Part shown: positions 1 through 64,000 of the stretch, in pieces
Numbering within the stretch: the stretch's first letter is position 1
Layout: every line of letters starts with the position of its first letter
Source: Candidatus Norongarragalinales archaeon
GTDB taxonomy: Archaea; Micrarchaeota; Micrarchaeia; Norongarragalinales; Norongarragalinaceae
Length of the DNA: 64,000 bases
Assembly: GCA_038884755.1 (NCBI GenBank)
Contig: JAWABJ010000001.1
Span: 256,001 to 320,000, forward strand
Direction of reading: 5' to 3'
Program-made: the position numbers and the translations under genes
Notes under the pieces: generated by a model
The model's database searches: none
What the model was told of the DNA's origin: nothing
The model's input: the letters and a program-made list of their open reading frames with translations, nothing else

Positions 1-45
1 ACGCTTTTCTACGTCTCGACGCTGTTGTTTTGACGACGTCGCCAT
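1..45 (-). CDS. 5' start of an unidentified gene running off the window edge (MATSSKQQRRDVEKR...)
   Basis: ATG at 45 and an open frame to the edge, divergent from aIF-2beta across an AT-rich TATTATAAA element. Confidence 0.4.
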   Translation of the reverse strand, partial: MATSSKQQRRDVEKR

Positions 46-91
46 GTATTATAAAGCGCCGGAGGCAAATAATTTTTGAAAGAGGGTTAGA

Positions 92-499
92 ATGGAGTCT
101 TACGAAGTTTTGCTCGAGCGCGTGAAACAAAAGCACGCCGTAAAAACCAGTTCGGGTGAAAGGTTTGAAACCCCAGTTTTCGTGATAAGCATAGTGGGAA
201 GCAAGACTTACGTCAAGAATTTCGAGGACGTGGCCGAAAAACTCAGGCGCACGAAAGAAGTTCTGGCGAAGTTTTTGTTCAAGGAACTCGCGACTCCCGG
301 CATGGTGCAGGGGCAGGAGCTCATCCTCCAGTCTAAAGTGCAGTTCCGCTTGCTTCAGGAAAAACTGCAGAGTTTCGTGGAAAGGGTTGTGCTGTGCAAG
401 GAGTGCGGCAAGCCCGACACGCACTTGGAGCATCATGGACGCAATGTGGATTTCGTGGTTTGCGAAGCGTGCGGTGCCAAGAGGCCCGTTTTGTACTAG
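92..499 (+). CDS. eif2b: Translation initiation factor 2 subunit beta (aIF-2beta)
   Basis: YE.LL.R start, ERFE.P, KELAT.G and a C-terminal CxxC...CxxCGA zinc ribbon. Confidence 0.95.
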   Translation: MESYEVLLERVKQKHAVKTSSGERFETPVFVISIVGSKTYVKNFEDVAEKLRRTKEVLAKFLFKELATPGMVQGQELILQSKVQFRLLQEKLQSFVERVVLCKECGKPDTHLEHHGRNVDFVVCEACGAKRPVLY

Positions 500-538
500 C
501 AGGATTTTTTGCTTTCTAGAAAAAAATCGTGAGGTGTT

Positions 539-877
539 TTGTTGCCGTTTTACAAAGACCACTCCCGTCGTGCTAAGTCGTCGGGACAGCCGAATTTCGA
601 AGAGCGCTTGAGGTTGCCTCGCAAGGGAGAGATTTTTGGGATTGTCGTTGCTTTGCAAGGCGGCGCTCGCATGATAGTGCAGTGCGAGGACGGGAAGGAA
701 CGAATGTGCCGCGTTCCCGGAAGCATAAAAAGGCAAGTGTGGGTTAAGGAAGGCGACGTCGTTTTGATAGAACCGTGGACCGTGCAGGGCGACGAAAAGG
801 CCGACATCACGTACCGTTATACTCGGCTGCAGGTGGAAAAGCTGAGGCAGCGCGGCATTCTCAAGATGGAGTTTTAA
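539..877 (+). CDS. eif1a: Translation initiation factor 1A (aIF-1A)
   Basis: RLP...GE.FG.V, DGKERMCRVPG, W..EGDVV..EPW, YRYT; GAGGTG RBS at 531. Confidence 0.95.
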   Translation: MLPFYKDHSRRAKSSGQPNFEERLRLPRKGEIFGIVVALQGGARMIVQCEDGKERMCRVPGSIKRQVWVKEGDVVLIEPWTVQGDEKADITYRYTRLQVEKLRQRGILKMEF

Positions 878-922
878 CTGCGAAAAGAAGCTTTTTTCTT
901 TTGCCTTTTTCTTATACCGTTT

Positions 923-1726
923 ATGTCACTTAAGGTAAGCAAGCGCAAGCAGCCGAGGCGCGAAGACAAGCAGATAAAATACGCTTTGAAGATTACTGAC
1001 AAGGTTTTGGACGACCAGACCACCCGCACGCTCGCGCAACTCATGAACGCAAAAGAATTCAAGACTTTGGACTACGCGATTGCGGCGGGCAAGGAAGCAG
1101 TAGTGTTTCGCGCTACGCGTTACGACGGTTCTTTCTGCGCTGTGAAAGTGTTCAAGTTCGAAACCACAGCATTCCGCAAAATGGTTCCCTACATAGAAGG
1201 CGACCCGCGGTTCAGTGTAGACGCAGTAAAGCATTCGAAACGCGCTTTGGTGAAAGTTTGGGCGAGGAAAGAGTACGCGAACCTGAAGGCTTGTTTTGAG
1301 GCTAAAGTAAGCGTGCCGAAGCCCTTTGCTTTGAAGGAAAACGTCATCGTGATGGAGTTCATCGGGGTCGGGGGAAAGCCTTGCGCTTTGCTTACGCAAG
1401 TCGTGGTGCAAAACCCCCGTGCTGTGTTCAAGCAACTGCTGGGCGTAATTCGGAAAATGCACGCGGCGGGAATAGTGCATTCTGATTTGAGCCCTTACAA
1501 CATCATGCTCATGCAGACGCAAAACGCCGACGGTTCTTTCGACGAAAAGGCCGTCGTAATCGATTTGGCGCAGGGCGTTTCCTTAAAGCATCCGAAGGCA
1601 AAAGAGTTTTTGGCTCGGGATGTTTCCAACGTCGTGAATTTCTTTTCCAAACTCGGCGTGGAAAGCGAATTGTGCGATAGCGCGAAAGCGCTGGAGTTCG
1701 TTTTGAAAAAAGCGGATTTAAAATAG
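923..1726 (+). CDS. rio1: RIO1-family serine/threonine kinase
   Basis: GKEAVVF, AVKVF, W..KEY.NL, HSDLSPYNI, IDLAQ; usual position after aIF-1A. Confidence 0.93.
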   Translation: MSLKVSKRKQPRREDKQIKYALKITDKVLDDQTTRTLAQLMNAKEFKTLDYAIAAGKEAVVFRATRYDGSFCAVKVFKFETTAFRKMVPYIEGDPRFSVDAVKHSKRALVKVWARKEYANLKACFEAKVSVPKPFALKENVIVMEFIGVGGKPCALLTQVVVQNPRAVFKQLLGVIRKMHAAGIVHSDLSPYNIMLMQTQNADGSFDEKAVVIDLAQGVSLKHPKAKEFLARDVSNVVNFFSKLGVESELCDSAKALEFVLKKADLK

Positions 1727-1759
1727 CGCGCTGAGTGGTTTTTAACAAAGGGTGGTGCA

Positions 1760-2071
1760 GTGGCACGCGGAATTGTTGATAAGAGCATTGATTTGGACGA
1801 GCTGCTGAAGAAAGAGTCTTCGGGCGGCGCGCAGGGGGATTTCGCGCAAAAGCTTTCAGACGCTTACGCGCTGGTTTTCAACACTCTGCAGGAGTTGAAG
1901 GAAATGAAAGCGCGCGGGGATTTCAAAACTCTCAAGGAAACGAAGCGGGAACTTTACGATTCGGTCATGAAGTGCAAGGTCACCGTGGACGAATTGAAGG
2001 AGTTTCTTGACTTCCTCGGGGAAGGCGGCGAAGCCGGTGAAAAGCCCGAACGCCGCCGTTACAGGCGGTGA
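1760..2071 (+). CDS. Hypothetical helical protein (103 aa)
   Basis: GGTGGTG RBS-like site, coding-like composition, fills the gap between rio1 and tpiA. Confidence 0.7.
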   Translation: MARGIVDKSIDLDELLKKESSGGAQGDFAQKLSDAYALVFNTLQELKEMKARGDFKTLKETKRELYDSVMKCKVTVDELKEFLDFLGEGGEAGEKPERRRYRR

Positions 2072-2087
2072 AAAGGGTGCTTTCGAT

Positions 2088-2753
2088 TTGATCGTCTTGA
2101 ACTTGAAGGCTTACGCCGAGTCTTCCGGCGAAAACGGGTTGAATCTCATTAGAACGGCGCACGCGGTTTCAAAAAAAACGAAAAAGAAAATAATAGTGTG
2201 CCCCCAGCCGACGCAGTTGCACTACGCCCGGAAAAATTCCACTTCCAACTTTTGGTTTTTCGCCCAGCACGTCGATGCGAACGCGCAAGGCGCTTTTACC
2301 GGCACGCTTACGCTCGAGGCTGTTGCAGAAGAAGGGTGCAAGGGCACGCTGATAAACCATTCGGAAAAGAAAGTTTCGTACGACCACGCGCGAATAGTTG
2401 TTGAAAAGGCGAAAAGACTCGGCTTGAAAACGGTAATCTGCGCCGACACGGTGGAGAAAGGCGTTTTGTTTTCGCAGCTCAAGCCTTGGGCCATTGCAGT
2501 AGAGCCGCCCGAGCTCATTGGAAGCGGCATAAGCGTTTCGAAGGCTAGGCCGCAGGTTGTTGAGAATGCAGTGCGCAGTATAAAGTCTTTCGACAAGCGA
2601 ATAATCGTGCTGGTGGGCGCCGGCGTTTCAAACGCCGAAGATTACTCCAAATGCCTTGCGCTCGGCGCTGAAGGCGTTTTGCTCGCGAGCGCTTTCGTGA
2701 AAGCGCAAAACCCGCGCGAGTGGCTCGAGTCGCTCGTCAAAGTGAAGGCTTGA
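2088..2753 (+). CDS. tpiA: Triosephosphate isomerase, archaeal type (start probably TTG 2088)
   Basis: NLKAY, AQHVD, G..TG, INHSE, AVEPPELIG.G, GAGV, GVLLAS. Confidence 0.95.
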   Translation: MIVLNLKAYAESSGENGLNLIRTAHAVSKKTKKKIIVCPQPTQLHYARKNSTSNFWFFAQHVDANAQGAFTGTLTLEAVAEEGCKGTLINHSEKKVSYDHARIVVEKAKRLGLKTVICADTVEKGVLFSQLKPWAIAVEPPELIGSGISVSKARPQVVENAVRSIKSFDKRIIVLVGAGVSNAEDYSKCLALGAEGVLLASAFVKAQNPREWLESLVKVKA

Positions 2754-2891
2754 AAGCGCTTTCGGGCAAAGTTTTTAACTTTTCGCCATCGCGTTATTTA
2801 ATTTTATCACGCTTTTTGAGTTTGGCGAGAGTTTTTTTTTCCTTAGACTCTCTACTATCGAACCGAAAACCAGACGGTTGCGTGGAAGAAA

Positions 2892-3029
2892 ATGGACTTG
2901 GGACAGGCACTGTTGGGATTAGCAGTGTTCTATTTCCTCGTGTTTTTCGGCGGAGGGCTGTTGGAAAACGACGCTTTGCTGTTGATGGCTTTGGGCATAG
3001 GCGTTTACTACTGGATTACCAACCAGTGA
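2892..3029 (+). CDS. Small two-helix membrane protein (45 aa, MDLGQALLGLAVFYFLVFFGGGLLENDALLLMALGIGVYYWITNQ), not in ORF track
   Basis: ATG..TGA frame with two hydrophobic segments, filling the gap and converging on argS. Confidence 0.55.
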   Translation: MDLGQALLGLAVFYFLVFFGGGLLENDALLLMALGIGVYYWITNQ

Positions 3030-3047
3030 AGCTTCGGCTTGCGCAGC

Positions 3048-4736
3048 CTACATTTTTTCCGGAATTTTTATTCCCAAGAGAGAAAGTCCTTTTTCAATCA
3101 CGTTGAGCGTTGCCGCAACAATCGCGATGCGCTTTGCTTTCTCCTCGCCTTTGCTCTGCACCACCGGGCATTTTTCGTAGAATTCGCTGAACGTTGCGGA
3201 TAGCTTGAGCAAGTAATCGCATATAGCGTGCGGTTCGAAATTTCTTGAAGTTTGCTCTACAACTCGCGGGTATAGCGAAAGCTGGAACGCGATTTTGCGT
3301 TCGGTGTCGTTAAAGCATGCTTTTTCCGGGATTGCTTTTGCTTTCGCTTCCGCCTTGCGCAAGATGTTTTTGGCCCTGACTGCGGTGTATTGCACGTACG
3401 CTCCAGTATCCCCTTCGAAACTCACGGCTTTGGAAGGGTTGAACGTTATGTTTTTTTGATTGCTTACCCTCAGGAAGCCGAATTTCACGCTTCCAACGCC
3501 GATGGTGTTGGCTATCTCGCCGAGGGTTTTTTCCGGAATTCTTTCCTTTTCCCGTATTTCCTCCCTTGCGGCGCGCGTCGCCTCGTCGAGCAAATCTTTG
3601 AGGAACAGCACGTTGCCTTTTCTCGAAGAGAGTTTTCCGCTTTCCAGGTAAATCAGCCCGAAACCAACGTGCCTGAAGCGGTCGGTGTAACCGCGCCCCA
3701 ACAACTCCAGTATCTTGTACACTTGCTTGAAATGCATGCTTTGGTCGCTTCCTGTTACTATTATTGAAAGCGCCGGGTTGTAGTTTTTGAAGCGGCTGTC
3801 GGCGAGCGACAAGTCACGCGTGGAGTAAAGCGTGGTTCCGTTCGAACGTAGGATTACCAGGTTGGGAAGGCCGTGTTCTTCCAAAAACGCGACGAGCTCC
3901 CCGTCTTTTTCTACCCGCGCGATGCCTTTTTGTTTGGCTTCCATCGCGAGCTTTTTCCCTTCGATTACGAAGTCGCTGTCGAAAATTTCTTCGGTGAACG
4001 AAACGCCGAGTTTCTCGTAATTCTCTTGCAAAGGCTTTACGCTCAAGTCCCTCACCGCACGGAGTTGTTTCAGTATAGCTGGGTTGCCGTCTTCCATGCC
4101 TTCGAGGATTTCGTGCACTCCCTTGGAGAGGCTTTCGTCTTTTTCTATCTCTTCGTTTATCTTCACGTAGTAGTTCAAAAGCTGTTTTTCGTCCTTGATT
4201 TCGCCGATTTTGTATTTCTTCAATCCCAACAGTAGTTTCGCCACTTGAGTTCCAGCTTCGCACAAGTAGTTGGACGCGATGACTTCATACCCGCGCTCGC
4301 GAAGCACGCGGGCTATCGAATCTCCCAGTATCGTCGAGCGGATGTGCCCCACGTGCATGGGCTTTCCGACATTGGGGGAGGAGAATTCAACAACCACTTT
4401 TTTTCCCTTGCCTTCGGTTCCCTTGCCGAAGTTTTCCCCCAACGCTTCCGCAATCGCACGGGAGTGGTAGTCGTCGTTCAAGAAAAAGTTGACGTAGCCG
4501 TCGACCGCCTCGGTTTTCTCCACGAACTCAATTCCCTTGAGTTCAGCTGCCAGGGTTTTCGCGATTTCGGCCGGACTTTTCTTCGTCTTTGCCGCCAGGG
4601 GAAAGCAGGCGAAAGACAAGTCGCCGTACTCGCGCGAAACTTCTATTTTCACCGCCGTGCTTTCGCCGTAGAGTTTTTTCACCGCAGCGGCGGCTTTCTT
4701 TTCGCACTCCCTGATGGCTTTTTCGAGCAGGAACAT
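3048..4736 (-). CDS. argS: Arginine--tRNA ligase (start probably ATG 4736)
   Basis: VEFSSPN.GKPMHVGH.R, KLSSRKG, FEGDTG.Y.QY, C-terminal anticodon-binding domain ending PEKM. Confidence 0.97.
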   Translation of the reverse strand: MFLLEKAIRECEKKAAAAVKKLYGESTAVKIEVSREYGDLSFACFPLAAKTKKSPAEIAKTLAAELKGIEFVEKTEAVDGYVNFFLNDDYHSRAIAEALGENFGKGTEGKGKKVVVEFSSPNVGKPMHVGHIRSTILGDSIARVLRERGYEVIASNYLCEAGTQVAKLLLGLKKYKIGEIKDEKQLLNYYVKINEEIEKDESLSKGVHEILEGMEDGNPAILKQLRAVRDLSVKPLQENYEKLGVSFTEEIFDSDFVIEGKKLAMEAKQKGIARVEKDGELVAFLEEHGLPNLVILRSNGTTLYSTRDLSLADSRFKNYNPALSIIVTGSDQSMHFKQVYKILELLGRGYTDRFRHVGFGLIYLESGKLSSRKGNVLFLKDLLDEATRAAREEIREKERIPEKTLGEIANTIGVGSVKFGFLRVSNQKNITFNPSKAVSFEGDTGAYVQYTAVRAKNILRKAEAKAKAIPEKACFNDTERKIAFQLSLYPRVVEQTSRNFEPHAICDYLLKLSATFSEFYEKCPVVQSKGEEKAKRIAIVAATLNVIEKGLSLLGIKIPEKM

Positions 4737-4795
4737 GTTTGAAATTATCCGCTCCCACAACTTAAAACAATAGCGTTCGCACAACCCACTCAAAA

Positions 4796-4810
4796 AAAGC
4801 TTATTTAAGG
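4796..4810 (+). promoter_or_regulatory. Putative BRE/TATA promoter of the giant-protein gene pair
   Basis: AAAGCTTATTTAAGG about 30 nt before ATG 4839; similar TTATTTAAA on the minus strand at 61061-61069 upstream of the 2037-aa gene. Confidence 0.5.
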
Positions 4811-4838
4811 ACGTTTTACAAAGAAAGTTGATATCTTC

Positions 4839-7800
4839 ATGTACGACGGAAAGGAAAAAGGCGGGGGCAAGACTTTCTTCGAAAGCGTTGAAGAGTCCTA
4901 CTATTCATTTTGCGATTCGTTGCAGGAGAAAGGCATTAAGGTTTACGACTGGTTCGTCGACCCTCTCGAGAAAAACGGCATTCCCTCGCTTCCGGTAATG
5001 CTGCTCATTCTGTTGGCAGTGCTTTTGGGCGCAGGGTGGCTTTTGTTTAATCCCGCGCAGGGCTCGGGCGCGTATTCCTTGAGTGTGAGCATAACCACGG
5101 AAAAAGGTCCGGTCGACGACGCGTTTGTTTCTCTTTTCAAAGGCAGTTCGCTCGTGGCGAAGGAAAAAACGCAGGCCGGGGTGGCTTTGTTCGAAGGGAT
5201 TGAAGGCGGGGAGTACTCGATTGAAGTTGAGAAAGAGGGTTTCGAGAAAACCGCGCAAAACGTTCTCGTGCCCGACCAGGATTACGTTGAAATAACGCTT
5301 AAGCCCGGAGTTCAAACGCGCACGCAGCCGAACGGCAAAACCACGCCCAATTCCGTGAGTTTCAACAACCTCGACTTTCCGTCGGGAAGCGGAAAATTGG
5401 TTTTGCATATATTCGTAAATAGTCCCGGCGGGCAGAGCTTGAACGCTATTGCAACAGTGTACGACAAGCGCTCGATGGCTTCGCTTGGAACCGTGAACGT
5501 GAAAGACGGGTGGGGCACTTTCGACAGTCTTGAGGAAGGAATGCTGGTTTACGCCGACGTGAGCGCAGAAGGCTTTGCGCCTTACTCGGGTTCGGAAAAC
5601 GCCATTACAATTTCCAAAAGCGGAATCAACTCTCTTACCGTAACACTTTCGGCCTTGACCGGCGATTTCGTTGAAACTCTTGTTCGCGTGAGCGACTTGC
5701 AGGACGCGCCTGTTGCAGGAGCTTCAATCCAAGTTTTTCCCGCTGGCTCTGCAACTCCCTTGACTTTGTCCAATTCGCTTACTGATTCCAAGGGAATGCT
5801 CAAGCTTTTTTTGAATTCTAAAAACGAGTCTAGGTACAAGCTTCTTGCGGGCAAAACCGGTTTCGACGACACGGAAAGCGAGTGGTTCAAGGCAGGCGAG
5901 CCTGTCGCAGTGCGCTTGCACAAGCCCGGAGAATATACCGAAGACGAGAAAAGCCGCTCTTCGGCTTTGAACGCGCTTGTCACGCAAGAAGGAACGCCGG
6001 TGAAAGGGGCGGTAGTAACAATCGCGGGCGAAGGGCTTGTAACGCGCACGAGAGCCACAGACGCGCAGGGCAAGGCTTCGTTTTTCCTTTTCAACAAGCG
6101 CGGGTTGAACGTGGTTGCAAGCGCGGTGAAGGGAAACAGGGCTGCTTCCAAAGAGTTGGCTTTGGACGCTGCCGAAGTTTCGGTTGAATTGCCTTTGCAG
6201 AAAGCTTCGGGAATAGTAACGGTTAAAGCGGTGCGGTATTCCAACCAACAGCATTTGGACGCTTTGTTTGAAGCGCGAGAAAACAACGCGCTGCTTTCTT
6301 CTTGCGCTACCAACGGCGCAAGCCAAGAATGCGATTTGCAGGTTCCGCTCGGAACTACGGTTCAGATAACCGCTTCCTCGCAAGGCTTCGTTTCGGAAAC
6401 GCACGAGGTGGTTGTGAACGCGCAGCAAATGTCTTACTCTTTCGCGTTGGTTTCGGAAAACGAAGTCCAATATTCGCAAATCAAGGACTTTCGCGTTACG
6501 CTGGAAGGAAGCAACGAAGCTGTTGAAATCCTTTATCCTGGAAAGCGTTACGAAGCTAAATTCACTTTGTTGGGCAAAACGCAAAGCACCGCAGACTCGT
6601 TCGGGTTTTACTTTTCCGTTGATGCTTCCAAAGCCGCGATAAAGAAAGTCACTCCTCCGTCTGCACCTGCGAAAACCTTGGGTTCCGCAACTGCCGCTTG
6701 CTCTCCAACCCAAATCAACTACAACAACGCTAACGCGGCGTGGGTGGATTTGACTTACCCCGGAAGCAATTCCGTTTCCAGCAAGAGCGTGAGAGTGGTT
6801 TTCGAAGTAAAGCCTTTGCCTGAAGGCGTTTTGGAGGAAAACACGATTGTGAAATACCGCAGTTTTCTCGTGCAAGGCGGGAAATACTACCGCAATCCTT
6901 TGAATGCGAACGACCCGCCTGAAAGGCGTTTTGACGCGAAAACTCCTTTGGCGTCCGGCTGCGATTCGCCGGCAATAAGCCGCACGTTCGTAATTAACGC
7001 CGCGGGCGTGTCGTGCAACAATTTTGCGTGCGTGCAAGTTGCTTTCACTCAACAGGGCGCGCAAAGCGCGAGGGACGGTTTCGTGGCTAAGGGCGGAGAC
7101 AATCCCGCGCCAGTGATAATGGCTTTCGAAATTGCCATGCGCACCGCGCAGTTGCAAGGGGAGTTGGGTTTGTCTTTCAACGCGCCAGGCGGGTTTTTGG
7201 GCTTGCTTTCGCTGAAATACCCTGGAATTCCCGACGAGCAGGGCACTCCGCCCGAATTTCCGACTGTGCTCGAGTTCAACGGCAACGAAGGTTCTTTCTC
7301 CGTTTCGGTCGACCACTTGAAGTCTTACGCGAATTTCGAAGCGGGTTTCGTTTTCGGGGGGCAGGTTGCGTTGAAGCCCTTGGCGAAAACAAACCATTCT
7401 CAACTGTTTCTGCAAATTGCAGACAGCTCTAACGGGACTAGGCATACTGCGACCTATGGCGTCGTCACCAATGAAACCATAGGCGGCGGGGGCGTTTCGA
7501 ACGAAAGACTTTCGCTGCTTCCCGGCTCGCAGGATTCTTGCGGCGGCTCGCCTTTCGTAATTTACGACCCGGGCTTGAGAAACCAGATTTTGCTGAAGCA
7601 AACGCGGGATTTCCAGACGCAGTGCGGGACTGTTGAAATGCGCACCACGCCTTTGTTTCCGGCTGACGCGGTTAAAATCACTGTCGACACCGCCGAAAGG
7701 CTTTTGGTTAACGTGACTGAAGACGACGGTTCGAGCATTTGCTTCGAATCGTGCTCTTTCGGCAGGGACGGTAAGGTCGACGAGTCTTCTTGCATACGCG

Positions 7801-10355
7801 ATTTCTCTGCTTTCACTAGAAACGGGACGAGCGTCTTGCGCTACAACCCCGAGGCTTTCGCGCAATGCCGGGCTTTCCAGGCGATTGCGAACGAAGTGAA
7901 GCCCGCGAGGGTTAAGATTGAATTGGGAAGAATTGGAAGCCAATTGAAAACGCCCATAGTGATAGACGTTTCTGGCATTTCCGCTTTCGAAGCGCCTTCG
8001 CTTTTCATAGGCCCCATCTTCTCGCCGGTTGAAGGTGGGGAGAGTGCGAAACTAGCTTACCCGCAGTTGTGGGCTGTAACGAACTTGAAGCAAATAGGGT
8101 CTAGGAACGTTCAAATGTACCTGGCGCAGCCTTCCGACATCAACCAGCCTATCGAACCGCTTTCTCTCGTCACTTTCGCGGGGCCGGGAACGCAGACGAT
8201 TGCGCTGAACCCAAACCCCAAGAGCTTGGTGCTAGTTGCGAAGGAAAACGACGAGATTATTTTCGTGCAAGGCAACCCGGCCCAAAGCAGGGTAAGCGGG
8301 TTGACCGAGTACGCGCAGGAATTCTCGTTGAAAACGCGGTTTTCTGGTGAAAGCACGCAAGAACTGCAAAACCTGCTTTACTCCAACACCGGCTTCAATC
8401 CTGTTGTAGTAAAAAGGATTTTGGAAAAGGCGCTTGCGAAAGCAAAGCAAACCGCGTTCTGGAGGAGCGACGGTTCGGCGTGGTGCAAAGACACGCCTGT
8501 TTGCGTGAACAACAAGTTCCAGCCTTTCGCCGAATGCTGCCGCGCCACGCGCGAAGACTGGCTGGAGGGAAGCGTTTCTTTCGAGCAGACTACCGAGCCT
8601 TGCGCGTTTGAAGACGGAACTCCCGCTAAATTCTGCAACAACCTAGGTTATCCCCAGGAAAGCGGGAATTGGAATTCCCATCAGTCGAAGTGCGCGGTTC
8701 CCATTGATTTTGCTACTTCCGCGCCTTATTGCACGCAACCCGAAGGCTTTGCGCCGTCGACGCAAGTTTACTGCGACTCGCGCTGCGCGCCGCGGGAAAT
8801 AGTAGTGGGCGTTGACGAGAACGAAGAGCCGATTACCGAATTCACCATGGGCTTGGAAGTCGCTTACGGCGATTCTTACAAGGAATCGTTCCAGTCGCAA
8901 GCCAAATCGTGTTCGGCGGACGCGGCTGCAAAGCAAAATTCCATGAGCAATGTGGACTTTCAGTCTTGCAAGAGCAAAGGATTCTTGTGCCCGATTTTCA
9001 CTAAAATCAAAAACTCGGTTGACACGCCGTTGTGCGTGCCTGCTTCGGTTCCGGATTCCCGCGGCTTGATTTCGATAGATGAGGACGGCGAGGGCCCAAC
9101 GTGGGAGTACGCTTCGCTTGCAGACGGGAGTTGGAAGTGCCCAGCGCAACACGTTTTTGCGGTCGCCGACGCCTGCTTCCAGGAGGCTTGCACTACCTAC
9201 TGCAGCACTTACGGACTTGAAGGCCTTGCGCCCCGATGCGACGAGAGCGGGTACTGCGCGCCCGACGGCACGCGCACCGTTCCAAAAGTGATTTACGACG
9301 AGGAGGAAGTGGGGCCGCTGGTGGAAGTGCCATTTTCTTCACTGGCAGGCAACGAAACCGACTCTCCCTTGTCTTTCTTCCCGTCCGCTTACGACCGCGG
9401 CTTCGCGTACCGCCTGCCTTTGAACACGCTCATCCAGCCTGACGACGTTGAAATCGAAGAGGCTTTCGCCAACGCCGGCCTTCCGCTTCCAGACTCTTGC
9501 ACCGCGCAAGGCAATTTCACTTACCGCGGGTTGTACGACTTGCAGTCTTTGCTTTCGAAAGGCAGCCAAGGGTTTTTCTGGAACCACGCTTTTTCCGTGT
9601 TTTCGATTCCCAACAACGCGTACCACAACGTTCCCTGCGCTTTGGGCTTGGGCGCGGGGCAGACGCAAACGTGCCACTTGCTTTTCATCGACCAGCGCGG
9701 GCGCAACGACGCGTGCATCAAAAGCATAACTCAATTCGATTATTTTGAAGAAGCGCCGCCAATCGCTTTTGAAAAGCCGGGCTTTCCGCTTTCGCAAATG
9801 AGTTTTGCAGGGCGCACCGGCATTTTCAAGGGAACTAGGCAATTTGCAATAACGCCTACCGGATACGTAGTTGCGTTGCGCTACGGCTCGAGCACCCGCC
9901 AAGTGTTCGACTGGTGGAAGCCCGAAGGTTCTTACGCTGGAGCAATAACGTTCACTTGGTCTAAATGCAAATTCTGGTGCCAAGTGTGGAAGTTCGTCAA
10001 GAGCGTGATTAAGGTCGCGATAGTAGTAGGGCTTATTTACCTTGCAATAAACCCCGGCGCCCTGGGGCCGTTCTTTTCCAAATTCGGGATTATCAAGTTT
10101 ATGAAAGCAGGAGGGAATATAGCTGCGCACTACGCTTTCACGTCCGCCGCAGCTGAAACGCTCGTGGTTACCGTGGCTGCCATGGCGTCTTCCAGCCTGG
10201 CCGGGCAAGGCTTGTCCATATACACTCCCGACTTCAGCACCGAAGGGTGCAAGACCGCGGGCGTAGACCAAGGCTGGAACGAGGCGGAAACGCAAGCGCG
10301 TTTGCTCGGGTGCAAGAAAAGCTCTTGGAAAGTCGCGAGCACCACGCCCGCGTAA
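4839..10355 (+). CDS. Giant membrane-anchored surface protein A (1838 aa): conserved leader + TM, carboxypeptidase-regulatory/prealbumin-like beta repeats, Cys-rich region, hydrophobic C-terminus
   Basis: Repeated V.V....G.P..GA.V.....T...G.A.F units; YY.FCD.L...G...P.E..GIPS leader; many Cys in the C-terminal half. Confidence 0.85.
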   Translation: MYDGKEKGGGKTFFESVEESYYSFCDSLQEKGIKVYDWFVDPLEKNGIPSLPVMLLILLAVLLGAGWLLFNPAQGSGAYSLSVSITTEKGPVDDAFVSLFKGSSLVAKEKTQAGVALFEGIEGGEYSIEVEKEGFEKTAQNVLVPDQDYVEITLKPGVQTRTQPNGKTTPNSVSFNNLDFPSGSGKLVLHIFVNSPGGQSLNAIATVYDKRSMASLGTVNVKDGWGTFDSLEEGMLVYADVSAEGFAPYSGSENAITISKSGINSLTVTLSALTGDFVETLVRVSDLQDAPVAGASIQVFPAGSATPLTLSNSLTDSKGMLKLFLNSKNESRYKLLAGKTGFDDTESEWFKAGEPVAVRLHKPGEYTEDEKSRSSALNALVTQEGTPVKGAVVTIAGEGLVTRTRATDAQGKASFFLFNKRGLNVVASAVKGNRAASKELALDAAEVSVELPLQKASGIVTVKAVRYSNQQHLDALFEARENNALLSSCATNGASQECDLQVPLGTTVQITASSQGFVSETHEVVVNAQQMSYSFALVSENEVQYSQIKDFRVTLEGSNEAVEILYPGKRYEAKFTLLGKTQSTADSFGFYFSVDASKAAIKKVTPPSAPAKTLGSATAACSPTQINYNNANAAWVDLTYPGSNSVSSKSVRVVFEVKPLPEGVLEENTIVKYRSFLVQGGKYYRNPLNANDPPERRFDAKTPLASGCDSPAISRTFVINAAGVSCNNFACVQVAFTQQGAQSARDGFVAKGGDNPAPVIMAFEIAMRTAQLQGELGLSFNAPGGFLGLLSLKYPGIPDEQGTPPEFPTVLEFNGNEGSFSVSVDHLKSYANFEAGFVFGGQVALKPLAKTNHSQLFLQIADSSNGTRHTATYGVVTNETIGGGGVSNERLSLLPGSQDSCGGSPFVIYDPGLRNQILLKQTRDFQTQCGTVEMRTTPLFPADAVKITVDTAERLLVNVTEDDGSSICFESCSFGRDGKVDESSCIRDFSAFTRNGTSVLRYNPEAFAQCRAFQAIANEVKPARVKIELGRIGSQLKTPIVIDVSGISAFEAPSLFIGPIFSPVEGGESAKLAYPQLWAVTNLKQIGSRNVQMYLAQPSDINQPIEPLSLVTFAGPGTQTIALNPNPKSLVLVAKENDEIIFVQGNPAQSRVSGLTEYAQEFSLKTRFSGESTQELQNLLYSNTGFNPVVVKRILEKALAKAKQTAFWRSDGSAWCKDTPVCVNNKFQPFAECCRATREDWLEGSVSFEQTTEPCAFEDGTPAKFCNNLGYPQESGNWNSHQSKCAVPIDFATSAPYCTQPEGFAPSTQVYCDSRCAPREIVVGVDENEEPITEFTMGLEVAYGDSYKESFQSQAKSCSADAAAKQNSMSNVDFQSCKSKGFLCPIFTKIKNSVDTPLCVPASVPDSRGLISIDEDGEGPTWEYASLADGSWKCPAQHVFAVADACFQEACTTYCSTYGLEGLAPRCDESGYCAPDGTRTVPKVIYDEEEVGPLVEVPFSSLAGNETDSPLSFFPSAYDRGFAYRLPLNTLIQPDDVEIEEAFANAGLPLPDSCTAQGNFTYRGLYDLQSLLSKGSQGFFWNHAFSVFSIPNNAYHNVPCALGLGAGQTQTCHLLFIDQRGRNDACIKSITQFDYFEEAPPIAFEKPGFPLSQMSFAGRTGIFKGTRQFAITPTGYVVALRYGSSTRQVFDWWKPEGSYAGAITFTWSKCKFWCQVWKFVKSVIKVAIVVGLIYLAINPGALGPFFSKFGIIKFMKAGGNIAAHYAFTSAAAETLVVTVAAMASSSLAGQGLSIYTPDFSTEGCKTAGVDQGWNEAETQARLLGCKKSSWKVASTTPA
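6735..6924 (+). repeat. Identical blocks (23, 35 and 70 bp) shared with 12339-12528
   Basis: 6735-6757=12339-12361; 6780-6814=12384-12418; 6855-6924=12459-12528. Confidence 0.95.
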
Positions 10356-10397
10356 AAAATCTTAACCCTTTTTTAATCTCTTTTTCTAACGATTTGT

Positions 10398-13300
10398 ATG
10401 GAAAACCAGCCGACCGGAGGCGAACAACCGCCTTCCATTCCAGCTAAAAGCAATCAAAAAACTTTGTGGGACAATGTTGAGGGAAAATACTATTCTTTTT
10501 GCGATTGGCTGCAAGACCACGGGCTTCCCATTTACGATTTCTTCGTTTACCCTCTTGAAGACAGGGGCATTCCTTCGCTCCCGGCTTTCGTGATTATCCT
10601 GCTGGCTTTGCTGCTGGGCGCGGGCTGGATTGCGATGGGCGGGCTGTCAGGGCTGGGACAGCAGGCTTACGCCCTTCAAGTGAGCGTTTACAGCGAGCAA
10701 GGTCCCATCGAAGGGGCAATCCTAACGCTGTACAAGGACGGCGGGGTTGTCTCGAAAACAAAGACGAATTCCGACGGGATTTCTTCTTTTGAAGAACTGC
10801 AGGCGGGGGATTACGCGCTGGACGCGGAGAAGGAAGGTTTTGAAACCGCTTCGCTTGCCGTTTCAGTCCCGCGAGAGTCAAGCGTGGACGTTACGCTGGT
10901 TTCAAAACAAAAAATCAGTTTCGAAGGCGGAAAGCAGCCTAACGGAAAGAAAACCGAAGAAGGGCCTTTCAACGAAATTGACTACGGCGACTTGTCCCTC
11001 AAGATTTTTGTTACTGATATAGCGGGCAACCCTCTTGACGCGACTGCGAACGTTTTCGACAAGAACGCGGGAACGAAAATAGGGACTGTTATCGTAAGGA
11101 ACGGCTTCGGCTCGCTCGACGGTTTGGAAGCGGGCATGGTCGTTTACGCGGACGTTTCCGCCCAAGGCCACGTGCCTTACTTGGGCAAGAACAACGCGAC
11201 CACGATTTCTGCGGAATCCCCGAATTCCATAAGCGTAAAGCTCTTCAAAATCACGAACGACACCGAGTCGAAAGCCACGCTCGTGAAAGTGCGTGATTTG
11301 AACGGAACGCCTTTGAACCAGGTTTTGATTAAGGTGTTTCGCAAGGGCAATCCTTTTGCGTTGATCATTCCCAACCAGTACACGAACGCAACCGGCGAGC
11401 TTGCGATAGACTTGAATTCAAGCGGAAATCCCGATTACAAGATTCTCGCTTCCAAAACCCCGTATGTGGATACTGAAACAAGCTGGTTCAAGGCCGGAAC
11501 GAAAGTTGAAATCACTCTCAAGAAGCAAAGCGAAATGAACCAGTCTGACAAAGACAAGGCTTCCAACCTTACCGTGACGGTCACGTTCAATGGGAGCGTG
11601 GTGGCGAATGCTGCGGTCGCCGTATTCCACGACGAGCTTGCGACGCGCGAAGGGTTTACTAACTCCCAAGGCAAAATCAGCTTTTACATCTTGAATTCTC
11701 GCGGGCTTACGGTTACGGTGAACGCTTCCAAAAACAACATGGCCGGCTCGAAGCAAGTCGCTTTGGATTCCGAGCAAGTGCAGGCGAGCGTGGAGCTTGA
11801 ACGGCGGAAGGCAAGCGTGCGCGTGAGGGCGTTTAACTATTCCAACGGGTTGTTGATTGAAAACGCGGCTTTCGAGGCGAAAACTGGAGGCGCAACTGTT
11901 TCTTCCTGCGCCGTTTCCGCACCCAACTTCGACTGCGTGCTGCAAATAGGCATAGGCTTGAACGCGGAAATAAACGCTTCCGCCCCCACGTTCGTTTCCG
12001 AAACGAAATACTTGTCCGTAAACAACGAAACCATGGCGTTGGACTTCAGCCTGCTTCCTGAATACGCGGTGCAGTCTTCCCTCATCAAAGATTTCGTGGT
12101 GACGCCCGAAGGAGGGAATTCCAACGTAACCACGCTATACCCGGGAAAACGGTATGAGGCTAAGTTTACTCTCATAGGAAAAACCAACAGTACGAGCGAC
12201 GAGTTCGGTTTTTATTTCGGCGTTGAAACCGCCCGCGCCGTAATCAAGCGCGTGACGCCGCCTTCAACCCCCACGAAGACCCTCGGTTCTACGACCGCAG
12301 CGTGCAATCCCGTGCAGATAGACTATAATAATGCGAATGCGGCGTGGGTGGATTTGACTTATGCTGGTGCGAATGGCGTGTCGAGCAAGAGCGTGAGAGT
12401 GGTTTTCGAAGTAAAGCCGCTTGGGCAGGGCGTGCAGGAGTCGAACGTTACGCTCCGCTACCGCAGTTTTCTCGTGCAAGGCGGGAAATACTACCGCAAT
12501 CCTTTGAATGCGAACGACCCGCCTGAAACGCGCTTCGAGCCGAAAAGCCCGCTTGCCTCTGGATGCAACTCGCCTACGTTCAATGCGCTTTACGCAATCA
12601 ACGGCGTGGGCGTGAGCTGCAGCGAGTACGCTTGCGTGAGCGTGTTGTTCACGCAAAACGGACAGCAGAGCGCGAAAAACAACTTTACCATGATGAATTT
12701 CGGCGAGGGCTCCACGCCTCCGGTCGTAATGCTTTACGAAATCACGTTCAAGAAAGACGTTCGCAACAATCCCGCGGACATTTCTTTTTCCTTCAACGCA
12801 CCCGGCAGTTTCATAGGCTTGGTTTCGGCGAGTTATCCCGACCAGCCCGACGAGCAGGGCACTCCGCCGCAGCCGCCGAACAAAATAGAGTTTTTGAACG
12901 GCACTCCCCAGTCTTTCTCTGCCGATTTAAGCCACTTGAAGCGTTACTCGAACATGGACGAGGGCTTCAAGTTCAACGGCGATTTCGTCATAAAGCCCTT
13001 GTCTTCCTCGAACGTTAGCGGGGAGGGCATAACTCTGCAACTCGCGCAAGGAGTTGATGCAGTCCGGCACAACGCCCTTTACAACATTCAAGCCAACGGT
13101 TCTCAAGGCGGGTGCACCCAGAATTGTAATGAGCAGGTGGAAAACAGCGCGAAGCTGCAAATGCTTTTGCGCCAGCGCAGGGACAGCGGCAGTTACATCA
13201 CCAACCCGCTTTCGCTTTACGCAATCGGCTTGTGCTCTTACGAAAGCATACTGCATTCGTTCCTGCAAGTGGGTTTGCCAAAGTGCGCCGGTTCGTTCGT

Positions 13301-16055
13301 GGAATTGAACTACACTGTGACGGTGAACGACACGCAAGGCGGCCGCGGCTGGGTTTTCTTCAACTCCACTGCGAACGGCATTACGCTAATACAAAACCTT
13401 TCGGTTTCCAAGCAACGCGGGCAGGGCATTAGTTTCGTGCAGGGCTTGGAGAACGGCGTTTACAACGGGTTTTTCAACATCAGCCTGAACGACGTGGTTT
13501 CAGGCGACATTGTGAACGTTTCGTTCCTCGCGATTACGAGCGAGACTCCCAAGTTTTCCAACTTCAAGTTTGTTTTCCACAACGGGCTGCCGAACTGGTT
13601 CGACAACCAGACCAAGCTCAACGCCATGCCTTACGCCGGCGGGCCGCCGGCGCAGTTCGACTACTTCCCATGCGGCAAGGCGGCGATTACGCTAGACATT
13701 CCGCTGGGCGGGCAGGGGCAGATTGACTTGAACTCGTCTTGCCGGGACGTGATTTTGCAAGTAGACCCAATAATGCCTTTGGACGCGATTCCCGTGGAAT
13801 TCACGCAAAGCTTCAGGAGCAACTGCGGAACCTTGCGCCTGAACCGGCTTTTCCCGCCGACCGACGGCTCGCGCGACTTGTCGCAGAAGATTCAATTCGA
13901 CATGAACCTGTACCCGCAAACGGCGTGGATTTCGTTCAACTCGCAAACCGCTGGTTTGCTTAAAGGAAATTGGTTTGACACCGACCCGCGCTTTCCCGGG
14001 TTAAACTACCTGGGCAAAGCCACTCTTCGCTTGGACTGCTCGCGCTTGCCCAACAAGTTCGTGGACATCGCGATTACTGCGAAAGCCGTCGACTCGCGCA
14101 TTCCGCCCGTGGACGGAAGCTACATTTACTACGAAGGCATGCCCCACCAGCTGATTTATTCGCTGTACAACGGCCAGCTTCCGCGCGACTTGCTTGTAAG
14201 CCCGTCTAACGAAACCACGACGGTAAAAACCCGTACGAGGGCTTTTGACGCCAGCAACCGCGTCAATTACTTCCTCATCAACCACCGTTCCACTCCAATC
14301 GGCATTTCCATCAAGGGCACGCCGTCGGAGGAAGGCATTGTAATAAACGAGTTCAGCAACCGCTTTGGCTCGGTGTATTCTCACATGATTGCGGTTTCCC
14401 ACTTGGACTTGATTACGCTCGGCAAGTACCTGCATTTCCTGGACTCGCTGCAGCTCTACCCGCCGTCCCAGCAAAACGCGATTTGGAATTCCACTTGCCC
14501 GTCGATAGACTACGTGAGCGAAGTGACGCACCAGATTCCGCGCAATTTCGTGGAAGAAGTGAAACGCATTTCGCTAATCACGGGCTTCCGCCGTTCGCCG
14601 CCCCAAAACGGGTATTGGTGCGGGCACCGCAAGGACCGCCCGCAGGGCGAGCGCACTTGCTATCCAACGATTTTGAATTGGATGCAGCCGGGAATCAACG
14701 AGACGACGCAAACGATTCAATGCCCCGCTCCCGCGTGCTTGCAGGCAAGCGAAGCCGACCCGGACTCTTACACGGCTGACGCGATAACGCTTTCGGTTTC
14801 CCCCCAGCAGCCTTTCCCGCCTGAAGGGCAGCAGTACGCCTTTTCAATCAAGGATTCGCTCGTGTTGAGCGCTGACGCGAGCGGGCTTCCCGCGGGCACG
14901 AACGTTACGGCCGCGAGCGTGGAATTCAAGAGCAAGGAAAGCGTGGACTGCCCGATTGCCGGCGCAAGCTGGTGTTCGACGACTTTCTTGAACGACGGAG
15001 TGGATTTGCAGAAGGACGCGGGCGGGTTGTGGAACATTTCTTACGCCGGCATTTCAAACGCGCAAAACGGCGAGTACGCCGTGCGCATCAAAGCGGCAAA
15101 CGAAACCGGCGGTGTTTTCTTCTACTCGCCTTGGGTTAGGATAATAGTGGAGAACAATGCCGCCGCTTGCTTTGCGTTGGGCACCCAGCGCGAGAACGTG
15201 CCGTTGTGCGCCGAGCCCGTGTGCGACCCGTTCTGCAGGCCGGATGGGACTAAGGAAATCGTGACCAACGCGGGTCCCGCCTTGAACGACCCGCAATCGT
15301 GGTGGCTGAACGACACTGTCCTGGAGTTCGTGCCTGCGGCGGAAGTGGAAGGGATTGAGAATTACGCGGGAATGCCTTTCGCTTACTTCAGGCAAAAGGG
15401 CATTCTGCAAAACGACTTTTCTTTATCCAGTCCGCTAATGCAGTGGAACTGGAACATTGACGACGTTGCAAACGCAGGATTTACGATTGAAAACGACGCG
15501 AAATGCGTGGCTGGAACAGGGTTTTACGAGCTCAAGGCGTCTAGCGCGGACGGCGAGGAATGGAGTTTCAGCGTGGCGCTTAAGAAACTGCCTTTGAGCG
15601 GGTATTTCCTGAACAACGAGCCTTCCGACTCCGACGCGGCGAGGGAAGGGTATATAGACGATTTGCCTCCAAACCCGCGTTCTGCCGTTTTCGCCAAAGG
15701 CCGGGGTTGTGGAATAGGAACAGACCCGGGTTTTGATGATGAAAAGTTTTTGTGCAACGCCAAAAACCTGGTGGTTGGAAAGCACACGCACCACGCTAGA
15801 AACAGCCAAATTCTCGATTGCTTTATCCCGTGCAAGTACAACAACTGCGGGTATTGCATCAACTTCAACCTGCCTTTCGAGCAGTACGAGTGGCAAGCTT
15901 GCCTTCCGCCGGCGAACAGGAACGACTTTTCCAGCTTCCAGGCTTTGAGGCAGGCGTCGACCAACCCCAACCTGCCTCCTGAATTGCGTTGGGCTTACGG
16001 CGTGGGGCAAGAACTGGGCGGCTGTCCGAACGAAGCGACGCGCATTTCCGATTGA
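10398..16055 (+). CDS. Giant membrane-anchored surface protein B (1885 aa), paralogue of A, rich in N-glycosylation sequons
   Basis: Same leader and TM, collinear with A for about 900 aa, Cys-rich C-terminus. Confidence 0.85.
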   Translation: MENQPTGGEQPPSIPAKSNQKTLWDNVEGKYYSFCDWLQDHGLPIYDFFVYPLEDRGIPSLPAFVIILLALLLGAGWIAMGGLSGLGQQAYALQVSVYSEQGPIEGAILTLYKDGGVVSKTKTNSDGISSFEELQAGDYALDAEKEGFETASLAVSVPRESSVDVTLVSKQKISFEGGKQPNGKKTEEGPFNEIDYGDLSLKIFVTDIAGNPLDATANVFDKNAGTKIGTVIVRNGFGSLDGLEAGMVVYADVSAQGHVPYLGKNNATTISAESPNSISVKLFKITNDTESKATLVKVRDLNGTPLNQVLIKVFRKGNPFALIIPNQYTNATGELAIDLNSSGNPDYKILASKTPYVDTETSWFKAGTKVEITLKKQSEMNQSDKDKASNLTVTVTFNGSVVANAAVAVFHDELATREGFTNSQGKISFYILNSRGLTVTVNASKNNMAGSKQVALDSEQVQASVELERRKASVRVRAFNYSNGLLIENAAFEAKTGGATVSSCAVSAPNFDCVLQIGIGLNAEINASAPTFVSETKYLSVNNETMALDFSLLPEYAVQSSLIKDFVVTPEGGNSNVTTLYPGKRYEAKFTLIGKTNSTSDEFGFYFGVETARAVIKRVTPPSTPTKTLGSTTAACNPVQIDYNNANAAWVDLTYAGANGVSSKSVRVVFEVKPLGQGVQESNVTLRYRSFLVQGGKYYRNPLNANDPPETRFEPKSPLASGCNSPTFNALYAINGVGVSCSEYACVSVLFTQNGQQSAKNNFTMMNFGEGSTPPVVMLYEITFKKDVRNNPADISFSFNAPGSFIGLVSASYPDQPDEQGTPPQPPNKIEFLNGTPQSFSADLSHLKRYSNMDEGFKFNGDFVIKPLSSSNVSGEGITLQLAQGVDAVRHNALYNIQANGSQGGCTQNCNEQVENSAKLQMLLRQRRDSGSYITNPLSLYAIGLCSYESILHSFLQVGLPKCAGSFVELNYTVTVNDTQGGRGWVFFNSTANGITLIQNLSVSKQRGQGISFVQGLENGVYNGFFNISLNDVVSGDIVNVSFLAITSETPKFSNFKFVFHNGLPNWFDNQTKLNAMPYAGGPPAQFDYFPCGKAAITLDIPLGGQGQIDLNSSCRDVILQVDPIMPLDAIPVEFTQSFRSNCGTLRLNRLFPPTDGSRDLSQKIQFDMNLYPQTAWISFNSQTAGLLKGNWFDTDPRFPGLNYLGKATLRLDCSRLPNKFVDIAITAKAVDSRIPPVDGSYIYYEGMPHQLIYSLYNGQLPRDLLVSPSNETTTVKTRTRAFDASNRVNYFLINHRSTPIGISIKGTPSEEGIVINEFSNRFGSVYSHMIAVSHLDLITLGKYLHFLDSLQLYPPSQQNAIWNSTCPSIDYVSEVTHQIPRNFVEEVKRISLITGFRRSPPQNGYWCGHRKDRPQGERTCYPTILNWMQPGINETTQTIQCPAPACLQASEADPDSYTADAITLSVSPQQPFPPEGQQYAFSIKDSLVLSADASGLPAGTNVTAASVEFKSKESVDCPIAGASWCSTTFLNDGVDLQKDAGGLWNISYAGISNAQNGEYAVRIKAANETGGVFFYSPWVRIIVENNAAACFALGTQRENVPLCAEPVCDPFCRPDGTKEIVTNAGPALNDPQSWWLNDTVLEFVPAAEVEGIENYAGMPFAYFRQKGILQNDFSLSSPLMQWNWNIDDVANAGFTIENDAKCVAGTGFYELKASSADGEEWSFSVALKKLPLSGYFLNNEPSDSDAAREGYIDDLPPNPRSAVFAKGRGCGIGTDPGFDDEKFLCNAKNLVVGKHTHHARNSQILDCFIPCKYNNCGYCINFNLPFEQYEWQACLPPANRNDFSSFQALRQASTNPNLPPELRWAYGVGQELGGCPNEATRISD

Positions 16056-16090
16056 GCTCGCGCTATTCGATAGAACTTTTTTGTTTTTTT

Positions 16091-16143
16091 AGTCAGAAGC
16101 TACCTCGGTCATCACAAGTCAGACTGGGACGGTGTCATCACGA
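16091..16143 (-). ncRNA. C/D-box methylation guide sRNA, predicted targets 23S rRNA Gm2251 and Um2438 (E. coli numbering)
   Basis: Minus strand reads GTGATGA-caccgtcccagt-CTGA-ctt-GTGATGA-ccgaggtagctt-CTGA, i.e. perfect C, D', C', D boxes with two 12-nt guides complementary to conserved 23S motifs. Confidence 0.9.
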
Positions 16144-16205
16144 AATAGGATTTGTGCAAAGCGCTTTTATTAAGATTGAGTTCAATTGTTTTTATAGCTG
16201 GTTTA

Positions 16206-17753
16206 ATGGAAGAAGCTGCTGTTTCGAAAAGGTTTTCACAGAAGTTCGGCGCGCAAATTAGCTTTGCTAGAACGCTTTATGCCGGCCTCAAAGGAGAAAA
16301 GAATTTTGATTTCAACCTTGCCCTTGCGAATTACTTGCATTCCCACCAAGCGGACGATCAGCTTGTTTTAAGCGCTTTACTAGCCGGTCTGAGTAAAAAA
16401 GAGCTGGAGGAAATCAAAAAAAAAGGTGTGGCCAAGCACGTGTTGGAGCAGCACGAGAAAGAATGGGGTTTGGACAGGAAAGCAGTTAAAGATTTCAGTG
16501 AAAACTTGAAAGAGGCTTTAGAGATTATTGCAAGCTATATACAGTTGAAAGCAAATCCGGAAATGGATGCAAACGCGCATTTTGCAGCCGCGCTTGAAGC
16601 CCCCAAGCTACGCGCTTCGTTGTTGCGCGCTGCGGTATTGAACTTCGAACTGGAAAAACCATCAAAACAATCTGCTTTGCACGTGGAAGTGGCTGAACAC
16701 GTTTACATTCCGTGGTTGAACCTCTTGGGTTTGGTTGACATGAGCAACGAACTCGGAGAAAAAGTTTTGAAAATCAAAGACCCTTTAGCATACGAAAAAC
16801 TCTTTCAACACTTGGAAACAATGCCTGTCAGTAAACGTCCGTTCGGCAAAATGATTGCCTCCTTGAAAAAGAAAATCAGTAGGCTGGGGTTGGAGATTGA
16901 AGACGTTCAGTTCAGGAGAAAATCGATTTACAGCATTTACCAAAAACTCAAGGCTTACGGCTGTCCCGTTGGAAATCCAGCCTACGACCACGACCCTCGA
17001 CTTTTAGACGATTTGTATGGGTTGAGGGTTGTTTTGAAGGCTGACGAGACTGAAAGCGAAAGCGAACAAGTTGCAAAGGCAAGACGAGTGTTGGATGTAG
17101 TACGCTCTTCATTCGAAATGCCTAAGGAGGCAAGGATAGACGAGTATGTCGCTGAAAAAGCAAAACCAAGCGGCTATAAGGCTATTCACACGCCGGTTAT
17201 TGGACCGCAGAATTTGCCGATAGAAATTCAAACAGTAACCAAACCATGGCACGCTGCGAACGAAGCTGGTCTTTCTTCCCATTTTTTCTACAAACTTTCT
17301 AAAGCTGTTAGCAGTCCTTTGAGGCAGGTGTTGGTTCGCATTCAAGAAGAGTTGAAGCGGGGCGTGCCGATAGAACGAGTTTTCAGGAGCATAGGCAAGC
17401 CGTTGATTTACGTGACAACCGACCGGTTTGGTCCGCAAGACCACGCTCTTCCTGCAGGTTCTACTCCCTTGGACTTGTGGTACGCGCATGGTTTCCGCAA
17501 GAAGTACGAAGAAAAAATGAAGGGAAAAATATTTTTCGAAACCGTAATGGTAAACGGTGAAACCGTTCCACTAACTACTATCCTGAAGCCAGGCGATCAC
17601 GTGCGTTTTGACGTGAGCGGAAGCCCGCCGAAAGTAGAGCTTATTGACCGGTTTGCGAACGAAGTAGCAACGCCTGAAGCGAGGGAAGGGTTGTGGAAGT
17701 TGAGGAGAAAACTGGGAAAATGGCGTTGGCTCAGGCGAAAGGAAGAGAGCTAA
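16206..17753 (+). CDS. Long RelA/SpoT homologue: degenerate HD region, (p)ppGpp synthetase domain, TGS domain
   Basis: R.KSIYSIYQK, DLYGLRVV, KPSGYKAIH, EIQ, LPAGSTPLD..Y, VNG..VPL...L..GD.V. Confidence 0.85.
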   Translation: MEEAAVSKRFSQKFGAQISFARTLYAGLKGEKNFDFNLALANYLHSHQADDQLVLSALLAGLSKKELEEIKKKGVAKHVLEQHEKEWGLDRKAVKDFSENLKEALEIIASYIQLKANPEMDANAHFAAALEAPKLRASLLRAAVLNFELEKPSKQSALHVEVAEHVYIPWLNLLGLVDMSNELGEKVLKIKDPLAYEKLFQHLETMPVSKRPFGKMIASLKKKISRLGLEIEDVQFRRKSIYSIYQKLKAYGCPVGNPAYDHDPRLLDDLYGLRVVLKADETESESEQVAKARRVLDVVRSSFEMPKEARIDEYVAEKAKPSGYKAIHTPVIGPQNLPIEIQTVTKPWHAANEAGLSSHFFYKLSKAVSSPLRQVLVRIQEELKRGVPIERVFRSIGKPLIYVTTDRFGPQDHALPAGSTPLDLWYAHGFRKKYEEKMKGKIFFETVMVNGETVPLTTILKPGDHVRFDVSGSPPKVELIDRFANEVATPEAREGLWKLRRKLGKWRWLRRKEES

Positions 17754-17831
17754 CTAAAGCTTATTAAAGCTGTTTTTATAAACTTCTTTTTAGTAAAACA
17801 AGCGAGTATAATTTTGCAAAAAGGTGGTTTG

Positions 17832-18383
17832 TTGGCTTTAGCGTGGATTTTGGTCGGAATAATCGCGATAATCCTGGTTTTCGTCGTTTTGCTTTACAAC
17901 GGGCTTGTCCGTGCGAGGAACATGGTGGACAACGCGTGGTCGCAAATCGACGTGCAACTGAAGAAAAGAAGCGACTTGATTCCCAACCTCGTCGAGACAG
18001 TGAAAGGCTACGCCAAGCACGAGCGCGAAGCGTTCAAGGAAGTTACCGAAGCGAGAACGAAGTTTTTGAATGCGAAAACAATCGGAGAGAAAGCGAGGGC
18101 GAGCAACATGATTACCGACGCTTTGAAAAGCATTTTTGCTGTCGCAGAAGCCTATCCGCAATTGCGCGCGAGCGAAAACTTCAAGCACTTGCAGGAAGAG
18201 TTGAGCGACATCGAGGGGAAAATAGCTTACGCCAGGCAATTCTACAACGACTCCGTTCTCGAGTACAACAATTCCATCCAAGTGTTCCCCAACAGTCTTG
18301 TGGCTGGACCGTTCGGCTTTTCCAAGCGCGAGTTTTTCGAAGTCAGCGTGGAAGAGCGCAAGAGCGTCAAGGTAAAATTTTGA
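17832..18383 (+). CDS. lemA: LemA family protein
   Basis: YNGLV, NAWSQIDVQLKKR.DLIPNLV, AEAYPQL, ARQFYN, FPN. Confidence 0.95.
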   Translation: MALAWILVGIIAIILVFVVLLYNGLVRARNMVDNAWSQIDVQLKKRSDLIPNLVETVKGYAKHEREAFKEVTEARTKFLNAKTIGEKARASNMITDALKSIFAVAEAYPQLRASENFKHLQEELSDIEGKIAYARQFYNDSVLEYNNSIQVFPNSLVAGPFGFSKREFFEVSVEERKSVKVKF

Positions 18384-18448
18384 ACTTTTTATTTTGTAGG
18401 AAAAAGGGTAGAGGGGAGAAACGCAGTTTCTTCCTCTGGTGATTTTCA

Positions 18449-19333
18449 ATGCCTGAGCTTTACAACCAGATTGCCGACAACAAGCGCAAGTCTTGGCTTT
18501 TCGTGGTGTTCTTGTTCGTTCTCGTGGCGCTGGCGGTGCTGTTTTTCTCGCTCATCACGGGTTTCGGCAAAGCCGGCTTCATAATCGCGTTTTTCATCGC
18601 TTTGCTTACGACCGTCGGCTCTTACTACTGGAGTGATTCCATCGTCATAGCTTCGACTGGCGCAAAGCCCGCGGAGGGTGTGGCGTTCCGCAAATACCAT
18701 TCTCTTGTGGAAGGGTTGTGCATCGCAAGCGGGCTACCCAAGCCCAGGCTTTACTATCTTGAAGATAACGCGATTAATGCGTTTGCGACAGGGCGCGATC
18801 CCAAGCACGCGGTTGTTTGCGTTACCACTGGTGCAATGCAAAAGCTCGACAAGAGCGAGTTGGAAGGCGTGATAGCGCACGAGCTTTCGCACGTCAAGAA
18901 CTATGACGTGCGCTTCATCACTTTCGCAGTCGTGATGGTCGGGTTGGTGAGCATTCTTGCCGACATGGCTTTCAGGACCATGTTTTACGGAAGGGGGGAC
19001 AGGAAGATTGAAGGGAGAGCGGGCGCGGCTTTGCTAGTAATAGGGCTGTTGTTCATGATTCTCGCACCTATTTTCGCGAAGCTAGTGCAACTCGCGGTTT
19101 CGAGAAAGCGCGAGTATCTTGCTGATGCTACCGGCGCTTCGCTCACGCGTTATCCTGAAGGGCTTGCCAAAGCTTTAGAGAAAATAAAGGCGGAGGCGCA
19201 GCCGGTGAAAAACGCCAACTCGGCCACTGCCAGCTTGTTTTTCGCAAACCCCCTGAAAGGCGTTTCCCTCTCCGGGCTGTTCGCCACGCACCCTCCGGTG
19301 GAAGAACGCATAAAGCGCTTGCGGAGTATGTAA
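18449..19333 (+). CDS. htpX: HtpX M48 zinc metalloprotease
   Basis: NAFATG, HELSH, SR.REYLAD, THPP..ERI. Confidence 0.95.
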   Translation: MPELYNQIADNKRKSWLFVVFLFVLVALAVLFFSLITGFGKAGFIIAFFIALLTTVGSYYWSDSIVIASTGAKPAEGVAFRKYHSLVEGLCIASGLPKPRLYYLEDNAINAFATGRDPKHAVVCVTTGAMQKLDKSELEGVIAHELSHVKNYDVRFITFAVVMVGLVSILADMAFRTMFYGRGDRKIEGRAGAALLVIGLLFMILAPIFAKLVQLAVSRKREYLADATGASLTRYPEGLAKALEKIKAEAQPVKNANSATASLFFANPLKGVSLSGLFATHPPVEERIKRLRSM

Positions 19334-19366
19334 AAGCTTAAGAGTTTCTTTTTCTTTCGTTTTTTC

Positions 19367-19933
19367 ATGCAACCTTTGCTCAAGTGGTTTGCCGGGCACA
19401 GGCGCTTGCTGTTTTACTCCGCCAGGGTAATAGTAGTAGCCTTCTTTGCTTCAATCCTGTTTTTCGACTCGGTCTTGAAGTTCATCCTCTCAAACTTCTA
19501 CGCCTTGGACGCTGTCGTCCTTGCGTTAGTAATTCTCGCCTTGACGCATTTGTACGACTTGATTTACGAGGAAAAGAAGAGCTTTAGCGCGTTGATATGG
19601 AAATACTTTTTCCTTACCCTGTCGGTGATACTGCTTTTCGGGATTCTCTATTACGTGAATGCAGTCGTGTTCGACCCTCCTGGTTTGGTTTCCACTTACG
19701 AAATGCAGTTGGAGAAAGACGTTTTTTACTTCAGCGCCGTAACCTATTTCACTGTCGGGTACGGCGAGATAGTGCCTTGGGGCGTTAATGCAAAAACGCT
19801 TTCGGTGTTCGAAGCGTTTTTCGGGAACGTAATCAACCTCGCGGTTTTGGCTTTGGCATTCCGCACCCTAAATTTGCAGAGAAACCTCGAGGAAAAAAAG
19901 GCGTTCGGCAGGATAGTCAAGCACGTGCGTTGA
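19367..19933 (+). CDS. Potassium channel family protein (Ion_trans_2 type)
   Basis: YFS.VTYFTVGYGE..P selectivity-filter motif, several TM segments. Confidence 0.85.
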   Translation: MQPLLKWFAGHRRLLFYSARVIVVAFFASILFFDSVLKFILSNFYALDAVVLALVILALTHLYDLIYEEKKSFSALIWKYFFLTLSVILLFGILYYVNAVVFDPPGLVSTYEMQLEKDVFYFSAVTYFTVGYGEIVPWGVNAKTLSVFEAFFGNVINLAVLALAFRTLNLQRNLEEKKAFGRIVKHVR

Positions 19934-19949
19934 ACGGTGGGGGTTGCAA

Positions 19950-20846
19950 ATGATAGTCTGCGCAGGAAGCATAGCTTTGGATACGACGCACACGCCGTTC
20001 AAGAGCGCAAAGCGCATAATGGGTGGTAGCGCCTCGTATTTCGGCGTTTCCGCGTCTTTCTTCACGAAAACCGCGCTGGTGAGCGCGGTCGGAAGCGATT
20101 TTCCAGAAGATTATTGGCGGGCGTTGGCGAAACACTGCGATTTGACGGGCGTGGAGAAAGCCAAGGGAAAAACCTTCTTTTTCGAGTCGAAGTTTGACTT
20201 CGATTTGCGCAACCGCACCGCGCTCAAAGTAGTGGAAGGCGTTTTACCGCAAGCACGCTGGGCGGTTCCGGAATACCTGCAAAACCCCGACGTTCTTTTC
20301 CTCAACTCGCACCATCCTGCCGTCGACGCCAAGGTAATGAAGCAAACGCGTCCGACAATGGTTTTCGGCGACACTATAGAATACTTGACGCGAAAGCAAA
20401 AGCCTTTGCTCCTCGAGTTTTTGAAGAAGACCGACGGTTACGTGTTGAACGAAGTGGAAGCCAGGATTTTGAGCGGCGCGTCCAACCTAATCAAAGCTGG
20501 AAAGAAACTCCAGGAAAAAGGCCCGGAAATCGTGGTGGTGAAGAAAGGCGAGCACGGCGGGTTGTTGTTTTATAACCGCGAGGTGTTTCCTTTTCCGGCT
20601 TTCCCGTTGGAAAACATCGTCGACCCGACTGGGGCTGGCGACGCTTTTGCTGGAGGTTTTTTGGGATGGCTGGACCGGCAAAAGAAAACAAGCGAAGCCA
20701 CCTTGCGGCAGGCGTGTTATTACGGAACGGTAATGGCGAGCTTTTGCGTCGAGGCGTTCGGCTTGAACAATTTGCTGGTGCTTGATGAAAAGAAAATCGC
20801 GCGGCGCCTCACGGAATACCAGCGGCTTGCAGTTTGCGCTATTTGA
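19950..20846 (+). CDS. PfkB/ribokinase-family sugar or nucleoside kinase
   Basis: GGSASY, N..EA, KKGEHG, DPTGAGDAFAGG. Confidence 0.92.
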   Translation: MIVCAGSIALDTTHTPFKSAKRIMGGSASYFGVSASFFTKTALVSAVGSDFPEDYWRALAKHCDLTGVEKAKGKTFFFESKFDFDLRNRTALKVVEGVLPQARWAVPEYLQNPDVLFLNSHHPAVDAKVMKQTRPTMVFGDTIEYLTRKQKPLLLEFLKKTDGYVLNEVEARILSGASNLIKAGKKLQEKGPEIVVVKKGEHGGLLFYNREVFPFPAFPLENIVDPTGAGDAFAGGFLGWLDRQKKTSEATLRQACYYGTVMASFCVEAFGLNNLLVLDEKKIARRLTEYQRLAVCAI

Positions 20847-22086
20847 CCAGCCTTCGTGAGGCTTTGACTGCGTTTTCTATAACGCCGTCCTTGTTCAAAG
20901 TCAAAATCTTTCGGTCGCGCATTACGACGCTGCCGTCAACCACCACGTCTGCGACGGCGTGGGGGGAAGACGAAAAAACGATTGACGCGAGCGGGTCTAT
21001 TGCAGGCGCTGTTCCCAGCGCGTTTGCGTCGAAAAGCACGAAGTCCGCGAGCTTTCCTTGCTCGATGCTTCCTGCGTTCAAGCGAAGGGCTTTCGCGCCT
21101 CCGATTGTTGCCAAATCCAACGCCTCTTGCGCGCTCAAGCCGTACACCAACGCAGCGAATTTCATCGTTTCGAGCATGGACAGCGAGTTGTTCGACGCAG
21201 CTCCGTCTGTTCCCAGTGAAACGCCAACGCCGTTTTCCATCATGCGCCTTGCGGGCGCGATTCCGCTTCCAAGCTTGAGGTTGCTTACGGGGTTGAGAGA
21301 TACGGACGCGCGTTTTTGCTTGAACAACTCTATTTCCGTTGCGTCCAGCCAAACGCAGTGCGCGGCCAGCAGCCGCTCATTAAGCAGCCCAGTCGAGTTC
21401 AGGTAAAACGCCGGCTTTTGCCCGCTCCTGTGCAGGCAATCGGAAACTTCCCCCTTGTGCTCGCTCAAATGGATTTGCACCATCGCCCCGCATTCTCCAG
21501 CGGCGCGCGCGGTTTCTTCAAGCAACTGCCTCGAGCAGGAGTAAATCGAATGGGGGCCCACGCTCAATTCAATCCTCCCGCTCCGAAAGTGGTGGCGCAA
21601 AAACTTTTTCGCGCGCAAAAACTGCTTCCTGCCTTCGCCCAGGAAGTCGAGAACGGGAAAAGAAACGTTCGCCCTCAACCCGCTTGCTACGGCCGCTTTT
21701 GCAGTTTCGTCGGGGTGGTAGTACATGTCCGCAAAAGCTGTCGTGCCAGTGCAGATCATTTCCGCGCACCCCAGAATCGCCCCGGCGCGCACGTCCGAAG
21801 GCTTGAGCTTTTTTTCGACGGGCCAGATTTTTTCCTTCAGCCACTCGTTAAGCGCCAAGCCTTCGCCATAGCCGCGCAAGAGGGTCATGGCCAAGTGAGT
21901 GTGGGTGTTTATGAGCCCGGGAACGAGGATTTTTCCCTTGCCATCGATTTTCGCCGTGTTTTCGCGCAAATTGCGCCCGACTTTCGCTATGGAATTGCCT
22001 TGCACCAGGACGTCGCAGTCGCGAAGTATCCTTCGCTGCGAGTCTTGCGTTACGACCAAAGCGTTTTTGACCAGCAGAGAACCCAT
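20839..22086 (-). CDS. mtaD: Amidohydrolase, MTA/SAH (5'-deoxyadenosine) deaminase-like
   Basis: PGLINTHTH, HLSE, AHCVW, NP.SNLKL.SG, LGTDG..SNN. Confidence 0.8.
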   Translation of the reverse strand: MGSLLVKNALVVTQDSQRRILRDCDVLVQGNSIAKVGRNLRENTAKIDGKGKILVPGLINTHTHLAMTLLRGYGEGLALNEWLKEKIWPVEKKLKPSDVRAGAILGCAEMICTGTTAFADMYYHPDETAKAAVASGLRANVSFPVLDFLGEGRKQFLRAKKFLRHHFRSGRIELSVGPHSIYSCSRQLLEETARAAGECGAMVQIHLSEHKGEVSDCLHRSGQKPAFYLNSTGLLNERLLAAHCVWLDATEIELFKQKRASVSLNPVSNLKLGSGIAPARRMMENGVGVSLGTDGAASNNSLSMLETMKFAALVYGLSAQEALDLATIGGAKALRLNAGSIEQGKLADFVLFDANALGTAPAIDPLASIVFSSSPHAVADVVVDGSVVMRDRKILTLNKDGVIENAVKASRRLVK

Positions 22087-22153
22087 GAAAACCCTTATAG
22101 CTTGCAAGCGTTAAAAGCTTTTTATCGTGAACTCGACGGAGGGGTTTTCAAAA

Positions 22154-22264
22154 ATGGCTTTGAAAAACAAGTCCAGGCGCAAGCACATTCGCATTTCTTT
22201 TCTCAAGCGCAGGAACAAGTCCAAAATGAAGGGCAAGTCGCGAAGCAGGAAGAAAGTCCGCTGA
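22154..22264 (+). CDS. Very basic 36-aa protein (MALKNKSRRKHIRISFLKRRNKSKMKGKSRSRKKVR), possibly ribosomal; not in ORF track
   Basis: GGAGGGG RBS at about 22138, ATG..TGA frame, T-tract downstream. Confidence 0.7.
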   Translation: MALKNKSRRKHIRISFLKRRNKSKMKGKSRSRKKVR

Positions 22265-22315
22265 AATCGTGGCAAGAAAAGGCTTTTTTTTAAACGCTCT
22301 TTCGGTTATCATTAA

Positions 22316-23644
22316 ATGCGCCGCATTCGCCTTGCGCGGGATTTGGGTTTTTGGGATTCCGTGCTTTTGGGCATAGGCTTTATAGTAGGCTCGGGAATTT
22401 TCATAATGCCCGTAGTCGCGGCGCAGACTGCAGGCTCTTGGTCTATTTTCGCTTGGTTTGCCGCGGGATTGTACACCATACTTACTGGATTGTGCTTCGC
22501 GGAGTTGGCGGTGCGCAGTCCAAAAGCAGGCGGGTTGTACGCGTATGCTCACGATGTTTTCGGGGATTTCCTCGGCTTTTTCACCGGCTACTCGTTTTGG
22601 TTGGGGTATTGGATTACTATTGCAGTGGAAATGCTCGCGTTGGCGTGGTATTTGAGTTTTTTCACGGGCCTTTCGTTCGAACTGCGCCTTGCTATTGCCG
22701 TTTTCATCGGGTTCGTTTTCACGCTAATAAACTACAAGGGCGTGAGGCTGGGAAGCAGCACTGAAGACGTTCTTACCGTAGGAAAACTCGTTCCACTGGG
22801 AATTCTTGTAGTCGCTGGCTTGGCTTCGTTCAACCCCAGCGTTTTTTCCGCAGGCTTCGCAGCCGTGAATGCTGGACACATCGCTTTAGCATTCCTTTCT
22901 TCGTTCATTCTCGTGCTGTGGGCTTTTCAAGGAGTGGAAATAATAACCGTTCCGCAAGAGGAAATCAAGAACGCCAAGAAAACCGTGCCTAAAGCCATAA
23001 TCGTTTCAGTCTTGAGCGTAATGGCTTTGTACCTGCTCATTGCGCTTGTCGTGCTGGGCAGCGTGGACTGGAAGAATTTCGCCGCTTCGGAATCAGCGTT
23101 GGCCGACATAAGCGAAGTTTTGATAGGAGGTTGGGGCGGGGCGCTTTTGGCAATAGGCGGCTTGGTTTCGATCCTCGGTGCTTTGAATGCGGTAATCCTC
23201 GCTTCCGCACGCATAAGCTTTGCAATGGCTCGAGACGGGCTTTTCCCGAGGCTTTTCGAGCACTTGCACGGCAGGCATGCGACGCCCGACTACGCCTTGA
23301 TTTTGCAGTTTGTTTTCGCTGCTTTGCTCGTGTGGTTGTACCGTGACTTCATTTTCTTGGCTTCGCTTGCGGTGTTCTTCACGCTCATACCTTGGTTTTT
23401 GAGCTGCCTGGCTGCGTGGAGAGTGCAATTGCGGGAGCACAAGCACAGCATTCTCAACCACGTCGCTGTCCCGACTCTCGCGACGGTTTTCACTGCCCTT
23501 CTCATAGTATACCTGCTTCCACAATACTGGCCGTTCGCCTTGCTGAGCGGAATCCTTGGTTTGGCTTACTTTTCAGTCAAAAAACGAGAGCACAGAACGC
23601 GCTTTCACGTGCGGGGGGAGGAAAGCAAAACGCTCAAGCCCTAA
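22316..23644 (+). CDS. APC-family amino acid permease
   Basis: IVGSGIF, AEL....P.AGG.Y.Y, G.E.......EE.KN...T.P.A, about 12 TM segments. Confidence 0.92.
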   Translation: MRRIRLARDLGFWDSVLLGIGFIVGSGIFIMPVVAAQTAGSWSIFAWFAAGLYTILTGLCFAELAVRSPKAGGLYAYAHDVFGDFLGFFTGYSFWLGYWITIAVEMLALAWYLSFFTGLSFELRLAIAVFIGFVFTLINYKGVRLGSSTEDVLTVGKLVPLGILVVAGLASFNPSVFSAGFAAVNAGHIALAFLSSFILVLWAFQGVEIITVPQEEIKNAKKTVPKAIIVSVLSVMALYLLIALVVLGSVDWKNFAASESALADISEVLIGGWGGALLAIGGLVSILGALNAVILASARISFAMARDGLFPRLFEHLHGRHATPDYALILQFVFAALLVWLYRDFIFLASLAVFFTLIPWFLSCLAAWRVQLREHKHSILNHVAVPTLATVFTALLIVYLLPQYWPFALLSGILGLAYFSVKKREHRTRFHVRGEESKTLKP

Positions 23645-24560
23645 ACCGCAAAGGAAATTTTGAAGCGTGAAAGCCGATTTTTTCCCAAACCCTTTCCGGT
23701 GTCAAAGCCTTTAGTTCTTGAACGAGGCTTTCATCTTCCAAGTCTTTGTAGCCCAAAGGCACGTCCACGCCGTCTATGCGCTTTCCGTCTTTCGAAACGT
23801 GCAGCGAGAACGGCGCACGGCATAGTTTTCCAGAAGGCGTTTGTGAAGGGTCGAGCACGAGCATTCGGTTTTTTTTCTCGTGCCCTCCGCTAACTTTGAA
23901 CGAAACTTGCTTTTGCACTTCGGCCGCCCATTTGCCTGTGAACGTAGAGAGAGGATTTTTCTCTGAATACTGCACTGTCTTCGCATAATCGCTTGCCGGC
24001 ATTTGCTTTTGCAAAAGCAAGAAAACGTGGAACGAACTTCCAGTCCAGCAAACCAGCAAATCGTGTTTTAGTGGAAAGTCTTTGTCGTCTTGAATTGCGT
24101 TCACGAAATGCAATGCTGCTTGTTGCGCCTGTTCTTGCGTAATCCCCTCGCCCCTGTCTAAATCAAAGAAAATTCGTTCGATGGGCTTGCCTGGGTTCTC
24201 GTTGTTCGTGGCGTAAAGCAATTCGCTTAGCTTTCGCGGAACGAAATAACGCCACGCGAGTTCTTGTTTTTTCGAAAGCCAGCCGGTTTTTCTGACGTCC
24301 GCCAAATGCCCTTTGCGCAATTCGAGAAGCTCGGAGGTTATAACGCTTTCGTCGGCCAGGTTTTCAACCCACAGCGGCGGCAGTTCGCTGCCGCGCTTGA
24401 GCAAAGGGCGGTATGACGGAATCCAGTTTTTGGCCGCGAGTTCTTTTCCCTTCAAAAACTTGCGGAGTTTGCGGGCGACGAGCGAATAGTAAAGCAATAC
24501 GTCCAAATCGCCGTAAGGCTCTAGAAGGCTTTTCGAAGCGAGCTTTTCAAGCTTGTTCAC
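23634..24560 (-). CDS. Archaeo-eukaryotic primase (AEP) superfamily, stand-alone LigD-polymerase-like protein
   Basis: FFDLD (motif I), WTGSSFHV (motif II), R.PFSL; N-terminal 'VLLYY..VA' resembles LigD Pol domains. Confidence 0.7.
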   Translation of the reverse strand: MNKLEKLASKSLLEPYGDLDVLLYYSLVARKLRKFLKGKELAAKNWIPSYRPLLKRGSELPPLWVENLADESVITSELLELRKGHLADVRKTGWLSKKQELAWRYFVPRKLSELLYATNNENPGKPIERIFFDLDRGEGITQEQAQQAALHFVNAIQDDKDFPLKHDLLVCWTGSSFHVFLLLQKQMPASDYAKTVQYSEKNPLSTFTGKWAAEVQKQVSFKVSGGHEKKNRMLVLDPSQTPSGKLCRAPFSLHVSKDGKRIDGVDVPLGYKDLEDESLVQELKALTPERVWEKIGFHASKFPLRFRA

Positions 24561-24578
24561 AAAACGAACAAGAAAAAC

Positions 24579-26558
24579 TCAAATTAAAAGCAGCGAGTTG
24601 GCGACTATCGCGCTTGCGAAGACCAGCGAAACGGTATTGACGACTTTAATCAACGCGTTGAGCGAAGGGCCGGCAGTGTCTTTGAACGGGTCTCCCACAG
24701 TGTCGCCTACGACTGCGGCTTTGTGCGCGTCGCTTCCCTTGCCGCCGTAGGCTCCTTCTTCAATATACTTTTTCGAGTTATCCCAAGCCGCTCCGCTGGT
24801 TGTCATGAAAATCGCGAGCAAAAAGCCCGATGCGATTGCCCCTGCAAGAAACCCGCCTAAAGCTTGCGCTCCGAACAAAAACCCTATGGTTAAGGGAGTA
24901 AACACAGCAATCGCGCCGGGAACCATCAACTCGCGCAAAGCGCTTGCAGTGGCTATATCCACCGCCTTCGCGTAATCTGGTTTGGCTTTTCCAGCCATCA
25001 GGCTCTTGATTTGCCTGAATTGCCTTCGCACTTCCTCGACGATTTCAAACGCAGCTTTTCCTACTGCTTTCATCAAGAACGAAGAGAACACGAAAGGCAT
25101 CAACGCGCCGATGAACAAGCCTACGACAACAGACGGGTTGAGAAGGTTTATTGCTGCAACGCCGGTTGACTCGGCGAAAGCCGCGAACAACGCTAATGCA
25201 CCGAGGGCAGCGCCTGCAATCGCAAATCCCTTCGTTGTCGCTTTCGTAGTATTTCCAACAGCATCCAACGGGTCTGTCACGCGCCTTACGCTTGGCGGCA
25301 TTCCGCTCATTTCAGCAATTCCGCCAGCGTTATCCGTGATGGGACCGTAAGCGTCTAGGGTGATGATTATGCCAGTAAGCGAAAGCATTGTCGTAGCCGC
25401 CAACGCCACGAGGTAAACTCCCATTGCAGGGTTGCCGCCGCCGAGCGAATAGGACAAGGCGATTGCCGAGACTATGACCAACGCAGGCAAGGCGGTGCTT
25501 TCTAGGCCCACGGCCAGCCCTTGGATCAAGTTCGTTCCCGCACCGGTTTTAGCCGCAATCGCGATTTCCTTGACTGGCCTGTATTCCTTTGCCGTGTAGT
25601 ATTCCGTAATCAAGCCTATGAGCATCGTTACGGCAACGCCGATGAGCGAAGCGTAGAACAACTGCGTGTTGTTTTGCGTGAAAAACCAAAACCCGATTAT
25701 TGCAAAAACAGCCGTCGCAATAACCCCTTTGTACAGCGCGTGCATGATGTTTTTGCTTTTGCCTAGGGAAACAAACCATACGCCCAACGCCGAAGCAATC
25801 GCTCCAACCGCGCCTATCAAAAGCGGGAGAGTGACGTAATCGGGGCCTAACGCGACGCCCAAAAGCATGGAAGCGATTATCGTAACAGTGTAAGATTCGA
25901 ACAAATCTGCAGCCATTCCGGCGCAGTCGCCAACGTTGTCCCCGACGTTGTCGGCGATGACCGCGGGATTGCGCGGGTCGTCTTCGGGAATGCCTTTCTC
26001 GACTTTCCCGACCAAATCCGCCCCAACGTCCGCGGCTTTAGTGTATATGCCGCCGCCAACCCTTGCGAACAGCGAAATGAGCGAAGCTCCGAATCCGAAG
26101 CCGATCAAAACCGCCAGGTCTTTGAAGAGGACGTATATTCCTGCAACGCCTATAAGCCCCAACCCTACGAGCGCCATTCCCGTGACGCTTCCGCCTTTCA
26201 CTGCGACGTTCAACGCCTTGTCAAGGCCTTGTTCGGCAGCTTGTGCCGCGCGCACGTTGGCGCGCACGCTTACCATCATTCCTATATACCCTGCTAGAGC
26301 AGATGCGATTACTCCGACGAAAAACGCTATTGCCGCGTTCCATCCTGAGAAAAAGCCTATCAACGCGAACAAAACCACGACGAAAAACACTAGCGTTTTG
26401 TATTGCCTGAAGAGGTAGGCTTGCGCGCCTTCCTGGATGGCGGAAGCGATTTCCTGCATTTTGCGGTTGCCGGCGTTCTGCTGCAAAACCCACCAAACCA
26501 AGTACGCGGCAAAAAGAAGGACTATCACTCCTGCTGCCAAAGCGATTTCCAAAACCAC
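24579..26558 (-). CDS. hppA: Membrane proton-translocating pyrophosphatase, K+-independent type
   Basis: GGIYTKAADVGADLVGKVE, EDDPRNP..IADNVGDNVGD, GNTTKA, GDTVGDPFKDT. Confidence 0.96.
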   Translation of the reverse strand: MVLEIALAAGVIVLLFAAYLVWWVLQQNAGNRKMQEIASAIQEGAQAYLFRQYKTLVFFVVVLFALIGFFSGWNAAIAFFVGVIASALAGYIGMMVSVRANVRAAQAAEQGLDKALNVAVKGGSVTGMALVGLGLIGVAGIYVLFKDLAVLIGFGFGASLISLFARVGGGIYTKAADVGADLVGKVEKGIPEDDPRNPAVIADNVGDNVGDCAGMAADLFESYTVTIIASMLLGVALGPDYVTLPLLIGAVGAIASALGVWFVSLGKSKNIMHALYKGVIATAVFAIIGFWFFTQNNTQLFYASLIGVAVTMLIGLITEYYTAKEYRPVKEIAIAAKTGAGTNLIQGLAVGLESTALPALVIVSAIALSYSLGGGNPAMGVYLVALAATTMLSLTGIIITLDAYGPITDNAGGIAEMSGMPPSVRRVTDPLDAVGNTTKATTKGFAIAGAALGALALFAAFAESTGVAAINLLNPSVVVGLFIGALMPFVFSSFLMKAVGKAAFEIVEEVRRQFRQIKSLMAGKAKPDYAKAVDIATASALRELMVPGAIAVFTPLTIGFLFGAQALGGFLAGAIASGFLLAIFMTTSGAAWDNSKKYIEEGAYGGKGSDAHKAAVVGDTVGDPFKDTAGPSLNALIKVVNTVSLVFASAIVANSLLLI

Positions 26559-26665
26559 TCTAAACCACCCCAAGAATTCCCCCGCATAGCGTGAGAAAAG
26601 AACAATATATAATTGCATTTCGTCTTTTAAACTTGATATTCGAGTTTGAATCAGGGTGAAATAAA

Positions 26666-27517
26666 GTGAATTTTGCCGACCAGCTTATAAAAACCGTTGA
26701 AAAAAAGAATTCGCGCGTTTGCGTCGGGCTCGATCCTGTTTTCGAAGTCTTGCCCTCGCAATTTCGCTCTTTCCCGGACAAAGGCAAGGCCGTTTTCGAA
26801 TTCAACAAGCGCATCATACACGAAGTGAAGGGGCATTGCGTTTGCGTCAAGCCTAACCTAGCGTTCTATCTTGCGTTGGGCGAAGGCGGGTGGACTGCGT
26901 TGAAAAAAACGGTCGATTGCGCGAAAAGCGAAGGGCTTCTCGTAGTCTTGGACGCTAAGGCGAACGACATAGGAAATACGGCGCAGGCTTACGCCGACGC
27001 TTTTTTCGACGGACTCAATGCCGACGCGGTTACGATAAACCCGTTTTTGGGGAGCGACGCTTTGTTGCCTTTCTTAAAGGATTGCGGGAGGGACAAGGGC
27101 GTTTTCGTTTTGGTCAAGACTTCCAACGATTCTTCAAGCGAATTCCAGGGTTTGAAAGTGAGCGAGAGGAAAACTTTGAGTGAAGAAATCGCACGAAAGG
27201 TTGTCGAGTGGGAGGAGTACGGTTTGGGAAGCGAAGGGTACTCGAGCATAGGCGCTGTCGTGGGCGCGACTTTTCCCGAGCAGGCGAAGAAACTGCGCAG
27301 GATAATGAAAAAACAGTTTTTTCTCGTTCCCGGCTACGGCGCGCAAGGCGCGAGCGCGAAAAGCGTCAAAAACTTTTTCGACGACGAAGGTCTGGGGGCG
27401 ATAGTGAATTCTTCCCGTGGTATAATCTACGCTTCGGGGGGAAGTGATTTCGCGGAAGCAGCGGACAAAGCCGCCGAGAAAATGAAGAACGAGATTAACG
27501 AGGCTTTGGGCGTTTAA
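26666..27517 (+). CDS. pyrF: Orotidine-5'-phosphate decarboxylase
   Basis: CVGLDP, KPN.AFY, DAK..DIGNT, GAVVGAT, LVPGYGAQG, NSSR.I. Confidence 0.95.
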   Translation: MNFADQLIKTVEKKNSRVCVGLDPVFEVLPSQFRSFPDKGKAVFEFNKRIIHEVKGHCVCVKPNLAFYLALGEGGWTALKKTVDCAKSEGLLVVLDAKANDIGNTAQAYADAFFDGLNADAVTINPFLGSDALLPFLKDCGRDKGVFVLVKTSNDSSSEFQGLKVSERKTLSEEIARKVVEWEEYGLGSEGYSSIGAVVGATFPEQAKKLRRIMKKQFFLVPGYGAQGASAKSVKNFFDDEGLGAIVNSSRGIIYASGGSDFAEAADKAAEKMKNEINEALGV

Positions 27518-27522
27518 GCAAC

Positions 27523-28518
27523 GTGGTTTTTTTGAAGGAAATAGGCGATTTGCAGCATCCAGTCAAAGCTTGGACTGCTTTAACCAGGGTTATAGCACAC
27601 TTGGGGGAAATTCCACAAGAGGATTACTTGCGTAGAAACTATCCCGTCTTGGCTGAAGCGGTTGATTACCACGGCGGTTTGCATTCTTTGGTCGAAGCAA
27701 ACAAGCAAGATCTTTCAATTCTTTTGCAAAACGCCTCCGAGCGGCACGAAACTTCCTTGTTGCATTGGAGTCGTGCGATGGACGGTAACGAGCACGCGCG
27801 GGAAAAGTTAGTTGGTCTTTACAAGCGGCAGGCGGAAAGACTGGCATCAAAGCTTTATTCTCACAAGCTCCGAGGGACTTGGAAGGATTGGGTTAGAGTG
27901 GACGTTGAAGACTTGGTTCAAGAAGGGCTAGTTTCCCTTGTGCAAGCCCTTCCCCGATACGATCCTTCAAAATCCAAGTTTCCTAAGTTTGCCCACTTGG
28001 TGATGGAGGGCGCTATGAAGCACTACTTGCGCGATAAAGCGCAAGTAATCCGCAAGCCGGCATGGGTTCAAGAGCTTAGGTCTAAAATGTCCAAGGCTTT
28101 CTTCGACTACCAGTCTAGGCACGGCATGAAGCCTACTTTTGAGCAACTGGCAAAACAAGCGAACGTTCCCGTGGAGCACGTGATAGAAGCTTTCACTCAC
28201 TACCAGCCCGTTTCCTTGCAAGCGGCTTTAGATTTTGAAGGCACGGGAAAGGAAGGACGGTTTTTTCAGGAGCCGGCGGCCCGGGACGAGTTGGAGCCGC
28301 TTGCTTTGAAAATGATTTTCTACAAGGCTTTGCGTGACCACGTGAAACTGTCGAAAATGCAGGCTGTGGCGTTAGGCATGTCTGCAGATGGGCATTCTCT
28401 CGAGGAGATTGCAACGCACTTAGGAGTTTCACCCGACTCTGCAGGGCAGTTGGTTTACCAGGCGAAAAAGAAAATAAGGGAAAACCTGCTGTTCAAGCGC
28501 GAGCTTGGTATAAACTGA
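27523..28518 (+). CDS. Bacterial-type sigma-70 family factor (SigB/F/FliA-like) with N-terminal extension
   Basis: Region 2 EDLVQEG..L..A..RYDP...KF..., HYLRD...IR.P; region 3 PT.EQLA....V; region 4 SLEEIA.HLGVS......A.KK.R. Confidence 0.85.
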   Translation: MVFLKEIGDLQHPVKAWTALTRVIAHLGEIPQEDYLRRNYPVLAEAVDYHGGLHSLVEANKQDLSILLQNASERHETSLLHWSRAMDGNEHAREKLVGLYKRQAERLASKLYSHKLRGTWKDWVRVDVEDLVQEGLVSLVQALPRYDPSKSKFPKFAHLVMEGAMKHYLRDKAQVIRKPAWVQELRSKMSKAFFDYQSRHGMKPTFEQLAKQANVPVEHVIEAFTHYQPVSLQAALDFEGTGKEGRFFQEPAARDELEPLALKMIFYKALRDHVKLSKMQAVALGMSADGHSLEEIATHLGVSPDSAGQLVYQAKKKIRENLLFKRELGIN

Positions 28519-28570
28519 AAACGCCTTTGAAGAAACGCTTGAAATATTTTCGTATAAAAAATTATTGTTT

Positions 28571-29248
28571 TTAAGCTTGTTTTGACTTTCTTTGCTTGTC
28601 TTCCTCTTCCTGCTTTCGCGAAAGCCTGCGTTTCGTAACTTTCAACGCAAAACGCAGTTCCGCCTCCAGAAGCGCGAGGTATTGAGAAATGTCTTTTATC
28701 GTTTGCTTTATGTCCGGCTGGATGTTGAACTCCAGCGCGTTGACTCGGCGGTTGGTTTTTTCGATTTCCTTCAACAAACGCTTCAAAGCCGCTTCGGTCT
28801 GCGCGAGTTTTATCGCGTATTCAAGCGAAAGCTCGAAGTCGGAAACGGCTTCGTCGAACTTGGCGCTCGAGCCCACTATGGGGTAGCCCCTTTGTTCCAA
28901 GCTCCTGTGCACGTACTCACCTTCTATCGCCGGAATCCTGACTCCCATGATGTTTTTGGTGTAAACGCTGATTTGAGGCGCGCGTTCCGACGCCAATGCC
29001 GCAGTCTGCAAAAACACGGTTCCATGAAAGGCTTCGGCGACGGCAAGACTCTTGTATGACTTTAAAACTTGGTTGTCCAACTGCGTGCGCAAGTCTTGCG
29101 CTTTCTTTATGATGGCGAAAAACTCGAGCACTAGCGCATCGCGCTTTTGCTTGAGAATCGTGTGCCCTTTCTGGGCCAGCGCGAGCTTTTGCTTTGTGTT
29201 AAGCAATTCCATTCGCGTCGGCTTGATGCCTTCCTTCATTTTTTTCAC
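28571..29248 (-). CDS. atpD: A/V-type ATP synthase subunit D
   Basis: KPTRMEL, GH..LK.KRDAL, EIEKT.RRVNALE. Confidence 0.95.
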   Translation of the reverse strand: MKKMKEGIKPTRMELLNTKQKLALAQKGHTILKQKRDALVLEFFAIIKKAQDLRTQLDNQVLKSYKSLAVAEAFHGTVFLQTAALASERAPQISVYTKNIMGVRIPAIEGEYVHRSLEQRGYPIVGSSAKFDEAVSDFELSLEYAIKLAQTEAALKRLLKEIEKTNRRVNALEFNIQPDIKQTIKDISQYLALLEAELRFALKVTKRRLSRKQEEEDKQRKSKQA

Positions 29249-29259
29249 TTTTGCAAAAA

Positions 29260-30639
29260 CTATTTCCGGTATTTCTTTCCGTACTTTTGCAGGTGCTCGG
29301 GTTTCACCCTCTTCAACTCGCCTTCCGGAATCATGGAAAGCAAATCCCAGCCTAGCTCGAGCGACTGTTCAATGGTTCGGTTTTCGTGGTATCCTTGCTG
29401 GACGAAACGCTTTTCGAAAGCGTCGGCGAAATTCAAGAATTTCTTGTCCCTTTCCGTCAGTGCTTCCTCGCCGACTACCGCGACGAGGTTGCGCAAATCG
29501 CGTCCTTCGGCGTAGCCGGCGTAAAGCTGGTTGCTCACGCCCGAGTGGTCTTCTCGCGTGTGGCCCTCGCCAATGCCCAGGCTCATCAATCGCGACAGCG
29601 AAGGCAGGACGTCAATTGGAGGGTAGGTGTTCTTGCGGTGCAAATCACGACTCAACACTATTTGCCCTTCGGTAATATAGCCAGTAAGGTCTGGAATTGG
29701 GTGGGTGATGTCTTCCTCGGGCATGGTGAGAATGGGGATTTGCGTTACCGTTCCTTTCTTTCCATGCACCGTTCCAGCGCGCTCGTAAAGAGACGCAAGG
29801 TCGGTGTACATGTAACCAGGGTATCCGCGTCGGCCGGGCACTTCCTGGCGCGCGGCGGCGATTTCTCGCAGTGCGTCGCAGTAGTTCGTCATATCCGTGA
29901 GAATAACGAGCACCTGCATTCCCTTCTCGAAAGCAAGGTATTCTGCAGTGGTTAGGGCAAGGCGCGGCGTGATGATTCTTTCGATGCTGGGGTCGTTAGC
30001 CAAATTCAAAAACAAAACGGCTTTTTCCAATGCTCCCGTTTTTTCGAAATCGCGCATGAAGAACTGTGCTTCGGCGTTGGTGATTCCCATTGCGGCGAAC
30101 ACCACTACGAACGATTCTTCCTTGCCCAACACTGTGGCTTGCCGTGCGATTTGCACTGCCAGTTCGTTGTGAGGCAATCCTGCGGTGGAGAAAATCGGGA
30201 GTTTTTGTCCCCTGACGAGGGTGTTGAGCGCGTCAATAGTTGAAATGCCTGTTTGGATGAAGTCGTGCGGCTCTTGCCTTGAGTAAGGATTTATGGCCGC
30301 CCCGGTAACGTCAATTTTTTCTTTAGAAAGTATCGGTGAACCTCGGTCGATTGGCTCTCCGCTTCCGTTGAACACGCGCCCGAGCATTTCGCCGCTCACT
30401 GCCAATCGCAGGGTGTCTCCACTGAAGCGGATGCGCGTTTCTTTCGTGTCCAAGCCCGTAGTTACCCCGAATATTTGCACTGCGGCAAGCCCTTTAGACG
30501 ATTCCAAAACTTGTCCTTTCTTGCGCTCGCCGTCGGGAAGGATTACTTCCACCGTTTCGTTGTAAGCAGCGTCGGCAACGCCTTCGACTAAAACTATCGG
30601 CCCGAAAACTTCCCTTACGGTCTGGTATTCCTTAATCAT
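29260..30639 (-). CDS. atpB: A/V-type ATP synthase subunit B
   Basis: [38 protein letters not shown]. Confidence 0.98.
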
Positions 30640-30651
30640 CCAAAACCACCT

Positions 30652-32385
30652 TTATTTTGCCATCAAGCTCTTGTCCATCGAGTGCGTTATTTCAGCGCAC
30701 TTTTTTTCTATCTCGTTTTCAGGAACGCGCTTCAACTGCGCGATAGCTTCCTTTTCTTTTATGCCTACGATTTTGTCGTAAGGCATTTCGCCCGCCAGTG
30801 CAACCGCCGCCTTGTCGTAATAATGCAAAATCAGTTTGAGCATCAAATACTGTTTTTTGAGGCTGTTTGACGCGTCGACGGGGTCGAACGCGAATTGCTG
30901 CAGGAAGTCTTCGCGAATCATTTTCGCTGCATCCAAAACCAAGCGTTCTTTTTCGGGAATTGCGTCTGGCCCGATCAACTGCACGATGTTCTGGAGTTCG
31001 GCTTCCTTTTGCAGGAGCTCCATCGCCCTCATGCGTACGGACGAAAAGTCTTGCGAAACTTTTTCCGCGTACCATTCTTCGAAGTACGGGAGGTATAGCG
31101 AGTAGGATTTCAGCCAGTTGATTGCCGGAAAATGACGGCGTCTTGCCAGCGAAGCGTCGAGGGCCCAGAACGATTTCGTGATGCGCAGCGTGCCTTGGGA
31201 AACTGGCTCGCTGATGTCTCCTCCCGGCGGGGAAACAGCGCCTACGACCGTGACGCTTCCCTCGCGGTTTTTCGAGCCTATGCACTCGACGCGCCCGGAA
31301 CGTTCGTAAAACTCTGCGAGTTTTCTGGAAAGATATGCAGGATATCCTTCTTCTCCCGGCATTTCTTCCAGGCGCCCTCCTATTTCCCTCAAGGCTTCAG
31401 CCCAACGCGACGTCGAGTCGGCCATGAGCGCGACATCGAAGCCCATGTCGCGGAAGTATTCCGCAATCGTGATGCCCGTGTAAATGCTGGCTTCGCGCGC
31501 TGCGACAGGCATGTTTGAAGTGTTTGCTATAAGCACGGTTCGTTCCATCAACGGCCTTCCTGTCGTAGGGTCTTCGAGTTTGGGAAACGTGGCGAGCACT
31601 TCGGTCATTTCGTTTCCACGTTCGCCGCACCCCACGTAAACCACGATTTGCGCTTTCGCAAATTTGGCGAGCGATTGCTGCGTGACGGTCTTTCCGCTTC
31701 CGAACGGGCCGGGAATGGCCGCGGCCCCGCCCATCGCGACTGGAAAGAATGTGTCGATGATGCGCATTCCCGTTACAAGCGGTTGGTCGAAGGGCTTTTT
31801 GCTCTTGAATGGTCGCGCAACGCGCACGGGCCACTTTTGCATCATGCTGATTTTCTTTCCGCCAACGATTGCGATAGTTTCTTCGACAGTGTGCTTTCCG
31901 TCCTTTATTTCCTCGATTTTCCCTTCGACGCTCGGAGGCACTAGAATCTTGTGCACGATGTTTTTTTCCCGCACTTCGCCTATGCAGTCTCCGCCTTTCA
32001 CGTGCTCTCCTTTTTTCGCCGTCGCCTTGAATTCCCATTTCGCTTTCCTGTCGATTGAAGGGATGTTTACGCCTCGGGCTATGAACACGCCCGTTTTCTC
32101 GCGGATGACGTCCAGCGGGCGTTGGGTTCCGTCGAAAATTCCCGCGAGCAAGCCCGGGCCTAATTCCAATTCAAGTTGTGAGCCTGTTCCTTCGACCTTG
32201 TCGCCTGGCTTGAGGCCTGAAGTTTCCTCGTAAACTTGTATCGAAGCGCGGTCTTCCTTCAAGGCGATTATTTCGCCGATTAGTTCTTGCTTTCCGACTT
32301 TCACGACTTCGTTGATTTGGCTTCCTCGCATTCCACTGGCGATGATAAGCGGCCCAGAAATTTTTGCAATTTCACCCATTTTCAA
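30652..32385 (-). CDS. atpA: A/V-type ATP synthase subunit A (no intein)
   Basis: [27 protein letters not shown]. Confidence 0.98.
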
Positions 32386-32403
32386 AACTCACCTTTTTTT
32401 TTT

Positions 32404-32721
32404 TCATTTTTCAGCTAAGTCAACGCCAATCGCGCGTTTTACCATCGCGCTTATGCTTTCCCCGCCGGCTTGCGTCTTCCCGCTTTTTCCTGGGATTGAA
32501 ATCACTATGGGCTTGGTGCTGGCTTCCAATCGTTTTTTGGTTTTAAGCGCAAGGAAGGGAATCAGGTCTTCGTCCAAAATCACCAGCCCCACTTTCTCGT
32601 CGTCCATGAGCGCGTTGAGCTTCGAGTCGGCGTTTTGAGAATCGCATTCTGCCGTAATGCGTATTCCGGCAAGCTTATACCCCACTAGCACTTCAGGAAA
32701 GCCGACTGCCGCAATCTCCAT
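32404..32721 (-). CDS. atpF: A/V-type ATP synthase subunit F
   Basis: IA.VG......G..LAG, V.RAIGVD; operon position. Confidence 0.93.
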   Translation of the reverse strand: MEIAAVGFPEVLVGYKLAGIRITAECDSQNADSKLNALMDDEKVGLVILDEDLIPFLALKTKKRLEASTKPIVISIPGKSGKTQAGGESISAMVKRAIGVDLAEK

Positions 32722-32739
32722 TTTCTTTCACACAACCTT

Positions 32740-33747
32740 TCAAGCGTTTATCGCGAAAACGTACTGGCCTATTTCGCCCGTCAGGTCGAAGGCGTTGGCG
32801 TAGGCTATCTTGCGCAAGTTTGAAACTTCGACGCCCTTGAGGAAAACGAACCCGACGATGGTTGCGAAGTCCATGACGCTTCTTTTCGACAATGCAAGCA
32901 TTTTCGAGACCGTTTTCCTTTCCAGCGCGATTTCGAACAGTGGAAGCGACTGTTTGGCCTTCGCCGTTTCTTCCGTGCTAAGGCCGAAAGCTTCGACCAC
33001 TTCCTTCAGCGCCGCGTCGTAGTCCTGCGCTTGCAGCATTCGCGCGACGAGCGCGTTTTTGTAGGAAACTTGTTCCTCCGCGTTCTTGACACCTTCCTTT
33101 TTCAGCCTCAGCACGGCCATGGCGTTTTCCAGGGCAAGCTGCTGCCCGATTATTTTTGCGGTAAGCGGGTCTGCTTTCGCGGCGAGCGTTTGCAACTGTC
33201 TTGCCCTCTCGCCTTCAATCTCACGTATGGCCTGCTTCAAGTCCGGATTGCGTTTCGCCATTTCCCTGATTTTGTTCTTGAACCTGCGCGAGCCCCACTT
33301 GGAGGCGATCGCCTCGAGCGCTTCAGGCAGGGTTTTGGCGGTAAGGGCGGGCGCATAAATCCTTTCGTTCTTGCCGCCTAAAGCTAAAAGCTCTTCCCTC
33401 GCGGTTTCCATTCCCAGCGCTTTCTTTGAAAGTATGAGCTTGAAGTTTTGCGCGTCCCACTCGCAGGCTAGCGCAGAGAACAGCCGCCTTCCTTCGGAAG
33501 GGAGGACTTTCCCGACTTTCGCCATGGTTTTCGCCATGTTCGCGTGCAAAGCGACGTCTATCCTCTGCACGCCGGAATAGCTTTTTGAGGCTTCCACCAA
33601 ATCCTGCTTGTACGGCGTCTGCTCGAGGATTGCGGTGATTTCGTCCATGGTTTTCACTTGCATAAGCTCGCGGAAAGCGTTTTCGTCGAGTAGGTTGCTC
33701 CTCATTCCCTTGACGCGCGCGTTTGCGTAAGCGTAACTCAAGTCCAT
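32740..33747 (-). CDS. atpC: A/V-type ATP synthase subunit C
   Basis: YAYANARV.GM.S.LL, L..T.Y, E..NLR.I. Confidence 0.92.
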   Translation of the reverse strand: MDLSYAYANARVKGMRSNLLDENAFRELMQVKTMDEITAILEQTPYKQDLVEASKSYSGVQRIDVALHANMAKTMAKVGKVLPSEGRRLFSALACEWDAQNFKLILSKKALGMETAREELLALGGKNERIYAPALTAKTLPEALEAIASKWGSRRFKNKIREMAKRNPDLKQAIREIEGERARQLQTLAAKADPLTAKIIGQQLALENAMAVLRLKKEGVKNAEEQVSYKNALVARMLQAQDYDAALKEVVEAFGLSTEETAKAKQSLPLFEIALERKTVSKMLALSKRSVMDFATIVGFVFLKGVEVSNLRKIAYANAFDLTGEIGQYVFAINA

Positions 33748-33754
33748 GCGTTTT

Positions 33755-34393
33755 TCACTTTCCTCTTTTCTTTTTCTCCCGCCCGCCGGATTTTGCCTCT
33801 CGCTTCGGGGCGGAAGGAGCGTGCTTCGCACGAGTTGCGAAAAGCCCTTCGAACGCCTTTTGCTTGATTTTCTCTTGATGTTCTTCAAGCAAGGCTTCAA
33901 ACGTGTTGTTTATTTGAATGCTTCCGTCGGCCTTGGCCGCAATCAAACCTCCAGCAGTGCTTATGGTTTCTGAAACGCGCCCGTGCTTCGAGCCGAGTTT
34001 CTTGTCGCGCGCGTTGGTTTTCAGCACGAATTCTTTTTCCCCTAGCGCGCGTATGGCCTGCTTTGCGAGCGAGTCGAAAATTTTTTCGTAAGCCTTGGTT
34101 TTGGAAAAGCTTTCCAACTCCCTTTTGACTTCGCCGAGCACGCTTTCGACTACCTCTTCTTTCGCTTCGCTTTCGACGCGTTTTGCCTGCAGCAATGCTG
34201 ATGCTTTTAGTTCCGCCGCAAGTTCTTTCGCCTGCGTTTCACCCAGTTTTTGTTTTTCGGCGACGATCGCCTTGGCTTTTTCCTTGGCTTCGCCGATAAT
34301 CTTGTCTCGCTCGCGCTCGGCTTCGTCCAAAATCGCCTTGGCTTGCCTTTCGGCTTGCAAAAGCACCTCGTGTTTCAGTTTTTCCAAGCTCAT
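33755..34393 (-). CDS. atpE: A/V-type ATP synthase subunit E
   Basis: Coiled-coil N-terminus, GG......DG....NNTFE. Confidence 0.9.
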   Translation of the reverse strand: MSLEKLKHEVLLQAERQAKAILDEAERERDKIIGEAKEKAKAIVAEKQKLGETQAKELAAELKASALLQAKRVESEAKEEVVESVLGEVKRELESFSKTKAYEKIFDSLAKQAIRALGEKEFVLKTNARDKKLGSKHGRVSETISTAGGLIAAKADGSIQINNTFEALLEEHQEKIKQKAFEGLFATRAKHAPSAPKREAKSGGREKKKRGK

Positions 34394-34444
34394 GCCGTTC
34401 ACTTTCCCCCCCGTTCCTTCGTATGCCCGGGGGTGAGCCGTGAT

Positions 34445-34675
34445 TCAGCCGCCCATCTTTCCGAGCAGAAAGAACGCTATGACGAAACCAAGGATTACGA
34501 TGGTTTCGGGCAAGGCGAGCATGATTAGCACCTGTCCTTCCTTGCCTTCTTTTTCGGCCATCAAGCCGAGTCCGGCGGCTCCGATGCTCGACTGCGCCAA
34601 TCCCGTGCCCAACGCTGCCAGGCCTACTGCCAATCCGGCTCCGACGGCAATCAAGCCGGGTCCAAAGTCTACCAT
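34445..34675 (-). CDS. atpK: A/V-type ATP synthase proteolipid subunit K/c (single hairpin)
   Basis: GAGLA.GLAALG.G..Q, LPET..I.G. Confidence 0.95.
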   Translation of the reverse strand: MVDFGPGLIAVGAGLAVGLAALGTGLAQSSIGAAGLGLMAEKEGKEGQVLIMLALPETIVILGFVIAFFLLGKMGG

Positions 34676-34731
34676 TTCGTTTTACACCTCTTTTTTTCGT
34701 TAGCTTAAAATACGCGTGACGCGAGAAAACC

Positions 34732-36627
34732 TTAGTCCTCCCTCAAAGGCACGAATCGCGTGCCTCCACCCTTGTAAAACTTGGAGTAAAATTCTACGTA
34801 ATGCAGCCTTAAAGACTGTATTCCTGCTTCGAGCAGGCCGAGTGCAATCGCAACCGCGTGTCCCAGCACTAGCATGATTGCGAAGAGGATGAACGAAACT
34901 ATTGCGCTTGGCTGGAGGGTTGCGAGCGAAGCGAAGTCAAGCGGTATTGTCGCCACTATGCCGGCGAGCGCGACGCCGCTCAGTCCCAAAGCCATTATTC
35001 TCAAGTATGAGAGGACGTTGGAGAAGAGCGATGGGATTTCCATGAGCTGCACCGGCCCTTCGAAGTAGACCAATCCGGCGATTCCCGCGGTGAACAGCCC
35101 CAAGTCGAAGGGCGACGGGATTATCCTCAAGAATTGCAGGTATTCCGTGAAAATCAAGTGCATGGAATTAGCGAGGAATGCGATGAACCCGAAGAGTATG
35201 GCAAGCCACGAGATTTTCGCGTAAGCGTGGTTGTAGTGCTTTTCGCGAACGCCTTGCCACGCGCCCAAAACCAGCCCGAGCGTAATGTGCAGGAATCCGA
35301 TTAGCACGCTCAACGCGAAAAGCACTTCGATTCCGTGCTCGTGGACGCGGGAAAGCAAAGGCGTGAAGTGGTATCCAAAAACCTCTTCCAGCCCGAATAT
35401 TTCCGCGTAAATGAAGCCGAAAACAATTGTGGATATGGCGCTTAGCGCGAGCATTCCGCCTATGCTGTTGAAAACCCCTTTCTTGAACTTGAGCATGAAA
35501 TACACGCCGAGCAAAAGCAGGATTAGGCCGTAGCCAATGTCGCCCAAAATCATGCCGAAAAACAACGGGAACGTGATTGCCGTGAAGAACGTCGGGTCAA
35601 TTTCCCTGTAGCGCGGGAGGGAAAAGAATTCCACCATGAACTCGAACGGGCGCAGGGCGAAAATGTTCTTGAGCTTCGTGGGAGGCATTTCGCGAGTTTC
35701 CACCTTCTCGACGAGCGTCCTGTTGTCCAGCCTTTCGGAAAGGGTTTTTTCCAGCTCGCGAAAGCTTTTCTCGGCCACCCAGCCTTCGGCGCAACTCGCC
35801 ATTTGCGTCTGCCCGAATTTCGAGGGAAGCTCGGCTTTCTTGAACTCCCTTTCTAAAGCCTTTCTCAAGGATACTATCCGCGAGCCGTGTTTGGCAGAGA
35901 AAGAAGCGAGTTCATTGTTCAACGCGTAAATGCGTTTTTGCGTTTCCGCGATTTGCTTTCGGGTTTCGGCGTAATCGCGGGAGGGCAAGTCGCATTGCGG
36001 CAGGGAAACTTCCTTTGCAAAGGCCGAAAGCGCTTGCCTCGCCTTGTCTGCCTTCCTCTTGTCCCAGGCGGCGAGGACTTTCGCGCTTTTCCCTTCGCCC
36101 AACGCTATGGCCTGCCCGAATTCGCGCGCTTTCGCAAGGGTTTTCTGCAAATCGCCGGTTTCGAACAGCGCGAACTCGAGGATTTGCGTTTGCGACTGGA
36201 TTCTGCCCAAATGCAAGTCGAGGTTTTTGAAAGTCGCGAGCTCGCGCTCCTTGTTTTTCAAGTCGCTGAGCCTGCTTTCAAGCTCTTGTTTTTCCGAAAC
36301 CAGCGCGTCCAGGCTTGAGAGCGGGATTGCTGCAAAACGGCTTTCGGTTTCGACGAGGTTTCCTGTAAAGGGAATACCGTGGTTTTTCAACCCAAGCGTG
36401 CTTTCCGCAGCCCGTGCTTTCACGAGCATTTTGGAAACGGTTTCAAGCGCGTGCGAAGGCGCGCCGGGGCTGAAGGTTTTCGAGCGGGTGACGTGAATCG
36501 CTCCAAACTCGTACAAAGCCTGCACCACCGCGTCCAAGTCCTTGTTGGTGCACAGCACGCGCGCTTTCGCCATGGGTTCTACGTCAAACAATCCAAAAAC
36601 CTTTTTCGCTTTTTCAGTTTTTTGCAA
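34732..36627 (-). CDS. atpI: A/V-type ATP synthase subunit I
   Basis: P.Y.EIDPT, FG.ILGDIGYG, SYLRI.ALG, LRLHYVEF..KFY.GGG. Confidence 0.96.
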   Translation of the reverse strand: MQKTEKAKKVFGLFDVEPMAKARVLCTNKDLDAVVQALYEFGAIHVTRSKTFSPGAPSHALETVSKMLVKARAAESTLGLKNHGIPFTGNLVETESRFAAIPLSSLDALVSEKQELESRLSDLKNKERELATFKNLDLHLGRIQSQTQILEFALFETGDLQKTLAKAREFGQAIALGEGKSAKVLAAWDKRKADKARQALSAFAKEVSLPQCDLPSRDYAETRKQIAETQKRIYALNNELASFSAKHGSRIVSLRKALEREFKKAELPSKFGQTQMASCAEGWVAEKSFRELEKTLSERLDNRTLVEKVETREMPPTKLKNIFALRPFEFMVEFFSLPRYREIDPTFFTAITFPLFFGMILGDIGYGLILLLLGVYFMLKFKKGVFNSIGGMLALSAISTIVFGFIYAEIFGLEEVFGYHFTPLLSRVHEHGIEVLFALSVLIGFLHITLGLVLGAWQGVREKHYNHAYAKISWLAILFGFIAFLANSMHLIFTEYLQFLRIIPSPFDLGLFTAGIAGLVYFEGPVQLMEIPSLFSNVLSYLRIMALGLSGVALAGIVATIPLDFASLATLQPSAIVSFILFAIMLVLGHAVAIALGLLEAGIQSLRLHYVEFYSKFYKGGGTRFVPLRED

Positions 36628-36642
36628 CGCGCGAGAAAAGCG

Positions 36643-37011
36643 TCAGTGGGGCGGGAGGATTTCTTTCGCAAGCTTCGAGGCGAGCTGCTTGAACCCTTTT
36701 TTCTTGATTTCCGCAGCTTTGGTGTGTGCTTCCGCCAGGATTTTACTGTTTTCAGCCTCGACCTCTGCTTTCTTCGCGTTCACTATCGCCTCGCGCTTTT
36801 CCTCCGCTTCCAGCTCGGCGTTTGAAACAATTTCGCTCGCCTTTTGCCTGGCTTTCGCGACCGTTTCCGACGCCTGCTCCTGAGCTTTCGCAAGGATTTT
36901 TTTCGCGTGCTCTTCCGCGCCGGCGACTTCCTCGACGCTCTTGCTGAAAGCCGCCGGTTCATCGCGTGGATGGCCGTGTTCGGACAACGTAACCCCTCTT
37001 TTTTTTTCCAT
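36643..37011 (-). CDS. atpH: A/V-type ATP synthase subunit H/G
   Basis: Ala/Glu/Lys coiled coil, first gene of the operon. Confidence 0.8.
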   Translation of the reverse strand: MEKKRGVTLSEHGHPRDEPAAFSKSVEEVAGAEEHAKKILAKAQEQASETVAKARQKASEIVSNAELEAEEKREAIVNAKKAEVEAENSKILAEAHTKAAEIKKKGFKQLASKLAKEILPPH

Positions 37012-37182
37012 AGGAAAAAGCGTTTCAACTAAGGACGCTTTTCAAATAGAATTTAAAGCACGTATGTATTTAAACATTATTTAGCATCGGGACTATTGGA
37101 TTGCCGTTCCAAGAAAATACCCGGAAAATATTTTCCCGTATTGTCTGTAATGTTTTTTAGCGCCGCGCGCATGGGTGTTGTG

Positions 37183-38439
37183 ATGGTTGAACACAAGGTG
37201 AAGGACGCGTTCCTGAAAGACGCGGGCTTGAAGAAAATAAACTGGGCGAGGAAGCACATGCCCGTGCTGGAAGGCATAAAGGCGGATTTCGAAAAGCGCA
37301 AGCCTTTGAAGGGGCAGCGTATCGCCTGCTGCCTGCACGTTACAAAGGAAACTGCCGTTTTGATGGAAACGCTCAAGGCAGGCGGGGCGCAAGTGGCCCT
37401 ATGCCAATCCAACCCGCTGAGCACGCAGGACGACGTTGCAGCCTCTCTTGTCGCGGAAGGCATAAGCGTTTTCGCCTGGCGGGGTGTGGACAAGGAAGGT
37501 TATTACTGGTCGCTCAACAAAGTTCTCGACATCAAACCCACGATTACCATCGACGACGGGGCGGACTTGATTACGGAAATCCACACCAAACGCACTGCGT
37601 TGGTGAAAGGCGTTTTGGGCGGGCAGGAGGAGACCACCACCGGCGTAATACGCTTGCGTGCTTTGGCCAAGGACGGGAAGCTCTTGTACCCCGTCATTGC
37701 AGTGAACGACACGCCCACGAAGCACTTGTTCGACAATTACTACGGCACTTCACAGTCCACCATAGACGGGATACTGCGCGCGACGAACGTTTTGATTGCG
37801 GGAACTACGTTCGTAATCGCGGGGTACGGCGATTGCGGAAAGGGACTGGCGGAAAGAGCGAAAGGCATGGGCGCGAGCGTGGTAGTCGTCGAGCCGAGGC
37901 CAGTCGAGGCTTTGCGGGCGCATTTGAACGGGTTCAGGGTGATGCCCATGCGCGAGGCTGCAAAGCTCGCGGACATAATAGTTACCGTCACGGGCAACAA
38001 GCACGTGATTCGCGAAGAGCACTTCAAGAACTTGAAAGACGGGACGATAATCGCGAACTCGGGGCATTTCAACGTTGAAATAGACGTTGCCGCGCTGGAA
38101 AAAACGAGCAAATCCAAAAGCGAAATTCGCGACAACGTGGTTGAGTATGAGCTGAAGGACGGGCGGAAGGTTTTCGTGCTTGCGGAAGGGCGTTTGGTGA
38201 ACTTGAGCGCTGCCGAAGGGCATCCGAGCGAAGTGATGGACTTGAGCTTTTCAAACCAGGCTTTGTGTTCTGCGTATCTTGCAGAGCATTCTAAGCTTTT
38301 GGAAAAAAAGGTTTACGACGTGCCGCACGAGATCGACGAGAGGATAGCACGGTTGAAGCTCAAGTCTCTTGGTGTGGAAACCGAAAAACTGACTCCAGAA
38401 CAGGAAAAGTACCTGCAATCTTGGCTCGAAGGAACTTGA
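37183..38439 (+). CDS. ahcY: Adenosylhomocysteinase
   Basis: NPLSTQD, DDGADL, EETTTG, K..FDN.YGT, GRLVNL..A.GHP. Confidence 0.97.
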   Translation: MVEHKVKDAFLKDAGLKKINWARKHMPVLEGIKADFEKRKPLKGQRIACCLHVTKETAVLMETLKAGGAQVALCQSNPLSTQDDVAASLVAEGISVFAWRGVDKEGYYWSLNKVLDIKPTITIDDGADLITEIHTKRTALVKGVLGGQEETTTGVIRLRALAKDGKLLYPVIAVNDTPTKHLFDNYYGTSQSTIDGILRATNVLIAGTTFVIAGYGDCGKGLAERAKGMGASVVVVEPRPVEALRAHLNGFRVMPMREAAKLADIIVTVTGNKHVIREEHFKNLKDGTIIANSGHFNVEIDVAALEKTSKSKSEIRDNVVEYELKDGRKVFVLAEGRLVNLSAAEGHPSEVMDLSFSNQALCSAYLAEHSKLLEKKVYDVPHEIDERIARLKLKSLGVETEKLTPEQEKYLQSWLEGT

Positions 38440-38449
38440 GCTTTTTTTT

Positions 38450-39289
38450 TTACTTTCTTTTTCCCGTTTTTTCCTGCTTGCGGTTTTTCGGAGGAATCCA
38501 CACCGCGGTTTGCGTTTTTGAGTAGAGGAAGTAAACCGCGCCCAGGCCGATTGCGAGGTAACCCGCGTAGTAGAGGAAGTCCACCTGATGCCCGGTTTGG
38601 TACAAGTCTTTTTCAACCAAGTATCCAAAGATGATGTCGAATATCGAGCGGGCGGCAAAAGCGAAAGCCAACAACATCCAGTACCAGCGCGTTTGCTTAT
38701 AGCCGAACTGCGTCGCCTCTTCGGAAAGTATGAGCGCTATTGAAAGTGAAACGACGAACAAGAGAAAGTCCCCAGCTATGTAAGTGAGGTTGATCGTCCG
38801 TTCCAAACCCGTCGTCCCTGCCGTGAAAATCGATGGGGCGCTGAAAACCAGAATTGCGCTGATTATCGACGCGCCGATTCCTGCTATGACGTTGAATTGC
38901 GACAAGCGGGTTTCGCCCAAAACGAATTTTCCGAACCACTTGACTAGCGCGAAAATCAAGAGCGGGTATCCCAAAACCCAAAAAACGTCTGAAACGGAAG
39001 GAAACGGCGCCGGAATGTGCAGGAGGACTTCCTGGACGAGCCAGGCGACGTCGCCGAAAAACCACGCGAGAATGCCCATGTGCACGAAAAGCCAAAAGCG
39101 CCTGTTCTCCTTGTCGTACTGCGAGGCTACGAACGCGGCGAGAGTGTAGTATACGGCGTAAAACGAAAATGCGACGTTCAGGACGTTTCCCGCGATGAAA
39201 ACCGATCCGGCGTCAAGCGTTTTTATGAACGCGTGGAACAAGACAGCAAGCGCTACGAGCAAAACCCCGATTTTCTCTTCAAAACGCAT
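38450..39289 (-). CDS. Polytopic membrane protein resembling membrane sensor input domains, with no output domain
   Basis: About 8 TM segments; W..GD..W....E......PFPS.SD.FW..GY motif. Confidence 0.7.
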   Translation of the reverse strand: MRFEEKIGVLLVALAVLFHAFIKTLDAGSVFIAGNVLNVAFSFYAVYYTLAAFVASQYDKENRRFWLFVHMGILAWFFGDVAWLVQEVLLHIPAPFPSVSDVFWVLGYPLLIFALVKWFGKFVLGETRLSQFNVIAGIGASIISAILVFSAPSIFTAGTTGLERTINLTYIAGDFLLFVVSLSIALILSEEATQFGYKQTRWYWMLLAFAFAARSIFDIIFGYLVEKDLYQTGHQVDFLYYAGYLAIGLGAVYFLYSKTQTAVWIPPKNRKQEKTGKRK

Positions 39290-39298
39290 TTTCGGTTG

Positions 39299-40333
39299 TT
39301 ACCTCGTTATTTGGAACGATTGGACTTCGCTCAAGTGCTCTTTCGCCTTCCCGCTTTCAAAGTGCTTTCTCGCCGGCGCCACGAGACCGTCGACTTCTGA
39401 AGCTACGGCGTTTTTAAAGTCCGCAGGATGCAATTCGCCTTTGGCGAAAGCCTCTTCGACTTGGGCGTAGGAGGAAAACTCAGCGTCCCCGCCGAACTTC
39501 ACCGGCCTTTCCACCTTGAAAGAATCCTTGCACACGAAAATCAAGTCGCGAGCGTAAGCAAGAACTGCATTCCCTTCGACGGTTTTCTCGGGGCAGAACG
39601 CTTTCGACAGCTTTCTTTTTATCTCATCGTGCGAGTCGTGGATGAATATTGCCGAATCGGGCTTGCTCTTGCTCATCTTGATTTCCTCTCCCGAAAGCGA
39701 GGAAAGCAATTTGTGGTGCAATGCAACAGGCGCGATCCACCCCATTTTCGGGAATACCTCGCGTGCGAGCATGTGCACTTTCCGCTGGTCCATTCCCGCG
39801 TGCGCAATGTCCGCGCCCAAAAACTTGATGTCGACGCTTTGCATGGACGGGTAGATGTACTTCGCAACGTCCAGCGTCTCGCTTTCACTGCGCCCGAGTA
39901 TTTGCATGGTGCGCGTGGCGCGCGCAAGCGTGACGTGAGTGGAAAAGCGCAGGACGCTCTGCCAGTATTCGTCGTTGTGGCGGTAAAGCTCGGTGCCGCG
40001 CACGATTTTCGCCTTGGGGCAGTAAAAGCGGAATGCTTCCTCGTAGTATTTCGAGGCGCTTTGGATTTTTCCGATGTCGCCGCCTAGCTTGCCGTTGATT
40101 ACGGAATGCCAGTCGGCAAGGAAAACGGTGGTCTCGACGCCGGCTTTGGAAAGGTTGTTTATCACGCTTCCGCTCACGAGCAGGGAGCCCACGTGCAACA
40201 ACCCGGATATTTCAAAACCAATGTAGTGCTTCGGGTGCGCGTTGGTTTCGAAAAGCTGCTTCAGCTCGTCTTGCGTGACGACTTCTTGAACAGGCGGCTT
40301 GAGCGCGAGGTCGAGTTTCGAATGCAAGTCCAT
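39299..40333 (-). CDS. tyrS: Tyrosine--tRNA ligase (archaeal type)
   Basis: YIGFEISG.LHVG, YP.MQ..D, GMDQRK.H, KMSKS. Confidence 0.96.
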   Translation of the reverse strand: MDLHSKLDLALKPPVQEVVTQDELKQLFETNAHPKHYIGFEISGLLHVGSLLVSGSVINNLSKAGVETTVFLADWHSVINGKLGGDIGKIQSASKYYEEAFRFYCPKAKIVRGTELYRHNDEYWQSVLRFSTHVTLARATRTMQILGRSESETLDVAKYIYPSMQSVDIKFLGADIAHAGMDQRKVHMLAREVFPKMGWIAPVALHHKLLSSLSGEEIKMSKSKPDSAIFIHDSHDEIKRKLSKAFCPEKTVEGNAVLAYARDLIFVCKDSFKVERPVKFGGDAEFSSYAQVEEAFAKGELHPADFKNAVASEVDGLVAPARKHFESGKAKEHLSEVQSFQITR

Positions 40334-40373
40334 GAAAAACCAGTTTTTATTATTTCACCGAGTAATAAAAACC

Positions 40374-40757
40374 ATGCTTAAAATCAGGCGCAACGCGCTG
40401 GAAAGCGCGCTGCAAGGCGCGCGCGAGACGCACCCCGACGAGTTCATTTGCCTGCTGCGCGGGGATAAAGTTAAAGACAGCAAGGACGATTGGCTCGTCA
40501 CGGAAGTAATCATACCGCCTTTCGCTTCCTACGAGCTCAACGCTTCGAGCTTTTCCCCGTGGTTTATTCCCGCAAACTCGAAAGAGCTTGCCACATTCCA
40601 CTCGCACCCTTCGCCGAGTTCTGCATACCCGTCGCGCCAGGATTTGAAAATGTTTTCCAACAGCCTTTTCAATCTAATCGCCTGCTTTCCCTATAGAATT
40701 CAAGACACTAACTCTTTCGACTCCAAGGGAAAGAAAATTTCTTTCAAGATAGTGTAA
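40374..40757 (+). CDS. JAMM/MPN+ metalloprotease
   Basis: P.EF..LL.G and HSHP......PS..D motif. Confidence 0.9.
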   Translation: MLKIRRNALESALQGARETHPDEFICLLRGDKVKDSKDDWLVTEVIIPPFASYELNASSFSPWFIPANSKELATFHSHPSPSSAYPSRQDLKMFSNSLFNLIACFPYRIQDTNSFDSKGKKISFKIV

Positions 40758-40764
40758 ATTTTTT

Positions 40765-41280
40765 TCATCCCGGTGGCGTTGGAACTTCATAGTCTATTTC
40801 CGGAGATGGTTCCAGCGAAGGCTGTGGTTGTGTGTCTTCCACTAACTCTTCTTCGCTATTTTCAACAAAAACATCTTCCGGCGTTTCTTCCTGTTGTTGT
40901 CCGCTTTCACTTTCTTCTGACGATTGAATGTTTTCATTATCTTCTGACGATTGAATGTTTTCATTAACGGTTTTTTCTACCGTATTTTTTAAAGTTTGTG
41001 GGGAAGGGTTCAATTCCAAGTTTTTTTCAATAGAACTACTAACCTCTCTTGAAGGTAATGGCGGGTGCAAGAAGAACGCGGAAGTCAAAACCAAACCCAA
41101 AAATAAGATTATCGCCGCGTTTAAGGACGGAATTCCCCTGTCTTCCAGCGGGTATATGAACCACTCGTAAACCCTCAACCCCTTGTTTTCAAGCCAATCG
41201 CAAACTCCGTAATAATAGTTTTCAAGCTTTTCCCAAAAAGTAGGAGTTTTTGAATCCCCTTGTCCCTTCTCTCCGTACAT
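40765..41280 (-). CDS. Short (171 aa) member of the giant-protein leader family with acidic low-complexity tail
   Basis: ENYYYGVCDWLENKGLRVYEWFIYPLEDRGIPS + TM, then an E/S/P-rich tail. Confidence 0.8.
   Translation of the reverse strand: MYGEKGQGDSKTPTFWEKLENYYYGVCDWLENKGLRVYEWFIYPLEDRGIPSLNAAIILFLGLVLTSAFFLHPPLPSREVSSSIEKNLELNPSPQTLKNTVEKTVNENIQSSEDNENIQSSEESESGQQQEETPEDVFVENSEEELVEDTQPQPSLEPSPEIDYEVPTPPG
40913..40966. repeat. Perfect 27-bp tandem duplication (NENIQSSE[D/E] x2)
   Basis: TCTTCTGACGATTGAATGTTTTCATTA at 40913-40939 and 40940-40966. Confidence 0.95.
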
Positions 41281-41295
41281 GTTAATTCCGTTTTT

Positions 41296-42327
41296 TCAAC
41301 TCTTCATTACGGTTGCGTACTCTATGACCACTAGGTTGGGGGTGTATTCTTGTGCTTTGCTTCCTCTGGGTGACGTGTATCCTGTTGGGTTGTCTGCGAA
41401 TGCTACTCTGGGGTAGTTGTTTGTTACTGCTCCGTATAGTGGGTTTCCGTATTGGTTTGGTTTTTGGTTTTGCCAGCGGACTTCGTATCCGAAGGGTTTG
41501 TCTGATATCGTGTTGCTCCAAATGGGGTTGTAGTTGGAGTCCCATTTGGGTGCTGTGAATTGTCGGTTTTTTTGGTCGTAGGTTATCGTCCAGTATGGGT
41601 CGCAGTTTAGGGTGTTGCATACTCTTGGGTTTTTGGATCCGGAGTATGGTGTTTTTTCTGGAATGGCTATTATGAGTATTCCGTCGTTTTTGAGTGGTCC
41701 GGCTGTGGGTTCGTTTGAGTCCATTATAATGATTGTTGCTTGTTCCTGGGAGTTGTAGTTGTAGTATAGTGGGTTGACTGCTACTTTTCCTCCTAGTTCT
41801 TGGGATGCGTTGCCGTAGCCTACGGGTTTGTATCTGTCGATTTGTGGGCTTATTTTTTGGAAGATTGTGCCTGCTGTGAATGTTTCTTTTGAGTCTGCGG
41901 TTGTGGCTTGTGGAGTGGTTAGAATCAGTACTTCGTTTGTTGCTGTGAATGCGCCGGGTATTTGCGAGGATATTCGAATGAAATCTCCCCTAAGAAGAGT
42001 TCCATCCCTTTCGAGTATTATTCCCGTTTGAGGGAGAGACATTAAAGTCAGCGTGTCTTCCTTGTTAGTAAACTTTGAACCTCCCGAGTTTGAATCGGAA
42101 AACTTTAGAGTGCATTTGTCTGCTACCGTCAAGGAATACCCGCTTCCCGGTTCAAATGTTGTCGCCAAAGTGAAATTTTTGTAATAGTTGTAGTTGTCGA
42201 TGATTTCGTACTTCCAAGGGCCGCTTTCAACAACGCAGTTGTTTTTGATTGACTCGAAGTCGATGGTTTGACTCCAGCCTATTTGATTCTTGCCTTCAAA
42301 CAATTCAATGCTGTAAACTCCGCGCAT
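41296..42327 (-). CDS. Surface/S-layer-like protein, possibly truncated or chimeric
   Basis: Asn/Thr/Tyr-rich, beta-strand-like sequence; no signal peptide; composition shifts within the gene. Confidence 0.5.
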   Translation of the reverse strand: MRGVYSIELFEGKNQIGWSQTIDFESIKNNCVVESGPWKYEIIDNYNYYKNFTLATTFEPGSGYSLTVADKCTLKFSDSNSGGSKFTNKEDTLTLMSLPQTGIILERDGTLLRGDFIRISSQIPGAFTATNEVLILTTPQATTADSKETFTAGTIFQKISPQIDRYKPVGYGNASQELGGKVAVNPLYYNYNSQEQATIIIMDSNEPTAGPLKNDGILIIAIPEKTPYSGSKNPRVCNTLNCDPYWTITYDQKNRQFTAPKWDSNYNPIWSNTISDKPFGYEVRWQNQKPNQYGNPLYGAVTNNYPRVAFADNPTGYTSPRGSKAQEYTPNLVVIEYATVMKS

Positions 42328-42349
42328 GCTGTTATAAATTCTTTCTTTA

Positions 42350-42666
42350 AAAGCACGAGGCTCTTTGCTATGGAAGAAAATGTTTCACTTTTTCCAGCTA
42401 AACCAAGAAGAGTTTTACCGCCATTACCACTTACGAAGCAACGTGGAAAGCACGTTTAACATGATTAAAGCCAAGTTCGGCGATGTTTTGAAAAGCAAGA
42501 CGAAAACGGCGCAGGAGAACGAGTTGTTGCTGAAAATCTTGTGCCACAACCTCGTGGTAGTAATTCACGAAACAAACGAGTTAGGCATTACCGCCGATTT
42601 TCTGTGTAAAAAGGTTTGAGGGTGTGTGAAATGTAGGCATTTACACAAGGCTTTTACACAAAGCTC
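42350..42666 (+). mobile_element. Remnant IS (IS4/IS5-like DDE transposase C-terminus plus right end)
   Basis: Y..RS.VESTF..IK..FG..L.SK.......E.L.K...HN motif; TTTTACACAAAGCTC end followed by TTAG; 5' part missing. Confidence 0.8.
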
Positions 42667-42709
42667 TTAGAGGTGGAACGGCTGTTGCCAGCTTTTTTCC
42701 GCGAGAGGT

Positions 42710-43168
42710 CTATGGCTTGTAAAGATTTTTTTCGTAAAGCAAAACCGTCTTTCCTCCGAGTTGTTTTTCCAAAACGCCTTTCTTCGCGAAGCCGAATTCC
42801 CCGTAAAGCTTTATTGCGACAGCGTTGTCTTCGGCTACGAGCAAAAACGCCTTGGGACAGTTTTTGGCTTTAGCGAATTCGATGCAGTGCTGCAGCAGTC
42901 TTCGCCCTATGCCCTTGCCTTGAAGCTCTTTGAGCACGGCAAGGCCTAGGATTTTGGCGTTGCCGTCGTCCTGGATTTCTATATCCGCAAAACCCACCGT
43001 ATGCCCTCCGCTCAAGGCGATGAAATAGAAAACTTTGTTGCTAGCAATCCGTTCCCTGATGGTTTGGAAAGTAAAGCCTGTATAAGGAAAGAAGTGGCGC
43101 GTGATTTGCGTTATCGCGTAAAGGTGCTTTTCTTCAGCTGGAACTATGTTAATTTCAACTTGCTCCAT
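42710..43168 (-). CDS. GNAT-family N-acetyltransferase (RimI-like)
   Basis: LAV....QGKGIG..LL, L.V..DN..A..LY..FGF. Confidence 0.9.
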   Translation of the reverse strand: MEQVEINIVPAEEKHLYAITQITRHFFPYTGFTFQTIRERIASNKVFYFIALSGGHTVGFADIEIQDDGNAKILGLAVLKELQGKGIGRRLLQHCIEFAKAKNCPKAFLLVAEDNAVAIKLYGEFGFAKKGVLEKQLGGKTVLLYEKNLYKP

Positions 43169-43173
43169 GTTAT

Positions 43174-43749
43174 TTATCCTGCTGTTGAGGGAACAAAATC
43201 TTTTGCCTTTGTCCAATCGCCTTCAAAAACCTTTTCGAACTCTTGAGCCAGAGAAACGCTTTCGACCACCACGCTGCTTTCGCGGTTGGAGCGCATTGCT
43301 TGCCTGCTCCAGTTGGTGCTTCCAACCAAAACCTTTCTTCCATCAACAACCGCAGTTTTCGAATGTGTGTTAGTGTATTCTTTGGAGGCGAATCGAACTT
43401 GCACGCCTTTGTTTGCGAGAAACTCGGCGGTCGCGTAGTTCGATTCAACCCGCGGTTCGAGCAATACCCTAACTTTAACTCCCTTGCCTGCAGCTTGCGC
43501 GAGCGTTTCCATCATTCCGGGGTTGGAAAACTGGTAGAGCATGGCGTCGAGAGTGCGTTCGGCCGAAAGGGCGAATGATTCGAAATCGCCTTGCGAGCCG
43601 GGCGAGAATATGGCTTGCACGCTTGCAGCGCAGTATTGCGTTTGCATGATGGGGCGGTGGAGCGCCTGTACTGCGTAGAGGGATGCGATGGCGCAGAAAA
43701 AGCCTAGGGTGAAAACGAGTGCGAGCTCGAGCCTGCCGTGCGATTCCAT
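43174..43749 (-). CDS. Membrane-anchored phospholipase D-like (single HKD) nuclease
   Basis: HSKTAVVDG..V..GS.NW......N.E; N-terminal TM. Confidence 0.88.
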   Translation of the reverse strand: MESHGRLELALVFTLGFFCAIASLYAVQALHRPIMQTQYCAASVQAIFSPGSQGDFESFALSAERTLDAMLYQFSNPGMMETLAQAAGKGVKVRVLLEPRVESNYATAEFLANKGVQVRFASKEYTNTHSKTAVVDGRKVLVGSTNWSRQAMRSNRESSVVVESVSLAQEFEKVFEGDWTKAKDFVPSTAG

Positions 43750-43786
43750 GCTTCTGTTCTTTATTTGATGACGCCTGCCTTGTTTT

Positions 43787-44662
43787 TTAATAGTATGCTT
43801 CGACGACTGCACCTATCGCGAGAAGCGCGAGCGAAAGGATTGTGAGAAATGCCACGTCTTCAATCAGGTATTTGAAAAACGGCTTTTTGTTTGAAGAACG
43901 GAGTATAGCTATGGACAACACGCCTCCAGCTAGCGCCGCCACCAAGTAAGAAGTTATTTCGAAAATGCCGTGGGGAATCAGGCTCAGGAACCCCACTAGA
44001 ACTCCTAGCATTCCTTGTTGCACGAGCTTTTCGCCAAGAATCACCCCTATTATAGACGCATTCCACAAGAGCAAATACAACGCCCCTATGCCGTACAACA
44101 GAGAGAACAGGAACATCAGCGCCAAAACCTGGACGTTGTGCGTAAGCAAAAACTCGAATTTTTCGGCGCTGAAAACCTGGGCGGTTATTACCGCCCTTAA
44201 CGTGCGGATTTCTTGGAGTTGCGAGTAGAACAGGTCGTAAGACTGCTGCTGGGGCAGTATACTGAACCAGAAAGTGTACGCCAAAATCGCGCCGAGAAAC
44301 ACGAACCCGAAGAGTTCTATCATGGTCTTGTGCACGTTTATTATTCGCTTGAACCGCTGAAGCAGCGCGAATCTCGAAAGGTGCGAGAGCTGCTCGTCCT
44401 TCAATTCCTTCAGGACTTTCTTCCACTCGTCGATTTCCTCTTTCATGGTGTCGAAATGCTCTTCTTCCGCCTCGTCTCGCAAAAGGATGAAGAAAAACAG
44501 CGGAATCAATGGAATGAGGGCGAAAATGATGACCGAGCCTTGCAGCGAGGGGATGAGCATTTGCGTCAAAACGCCAAACGAAACGAAGAGGAACGAAACG
44601 ACGGCAAGCTCCCAAGGCTTGCGTTTTGCTTCTGAAGGCGAAACTATGTACTCCAAGACCAT
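43787..44662 (-). CDS. Stage II sporulation protein M (SpoIIM)-like membrane protein
   Basis: N..V......FS..YG.G...LL.WNAS..G and PHG.FE...Y..A...GG motifs. Confidence 0.8.
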   Translation of the reverse strand: MVLEYIVSPSEAKRKPWELAVVSFLFVSFGVLTQMLIPSLQGSVIIFALIPLIPLFFFILLRDEAEEEHFDTMKEEIDEWKKVLKELKDEQLSHLSRFALLQRFKRIINVHKTMIELFGFVFLGAILAYTFWFSILPQQQSYDLFYSQLQEIRTLRAVITAQVFSAEKFEFLLTHNVQVLALMFLFSLLYGIGALYLLLWNASIIGVILGEKLVQQGMLGVLVGFLSLIPHGIFEITSYLVAALAGGVLSIAILRSSNKKPFFKYLIEDVAFLTILSLALLAIGAVVEAYY

Positions 44663-44730
44663 TTTTTTATCGAAAACGCTTACGGAAAAAGAAATTAAAA
44701 CGCTTTTGTTGCACATACTACCCTGCAGTT

Positions 44731-44898
44731 GCGGCGATGGTCTAGTGGCATGATGCGACCTTCCCAATGAATTTTTCTTCAAGAAAGAAAAGTTCAGTAA
44801 AGAAAAAGGTCGCGGCCCGGGTCCGATAGGTGGGAGAAACACAGTTTCTCTTTCTGCCCTCTTCCTTGCGGTGGAGTACGGAAATCCCGGTCGCCGCA
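44731..44898 (+). tRNA. tRNA-Gly(CCC) with two introns (37/38: 44767-44806; 59/60: 44828-44884)
   Basis: GCGGCGA/TCGCCGC acceptor, CGACC/GGTCG anticodon stem around TT-CCC-A, CCGGG/CCCGG T stem, BHB/BHL-like junctions. Confidence 0.9.
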
Positions 44899-44958
44899 CT
44901 CCGTTTTTCAGAAACGATTTAAATCTTTTTTTTTTCCATATTTCGTTCGTATGCCGGC

Positions 44959-45166
44959 AAAACCCACGCCGCGCGCAATCGGAGTTTCGCTCTTGCGCGT
45001 CGCAGTCCACGAAGATGTTTTACACTTTTTTTTTCACGAAGAGCATTCGAAGCCCAAGCCGATTCGCTGGGCTTTGCAATTCGCGCTTTGAGGACGTACC
45101 CCGCGTGGAGGGTGAAGCTCCCTCCTCAAACCCAGCACCAGCCTAAGCTACAATAGCACGGGTTTT
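44959..45166 (-). ncRNA. Candidate structured RNA or 3' UTR element of unknown class
   Basis: Several long helices that close only on the minus strand through G-U pairs. Confidence 0.35.
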
Positions 45167-45719
45167 AGCACTTGAACGTCGAAGCCATGTAGTTTACCAT
45201 TTTCAAGTCTTGCTTGAGCGAAACGGGTATTAGCGAAGTGAGTATTGCGTTGTAGGAAGGGCATTCGAAGTAATGCAGCCTTACCGTGATTTTTTCTCCC
45301 GCGATTTCTTTTTCGAAGGAAATTACCGTCGCCTTGCCGAACGCTTTTCCTTGCGAAAGGGTTTTCCTTTCCTGCGAATCGAGCGAATCTATAGTATCCG
45401 CGGTCAGGGACTGCACGTTTTCGCTTGCAACAGTTATTTCAACCACTTCCGCAATTCCGCGTCCGGATGCGCTGAAACTCACGCGGATTGGGCTGGAAGG
45501 ATCGGGCGATTCGACGGCCCTGAACGACTGCGGATAGCTTATCTCGAATCCAAGCTCGTTCCTGTAAGCAAGGAAATCGTCTTGGCTTACGCCCGAGTAG
45601 TCTTCAAACGCATTTGCCCCGAAGAAGGGCTGAACGTAACCCAGTCCCACGAGAATGCCTACCGCTAGGATTACCGCCGTGACAATCGATATTACCGTTT
45701 TGTTCATGTGTTTCATCAC
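45165..45719 (-). CDS. Membrane-anchored protein with PsbP-like signature, last gene of the giant-protein cluster
   Basis: N-terminal TM, Y.N..GF.ISYP..., C-terminal M..TF; start overlaps the stop of the 3040-aa gene. Confidence 0.7.
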   Translation of the reverse strand: MMKHMNKTVISIVTAVILAVGILVGLGYVQPFFGANAFEDYSGVSQDDFLAYRNELGFEISYPQSFRAVESPDPSSPIRVSFSASGRGIAEVVEITVASENVQSLTADTIDSLDSQERKTLSQGKAFGKATVISFEKEIAGEKITVRLHYFECPSYNAILTSLIPVSLKQDLKMVNYMASTFKC

Positions 45720-48700
45720 GCGTTTCGTTCTCTCATCTGGTTCGCGGTGTTTTCCAACGCGATTTTGGCTTTGGAAGCGGCTTCCTCTTCCTTTCCTTCC
45801 ACCACTTGCACGCTCAAAATTTCTTCGCCCGACGGGGTTTTTTCTACTATCACGAGTCCTTGAGACTGCATTTCGTCGAGCGTTTGCCTGGCGTTTTTGA
45901 CCGCGTCGAAGCTTGCGTCTCCGTTCGCTATTGCCGCGAGCGTTTCGACGCTACCCTGCGCTTGCTCCCTCGCGTCTCCCGCGGCGGTTTCTTCGGAATC
46001 CCCTTCTTGGGAGTAATCGCAAGGCGCGCCTATTTCTTTTTCAGTCAATTCTGCTTCAACGTTTCCTTGGAACGTGGGTTCGACGTCGGGCGCGAACAGG
46101 GAATCAAACAATTCAATGTAGTCATAAGAACCTCCGCTGGCGTCGATGAAGAACATGGCGTACGCAGGAATCTTCTCTCCCTTTTGCACTACGCCACTGT
46201 AGGGAATGTCGAGTTTCTTTACGTACAGGCATGCTTCCTTCCCTTCGCAAGCCTGTTGGGTGAAGCAAAGCCTTTTTTCCTTGTCGCACTTTTTGGTGGC
46301 AGGGTCGTAGTAGCAATACGCTACCGTGGAAGGATTGCCGTTTTCGGCGAAATGCATTGAAACCAAATAGTTCGTGACTCGTTCGGCCAAAGGCGCTTCG
46401 ACAGGCTCGCTTTGCACGTTGGTAATCAAGCTGAGCAACGCGGTGGGCGCGTATTGCGCTAGCAGCCTTCCGATTCTCGCTATTCCCCTTGGCTTCTGCA
46501 CTTGGGGGGTTGAAACCGGTTGCGTAGGCGCCCCGCCTGTTTCTACTTGCTGCGGCGTTCCTCCTGTTGCAGGCGCAGCTCCGCCTGCTCCTGCCCCGCC
46601 GCCCGTAGGCCCGCCGATATTTTGCCCTCCGTGAACCGTTCCGAAGTTTTGGTTTCCGTAATTGATATTGAAGAAGTTGTTGTTTATCCGCTCGTAAGCG
46701 TTTTTGGTTGTGGAAAAAACTCCGCCGGGATTTGTCGCCGCCCTGTAGTAGGAGTAATAGGACGCCCTGGCGCTTGTAGCTGCTTGTCCTGCAGCCGACG
46801 ACGCGCCTGCAGCGGGAATTTCTTGGGGCAGGAACGGGACAGGAAGATAGCGTTGGTATGGCACGGGCAGCATGTTAGGGCGCCTTACTATGGCTCGGTA
46901 CGGCACTAGCGCAGTTCCTTCTTGCGTTATTCTTGCTGTTGCCTTTCGTTCGACGTCGGACAAAATCCTGTTTTTCACGTCCGGAGTGATTTCTCCGAAG
47001 TTGAACTGGTGGCTTTGCCTTCCCGAACGGAAGAATTCGTTGTACAAATAACGCATTTCTTCGGATTCGGAGCCTGTGAGCGTGCTTTTAGCGACGAGTT
47101 CGTCGAGCCTTTGCGCCGCGAAGTAATCGCTGGCGTAGCCTTCAATCACCGCGCCTGTGACTGGCGAGAGTGCAACTGCAGTGAACGCGCCTGTTTGCCT
47201 TCCGAAGCTTCCGCCCGTGACAGCCGCAATGTTGCTTCCTCCGTAAACCGCAGTCGGGTCTTCAACCGAACCGGTTATTGCCGAGCTTACGTAAGTGAAC
47301 GTGGCGCTTCCCAAAGCGCGCAAGGCGATTTGCCTGAATGCGGCTGAAGCCGGCCCGCCGAAGCCGGCGTCTATGAACGCCTGGGGGTACATCACGAAAC
47401 GCAAGTGAGTGCAGAAGTCTGTTCCGGTGCAGGCGTTTGAAGCTGAAACTCCTTTCACGATTCCGCACGAAGAGAGGGTTTCAACGTTGTACAAAATGAG
47501 GTTGGCGCACAACCTTGCTATAAACCCTTGCTGGGGGCCGGGAATGAACGCGCTCGCGCAAGCTGCTGCAGTCCCTCCGTGCCAGCCTATTGCCAACGCA
47601 TTTTTCATTCCCTGCACGTTGGCTTCGCACAACGCGCCGTCGTCGAAAAACGGTTTGGAACTGTCGACGAAACCGTTGGTGTTGAGGTTGTCAAACACTT
47701 GCGGGGAGAGCGAGTACATCGAACTCACGATTTGCCCGGCCATCTTGTAGTCGTTCGCGTCGGCTTTCTCCGAGTACTTGCCTATTTCAATGAAGTCAGG
47801 CAAGCCGTTGAAGCGCATGTTCACCGGGCTTTCGATTATTTCATTGCCGGTATACACGAACAAGTCGTCAGCGGGCATGAGCAAAGGCGCGTTGGCGAGG
47901 GTTTCCTCGCAGCTCATGAGTTTTTGCGAGCGGAATTCGATTTGCAGCGGCTTTTTGCCGCCCTCGATTTTCTTTGGGTCGAACTCGCAGAACCCTCCGC
48001 TTGCGGCGGGGTTCAAGTGCGCTTCGACCAAGTACGCGCCGCATCCCGTGAAGTCGATTTTAGCCTGTTCCGAAACCTTGAACTCCTTGAATTTCGACTG
48101 CCTTCCGATTTGCTCGGCCATTTGCTTCATGGCGTCGTCCAAATCGGCGGCAGCGCGCGTGTTGGACAAGTGCAGGACGAAGCTCATTTTCCACGGGAGG
48201 TTGGTGCAAACCGTCTTCACGCTTGAAGTGTCGTTGGTTTCGGCGTCGAATTTCATGGACGCCACGCTCATGAAGTTGCAAATCGCGTTTATCGCCGAAT
48301 CGTAAGTGCAGAAGTTGTTTTGGCAGTACGCGTAGTTGAAGCCCGGGTCGCACTGCACTTGCTTTTTCTTCAGCTGCGCGCCTGCGACGGGCGAGGGAGT
48401 GGGCGTGGGTTTTTCTCCCGTCGCTCCAACCCAAAGCGTTCCTATTGGCGTGGACGGGTAGAGCGACTCGCTTCCTGCGGGGGGAGTAAACACTTGCACT
48501 TTCAAGGTTTTAACTCTCTCTTCGCCGGTTCTCGCGCCTTTCGCTATGATTTTATAGTCGCTTGCGCTGGCGTGCTTGGCTTCGCATTCGAGGAAGATGC
48601 TTTCGCCTTTCGCAAGGATTTTTCCTCCGGCCACGCTTGCGCCGCGCGCGTTGTCGTAGTAGAAGCAGGATATCTGCTGCCCGTCGTTGGGGAATGAAAG

Positions 48701-51700
48701 CTGCAGGGGCTCGTTCAAGTTGTTGCTGTACGCATAGTAACGCTTGTGTCCAGCGTTCTTGAAGGAAAACAGTTTGTCTCCCTGCAAGTCTATTCCCCCT
48801 TCTGCGCCGGGAGCGGAAGAGCCGGTGCCGTCGACTATCAAGTTCAAGTCTTTGGTTTGCTCTTCAATCGCCTTCGCTGTGCAAGGCACGACTTTCGCGT
48901 CGAGGATTACTTTGGTTTTAAGCTTCTTTTCGTCCTGCTCTTCCTTCTGCTGCATGTCGAAAACGACGTTTCCTTCGTAAACGTACTGCTTGTCTTCCTT
49001 GATGCAGCTTCCGAATCCGGACGAGCTGGGTTGAATGGCTTCCTCGGGAATGTAGAACAAAAGCATGACCTGCTCTTCGCCTTGCTTGAACGGCGCGATT
49101 ACAGCCTGCTGCCCTTGCTCGGTGGTGCGCGTGAAAGAGCCTTTGCGGAAGGCTTTAACCGCTTCGCCGTCGGCGCGTATTGCCGTAACAGCGTATTCGG
49201 TAGAGCCGGGGTTGGAGACGTAAATGATTTTTTGGAAGTCGTTGCTTTGCGTTCCGGAGAGCCCTTGCAAGAGCGAATTGTTGAGGGTTATCGTCATCGC
49301 GTCCAGTTCTTTCGCCGAGCCCGTTTCTTCGGTGATGCTCATGGGAATGGTTCCCCTAACCAGGAAATCGCCGCTCGCCTCTTCGCAAGTGGGAATGAAC
49401 GAAAGCTTTGATTGCGCCGGCACTCCAACGAGTATCCTGCCGTCGGAGTCTGCCTTGTCTGGAATGACGAGCTTGTCTTTGGGCGTGATGCTGAGCTTGT
49501 CGGTGCGCCCTACGTTGTACTTCACGCCCTCGTCCACCACGAGTATTTCCTTGTGTTTTCCTCCGAATGCTATTTCCCCGCTTTTCACCCTGTCGCGGTA
49601 GTTGGCAGGCAGGCTCAACGCCGATTCTTTGGCAAAAGTTATGGACGCTCGTTTCGACTCTTCGTCGGACTTTTCGGGGTTGCACACTTTGAACTTCACG
49701 CTCGTTTTTTCTGGAACGAAAAGGGAATTGCCGGAATGCCTGAATTCGCCCGCTTCAATCCTCTTTACTTTCGGAGTCGTGACGAGCTCTTTTTCTTCCC
49801 TGTCCTTGGTCTTGACTGTAACTTTAGTGCATTGCGGGAGCAAGGCGATTTTCGGCTTGCTTGTTTCAAAGACTTTCGCGCCAGAAGGAATGTCGACGAT
49901 GACTTCTTCCGCAGTGGTGATTTCGAAATCGCACTTCGAGTAGGTGTTTGGGTCTTCAATCACGCTTGCAGTCGCGCCTTTCAAAAACGCCACGGTGGAA
50001 AAGGGTGGGACTATCACGCTCTTCGCACCCCCTCCTTGCGCGTTCAGCTGAACGTCGAAAGCGAATTGCACTGCAACGTCGTCGGCCGCCTTCACCGTGT
50101 TTTTCCTTTTGGTGTTAGCGTCTTGTACTACTATGGAGTTGCTGGGAAAGCGCAGTTCGACGGGAACGGGGAAAGTAACAAGAATGATGTCTTTGTCCAC
50201 GCGCGCGACTCCCGCGGGCACGAAAAACTGGCTGTCGCGCGGCACGAGGACTTCGACCAGCCCGCCGGTCGCTTGTTTTATCTGCGCTTCGCTGGAGAAC
50301 GCAAAGCGGTTTTGCGGCGGGTAGAACACGCCGCGCACGTTTTGCGGGTAGTATTGCGCGTAGTAATTCCACGCGCCGGGAATGTTGGACGCTTGCTGCT
50401 GGGTTTTCTGCGGGTCTATCACCATGCTTCCCTGCGGAAAGCGCATTAGGAACTCCACGGGCAAAGACAACTCAATAGGGTCGAAGGGCATGGGGTTGAG
50501 CAAGCGAGGGTCTATCCACTGGTCGCCTCCGCCGGGTGCATTCGGGTTTTTGGTTTCCTCTGCGAGGTTGATGAATTCAACAGTGGTTCCCTTGGGAATC
50601 ACCGCGACCGTCCTCCCACCTTCGGTTCCCAAAACAACCGCAGCGGGGAACGAGGCGATGGAGCGGGGCATCAAAACGCTGAAGCCGCCTTGGTTGTTGT
50701 TTTTCACTTCGGCATTTGAAGGCATTTCCATCCTCGCGTCAACGGGGAGGGAAAAGCGGGCGGTGTTGGCTTGTTTGGAAACGCGTTGGGGCGCGAGGTA
50801 GAATTTCGTTCCGGTCGGGATGGTAATCCTGTCTTTTTCTTCGGAAATCGAAGCGCCTGTGTCGAACGCCAGGGTTTCCCCGCCCACGCGCATGGCCACG
50901 CTTCCGTCGGCGTTTTCCTTCGCCTGTACGCTTTTGGCGAGCATCAAGTCGGTGGAGAACGGAAGGGTCAGTTCAACCGCGTTTTCGGGCTTGCAGTTTT
51001 GCGTTTGCGCAAAAGTTGTTTTCAAAGTCAAGTCTTTTTTTGAAACTATTCCTTGGAAGGAAACCGCAATCGAAAGCTTTTGTTCACCGCCGGCGGAAAG
51101 CGCAAAACAGTCGGACGCTTGTTCGGGCAAAAGCGTTTTCTTGAGCGTGAATTCTCCCATTCCATTCGGCTCTATCACTATGCTCGCGGGGTCTGCGAAC
51201 AGCCCGGGTTCTTTCAAGTCAAAGCCCGCGAGCAAAGGCAATGGCGATTCGCTTGACAGCCTGACCTTTTTCTCTGCAGTGGGGTTGGACGGGCTGAGCA
51301 CGAATTCGACGGTGGGCGTTTCAATGCTCCACAGCGAGTCGAGGGTTTTCTGTTGGTAGTCTGTTTCTATTTGCAGGGGAACGCGTTGTTCTTTGGAAAA
51401 CCCGCCTACGGTGAACACGAACACGGCGTGTCCTTTCAGGCTTTCGCGCAAGCGCGTGGGGCGAGCGGCGAAGGGAATGGTTTTGAGCGAGGCGTTGAGC
51501 GTGAAGTCCTTGCTTTCGCGGGGCTTGAGCGCGGGTTCCGCTTCCTGCGTTTTTGCTTTCGCTTGCACCTTTATTTCGAATGCAGTGTGCTGCGGGTCTT
51601 CTATCGTCTCTACAATAGCGCTTGAAACTGTGACTTGGTTTTTCAAAAGGTTTTCGAGCTTGAGGTTTACCGCCGTCGAAGGTTGGGAGAGGACGGCTTG

Positions 51701-54700
51701 AATGGCTTCGGGTTGTATTCGCACCATGCTTTCGGGAGTTTTCACGCGCACCGTTCCCTTCAGCACTTCAAAGCCTTCTTTCGCGATTTGGAATTCCCCG
51801 TCCCCGACGAAATCAGGCGTTACGGCCGCTTCGTACGTCCCTTCCTTGGTTTCGGAGAATTGAATTCCGTTGAACGACACGGTTGCGCCGTCGACTGGAA
51901 ATCCCGCCGAGTCGGTTACGCTGAACACAAGTTTCGCTTGTTCGAGCGCGACCAGTTCTTTGGGCGAGTGGGTTTCGCGCAGGGAAAGCTTTTCTTTGGA
52001 AACCACGCGAAGGCGGATTGTTTTTTCTATTGCTCCTGCTTTGAGCTTGATTGAAGCGTCGGAAGCGAGCTTGCGCGGCTGGAATTTCGCGACTGCTTCT
52101 GCAATCCCGCCTTGCTGTTCTAGCGTTATTGAAGCGGAATTGCCTTGCACCGTGCCTTCCCCTTCTTCACCTTTCACTGGGCTCAAGCTTTTTACTTGAA
52201 CTGCGTTGTCACCCGAGAGCGTAAGAGGCTGGGTGGTTTCGGAATATATTTTTACGTGCAGGTTGAACTCGTCGGGATACTTCGCTTCGAGAGTCTGTTT
52301 GCCGTTGTCGAACCAGTATTGCACGCAAGACGTTTTGTCGCAATAGCCTTGCGTCGAGATTTCGAAAACCCCGCTTTGCTGGGTTTCGGCGAGCAGTTCG
52401 TTCTTTCCTTGTCCGGCTTGCGGGTCTTCCGGCTTCCTCAGCAGCCCGCCGGGAAGGTTGAACGCGCTCCTGTGTTCCAACGCAAAGCTTCCGGTGGAAG
52501 CAGTGGTTTTTATTTGAATGGTGATTTCCTTGGTTCCCTTGAATGTTGGAATTGAATAATCAACCCACTTTACCCCCTTGGTTTGCGTTTGCTGCTGTGC
52601 GGAGGAAGTTTTTTTCGCCACTACCGTCACGCTCGCGCGGGTGGAAGGCTTGAGGCCGTCCGAGTAGTAGAACACTCCTTCCTGATTGAACGTTCGCGAG
52701 AACGTCGAGCCGCGGCGCAATTGGGGCGAGGCGAAGCTGCCGTCGTCCGCGTTGATGGAATGCGCGTTGTCGTCTTGCGAAACCCAATTCACCGTATCCC
52801 CTGCTTGCACGATTGCATTTGCCGGAACGAACGCGTTTTCGGTTATGATTATCTTGTTTTGCGCTTGCTGTTGCAAAGGAGGCAGGAAGGAAGAAGCTTG
52901 CGAGTAATCTATCCCCCTTTGCACTACTCCCACAGTTTTGTAAGAGCTTATGACCGCCGGAAGGTTTTCCAGCGGCTCGTCTTGCGAGCCGATGCGCACG
53001 TGGGCGTTGGCGTAGTTGAATTCCAGCCCGCCAGAAGCGAGGGAGTATTTGGCGTTGTAAGTGGTGAAGGGAGAGAGGAGGTTTTTCACTCTGTTGCCTT
53101 GCAAGTCGAACAACCCTTGAAAGTAAAGCCCGGCTTGCACCGCGCTGGTGGAAATGATGTGGAAGTTTTGCTTTGCTTCAGTCGAAGGCGGGACTTTGAA
53201 TTCGCTAGACTGGAATTCCTCGAAGCCTTCGGCAGTTATTCTCGCGAAAGTTTTTCCTTCCATTATTTTTGCGGCGCATTCGCCTTTGGAGTTGGTCGAA
53301 CATTTTGCTACTGCCCCGCTTTCGGAAACCAGGTTTATTACCGCGTTGGGAACAGGTTGCAAAGTGAATTGGTCTGAAACAGTAGCTAAAACCGTTCCTT
53401 GGGTTTTTGGAAGGGTGATTTGGATTTCAGCGCCCTGGCGCGGGGTGAACGCCTTGCTTTTGCCCACTCTCCCGTCTTTGCTCGCGACTGCAACGGTTTT
53501 TTTGTAAGGAACGTTTTCCCATCCTTGGATTCCGTCTACGCCCGTTTGTCTTGCGGGAAATCCGATTGGCCTTCCACGGTCGTCTTGGAGGATTACCGAA
53601 GCTTCGGAAACCCCTTGGCCCGCGGCATCTACTACCTTCACGGTTATCGTTGCTGAATTGCTTTCGTCCGCTTTTTCAAGCGCAAGCTGTTCGCCTGAAG
53701 AAACGCGTTCTTTGAACGCCGGGAGGAACCCGGTTTTGAACGCCATTGCGGAAAACGATTTTGTTTTTTCCACTCCGTCGAAATCCGCGCTTCCGTCCGC
53801 GCGAGTGGTTTTCTCGCCTACGACGGTTTTTTCGGAAAGCAGTTGCACTGCCGCGTCTGCGACTGCATCGTCGTTGCCGTCGACTACGCGCAAGAAAAAT
53901 CCTTCGGGTTCGGCGCTTTCGGCTAGCCTGAATTTTTCTTCGGTTTCGGCTGCAATCGAGATTGTTTTGGCTTCGCGGGCGAAGCCTTTGGCTTCAACGA
54001 CTATTTTAACTTGCCTTCCGAGCGCAAGCTGTTGGGGTTCGGTTGTTCCAGCCTCGCCGGTGTTGAGTGAAAGCAGTTTTTCGTTGGTCGCCGCGTCGAA
54101 GACCGTCACGCTGGCGTTTTGAATGGGGTTGCCGTCCACGCCGATAGTGTCAAAAACCCCCACGTAAAGAACTCCATTTTTTTCCTCGCCAGTTGGAAGG
54201 AGGGTTATTCGCTTTGCCGGGGAATCGCTTTGCCCCACGCTTACTTCGACAGTTTCGTCTTCAAAACCGTCGGCGCTCGCTTTGAGCGTGTATTGCGAGT
54301 TCGGTTCTACTGAAAAGAACGCAGTTTTCCCGAACCTTTCCCCGACTATATTGCCAGAATCGTCGTACAATTGTATTTTGGCGGCTTCGGGTCCGTCGAC
54401 GCTTGCGCTCAGCGAGACTTTGCGCGTTTGCACCGCTTGAGAGTAGACGCTTTTTTGCGAGAGTTCGTTGTTAGCCACGCTTATGCTGAAGCTTCCCGCG
54501 TCAGGAAAAACCGCGTCAGTCGAATAAACGGCCCCTCGGTATTCTCCCGGCGGAATTTTTTCGAAAAACGCTTCGCCGCTCGAGCCGGTTTTTTGCGTTT
54601 CGCTCACGCCGTTCCCTTGCAGCGTCACCGACGCGCCTGAAATGGGGTCGCCTGCGGCAGAAAAGACTTTTACTGAAACGCTTCCCGCCTGCTGGCCTGG

Positions 54701-54829
54701 AGAAAAGAGATACAAATAGCCTATTGCAAGCAGCACGAGCAGCGCGAGGGGAATTGCCCATGGCGGGATTCCCTTTTCTTCCAGCGAGTAGGAAAAGTTT
54801 TCCCACCACTCGCGCACTCCTTCAAGCAT
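45716..54829 (-). CDS. Giant membrane-anchored surface protein D (about 3040 aa): beta repeats, degenerate cupredoxin insert, novel repeats, Gly/Ala hydrophobic C-terminal region
   Basis: Half leader (LEEKGIP) + TM, carboxypeptidase-regulatory-like repeats, shared WVD...RS.F...R.P.D core. Confidence 0.85.
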   Translation of the reverse strand: MLEGVREWWENFSYSLEEKGIPPWAIPLALLVLLAIGYLYLFSPGQQAGSVSVKVFSAAGDPISGASVTLQGNGVSETQKTGSSGEAFFEKIPPGEYRGAVYSTDAVFPDAGSFSISVANNELSQKSVYSQAVQTRKVSLSASVDGPEAAKIQLYDDSGNIVGERFGKTAFFSVEPNSQYTLKASADGFEDETVEVSVGQSDSPAKRITLLPTGEEKNGVLYVGVFDTIGVDGNPIQNASVTVFDAATNEKLLSLNTGEAGTTEPQQLALGRQVKIVVEAKGFAREAKTISIAAETEEKFRLAESAEPEGFFLRVVDGNDDAVADAAVQLLSEKTVVGEKTTRADGSADFDGVEKTKSFSAMAFKTGFLPAFKERVSSGEQLALEKADESNSATITVKVVDAAGQGVSEASVILQDDRGRPIGFPARQTGVDGIQGWENVPYKKTVAVASKDGRVGKSKAFTPRQGAEIQITLPKTQGTVLATVSDQFTLQPVPNAVINLVSESGAVAKCSTNSKGECAAKIMEGKTFARITAEGFEEFQSSEFKVPPSTEAKQNFHIISTSAVQAGLYFQGLFDLQGNRVKNLLSPFTTYNAKYSLASGGLEFNYANAHVRIGSQDEPLENLPAVISSYKTVGVVQRGIDYSQASSFLPPLQQQAQNKIIITENAFVPANAIVQAGDTVNWVSQDDNAHSINADDGSFASPQLRRGSTFSRTFNQEGVFYYSDGLKPSTRASVTVVAKKTSSAQQQTQTKGVKWVDYSIPTFKGTKEITIQIKTTASTGSFALEHRSAFNLPGGLLRKPEDPQAGQGKNELLAETQQSGVFEISTQGYCDKTSCVQYWFDNGKQTLEAKYPDEFNLHVKIYSETTQPLTLSGDNAVQVKSLSPVKGEEGEGTVQGNSASITLEQQGGIAEAVAKFQPRKLASDASIKLKAGAIEKTIRLRVVSKEKLSLRETHSPKELVALEQAKLVFSVTDSAGFPVDGATVSFNGIQFSETKEGTYEAAVTPDFVGDGEFQIAKEGFEVLKGTVRVKTPESMVRIQPEAIQAVLSQPSTAVNLKLENLLKNQVTVSSAIVETIEDPQHTAFEIKVQAKAKTQEAEPALKPRESKDFTLNASLKTIPFAARPTRLRESLKGHAVFVFTVGGFSKEQRVPLQIETDYQQKTLDSLWSIETPTVEFVLSPSNPTAEKKVRLSSESPLPLLAGFDLKEPGLFADPASIVIEPNGMGEFTLKKTLLPEQASDCFALSAGGEQKLSIAVSFQGIVSKKDLTLKTTFAQTQNCKPENAVELTLPFSTDLMLAKSVQAKENADGSVAMRVGGETLAFDTGASISEEKDRITIPTGTKFYLAPQRVSKQANTARFSLPVDARMEMPSNAEVKNNNQGGFSVLMPRSIASFPAAVVLGTEGGRTVAVIPKGTTVEFINLAEETKNPNAPGGGDQWIDPRLLNPMPFDPIELSLPVEFLMRFPQGSMVIDPQKTQQQASNIPGAWNYYAQYYPQNVRGVFYPPQNRFAFSSEAQIKQATGGLVEVLVPRDSQFFVPAGVARVDKDIILVTFPVPVELRFPSNSIVVQDANTKRKNTVKAADDVAVQFAFDVQLNAQGGGAKSVIVPPFSTVAFLKGATASVIEDPNTYSKCDFEITTAEEVIVDIPSGAKVFETSKPKIALLPQCTKVTVKTKDREEKELVTTPKVKRIEAGEFRHSGNSLFVPEKTSVKFKVCNPEKSDEESKRASITFAKESALSLPANYRDRVKSGEIAFGGKHKEILVVDEGVKYNVGRTDKLSITPKDKLVIPDKADSDGRILVGVPAQSKLSFIPTCEEASGDFLVRGTIPMSITEETGSAKELDAMTITLNNSLLQGLSGTQSNDFQKIIYVSNPGSTEYAVTAIRADGEAVKAFRKGSFTRTTEQGQQAVIAPFKQGEEQVMLLFYIPEEAIQPSSSGFGSCIKEDKQYVYEGNVVFDMQQKEEQDEKKLKTKVILDAKVVPCTAKAIEEQTKDLNLIVDGTGSSAPGAEGGIDLQGDKLFSFKNAGHKRYYAYSNNLNEPLQLSFPNDGQQISCFYYDNARGASVAGGKILAKGESIFLECEAKHASASDYKIIAKGARTGEERVKTLKVQVFTPPAGSESLYPSTPIGTLWVGATGEKPTPTPSPVAGAQLKKKQVQCDPGFNYAYCQNNFCTYDSAINAICNFMSVASMKFDAETNDTSSVKTVCTNLPWKMSFVLHLSNTRAAADLDDAMKQMAEQIGRQSKFKEFKVSEQAKIDFTGCGAYLVEAHLNPAASGGFCEFDPKKIEGGKKPLQIEFRSQKLMSCEETLANAPLLMPADDLFVYTGNEIIESPVNMRFNGLPDFIEIGKYSEKADANDYKMAGQIVSSMYSLSPQVFDNLNTNGFVDSSKPFFDDGALCEANVQGMKNALAIGWHGGTAAACASAFIPGPQQGFIARLCANLILYNVETLSSCGIVKGVSASNACTGTDFCTHLRFVMYPQAFIDAGFGGPASAAFRQIALRALGSATFTYVSSAITGSVEDPTAVYGGSNIAAVTGGSFGRQTGAFTAVALSPVTGAVIEGYASDYFAAQRLDELVAKSTLTGSESEEMRYLYNEFFRSGRQSHQFNFGEITPDVKNRILSDVERKATARITQEGTALVPYRAIVRRPNMLPVPYQRYLPVPFLPQEIPAAGASSAAGQAATSARASYYSYYRAATNPGGVFSTTKNAYERINNNFFNINYGNQNFGTVHGGQNIGGPTGGGAGAGGAAPATGGTPQQVETGGAPTQPVSTPQVQKPRGIARIGRLLAQYAPTALLSLITNVQSEPVEAPLAERVTNYLVSMHFAENGNPSTVAYCYYDPATKKCDKEKRLCFTQQACEGKEACLYVKKLDIPYSGVVQKGEKIPAYAMFFIDASGGSYDYIELFDSLFAPDVEPTFQGNVEAELTEKEIGAPCDYSQEGDSEETAAGDAREQAQGSVETLAAIANGDASFDAVKNARQTLDEMQSQGLVIVEKTPSGEEILSVQVVEGKEEEAASKAKIALENTANQMRERNA

Positions 54830-54854
54830 GTGAATCAATCACTGTTCCATACTT

Positions 54855-54880
54855 AAACCCCACGCCTTTAGGCGTTGGGA
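54855..54880. repeat. Intergenic hairpin resembling an IS200/IS605 subterminal palindrome
   Basis: CCCCACGCC-TTTA-GGCGTTGGG. Confidence 0.5.
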
Positions 54881-54891
54881 TAGCCGACTTC

Positions 54892-57800
54892 TTATCTTCC
54901 GACGGCGCACGCTTCGGCGTTTGAGACCGAGCTTTCGCTTGCTTGCAACTGGCACGTGAGCGGAGGTGCTTTTTCGTCGAGCAGGTATTTCAACGCCGCC
55001 AGCACGGACTTGAGCGAGTTTTGCGCGTCGAGCTTGACTGGGTTGTCCGCGTCTACTTTAAACATCACTGTCAATTCGAATTCAGGAGTGGCTGAAGGCT
55101 TTTCGTCAAGCTTCTTTTCCACGAGGTTGGGTGAAAGCTTGGGTTGCACGTATTGAAACCCTTCGTAGGCTTTAGGCGTGGGTGTAGGGCGGGGTGAAGG
55201 CAGGGGGCTTGGAGACGGGGAGGGCAACGGCGTTGCAGAAGGGCTGGGGGCCGGAGGCGCGATTGGTTTTATCGAAATCGAGCTTTCGTTTCCCGCCTTC
55301 AAGACTACTTTCACGGTTTTTTCAGTCGCTAGCGCGTTGCTTTTGATCGCTTCTTTCACTTGCGCCGAAAGCGCTTCCTTGCTCAACTCTTGCTTGAAGA
55401 ATTCCGCGAGTTGCGCTTGTTGCGCGTTGGAGAAAACGGAAAGGAAGTCTTTAGTGTCTATTTCGTCGGCAAAGCCGTACTTGTTCATGGTTAGGAGGTT
55501 GGGGCTACCGCCGTCTCCCTTCAATTCCGCCGGGTTTCCGGCCTTCAAGTAAGGCATTCCGCTTGCTGCAAATCCGGAAGACGACTTGTCGGTGCGCTTG
55601 TAGTCTTGCGTTCCAAAACCGTAAGTGCCTTTCAGCTCCACTATGACCGCGTCGTCGTTCAAAGGAGTTTGGAACTGCGCGTCAGAGTAAGAATAATCGA
55701 ACGGGTTTCCTGCGTCGAACCCTGGGCCGAATTGGAACGGGTTGTTGTATAAAGCGCCCGGCACGCACCTTCCCATTCCAACGCTAGGGTCGAACTGGCA
55801 TTGGTTGGGGAACGGGCATGTGGACTGGTCTCCTGGAACACATTGGCTTCCGAATCCTTGCATTCCGAAAAAGTCGTCGGGATAGCCTCCAGACTGGTGC
55901 AACCCAATGCTTTCGCTGGGTTGGAACGAGTATACCACGAACCCGCCTTTTTCTCCGGCAATTTTAACGGGAACGTTGATGAGCGTGTCGAGATTGCGGA
56001 AAATGCGGTGGTTGACTTGTATGGGCGCCCTGCCTGGAAGAATGTATTGCGTCACGAGCCTGCGCGCGAGGGTGTTGAGATAACCGCCGGGAAGCCCGAC
56101 CGAACCGCTTGTCGCGTAGCTCGCAAGGTTCAAAACTTCAGAATCGCAAGTCGCGGCGAGAAAGCCGCTTGCGAAAGCGTCTCCCATGTTCAAAGGCAGT
56201 TCTTGAGGCGAGAGCCTGTTTGAAGCGCAGCGTTGCCTCAAGTCCCCGATGGGGTCTTCGCCCGCTTTCTTGCAAGCTTCGTACGCTATAAGCCCGGCAA
56301 GATAATCTTGCAAGGCTGAAGTCATGGCGGTTTCAAGCATCACGCGGTCGTAGTCGAACGCTTGCGTGAACGAAACGGAGTCCATGGTTCCAGTTATTTT
56401 CCTCAAGTCTTCCGAAATCTCTTCCTTCAACGCTTGCTCGAAATCCTTGTTGTTTTCAATAAAACAGAATTCCTGTCCAGTGCAAGCGCTTACTGCATCC
56501 ACGCCGGTTCGCGCGTTGCCCACTGCGTCGAAAGAAGCTTTTTCAATGTTGTTCTGGATTGTTTTGATGTTTGGCTGCGTTTTAGTGCCTATTTTGAACT
56601 CGTAGCCTTCGGCAGGAAAGCCCACTGCAACGCTTGCAATGTCTTTGGCGGGAATCTTCGCGTCGCCCACTTCCACGCTTTCAAACTGCAGGTTGTTGGC
56701 GATTACTGCTGGTTCGACCGCGTTGTTCACGCGCGTCGCTATGCCGTTCAAGCTTTGAAAGTTGGGTGCCGAAGCAATCGCGTACTTCGAACTCTCTCCC
56801 TCGATTTTTAGAACTATATCAAGTTTTACGGCTTGCCCGAGGTTGGACGCGTCGCGGATTGTCAGCGTGAGTTCGTTACGCCCTTGCGCGGGCGTGAGCG
56901 TAACGCCTTTCTCTTGGTCGTAAGAGTACTCCGCGCACCCTGGCTGGTCGGGCTCGAACAAAACTACGAGCGTGGCGTACTGCCCTCCGGGCAGTCTGAA
57001 CGCGCCGCTGATGGTTTTCCGCGCGAAATCGCCTATTTTTGCCAGCCCGATGTTTTCGACTTTCCTTATGCTGAAGCACTGGGGCTTTTTAGTTTCGGTA
57101 GCGATTTGAGTGTTGAATCCCAACGCGTTTTTAAGGGATAGTGCGATGCCGTTGCTCGGAACGAGCGGGGAAACTTTCTTGGTGCAAACGAGCTTTCCGT
57201 TTTGTATTTCACAGTCTGGGCTCGCGCGTTCGATTTGGAAGAACGGAGGGCGCGGAATGCGCACAATTCGGTTTGTGGCGCTTGCTGCGAGCGCGCGGTC
57301 GTTGCGGTTGGGGTTGAAAATGCGTTGTGCGCTCATGAATCCCAAGCGCGACGCGAGCAGCGAGCCCAAATCAAAGCGTTGCGCAGCGCAAAAATCTGCG
57401 GTCTTGTTTTCCTGGGTTTTCCTCTGCTCGCATCTTTTGAATTGGTTGTTTTCGTAAACCGCCTTGCAAGCGCCTTGGTTTTGCAGGTTTATGCACTGCC
57501 CTTCGTTGCAAGCGGTGCAGTTTTCTTTCGAGCATGCTCCTGGAGAAGGCGTGGGGGAAGGTTCTCCCAAGCTCGCGCAGTCAACCACGAAATTGGTTTC
57601 CGCGAATCCAGCAGACCCGCTTCCTTCAAGAACGCTGTTGAACGCCAGGCTGCAGTCGGTGTTCTTGATTGGCCTCACCCTCACTTGCGTTTTCTCATTC
57701 TGTCCCGCCTTGCCTTTCTTCATGGTGAACGGCGAGCGGGGCGGCTGCAAGACTTCGACGCACTGGCTTTCGTTGCTCCCGCCGGAAACTTGGTAGTGGA

Positions 57801-60800
57801 CTTGCGCTTCGACCGGAATGGTTTTAGTCAAAAGCAGTTGCACTCCGCTGTTGCAGGCTGTCGCGCCTGAAACGAAAACGTCCGTCGGCTCGACGTTCAA
57901 AAAGTTCGTTGAAACTACTGGCACGTCGCGCGACTGGGCTTTGGCGAATTCAACTCCCGCGTCTGCTTCGACTGCGAAAGTCCCTACAGTTCTCGGGAAA
58001 ACGCTTTTGAAGACGTAAATGCCGTTCTTGCCCGAGTCTTTCTGCCCGTCTCCAGCAAGAGTGTTTCCGCCGTTGGGAAATCCCAAGAACGGGTGGGTTT
58101 CGCCAGTTTCTATGATAGTGAGCACCGCGTTTTCAATTGGCCTTCCTTGCGCTGTAGTGAGCGTGACACGAAGGGGCTGGAATTCAGGGTCGTTCGGGGG
58201 AACGTTCGCTTCCATGACTTGAGGCGTTACGGTCAAAACCATTTGTCCAGTTCCAGTAAACTCGAGCACCGCGTCTGTTGCTGCAATCGGCCCGCCGTCG
58301 TCGGCAAACTCGGCTTTCACTGGCATGTAGTTTCCAGGAGCGCGTGCGTTCGCGATTGTCGAAACAGTTGCTTCCCCATCCACAAGAGCAGGCTGGTGCA
58401 ACTGTTTTTCTATTTCAAGCTTGTTCGACGTTGTGGAAAACCTTGCGATGGGGTTTTCTACCGTTTCGGGCGCGAAGGCTTTGACTTTCGCTTCGAGCAA
58501 AACCTGCTTTCCGAATTCCACGCTCAAAAACCGCGAGGACGTTTTGTTGTCGCTTTTCAGCGTAAGCGTAATGCAGCCTTTGTCGGTGCACTTTTGAAAC
58601 CCTTGCGTAACCTTGTATTCGGAGCTTAGGGTTTCAGCAAAACAATGTTCTTTTGCCGGAACGTTTTCTTTAGTCCCAAGCTCTGCGTCTTCAGGCACTC
58701 TCGCCCACAAGCCGTTCTTGACTGCGAAAGCGCGGTAGCGAAAGTCTATCTTTTCGTTCGCTATTGCCGTGGGGCGAATGCGTATTTTGGCGGAAAGCGT
58801 TTTCACGCCGACTTTTCCAGACGGGTATGAAAACGAAACCCATTTTCTTTCCGAACCGCTTTGCTGTTGCGCCTCTTGCAGGCAAGTGTTTTCTTGGTTG
58901 AAAGTGTTTCCAAAGTCTATTTGCGCGCGGTCTTCCTGCGGCGGCCTGTCGAACGAAGCGATGAACGCCTTTTCTTCGGCAATCGCCTGCTTGTCGCCCA
59001 CCCGCAAGTAAAACCCTGTCTTCTGGGCTTGCGGGAAGCTCACGACGAGCGAAGCCTTGTACCATCCTCCCCTTTCCAGTTCTGTTGCAGAGTGTTCGGC
59101 GTCCAAAACCCCGCTTCCGGTGGAATCCATCTTGTACAAGGAAAAGTTGAGTATTTGCACGTCTTTCGCAAGGTTGGAAGGAAGCATGAGAATGGTTTTC
59201 GCCAGCTCTTGGCCTGTTGCGAGCGTAAGCTCTTCGCTTTGCGTGACTGCATAGCCGTCCGCTTCGGCTTTCAAGAGGACGGGAACGTTGGCGTAGACCG
59301 AGAGGTTGCAGTAAGAACCGTTGGAAGGAGTGTTGCATGACGCTATAGCCTGGTCTTTGTAGAACGCGGTTATGGTTGTGTTTTCAACGAAAGTCTGTTG
59401 CGATTGCGAATAATCTTGCGCGCGTGCGAGTATTCTCGCGAAATTCCTGTCGAGCGTGACTTCAATGGCGGTGGTTTCGCCGGCTTGCACTGCGAAAACG
59501 TCGCTCGAACCACTTTGCGAGCCGAAAATAGCGTGCGCCTTCATTTGCTTGTCCGACTCGACTTCGCTCAACAGCGCGATGCCGTCGCTGTCGGTTTCAG
59601 TTGCCGGATACCCCAAGTTGAACCCGTCTTCAGAAACGAGTTCAACGCTCGCGCCCGCGACAAGCTGGCCGTCGGCATTCCTGACTTTAACTTCAAGCTC
59701 TCCGTTGTTGCCCGCGACTGCTTCGACCAACGACATTTTAGTCGATTCGCCCGCTCGCAGTTGCCTGCTGGTTTTAGGGAGAAAGCCGTCGGCAAAGGCG
59801 GTGGCGTAAAAGTTTTGCGATTTTGAAACTTCGAATTCCGCAATTCCAAATTCATTAGTGTTTTTGTCGTCGATTGTTTTGAACGGCTTTGCGAACAGGA
59901 ACAGCTTTACTTCCGCGTTCCCAAGAGGCTCTCCAGCCTCGTCCGTAACTTGAATAGTGAGCTTGGAATAATCTATAGGCAGCTCGTTGTTCTGTTTTTT
60001 CTTGAGAGAAACGACGAATTCAGTGTTCTTGTCCCCGCGGACGGCTTGAACGTCGTTATTTTCAGCGCCCCTGTAAGGAGCGAAATCGTCGTGCTCTGCA
60101 TTAACGTAAATGCTTACGCCTACAACAACGCTTTCCTGGAAGAAAACCGTTCCCTGCGGGTCGGTGTACCCGCCGGTAATCGCTTCCGAATACCCGTCGG
60201 CGTTGTAGAGCGAAACGAACGCGTTTTCAACCGGGTTTCCTTTCTCATCCTTGACGTGAACGACTATGCTCCCTTTAACTTGTTCTTGTACCACGCTCGC
60301 CTTAAGGGGAATCAGGCATTCTTTTTGCGAGGGAATGCAGTTTTTGAATTCAGACTCGAACCCTTCAGCAGTAACGCGAAGGCGGAAGACCGCGTCTTGG
60401 TTGGAGTAGGTTATTTCGGCTTCGCCCAGGGCGTTGGTGGGATACTGCTGGAGGCTTCCGGTTTCAGGGTCGGAGAAAGTTACGAGAGCGTCGGGAACCG
60501 GGTCGCCTTCGAGGCTTGCGACCACCACCTTGAACGTTTTGGTGGAAGGCTCGAGCATCGCGATTATTTTCTTTCCCGTAAGCACGACTTTCTTTTCGTA
60601 CTTTCCCGAAGGGTGTTGGATTGAAAGCTCGGCAGTCGCGTCTTTGGGAAGTCCTTCTAAGCGGGCGACGCCGTTCTTGCTTATGGCAGAAAATTCCTTG
60701 CCGTCTTCGAGCGTGAGGAGCACGCGCGCGCCGGTGACAGGCTCGTTGCTTTCGCTCAAAACAGTTACTTCCACTGCAACCGTGTTTCCGAACGGAAGTC

Positions 60801-61005
60801 CGAACGAAGAGCCCGCGAGAACGAAAGCAATTCCGCCTATTATTACGGCCAGGAGGAGTATGAAGAACGGGAACGACGGGACTCCGCGGTCTTCGATAGG
60901 GTTTACAAACCAATCGTAAATTTTCAGTCCTTTGCCTTGCAGCCAGTCGCAGAACGCGTAGTACTTGTCTTCAATCGAGAAATAGAATTTCGACAAAGGA
61001 TTCAT
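54892..61005 (-). CDS. Giant membrane-anchored surface protein C (2037 aa)
   Basis: EDKYYAFCDWLQGKGLKIYDWFVNPIEDRGVPS + TM, beta repeats, core domain, Cys clusters, PSPSP linkers. Confidence 0.85.
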   Translation of the reverse strand: MNPLSKFYFSIEDKYYAFCDWLQGKGLKIYDWFVNPIEDRGVPSFPFFILLLAVIIGGIAFVLAGSSFGLPFGNTVAVEVTVLSESNEPVTGARVLLTLEDGKEFSAISKNGVARLEGLPKDATAELSIQHPSGKYEKKVVLTGKKIIAMLEPSTKTFKVVVASLEGDPVPDALVTFSDPETGSLQQYPTNALGEAEITYSNQDAVFRLRVTAEGFESEFKNCIPSQKECLIPLKASVVQEQVKGSIVVHVKDEKGNPVENAFVSLYNADGYSEAITGGYTDPQGTVFFQESVVVGVSIYVNAEHDDFAPYRGAENNDVQAVRGDKNTEFVVSLKKKQNNELPIDYSKLTIQVTDEAGEPLGNAEVKLFLFAKPFKTIDDKNTNEFGIAEFEVSKSQNFYATAFADGFLPKTSRQLRAGESTKMSLVEAVAGNNGELEVKVRNADGQLVAGASVELVSEDGFNLGYPATETDSDGIALLSEVESDKQMKAHAIFGSQSGSSDVFAVQAGETTAIEVTLDRNFARILARAQDYSQSQQTFVENTTITAFYKDQAIASCNTPSNGSYCNLSVYANVPVLLKAEADGYAVTQSEELTLATGQELAKTILMLPSNLAKDVQILNFSLYKMDSTGSGVLDAEHSATELERGGWYKASLVVSFPQAQKTGFYLRVGDKQAIAEEKAFIASFDRPPQEDRAQIDFGNTFNQENTCLQEAQQQSGSERKWVSFSYPSGKVGVKTLSAKIRIRPTAIANEKIDFRYRAFAVKNGLWARVPEDAELGTKENVPAKEHCFAETLSSEYKVTQGFQKCTDKGCITLTLKSDNKTSSRFLSVEFGKQVLLEAKVKAFAPETVENPIARFSTTSNKLEIEKQLHQPALVDGEATVSTIANARAPGNYMPVKAEFADDGGPIAATDAVLEFTGTGQMVLTVTPQVMEANVPPNDPEFQPLRVTLTTAQGRPIENAVLTIIETGETHPFLGFPNGGNTLAGDGQKDSGKNGIYVFKSVFPRTVGTFAVEADAGVEFAKAQSRDVPVVSTNFLNVEPTDVFVSGATACNSGVQLLLTKTIPVEAQVHYQVSGGSNESQCVEVLQPPRSPFTMKKGKAGQNEKTQVRVRPIKNTDCSLAFNSVLEGSGSAGFAETNFVVDCASLGEPSPTPSPGACSKENCTACNEGQCINLQNQGACKAVYENNQFKRCEQRKTQENKTADFCAAQRFDLGSLLASRLGFMSAQRIFNPNRNDRALAASATNRIVRIPRPPFFQIERASPDCEIQNGKLVCTKKVSPLVPSNGIALSLKNALGFNTQIATETKKPQCFSIRKVENIGLAKIGDFARKTISGAFRLPGGQYATLVVLFEPDQPGCAEYSYDQEKGVTLTPAQGRNELTLTIRDASNLGQAVKLDIVLKIEGESSKYAIASAPNFQSLNGIATRVNNAVEPAVIANNLQFESVEVGDAKIPAKDIASVAVGFPAEGYEFKIGTKTQPNIKTIQNNIEKASFDAVGNARTGVDAVSACTGQEFCFIENNKDFEQALKEEISEDLRKITGTMDSVSFTQAFDYDRVMLETAMTSALQDYLAGLIAYEACKKAGEDPIGDLRQRCASNRLSPQELPLNMGDAFASGFLAATCDSEVLNLASYATSGSVGLPGGYLNTLARRLVTQYILPGRAPIQVNHRIFRNLDTLINVPVKIAGEKGGFVVYSFQPSESIGLHQSGGYPDDFFGMQGFGSQCVPGDQSTCPFPNQCQFDPSVGMGRCVPGALYNNPFQFGPGFDAGNPFDYSYSDAQFQTPLNDDAVIVELKGTYGFGTQDYKRTDKSSSGFAASGMPYLKAGNPAELKGDGGSPNLLTMNKYGFADEIDTKDFLSVFSNAQQAQLAEFFKQELSKEALSAQVKEAIKSNALATEKTVKVVLKAGNESSISIKPIAPPAPSPSATPLPSPSPSPLPSPRPTPTPKAYEGFQYVQPKLSPNLVEKKLDEKPSATPEFELTVMFKVDADNPVKLDAQNSLKSVLAALKYLLDEKAPPLTCQLQASESSVSNAEACAVGR

Positions 61006-61185
61006 TTTTTAGCTCAAGCCCCCGTTCTCTTTTTATTCCAACAAATAGGCGTTTTTCGTTTTTAAATAACTTTGGAAACGGGGAAAGGAAAAGTTCCACC
61101 TGCCAGGCCGCCGGTTTTTACACCGACGAACCCAGCGGGCGAATGGTTGGCAAAGAGCGCAAAAAAGAAAAAAGGGGAGAAAAAC

Positions 61186-62256
61186 CTAGAAGTCGATGGA
61201 CGAGAGTCCAACGGCTTCGTTTACGCCGCGCCTTTCGCGTTCCTTGTGCGAAAGCACGTGCGGAGAGGTTACGCCAGTGATTACGCTCGTGACGATTATC
61301 TTGTCTCCCATTTCGGGAATCACGCGCGCTCCCCACTTTACGTAAGCATTGCCGTCGAACGACTCGGTAATGCCTTCTCCTATGCTAATGGCGTCACCGA
61401 GAGTGAGCGTGGAACCTCCTTGAATCAAGACCAACGCGCCTTTGCTTCCGGCGTAGTCGACGTCCAACAGCGGGTGCGCCAGGCTGCTTTGCACTGCTTG
61501 TTCCACGCGCTGGCTGCCTGTGCCTTCGCCTATGGAAATCATGGCATCGCCTGCGTTGCCCATTATCATGCGCAAGTCGGCGAAGTCAATGTTCACGAGT
61601 GAAGGAAGCATGACTGTGTCGGTAATGCCTTTCACTGCTTTCGCAACCAACGTGTCAGCAACTGCAAACGCTTGGTTCATCGGCAAGTTCGGGACGAATT
61701 CTACGAGCTTGTTGTTGTCGATTATCACCGTGGTGTCGCAGTTTTCGCGCAACGCATCCAAACCCCAGTCTGCTTTCGTCAAACGCGCGCGTTCCAAGGC
61801 AAAGGGATACGTGACCATGGAAACGACTATCGCGCCTTGTTCCTTGGCGACTTGCGCGACTACTGGCGCTGCGCCCGTTCCCGTCCCTCCGCCCATTCCA
61901 GCAGTGATGAAAACGAGTTCGCTTCCGGACAGAGCTTCGGCGATTTTCTCGCGGCTTTGCTCGGCTGCCTTTTGCCCGACTTCTGGAAATCCTCCCGCGC
62001 CCAATCCCCTGGTAAGCTGCGCTCCTATCAAGAACCTGCGGTCGGCTTCGATCATTTGCAAGTGCTTTTGGTCGGTGTTGATTGCAATGGTCTTGGCGCT
62101 TTGGATGCCCATCTTGTGCAGGCGGTGGACAGAATTCGTTCCTGCCCCTCCTACTCCAACCACGCTTATTTGTATTTTCGAAGCTTCGAAAGCCTTGCCT
62201 TCTCCAGCTGCTGGCGAGGTTTTCAACGCGTCTTCAATCAAACTGTTCATTTTCAC
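61186..62256 (-). CDS. ftsZ: Cell division protein FtsZ (FtsZ2-like)
   Basis: GVGGAG.N, GLGAGG.P, GMGGGTGTGAAP, N.DFAD. Confidence 0.97.
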   Translation of the reverse strand: MKMNSLIEDALKTSPAAGEGKAFEASKIQISVVGVGGAGTNSVHRLHKMGIQSAKTIAINTDQKHLQMIEADRRFLIGAQLTRGLGAGGFPEVGQKAAEQSREKIAEALSGSELVFITAGMGGGTGTGAAPVVAQVAKEQGAIVVSMVTYPFALERARLTKADWGLDALRENCDTTVIIDNNKLVEFVPNLPMNQAFAVADTLVAKAVKGITDTVMLPSLVNIDFADLRMIMGNAGDAMISIGEGTGSQRVEQAVQSSLAHPLLDVDYAGSKGALVLIQGGSTLTLGDAISIGEGITESFDGNAYVKWGARVIPEMGDKIIVTSVITGVTSPHVLSHKERERRGVNEAVGLSSIDF

Positions 62257-62334
62257 ATCATCTCCGGCGGGTTTCTTTTTTTTTCAAACACTTTTTTTCT
62301 GAAAAAACAAAAAGAAAAGGGAAAATCGGCTTTC

Positions 62335-63402
62335 TCAGCCGATTATTTCAATTTCGTACTGTTTTTTGGTCTCCTGCTGGGACTTCGGCGTCGTTTTTCC
62401 GACAATGTGGCTGCTCTTTACGCCCGTTACGATGGCAGTGATTTCCAGTTTTCCGTCGTACTCGGGAATGAGCCTTGCGCCCCATTTTACGGATGCGGTC
62501 GGGTCCATTGAGCCGGTAAGCAGTTCTCCTGCACGAATTGCGTCTCCGAGCGTGAGGTCGGCTCCTCCTGCAATGTGGATCAAAGCGCCTTTCGCCCCGT
62601 CCAAATCGACGTCAAGCAGGCGGTTCTTGAGAACGCCTTCCACCGCGTCTTCAACCTTGTTGGCTCCCTTGCCCGTTCCAACAGCAATCATTCCAACGTC
62701 GCCGTTGCCCATTATGGCGCGGACATCCGCGAAATCGATGTTCACGAGAGAGGGTTGCGTGATTGTGAAGACTAGTCCTCCGACTGCTTTCGCGAGAATT
62801 TCGTCTGCAACCAAGAATGCCTGGTTCATGGGCAGGTTGGGTACGAGCTCAACAAGCCTGTTGTTGTCCAAGACAATTACGCTGTCGCAAACCTCGCGCA
62901 AGCGTGCAATGCCTTCATCTGCTTTGGTGACGCGCGCTCTTTCAAGCGAGAACGGGTACGTGACCATGGCGACTACGATTGCGCCTTGTTCCTTGGCGAT
63001 TTGGGCTACGACCGGGGCCGCGCCCGTTCCCGTTCCTCCGCCCATTCCGGCGCACAAGAACACCAAGTGCGAGCCTTCAATGTTCTTTTCTAGGGTTTCG
63101 CGGTCCACTTCGGCGCATTTCGCGCCGACTTCGGGAAATCCTCCTGCGCCCAATCCCTTGGTAACGCTTTTTCCTATGAGCACTTTGATTATGGATTCGT
63201 CGAGAATGTTCAAATGCTGGCGGTCGGTGTTGCACGCCATCAAGTGCGCGCCCTTCACGTTGAGCCTCTTCAAGCGGTTGACCGTGTTGTTTCCGCCTCC
63301 TCCTACGCCTACTACCGTTATTTTTATTTCCTCAAACTCGTCCCCGGATTTTTTTACGGCCGCGGTCGGGGATTGCAGCGCGCTCTTCACAATGTCTTCC
63401 AA
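62335..63402 (-). CDS. ftsZ: Cell division protein FtsZ (FtsZ2-like), start probably TTG 63402
   Basis: GVGGGGNN, GLGAGG.P, GMGGGTGTGAAP, NIDFADVR. Confidence 0.97.
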   Translation of the reverse strand: MEDIVKSALQSPTAAVKKSGDEFEEIKITVVGVGGGGNNTVNRLKRLNVKGAHLMACNTDRQHLNILDESIIKVLIGKSVTKGLGAGGFPEVGAKCAEVDRETLEKNIEGSHLVFLCAGMGGGTGTGAAPVVAQIAKEQGAIVVAMVTYPFSLERARVTKADEGIARLREVCDSVIVLDNNRLVELVPNLPMNQAFLVADEILAKAVGGLVFTITQPSLVNIDFADVRAIMGNGDVGMIAVGTGKGANKVEDAVEGVLKNRLLDVDLDGAKGALIHIAGGADLTLGDAIRAGELLTGSMDPTASVKWGARLIPEYDGKLEITAIVTGVKSSHIVGKTTPKSQQETKKQYEIEIIG

Positions 63403-63607
63403 TCCAATCGCCTCTTTTTTTTCGGTGGGTGTTTTTTCCTGCTTAAAACGCGTTTTTCCCCGCGTTCCAGGCAGTGAAATGCGAACGAATCTGCTATTTA
63501 AAAACCTTGCTATTCCACAAATATGTTTTGATAGGTTTGGAAATGTTTTCAGCGGACTGGATTTCAAGAACGCTTTTTCCCGCCGAAAACCGCCAGCCGG
63601 TATATCC

Positions 63608-63625
63608 AAGCATATGCTTTTATAT
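63608..63625. promoter_or_regulatory. 12-bp palindrome abutting a TATA-like box (candidate operator)
   Basis: AAGCATATGCTT at 63608-63619 overlapping TTTTATAT. Confidence 0.45.
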
Positions 63626-63698
63626 GCGACTTTCTTTATTTGGAGTGCTCGCACGGCGTTATGCCGTTTTTCCCTGCGCAGAGCAAGTGGTGATGTGA

Positions 63699-63881
63699 AT
63701 GGGTGCTGATTCTGAATCGTTTCTTGTAACCGTCCCTTTGGACTGGGATTTGAAAGACCACGCTGAAGGGAAAAGAAAATTCCCGAGCGTGCAGGACTTC
63801 ATCCGCGAACTGATTCGAAGGGATATTGAATCTTACGACAAGGAAACGCGCGAGAGCGAAGCGAAAACAAACGGGAAATAA
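63699..63881 (+). CDS. Ribbon-helix-helix (CopG/CdrS-like) regulator
   Basis: Beta strand LVTVP then FPSVQDFIRELIRRDIE helix; adjacent to ftsZ. Confidence 0.7.
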   Translation: MGADSESFLVTVPLDWDLKDHAEGKRKFPSVQDFIRELIRRDIESYDKETRESEAKTNGK

Positions 63882-63898
63882 TTTTTTTTTTAAATTTT

Positions 63899-64000
63899 TC
63901 ACCCGCTACGCTGCATTTCGTAAAGCTCTTCTATTTCTTTTTCGGTAGTCGCCTGCGCAGGGTTTTTGTCCTCGCGGATTTTCACCAAACGCGGAAAACG
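63899..64000 (-). CDS. lig: ATP-dependent DNA ligase, C-terminal end (partial)
   Basis: RFPRLVKIREDK...A.T..EI..LY..Q, matching ligase motif VI. Confidence 0.85.
   Translation of the reverse strand, partial: RFPRLVKIREDKNPAQATTEKEIEELYEMQRSG

Follow-up and report, generated by a model that had tools for sequence, protein, structure and literature searches.

We identified a family of giant, N-terminally anchored proteins that consists of a fixed trio of single-copy classes (C, D and E) together with a set of variable additional members. Sequence comparisons support the view that the leader heading these proteins is an uncatalogued conserved module, approximately twice as conserved as the stalk that follows it.

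The stretch of DNA analyzed here (64 kb, hereafter the window) contains five translated ORFs, named A, B, S, C and D, in which a related leader precedes a single transmembrane (TM) helix (Table 1), and all five leader segments quoted in an earlier, sequence-only reading are present at the genes to which it assigned them. That reading placed the four giants A, B, C and D at about 26 kb, and their combined length measures 26.4 kb. Each giant has one strong N-terminal hydrophobic helix located directly after the leader, and giant A has a second hydrophobic stretch (residues 1719-1737). Giants A and B share 47% identity across their first 930 amino acids, while a profile search found neither repeats nor core domain in the short member S. 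A sixth member, E (G000:C1:600746-607813), is encoded about 280 kb past the end of the window and corresponds to a 2356 amino acid protein with a half leader. The five longest ORFs of this genome all bear the leader, and the family occupies 3.7% of the genome. Overall, the giants of the family range from 1,300 to 5,200 amino acids, with a single N-terminal anchor.

Table 1. Coordinates of the family members, their domains and neighboring genes in the window.
Feature	Position	Strand	Description
Giant A	4839..10355	+	1838 aa, variable group; full leader, TM, CarboxypepD_reg repeats, core, distal hydrophobic stretch
Leader of A	4890..4988	+	Full leader, residues 18-50; TM helix 51-69 next
Core of A	6462..7061	+	Residues 542-741
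Distal stretch of A	9993..10184	+	Uncharged, Gly/Ala-rich, hydrophobic; residues ~1719-1782
Giant B	10398..16055	+	1885 aa, recent paralogue of A
Leader of B	10479..10577	+	Full leader, residues 28-60
Core of B	12066..12665	+
Short member S	40765..41280	-	171 aa; full leader (41125-41223), TM, acidic low-complexity tail
S-layer paralogue	41296..42327	-	Partial paralogue of the genome's S-layer protein; E = 3.5e-20 to S-layer residues 465-711
PsbP/DcrB-like partner of C	45165..45719	-	N-terminal TM, two invariant Cys; start overlaps C stop
Giant C	45716..54829	-	3037 aa, single-copy class C; half leader (54761-54808)
Class C cap	46055..46486	-	Conserved; helix and Cys-rich beta region
Class C insert	46487..47239	-	Hypervariable; no Cys, no sequon, predicted disordered
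Class C block	47240..47653	-	Gly/Ala-rich, charge-poor, Cys-stapled; predicted bundle of three long helices
Class C distal alpha/beta domain ("pre")	47654..48403	-
Core of C	52298..53143	-	Cupredoxin-like domain inserted (weak Pfam match, E = 0.001)
Giant D	54892..61005	-	2037 aa, single-copy class D; full leader (60874-60972)
Core of D	58546..59172	-	Residues 612-820; predicted CnaA/DEv-IgG beta-sandwich, pLDDT 91.6

Leader, stalk and orthologue classes

The similarity among the leaders is not due to chance, since D and S align with 46% identity over 57 amino acids (E = 9e-14), B and S align with 50% identity over 60 amino acids (E = 5e-17), and a profile built on the four full leaders of the window reached relatives with E-values down to 2e-30. 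None of the Pfam, NCBIfam or PDB sequence entries matches the leader, and the Atlas returned no usable match. Whole proteins and isolated leaders were both compared with Pfam, and neither matched PF13018 (ESPR) at E ≤ 0.05; a match of the leader to a known domain would have counted against the earlier reading. Among 30 proteins with a full leader, pairwise identity was 48.5% in the leader and 23-26% in the stalk, a comparison biased by the fact that members were partly selected through their leader. The leader carries a net charge of -2.6, and its helix 1 shows helical periodicity (hydrophobic moment of 0.31 vs. 0.19 in shuffled sequences), which is weaker in helix 2 (0.35 vs. 0.28). Each class has its own form of the leader. 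Several members have no recognizable leader (e.g., G046 L070, G076 L046, and G142 L078 and L081). Because complete proteins of 157-176 amino acids retain the full leader, this module is not merely an export aid for giant proteins. No confident structure model was obtained for the leader; prediction of a leader-TM trimer (77-row alignment, 76 used), run without controls and with an uncertain fold of its own, gave a score of 0.01 and a mark of 0.42, values that speak neither for nor against assembly.

Profile searches detected both leader and core domain in 28 of 28 relatives within the order (likely Norongarragalinales), and also in Iainarchaeota; 222 other Micrarchaeota genomes gave no convincing case of either. 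These searches support the confinement of the leader to this family among the genomes covered (the 28 relatives, the 222 other Micrarchaeota and Iainarchaeota), as opposed to a spread across unrelated contexts, over a taxonomic range that rests on the best 150 of 806 protein clusters. Four leader matches outside the order (E = 0.005-0.009, in frames of 73-310 amino acids) were rejected as weak, as were two core matches that covered fewer than 50 profile positions in unrelated proteins, and a match of 21 residues on a bacterial contig (L041, E = 7e-4) was treated as chance.

Phylogenetic analysis resolved the three orthologue classes, each present as one copy in 9/10 (C), 10/10 (D) and 9/10 (E) genomes, with local support of 1.0, 0.955 and 0.999, respectively, in a tree that omits four truncated duplicates, members shorter than 1000 amino acids without core, and the likely class C copy of G142. 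The C, D and E genes are frequently unlinked. The sequence-only reading had envisaged a multi-subunit device, and the existence of fixed orthologue classes is compatible with this part of it.

The carboxypeptidase-regulatory-like repeats and the shared core domain expected from that reading were both recovered: CarboxypepD_reg repeats (PF13620) occur in all four giants of the window (E = 1e-13 to 1e-28), and the core is present by profile in A, B, C and D. The core model folds like the CnaA domains of pilins and adhesins, including BcpA (3kpt; Z = 11.5, rmsd 2.5, 131 aligned) and CLIPPER (9ifr; Z = 10.5, rmsd 2.7, 117 aligned), with cohesins close behind (Z = 9.7). Hemolysin matches, at rmsd 14-25, were disregarded. 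The CLIPPER lead from the Atlas scored 0.84, under its reliable range, and the cores of A and D did not match PF01345 (DUF11, CLIPPER). Searching PDB sequences with the leader, the core or the C tip was uninformative. In an alignment of 38 cores, the invariant columns correspond to a Tyr, a Pro and two Cys, and neither Lys nor Asn, the residues that would form an isopeptide bond, is invariant. The stalk combines CarboxypepD_reg repeats with a predicted CnaA-type pilin/adhesin domain. The stalk of B is rich in N-glycosylation sequons (26 vs. 13 expected).

Distal regions of class C and class E

The tips had been described as unrelated and variable. They are indeed unrelated between paralogues, where the profile match ends near residue 1140, but not between orthologues across genomes, and they are class-specific and partly conserved rather than freely variable. 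One middle region of D matches A in profile comparison (E = 2e-6). Similarities in Cys motifs hint at a distal domain common to classes C and D, to A and to the Iainarchaeota type, but the best profile E-values for it were 0.002-0.1.

Of 23 class C orthologues, 18 were found to have the hydrophobic block (Gly+Ala 23-35%, charged residues 6-14%, mean hydropathy 0.26-0.75), which is predicted to be helical (pLDDT ~80). Judged by composition and model, this candidate delivery segment adjoins the hypervariable region. An uncharged Gly/Ala-rich segment of this kind (60 residues, mean hydropathy above 0.6) was found distally in 20 of 52 giants, compared with 3 of 52 stalks, with class D at 0/10 and class E at 3/9. 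The class C insert contains 2 Cys in 4871 residues, against 260 in 9737 flanking residues, and 0 sequons where 25.5 are expected, whereas cytoplasmic proteins are near expectation (203 vs. 212, and also 21 vs. 19.7). This pattern fits an exported insert that is kept unglycosylated. The avoidance of sequons extends beyond the insert to the entire distal half of C, D and E; it is absent from 27 Iainarchaeota-type giants (393 vs. 375).

The PsbP/DcrB-like gene lies downstream of class C in 18 of 23 loci, and it is conserved rather than insert-specific. Its assignment to PsbP is weak, with E = 0.032 for PDB 2xb3 and, in 4 of 18 members, a Pfam PsbP match that falls short of the cut-off. An Iainarchaeota-type profile retrieved 66 metagenome loci, in which neither the C tip nor this partner nor a pilin-like gene was detected. 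No Pfam family was matched by 22 class C tips, and Foldseek comparison of the C tip with the PDB and a viral library gave no match at E ≤ 0.001. The best VIA score for the C tip (Z = 6.9, 788-residue model) indicates neither novelty nor kinship. The split alpha/beta part of this tip aligned with the S-layer anchoring domain 9fsa (Z = 6.7, rmsd 3.7, 121 aligned); an S-layer anchoring-domain origin was set aside, being unsupported by a profile comparison that included only 2-4 S-layer sequences.

An M23 peptidase domain (PF01551; E = 1e-18 to 3e-29), with the HxxxD and HxH motifs intact, was identified in the tips of five class E giants, all from one family of genomes. The genome of the window has no M23 or SLT match, and its E protein lacks M23. 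M23 domains occur in 40 of the 222 other Micrarchaeota genomes, which lack the giant family, compared with 12 of 28 relatives in the order, and SLT domains in 35 of 68 genomes of the order, none in frames above 1472 amino acids. Tip domains are assorted (fn3, PEGA, DUF6970, M23 and DPBB_1). M23 was present in 1 of 44 non-C distal regions scanned, and these 44 tips showed nothing toxin-like apart from M23 and DPBB_1 in one. A PHROGs search with seven queries gave 0 matches.

Possible functions and related systems

The giants would be exported by Sec and held by an uncleaved signal anchor with the N-terminus inside; the N-terminal helix is likely retained because most members have no other anchor. 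The leader, a predicted cytoplasmic amphipathic element on the inner membrane face, would likely cluster anchors or subunits or bind a cytoplasmic partner, while the Ig-like stalks likely extend past the S-layer. At a probability that we place slightly short of even, C, D, E and the extra members act together as a leader-clustered cell-contact apparatus whose tips bind, cut or insert into a neighboring envelope. In such an apparatus, D may be the scaffold and the A/B group glycosylated adhesins, E may open walls where a hydrolase is present, and the C helices may enter the membrane of the target and perhaps carry the variable insert through it, with the PsbP/DcrB-like protein shielding these helices. 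The target cell may be bacterial in some lineages. A bolder version, which we consider rather unlikely, is that Norongarragalinales and Iainarchaeota have in common a machine of ancient origin and undescribed kind, exported by Sec and kept tethered, that serves for attack or feeding. In it the leader would clamp a C-D-E heteromer in the membrane, E would breach a cell wall, and PsbP/DcrB-chaperoned C would insert its disulfide-stapled helical bundle into the membrane of the target and thread a variable payload through it.

The sequence-only reading had gone further in suggesting host contact in a symbiotic archaeon. This suggestion is weakened by the failure to find the family in the 222 other Micrarchaeota, and symbiotic host attachment is not established because the carriers of the family are lineages proposed to be the least host-dependent (PMC12892359). 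For the question of how DPANN cells hold or tap other cells, a family kept by every relative searched in the order offers testable parts, namely the leader as a marker, the class C helical block, the PsbP-like partner gene and the M23 tips. Should the family prove to be a contact device, lineages for which a free-living life is now proposed would rely on other cells or prey on them. If the attack-machine version is true, DPANN that are supposedly free-living would act as contact predators or as transient parasites, in some cases of bacteria.

It is also possible, if fairly unlikely, that each giant works on its own as a fibrillar adhesin or a surface enzyme, with a leader that is shared by descent and, in the way of an extended signal peptide, only sets topology or helps a long type II membrane protein to insert. 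A classical adhesin stalk of CnaB-like and CnaA-like domains, scattered genes, assorted tip domains and the members without recognizable leader all agree with this possibility, but it does not account well for the full leader on the 157-176 amino acid proteins, for three classes that keep to one copy throughout the order, each with its own form of the leader, or for leader conservation exceeding that of the stalk. We regard it as improbable that the giants serve as struts of the envelope, holding or spacing the S-layer in the manner of SlaB and footed in the membrane by the leader. The presence of the family in all 28 relatives would suit struts, as would the middling 9fsa match, the position of S (16 nt from the S-layer paralogue, which lies upstream on the same strand) and the S-layer genes 2.6-4 kb from giants in L044, L052 and L055 (three loci in two genomes), although most copies are not so placed. 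However, neither PF05124 nor the genome's own S-layer protein matches any giant, and the latter, whose gene precedes the window by about 137 kb, carries an S_layer_C domain of its own. In addition, other Micrarchaeota are listed in the literature as having S-layers, yet 222 of them yielded no family member, and hydrophobic tips and M23 would be unexpected in struts. Finally, the distal helices of C could re-enter the cell's own membrane, making C polytopic and its insert an ordinary cytoplasmic loop, as a slightly basic, Cys-free insert flanked by hydrophobic helices might indicate; the weak hydrophobicity and Cys-stapling of these helices, and a sequon count of zero where cytoplasmic proteins are neutral, make this highly improbable.

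Among known systems, the ESPR (PF13018) of proteobacterial autotransporters is a conserved extension before a hydrophobic segment and is known only from very large secreted proteins. The leader likewise precedes the hydrophobic segment of giant exported proteins, but it has no Pfam match, is also found on proteins of 157-176 amino acids, and is followed by a helix that is likely retained. Contact-dependent effectors such as Rhs proteins and Tse6 (with EagR/EagT6) carry hydrophobic segments for translocation and have DcrB/DUF1795-like chaperones, features that recall the Gly/Ala-rich hydrophobic helices of class C, its variable payload-like region and the adjacent PsbP/DcrB-like gene. In contrast to these effectors, there are no T6SS or two-partner components, class C is tethered, its insert is internal and matches no toxin family, and the partner has a membrane anchor and a pair of Cys.

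Among DPANN cells, large contact devices built of protein include the cone and filament of YN1, an attachment structure whose component proteins are stated in that paper to be unknown (PMC11420986), and the envelope barrel of ARM-1 (10.1101/2024.05.20.594898). Nothing links the family described here to either structure, and the other Micrarchaeota orders sampled did not yield it. The archaeovorins of predatory Omnitrophota are likewise giant and membrane-bound, occasionally with a wall-lytic domain, and a role in binding and degrading the walls of prey has been proposed for them (10.1101/2023.11.21.568195); they have many TM helices and SecA, HEAT or dockerin domains, whereas the present giants have one N-terminal TM helix and lack these Pfam domains. 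The tandem beta-sandwich repeats, single CnaA-type domain and variable distal domains of the giants are also seen in fibrillar adhesins and pilins, which combine CnaB/transthyretin-like stalks with CnaA/CLIPPER (DUF11) domains (10.1101/2025.04.25.650565). The giants differ from them in their N-terminal anchor behind a conserved leader, the lack of PF01345, the conserved Cys residues and the fixed trio. A gene for a 510 amino acid protein with a pilin-type signal is located upstream of class E in six genomes and upstream of class D in one.

Leader, occurrence and literature

Each of the five window genes was confirmed to begin with the related N-terminal segment that the sequence-only reading had described, here called the leader, which precedes a TM helix. 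Together with a sixth member of 2356 aa (E), which lies beyond the window, they take up 3.7% of the Norongarragalinales genome under study (927 kb, 93% complete), and the leader heads all five of its longest ORFs. Pfam matches in the giants comprised CarboxypepD_reg and Ig-like repeats confined to the first ~520 residues, and giant C showed a weak cupredoxin-like insert. Where databases name these proteins at all, they appear as carboxypeptidase regulatory-like, cupredoxin-domain or hypothetical proteins.

Positions of family members and of other genes (window coordinates unless a contig is given; C1 and C3 are contigs of the genome, the window being C1:256001-320000)
Feature	Position	Strand	Remark
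Giant A	4839-10355	+	variable group
Giant B	10398-16055	+	variable group
Giant C	45716-54829	-	class C
Giant D	54892-61005	-	class D
Short member S	40765-41280	-	
Giant E	C1:600746-607813		class E
510-aa gene	C1:599129-600688 (fetched locus L001:5130-6689)	+ (in L001)	pilin-type signal
Two ftsZ-like genes	61186-63654	-	directly upstream of D; named from sequence
SpoIIM-family membrane protein and PLD-like protein	43174-45010	-	downstream of C operon
tpi-like and argS-like genes	2007-4793		named from sequence
RelA/SpoT-domain protein	16152-17753	+	E 4.5e-17; directly after B
Sigma-70 protein	27523-28518	+	bacterial-type; regions 2, 3, 4 (region 2 E 1.7e-12)
LigD primase-polymerase-like protein	23634-24560	-	stand-alone; E 1e-4, below cut-off
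Helix-turn-helix-like protein	C3:6313-7233		S_layer_C match in C-terminal part

The consensus of 39 leaders, FYxxxEDxYYxFCDxLxxxGxPVYxxFVxPxExRGIPSFP, is followed by a hydrophobic helix and, read directly, looks like two similar units, the second being the part retained in half leaders. No relevant match to it was found in Pfam, NCBIfam, PHROGs or PDB sequences. Its hydrophobic residues have helical spacing (moment 0.31 versus 0.19 in shuffled sequences for the first helix; 0.35 versus 0.28 for the second), its mean net charge is -2.6, and its pairwise identity among 30 proteins is 48.5%, versus 23-26% for the repeats and core (the shared domain, a predicted beta-sandwich in D). We infer that the leader is cytoplasmic, since each protein otherwise contains many cysteines as well as sequons, and a second strong anchor is absent from B, C, D and E. 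Complete proteins of 157-176 aa consisting of leader, TM helix and one repeat occur in three relatives' genomes (G046, G151 and G220) and among the proteins from the protein-wide search (P0066 and P0116).

At E <= 0.001, the leader profile matched all 28 relatives in the order (2-8 copies per genome) and none of 222 other Micrarchaeota; a broader profile gave the same distribution plus four weak matches outside the order. The core profile also matched 28 of 28 relatives, with 4-9 copies per genome, and two weak core matches outside the order were rejected. A protein-wide search returned 806 clusters at E <= 0.001, the best 150 of which were examined; among the 157 proteins collected, the core was also present in 94 of the 101 longer than 1000 aa. 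Both leader and core are present in Iainarchaeota, and the cluster of P0167 (leader E 1.7e-13, core E 3e-30) takes in archaeon GW2011_AR10 and Diapherotrites records. Many of 66 metagenome loci, which were retrieved with the Iainarchaeota-type profile and carry no stated taxonomy, contain two or three giants in tandem, a few resembling Norongarragalinales proteins. Four giants of ~1900-2070 aa (P0146, P0157, P0162 and P0163) have the leader without a clear core match and possibly form a third lineage.

The family is real, conserved and undescribed in the sources searched: no description of it or of its leader was found in open-access main texts. Norongarragalinales have been placed as sister to all other Micrarchaeia, the type genome of the order having an extracellular M23B peptidase that may signal predation or parasitism (passages of PMC8561730). 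It has also been proposed that Norongarragalinales may be host-independent and that Iainarchaeota are putatively free-living (passages of PMC12892359); the terms "surface protein", "adhes", "carboxypeptidase", "pili" and "S-layer" are absent from the main text of the latter.

Orthologue classes, stalks and tips

A tree of the core plus upstream region, built from 66 sequences (10 genomes and 12 Iainarchaeota-type proteins), resolved three single-copy classes, C (9/10 genomes, support 1.0), D (10/10, 0.955) and E (9/10, 0.999), alongside a rapidly evolving remainder to which A and B belong. The leader is full in D, a class-specific variant in C, halved in E and missing from some variable members. 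The claim that the tips, or distal regions, are unrelated held between paralogues, whose alignments end at about residue 1100-1140, but not between orthologues, which align further (C to ~2400, D to ~1600); among the latter, BLAST limited free variation to the last few hundred residues.

The modelled core of D is a beta-sandwich (pLDDT 91.6) resembling the CnaA-type domains of Gram-positive pilins (Z 11.5) and the CLIPPER domain (Z 10.5), with 9ifr as the top Foldseek match; the stalk is therefore of adhesin type, anchored at the end opposite to the usual one. The core did not match the PF01345 profile and had no invariant isopeptide residues.

Class C orthologues share a tip composed of an alpha/beta domain (detected in 23 orthologues), a hydrophobic block of ~150 residues high in Gly and Ala with few charges (18/23), a hypervariable insert spanning 53-454 aa and a cap rich in Cys. 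The tip model contains three long helices (pLDDT ~80) and a disordered insert. The insert has two Cys in 4871 residues and no sequons versus 25.5 expected, cytoplasmic proteins being at expectation. Distal halves are likewise poor in sequons (observed versus expected: C, 15 versus 100; D, 31 versus 99; E, 8 versus 73), with milder avoidance in the variable group (126 versus 168) and none in Iainarchaeota-type giants. Such avoidance points to exported regions that have to remain unglycosylated, which is not proof of translocation. Distal hydrophobic windows were present in 8/8 C, 0/10 D, 3/9 E and 9/25 variable proteins and in 3/52 stalks, and, by a different window definition, in 8/48 complete giants of the metagenome loci.

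Among 44 non-C distal regions scanned, M23 was found in a single class E protein, which also matched DPBB_1 weakly. Across the order, M23 was found in 30/68 genomes, five times within frames >2000 aa. These five frames are class E giants in which the HxxxD and HxH motifs are intact, and they all come from a single family of genomes. SLT was found in 35/68 genomes, mostly in proteins separate from M23, sometimes in a shared frame with it or next to it (G145, G263 and G264); this search found neither domain in the genome under study. M23 also occurs in 40/222 other Micrarchaeota and is thus not specific to family carriers.

Partner and neighbouring genes

In 18 of 23 loci, C is followed by a gene whose product has a membrane anchor and two invariant Cys. 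By sequence this putative partner is weakly PsbP/DcrB-like; chaperones with a PsbP/DcrB fold shield the TM segments that type VI effectors carry. The conserved 510-aa gene is found ahead of E in six genomes and ahead of D in one, and its product had no Pfam or PHROGs match. Neither gene was detected in the 66 metagenome loci.

Homologues of the ftsZ-like genes also lie near giants in G046, G076 and G148, and the tpi-like and argS-like genes flank family giants in seven genomes each. The SpoIIM-family and PLD-like genes were not recurrent in the neighbourhood comparison.

Possible function

That the giants constitute a cell-contact apparatus has, in our judgement, slightly less than an even chance. 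They are likely exported by Sec and kept attached by an uncleaved N-terminal helix, the leader likely collecting them on the inner face of the membrane. Stalks would cross the S-layer, adhesion would fall to the variable glycosylated members, E would breach a wall where a hydrolase is present, and C would enter the target membrane. The weakest link in this reading is that the fixed set of genes forms a physical complex. A less probable alternative has the giants as independent adhesins, with a leader that is topogenic. Still harder to favour is a role as S-layer struts, and a polytopic C, whose tip carries the hydrophobic block, seems very improbable. As a contact apparatus, the family would act as a tethered set of adhesins whose tips seek membranes and cut walls. 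Apart from its stalk domains, it belongs to no named family; we regard a new class of contact machine as rather unlikely.

Elsewhere, the small contigs C5 and C8 of this archaeal genome contain two long ORFs whose N-terminal sequences are nearly identical and coiled-coil-like; both resemble tape-measure proteins and could be of viral origin or misbinned.

Follow-up and report, generated by a model that had tools for sequence, protein, structure and literature searches.

A sigma-70-like protein carrying an N-terminal helical repeat in a Norongarragalinales archaeon, and its possible roles in a cell with archaeal transcription machinery

What can a bacterial-type sigma factor do in an archaeon? 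The question is raised by a stretch of 64,000 nucleotides of Candidatus Norongarragalinales DNA (hereafter the window), which contains a sigma-70-like gene of the SigB/F (group 3) type on the plus strand (27523..28518, GTG start, 331 aa). Archaeal initiation depends on TBP, TFB, and TFE, as PMC7289017 confirms. Sigma-70 genes in DPANN archaea had been noted in the preliminary description of the locus, rightly so, since a family of them (fam00359) has been described, with unclear function and with the Woesearchaeota stressed (Castelle 2021, PMC8204110). The published passage on fam00359 resembles the present case in pairing a sigma-70 homologue with archaeal transcription machinery and in excluding mis-binning; that passage says nothing of repeats at the N-terminus, of several origins, or of how the clamps compare. 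The literature searched, in which subscription journals were sparsely covered, contained no paper on repeat-fused archaeal sigma factors, and the word sigma is absent from the main text of PMC12892359 and PMC8561730. DPANN sigma-70 genes are thus already published, and what is new here is the repeat-sigma fusion and the mismatch between the archaeal clamp and a retained docking triad.

The gene is present in a single copy in the genome of the window (G000), according to a genome search. The Pfam model Sigma70_r2 matches residues 100-173 above its cut-off (47.4 bits), while r3 (20.4 bits, E 5.7e-4) and r4/r4_2 (17.8/23.3 bits) score below theirs; we accept domains 3 and 4 because the predicted fold supports both. 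An AlphaFold2 model built from a 45-row alignment (pLDDT 77) is matched by sigma-factor folds along its entire length in a fold search. Domain 2 (residues ~73-175, 27739..28047, plus strand), which holds the Pfam r2 match, fits 2o7g with Z 10.8 and an rmsd of 2.2 over 88 residues. Domain 3 (residues ~180-226, 28060..28200, plus strand) is helical in the model and reaches Z 7.1 against the SigF fragment 1l0o, and the helix-turn-helix of domain 4 (28282..28506, plus strand) reaches Z 9-10 to sigma-4 structures, with a recognition helix (PDSAGQ) from which the sigma-70 arginines are missing. Among NCBIfam models SigBFG ranks best (E 2.9e-21), although far under its cut-off; the sigma70 superfamily model alone exceeds its cut-off among the 25 of 53 NCBIfam matches listed. 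The best PDB sequence match is 8x6g_H, the 256-aa chain of Staphylococcus aureus SigB (E 1.1e-17; fold Z 12.3). Domains 2, 3, and 4 follow one another in order, and in place of region 1.1 the N-terminus is formed by a repeat unit. The earlier identification of a group 3 sigma factor with regions 2, 3, and 4 and an N-terminal extension of about 70 aa is upheld by these results (the extension measures about 72 aa), and the loss of the sigma fold that had been named as a possible refutation was not found in the model or the fold search.

The extension ahead of the sigma core contains a single helical repeat unit (residues 16-56, 27568..27690, plus strand; GxxP...HGG motif) of a kind related to HNH_repeat (PF18780), a module common to the order that the preliminary description had missed. 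A profile of 20 segments, all taken from relatives and a few of them out of register, matches the window unit at iE 8.6e-6 among 72 proteins, and the unit is the best match of this relatives-only profile (1.1e-3) among 9640 six-frame open reading frames of the genome. The window unit has no direct match to PF18780 at E 0.1, nor in the search of its own genome; it is homologous to PF18780 proteins through the repeats of relatives, some of which do match (E 9e-12 in L006, 2.7e-6 in L024). In relatives, tandem units of 60-65 aa, up to about eight copies, precede RpoD-, FliA-, or SigB/F-like cores. Since the repeat sits on cores from different parts of the sigma tree, fusion or shuffling would have occurred more than once. 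A tandem pair of repeat-sigma genes is present in G026 (C54:6700-10300; L003, L006, L042), and the second gene of this pair has a TAA between a long repeat array and the sigma core. G034 and G061 carry repeat-only genes that have no sigma core (L190, L184, L183).

A cleaner profile that included the query identified the repeat in nine of the 68 order genomes and, more widely, in 2496 proteins among 1.84 billion representatives. The best 150 of these 2496 include 94 repeat-only proteins and 3 with a sigma core, and partners in the 56 scanned are Mrr/ResIII helicases (2), SNF2 helicases (3, of which two also carry a methyltransferase), and helix-turn-helix arrays. Compared with PF18780 proteins, the window unit is single, net acidic (-3), and fused to a sigma core. 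Modelled alone, the repeat forms a helical bundle (pLDDT 82), whose best fold match (Z 5.9) is within the background for small helical domains; no solved structure matched it in sequence, and the top match was an unrelated coiled repeat. Because the repeat by itself has no clear structural match, its predicted DNA binding is drawn from its association with such partners elsewhere.

The sigma gene occupies a variable cargo slot, another feature that the preliminary description had passed over. The left border is pyrF of subfamily 2 (TIGR02127; 26666..27517, plus strand), which ends 5 nt before the sigma gene, exactly as first described, and the two are likely co-transcribed. The right border is the gene for A/V-ATPase subunit D (atpD; 28571..29248, minus strand), convergent and 52 nt downstream. 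The order pyrF-sigma-(Nudix)-atpD is also found in L002, L053, L054, L055, L056, and L057, with a sigma orthologue of ~58-61% protein identity. In L055 and L056 the sigma gene is followed by a Nudix gene, and a by-eye match of the junction sequences indicates that the window keeps a relic of its start (28519..28545, plus strand). In congeners the slot is empty (G003) or holds an unrelated 284-aa gene plus Nudix (G004), and in L053 there is a second, divergent sigma. Four other full-length orthologues (54-68% identity) were identified among 71 matches from 3380 candidates; three of the seven metagenome loci examined are orthologous, and the other four are weaker, bacterial-looking matches. A second variable slot lies between atpB and atpD, where congeners have different small genes (L163:1149-1493, L164:2153-2545, and L056:2858-3433), two orphans and what is by eye a hexapeptide-repeat protein. 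The left end of L056 (2-574) looks chimeric or foreign, with a fragment resembling glutamate dehydrogenase, also by eye, in place of the start of pyrF.

Upstream of pyrF are an H+-PPase gene and a stand-alone LigD primase-polymerase-like gene (23634-24560, minus strand; under the Pfam cut-off). The surroundings had been called clearly archaeal; the nearest neighbours, however, include genes less typical of archaea (subfamily 2 pyrF, H+-PPase, and the LigD-like gene). Elsewhere in the window, four giant proteins of 1838-3040 aa (4839-10355 and 10398-16055, plus strand; 45716-54838 and 54892-61005, minus strand) carry Ig-like and carboxypeptidase-regulatory-like repeats and are likely surface proteins. 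A tandem FtsZ pair (61186-62256 and 62335-63654) is encoded on the minus strand, and a Prok-JAB domain gene (40299-40757, plus strand) has neighbours on the opposite strand. Open reading frames at 41296-42327 (low GC, 0.448), 40765-41280, and 38450-39289, all on the minus strand, have no Pfam match.

Could the gene be misassembled, a contaminant, or a neutral passenger in decay? We consider this highly improbable. In favour, GC3 is lower in the sigma gene (0.553), which also ranks last in codon adaptation among the 15 window genes tested. Run X1, the one run with this stretch and possibly the source sample, reaches 28 of 30 bins at ~4x depth; the contig pieces listed from it span 27525-28548, and none of those listed bridges the junction with pyrF, the kind of check suggested at the outset. 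Against this, the same neighbours occur in the six other loci named above, so that the misassembly feared in the preliminary description was looked for and not found, and the gene lies on a 714-kb contig (C1) together with archaeal Rpo1N. Its frames are intact, and dN/dS is 0.11-0.22 overall, compared with 0.05 for atpD, 0.10 for pyrF, and 0.09 for Nudix as control genes. The closest orthologue pair has a dN/dS of 0.22 (repeat 0.11, sigma-2 0.13, sigma-4 0.32, and sigma-3 0.88, the latter from 12 changes only), and saturated pairs give 0.11-0.16. The sigma gene is intact and under purifying selection.

The genome in which this gene is maintained (927 kb, 9 contigs, 93% complete; Norongarragalinales) encodes archaeal transcription machinery. 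Its Rpo1N shares 95-96% identity with records labelled Micrarchaeota and Norongarragalinales, and TFB is present. TBP was not found in the 93%-complete assembly. In G001 the TBP gene lies just past genes whose G000 counterparts open contig C2, and for this reason the G000 copy probably fell into an assembly gap. In the order as a whole, 61 of 68 genomes encode TBP. The host had been described as one that uses TBP and TFB; this is borne out by TFB, by Rpo1N, and by TBP at the level of the order, but not by a TBP in the assembly itself. The TBP of the order is of a single-repeat kind, with one Pfam match each in open frames of 93-182 aa (L043-L048 among others), and would therefore have to work as a dimer. 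Replacement of TBP by the sigma protein was considered and rejected, since TBP is encoded in genomes that also carry sigma genes, G001 among them. Nor was a second polymerase that could use sigma found: G000, at 93% completeness, has one copy of the catalytic Rpb1_2 domain, a single archaeal subunit, and no alpha-CTD scored above the cut-off in any of the five genomes tested.

Sigma factors dock on the clamp of bacterial polymerase, and the passages on this interface in PMC8321222 and PMC3326312 name sigma residues 403/406/407/409 and beta-prime R275/E295/A302. At the three beta-prime positions the archaeon's own Rpo1N clamp has I/L/H, with E at R293 and R297. These states are invariant in 45 of 45 order-level rows and are essentially those of 34 other archaea. 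The net charge of the clamp is -4, versus +5 in Escherichia coli. Since the clamp is acidic and does not have R275/E295/A302, use of the sigma protein by the cell's own polymerase appears unlikely from these alignments. A new interface on the Rpo1N clamp or flap, on TFB, or on the single-repeat TBP would make the protein an accessory initiation factor or an inhibitor, and the homology of the clamp helices, the retained R278, and the slow change of sigma-4 (dN ~0.21 versus 0.30-0.47 for the other domains, G000 against relatives) are compatible with such a role. We regard it as improbable, given that the charge-reversed clamp is the standard archaeal one and unchanged across the order, and that the sigma gene is missing from congeners, including the empty slot of G003.

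The sigma side of this interface presents a different picture. Region 2.2 of the window protein (27910..27924, plus strand) retains D130-x-x-Q133-E134, equivalent to E. coli D403/Q406/E407, and this triad is invariant in five of five orthologues. Position N409 is L, and the donor-like group also differs there. Of the 49 polar positions that the donor-like group conserves, the orthologues keep only 11, and the triad accounts for three of these (P=0.009). Among archaeal sigma rows, D403 is kept in 40/43 and Q406 in 31/43, counts that are biased because the rows were gathered with a region-2 profile; E407 is kept in only 19/47. Residues H167, R170, D171, and E184 are kept; their sigma-70 equivalents, R441, D445, and E458 among them, belong to the promoter-reading regions 2.4/3.0, and the positions of these three are invariant in five of five orthologues. 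Group 3 sigma factors vary at the residues for -10 melting and -35 reading. In the orthologues the positions of S428, T429 (K/R/Y), and W433 are changed, F427 and an aromatic at 430 are kept, and the region 4.2 (-35) helix is variable, with its basic residues lost and no Arg.

A docking triad that is kept while melting and -35 residues drift could reflect use on a bacterial polymerase. The protein might enter a bacterium (host, prey, or neighbour) and dock there on the beta-prime clamp through region 2.2; it would then either sequester the polymerase, as a sigma poor at melting, or redirect it, and a new DNA specificity would come from the repeats. Erosion of the docking residues of sigma in Hodgkinia, along with that of the clamp, is reported in PMC8321222. 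The same source reports that region 2.2 mutants fold differently, and the triad may therefore be kept for structure; the bias of the row counts and the frequent loss of E407 also weigh against docking. The sigma protein has no hydrophobic leader by sequence inspection, and without a signal peptide the delivery route is hypothetical. We judge this cross-domain role to be less likely than not, though well ahead of use by the cell's own machinery and, as the main rival, not far behind the reading preferred below.

The wider family bears on the same point. Within the order, 25 of 68 genomes have sigma-2 matches (as many as 6 in one genome), as do 50 of 401 genomes sampled from the phylum, and none was found in four control archaea. 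Mis-binning may account for some of these matches: many of the loci have neighbours that match G000 genes, and others do not. The loci yielded 47 distinct sigma-like ORFs; one duplicate fragment was then dropped, and one ECF-like row was left out of the counts and trees that followed. RpoD-, FliA-, and SigB/F-like forms are all represented, and most archaeal copies have sigma-2, -3, and -4 in order, with long branches. In the main tree (39 rows, 17 archaeal and 22 presumed bacterial; LG+G4), the window clade groups with group 3 sigmas (98/98) and is sister (93/93) to sigma-GGDEF proteins (P0007-P0015; one labelled Armatimonadota), with a stem of 1.26 changes per site. A single archaeal origin of these sigmas is rejected (AU p=0.0067, for 39 rows with long branches under LG+G4). 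A 112-row tree in quick mode is too weak to force multiple origins, and its starred branches force one change. The gene was likely acquired from a bacterium. It shares HYLRD and PAW-QEL motifs with bacterial SigB/SigF and sigma-GGDEF proteins at ~26-33% identity and differs from them in the altered T429 and 4.2 helix, the N-terminal repeat, and the absence of GGDEF. Bacterial group 3 factors differ further in their setting, as the archaeal cell contains no bacterial core and no anti-sigma gene was found among the neighbours.

Repeated capture of different sigma types, with up to six matches per genome, and the three-domain layout kept in most archaeal copies would fit a protein that acts on bacterial polymerase. 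Bacterial hosts have been raised for some DPANN in a passage of Castelle 2021 (PMC8204110), and the putative Micrarchaeota hosts named in the relevant part of PMC12892359 are archaea, which speaks against such a target. The order also carries lytic-transglycosylase (SLT) domains (36/68) and RelA/SpoT domains (25/68), but neither is linked to sigma genes: SLT occurs in 13/25 genomes with and 23/43 without sigma (p=1.0) and RelA/SpoT in 12/25 and 13/43 (p=0.19), and G000 and G001 have no SLT match. The SLT genomes of the Norongarragalinales include congener G004 (for example, L211-L222), a hint of contact with bacteria, and 101 of 401 phylum genomes have such domains, one being the unpublished G094. 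Archaeal peptidoglycan hydrolases are prominent in Nanoarchaeota, according to the portion of PMC12352652 that treats them. The window itself encodes a RelA/SpoT-domain protein (16152-17753, plus strand; E 4.5e-17, 533 aa, GC 0.46), in which inspection by eye suggests an altered EIQ-R motif and an N-terminus that is HD-like but degenerate.

Phage-encoded sigma factors redirect host polymerase, and the archaeal protein resembles them in being a divergent sigma kept by an organism without its own bacterial core. The two differ in that phage sigma is produced within the host, whereas the archaeon would need a delivery route. Look-alikes in an atlas include phage sigma clusters (Uroviricota), which we treat as a lead only. 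Conflict with foreign elements is another conceivable setting, in which the protein would bind incoming DNA (foreign, or single-stranded and AT-rich) instead of regulating the cell's own genes. Such a role is suggested by the restriction-type nucleases and helicases among the other partners of the repeat and by the patchy, fast turnover of the slot. We hold it to be improbable: the genes neighbouring sigma include no defence genes, the sigma protein has no nuclease domain, and none of 127 pattern matches in viral contigs is a relative.

The preliminary description offered a repurposed DNA-binding regulator or an effector in a bacterial partner and chose neither. Both are kept here, and our tentative preference, short of an even chance, is that the protein is a polymerase-independent DNA-binding regulator inside the archaeal cell. 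With no core to dock on and a likely DNA-binding module, a free-standing regulator is the most economical explanation; the clamp without docking residues and the purifying selection agree with it. In 2013 Rinke et al. reportedly found archaeal sigma factors and suggested that they are DNA-binding regulators. The sigma gene would be expressed from the promoter and transcript of pyrF, and its repeat is predicted to add DNA grip. Regions 2.4/3.0, sigma-4, and the repeat may jointly bind promoter-proximal DNA, and the bound protein would most plausibly block or modulate TBP/TFB loading and not open the DNA. A lesser dependence of Norongarragalinales on hosts, argued in a part of PMC12892359, also counts for regulation in the archaeon itself.

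Several observations count against a free-standing regulator. Such a protein need not keep the triad, which is present in all five orthologues. Basic residues are lost from the recognition helix, the single repeat is acidic, and it lacks a clear structural match. No conserved target genes were seen, and there is no autoregulatory or sigma-linked motif upstream of the gene, where the sequence is alike with or without sigma. A scan for sigma-type promoters near the gene returned 2 sites versus 1.1 expected, a meaningless difference. A generic regulator also leaves unexplained why sigma-2 is absent from the four control archaea. Functions beyond those considered here share a small probability, comparable to that of a role in defence. 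A broader proposal, that Micrarchaeota repeatedly captured bacterial sigmas, added repeat DNA-binding modules, and use them on the RNA polymerase of bacterial hosts or prey, we consider doubtful, slightly more so than the effector role of the single protein. If the protein is a regulator, a sigma scaffold would have found a second use that needs no core polymerase, with a modular repeat added to it. If it is instead an effector, an archaeal protein would be controlling transcription in bacteria, which would point to bacterial hosts or prey of Micrarchaeota.
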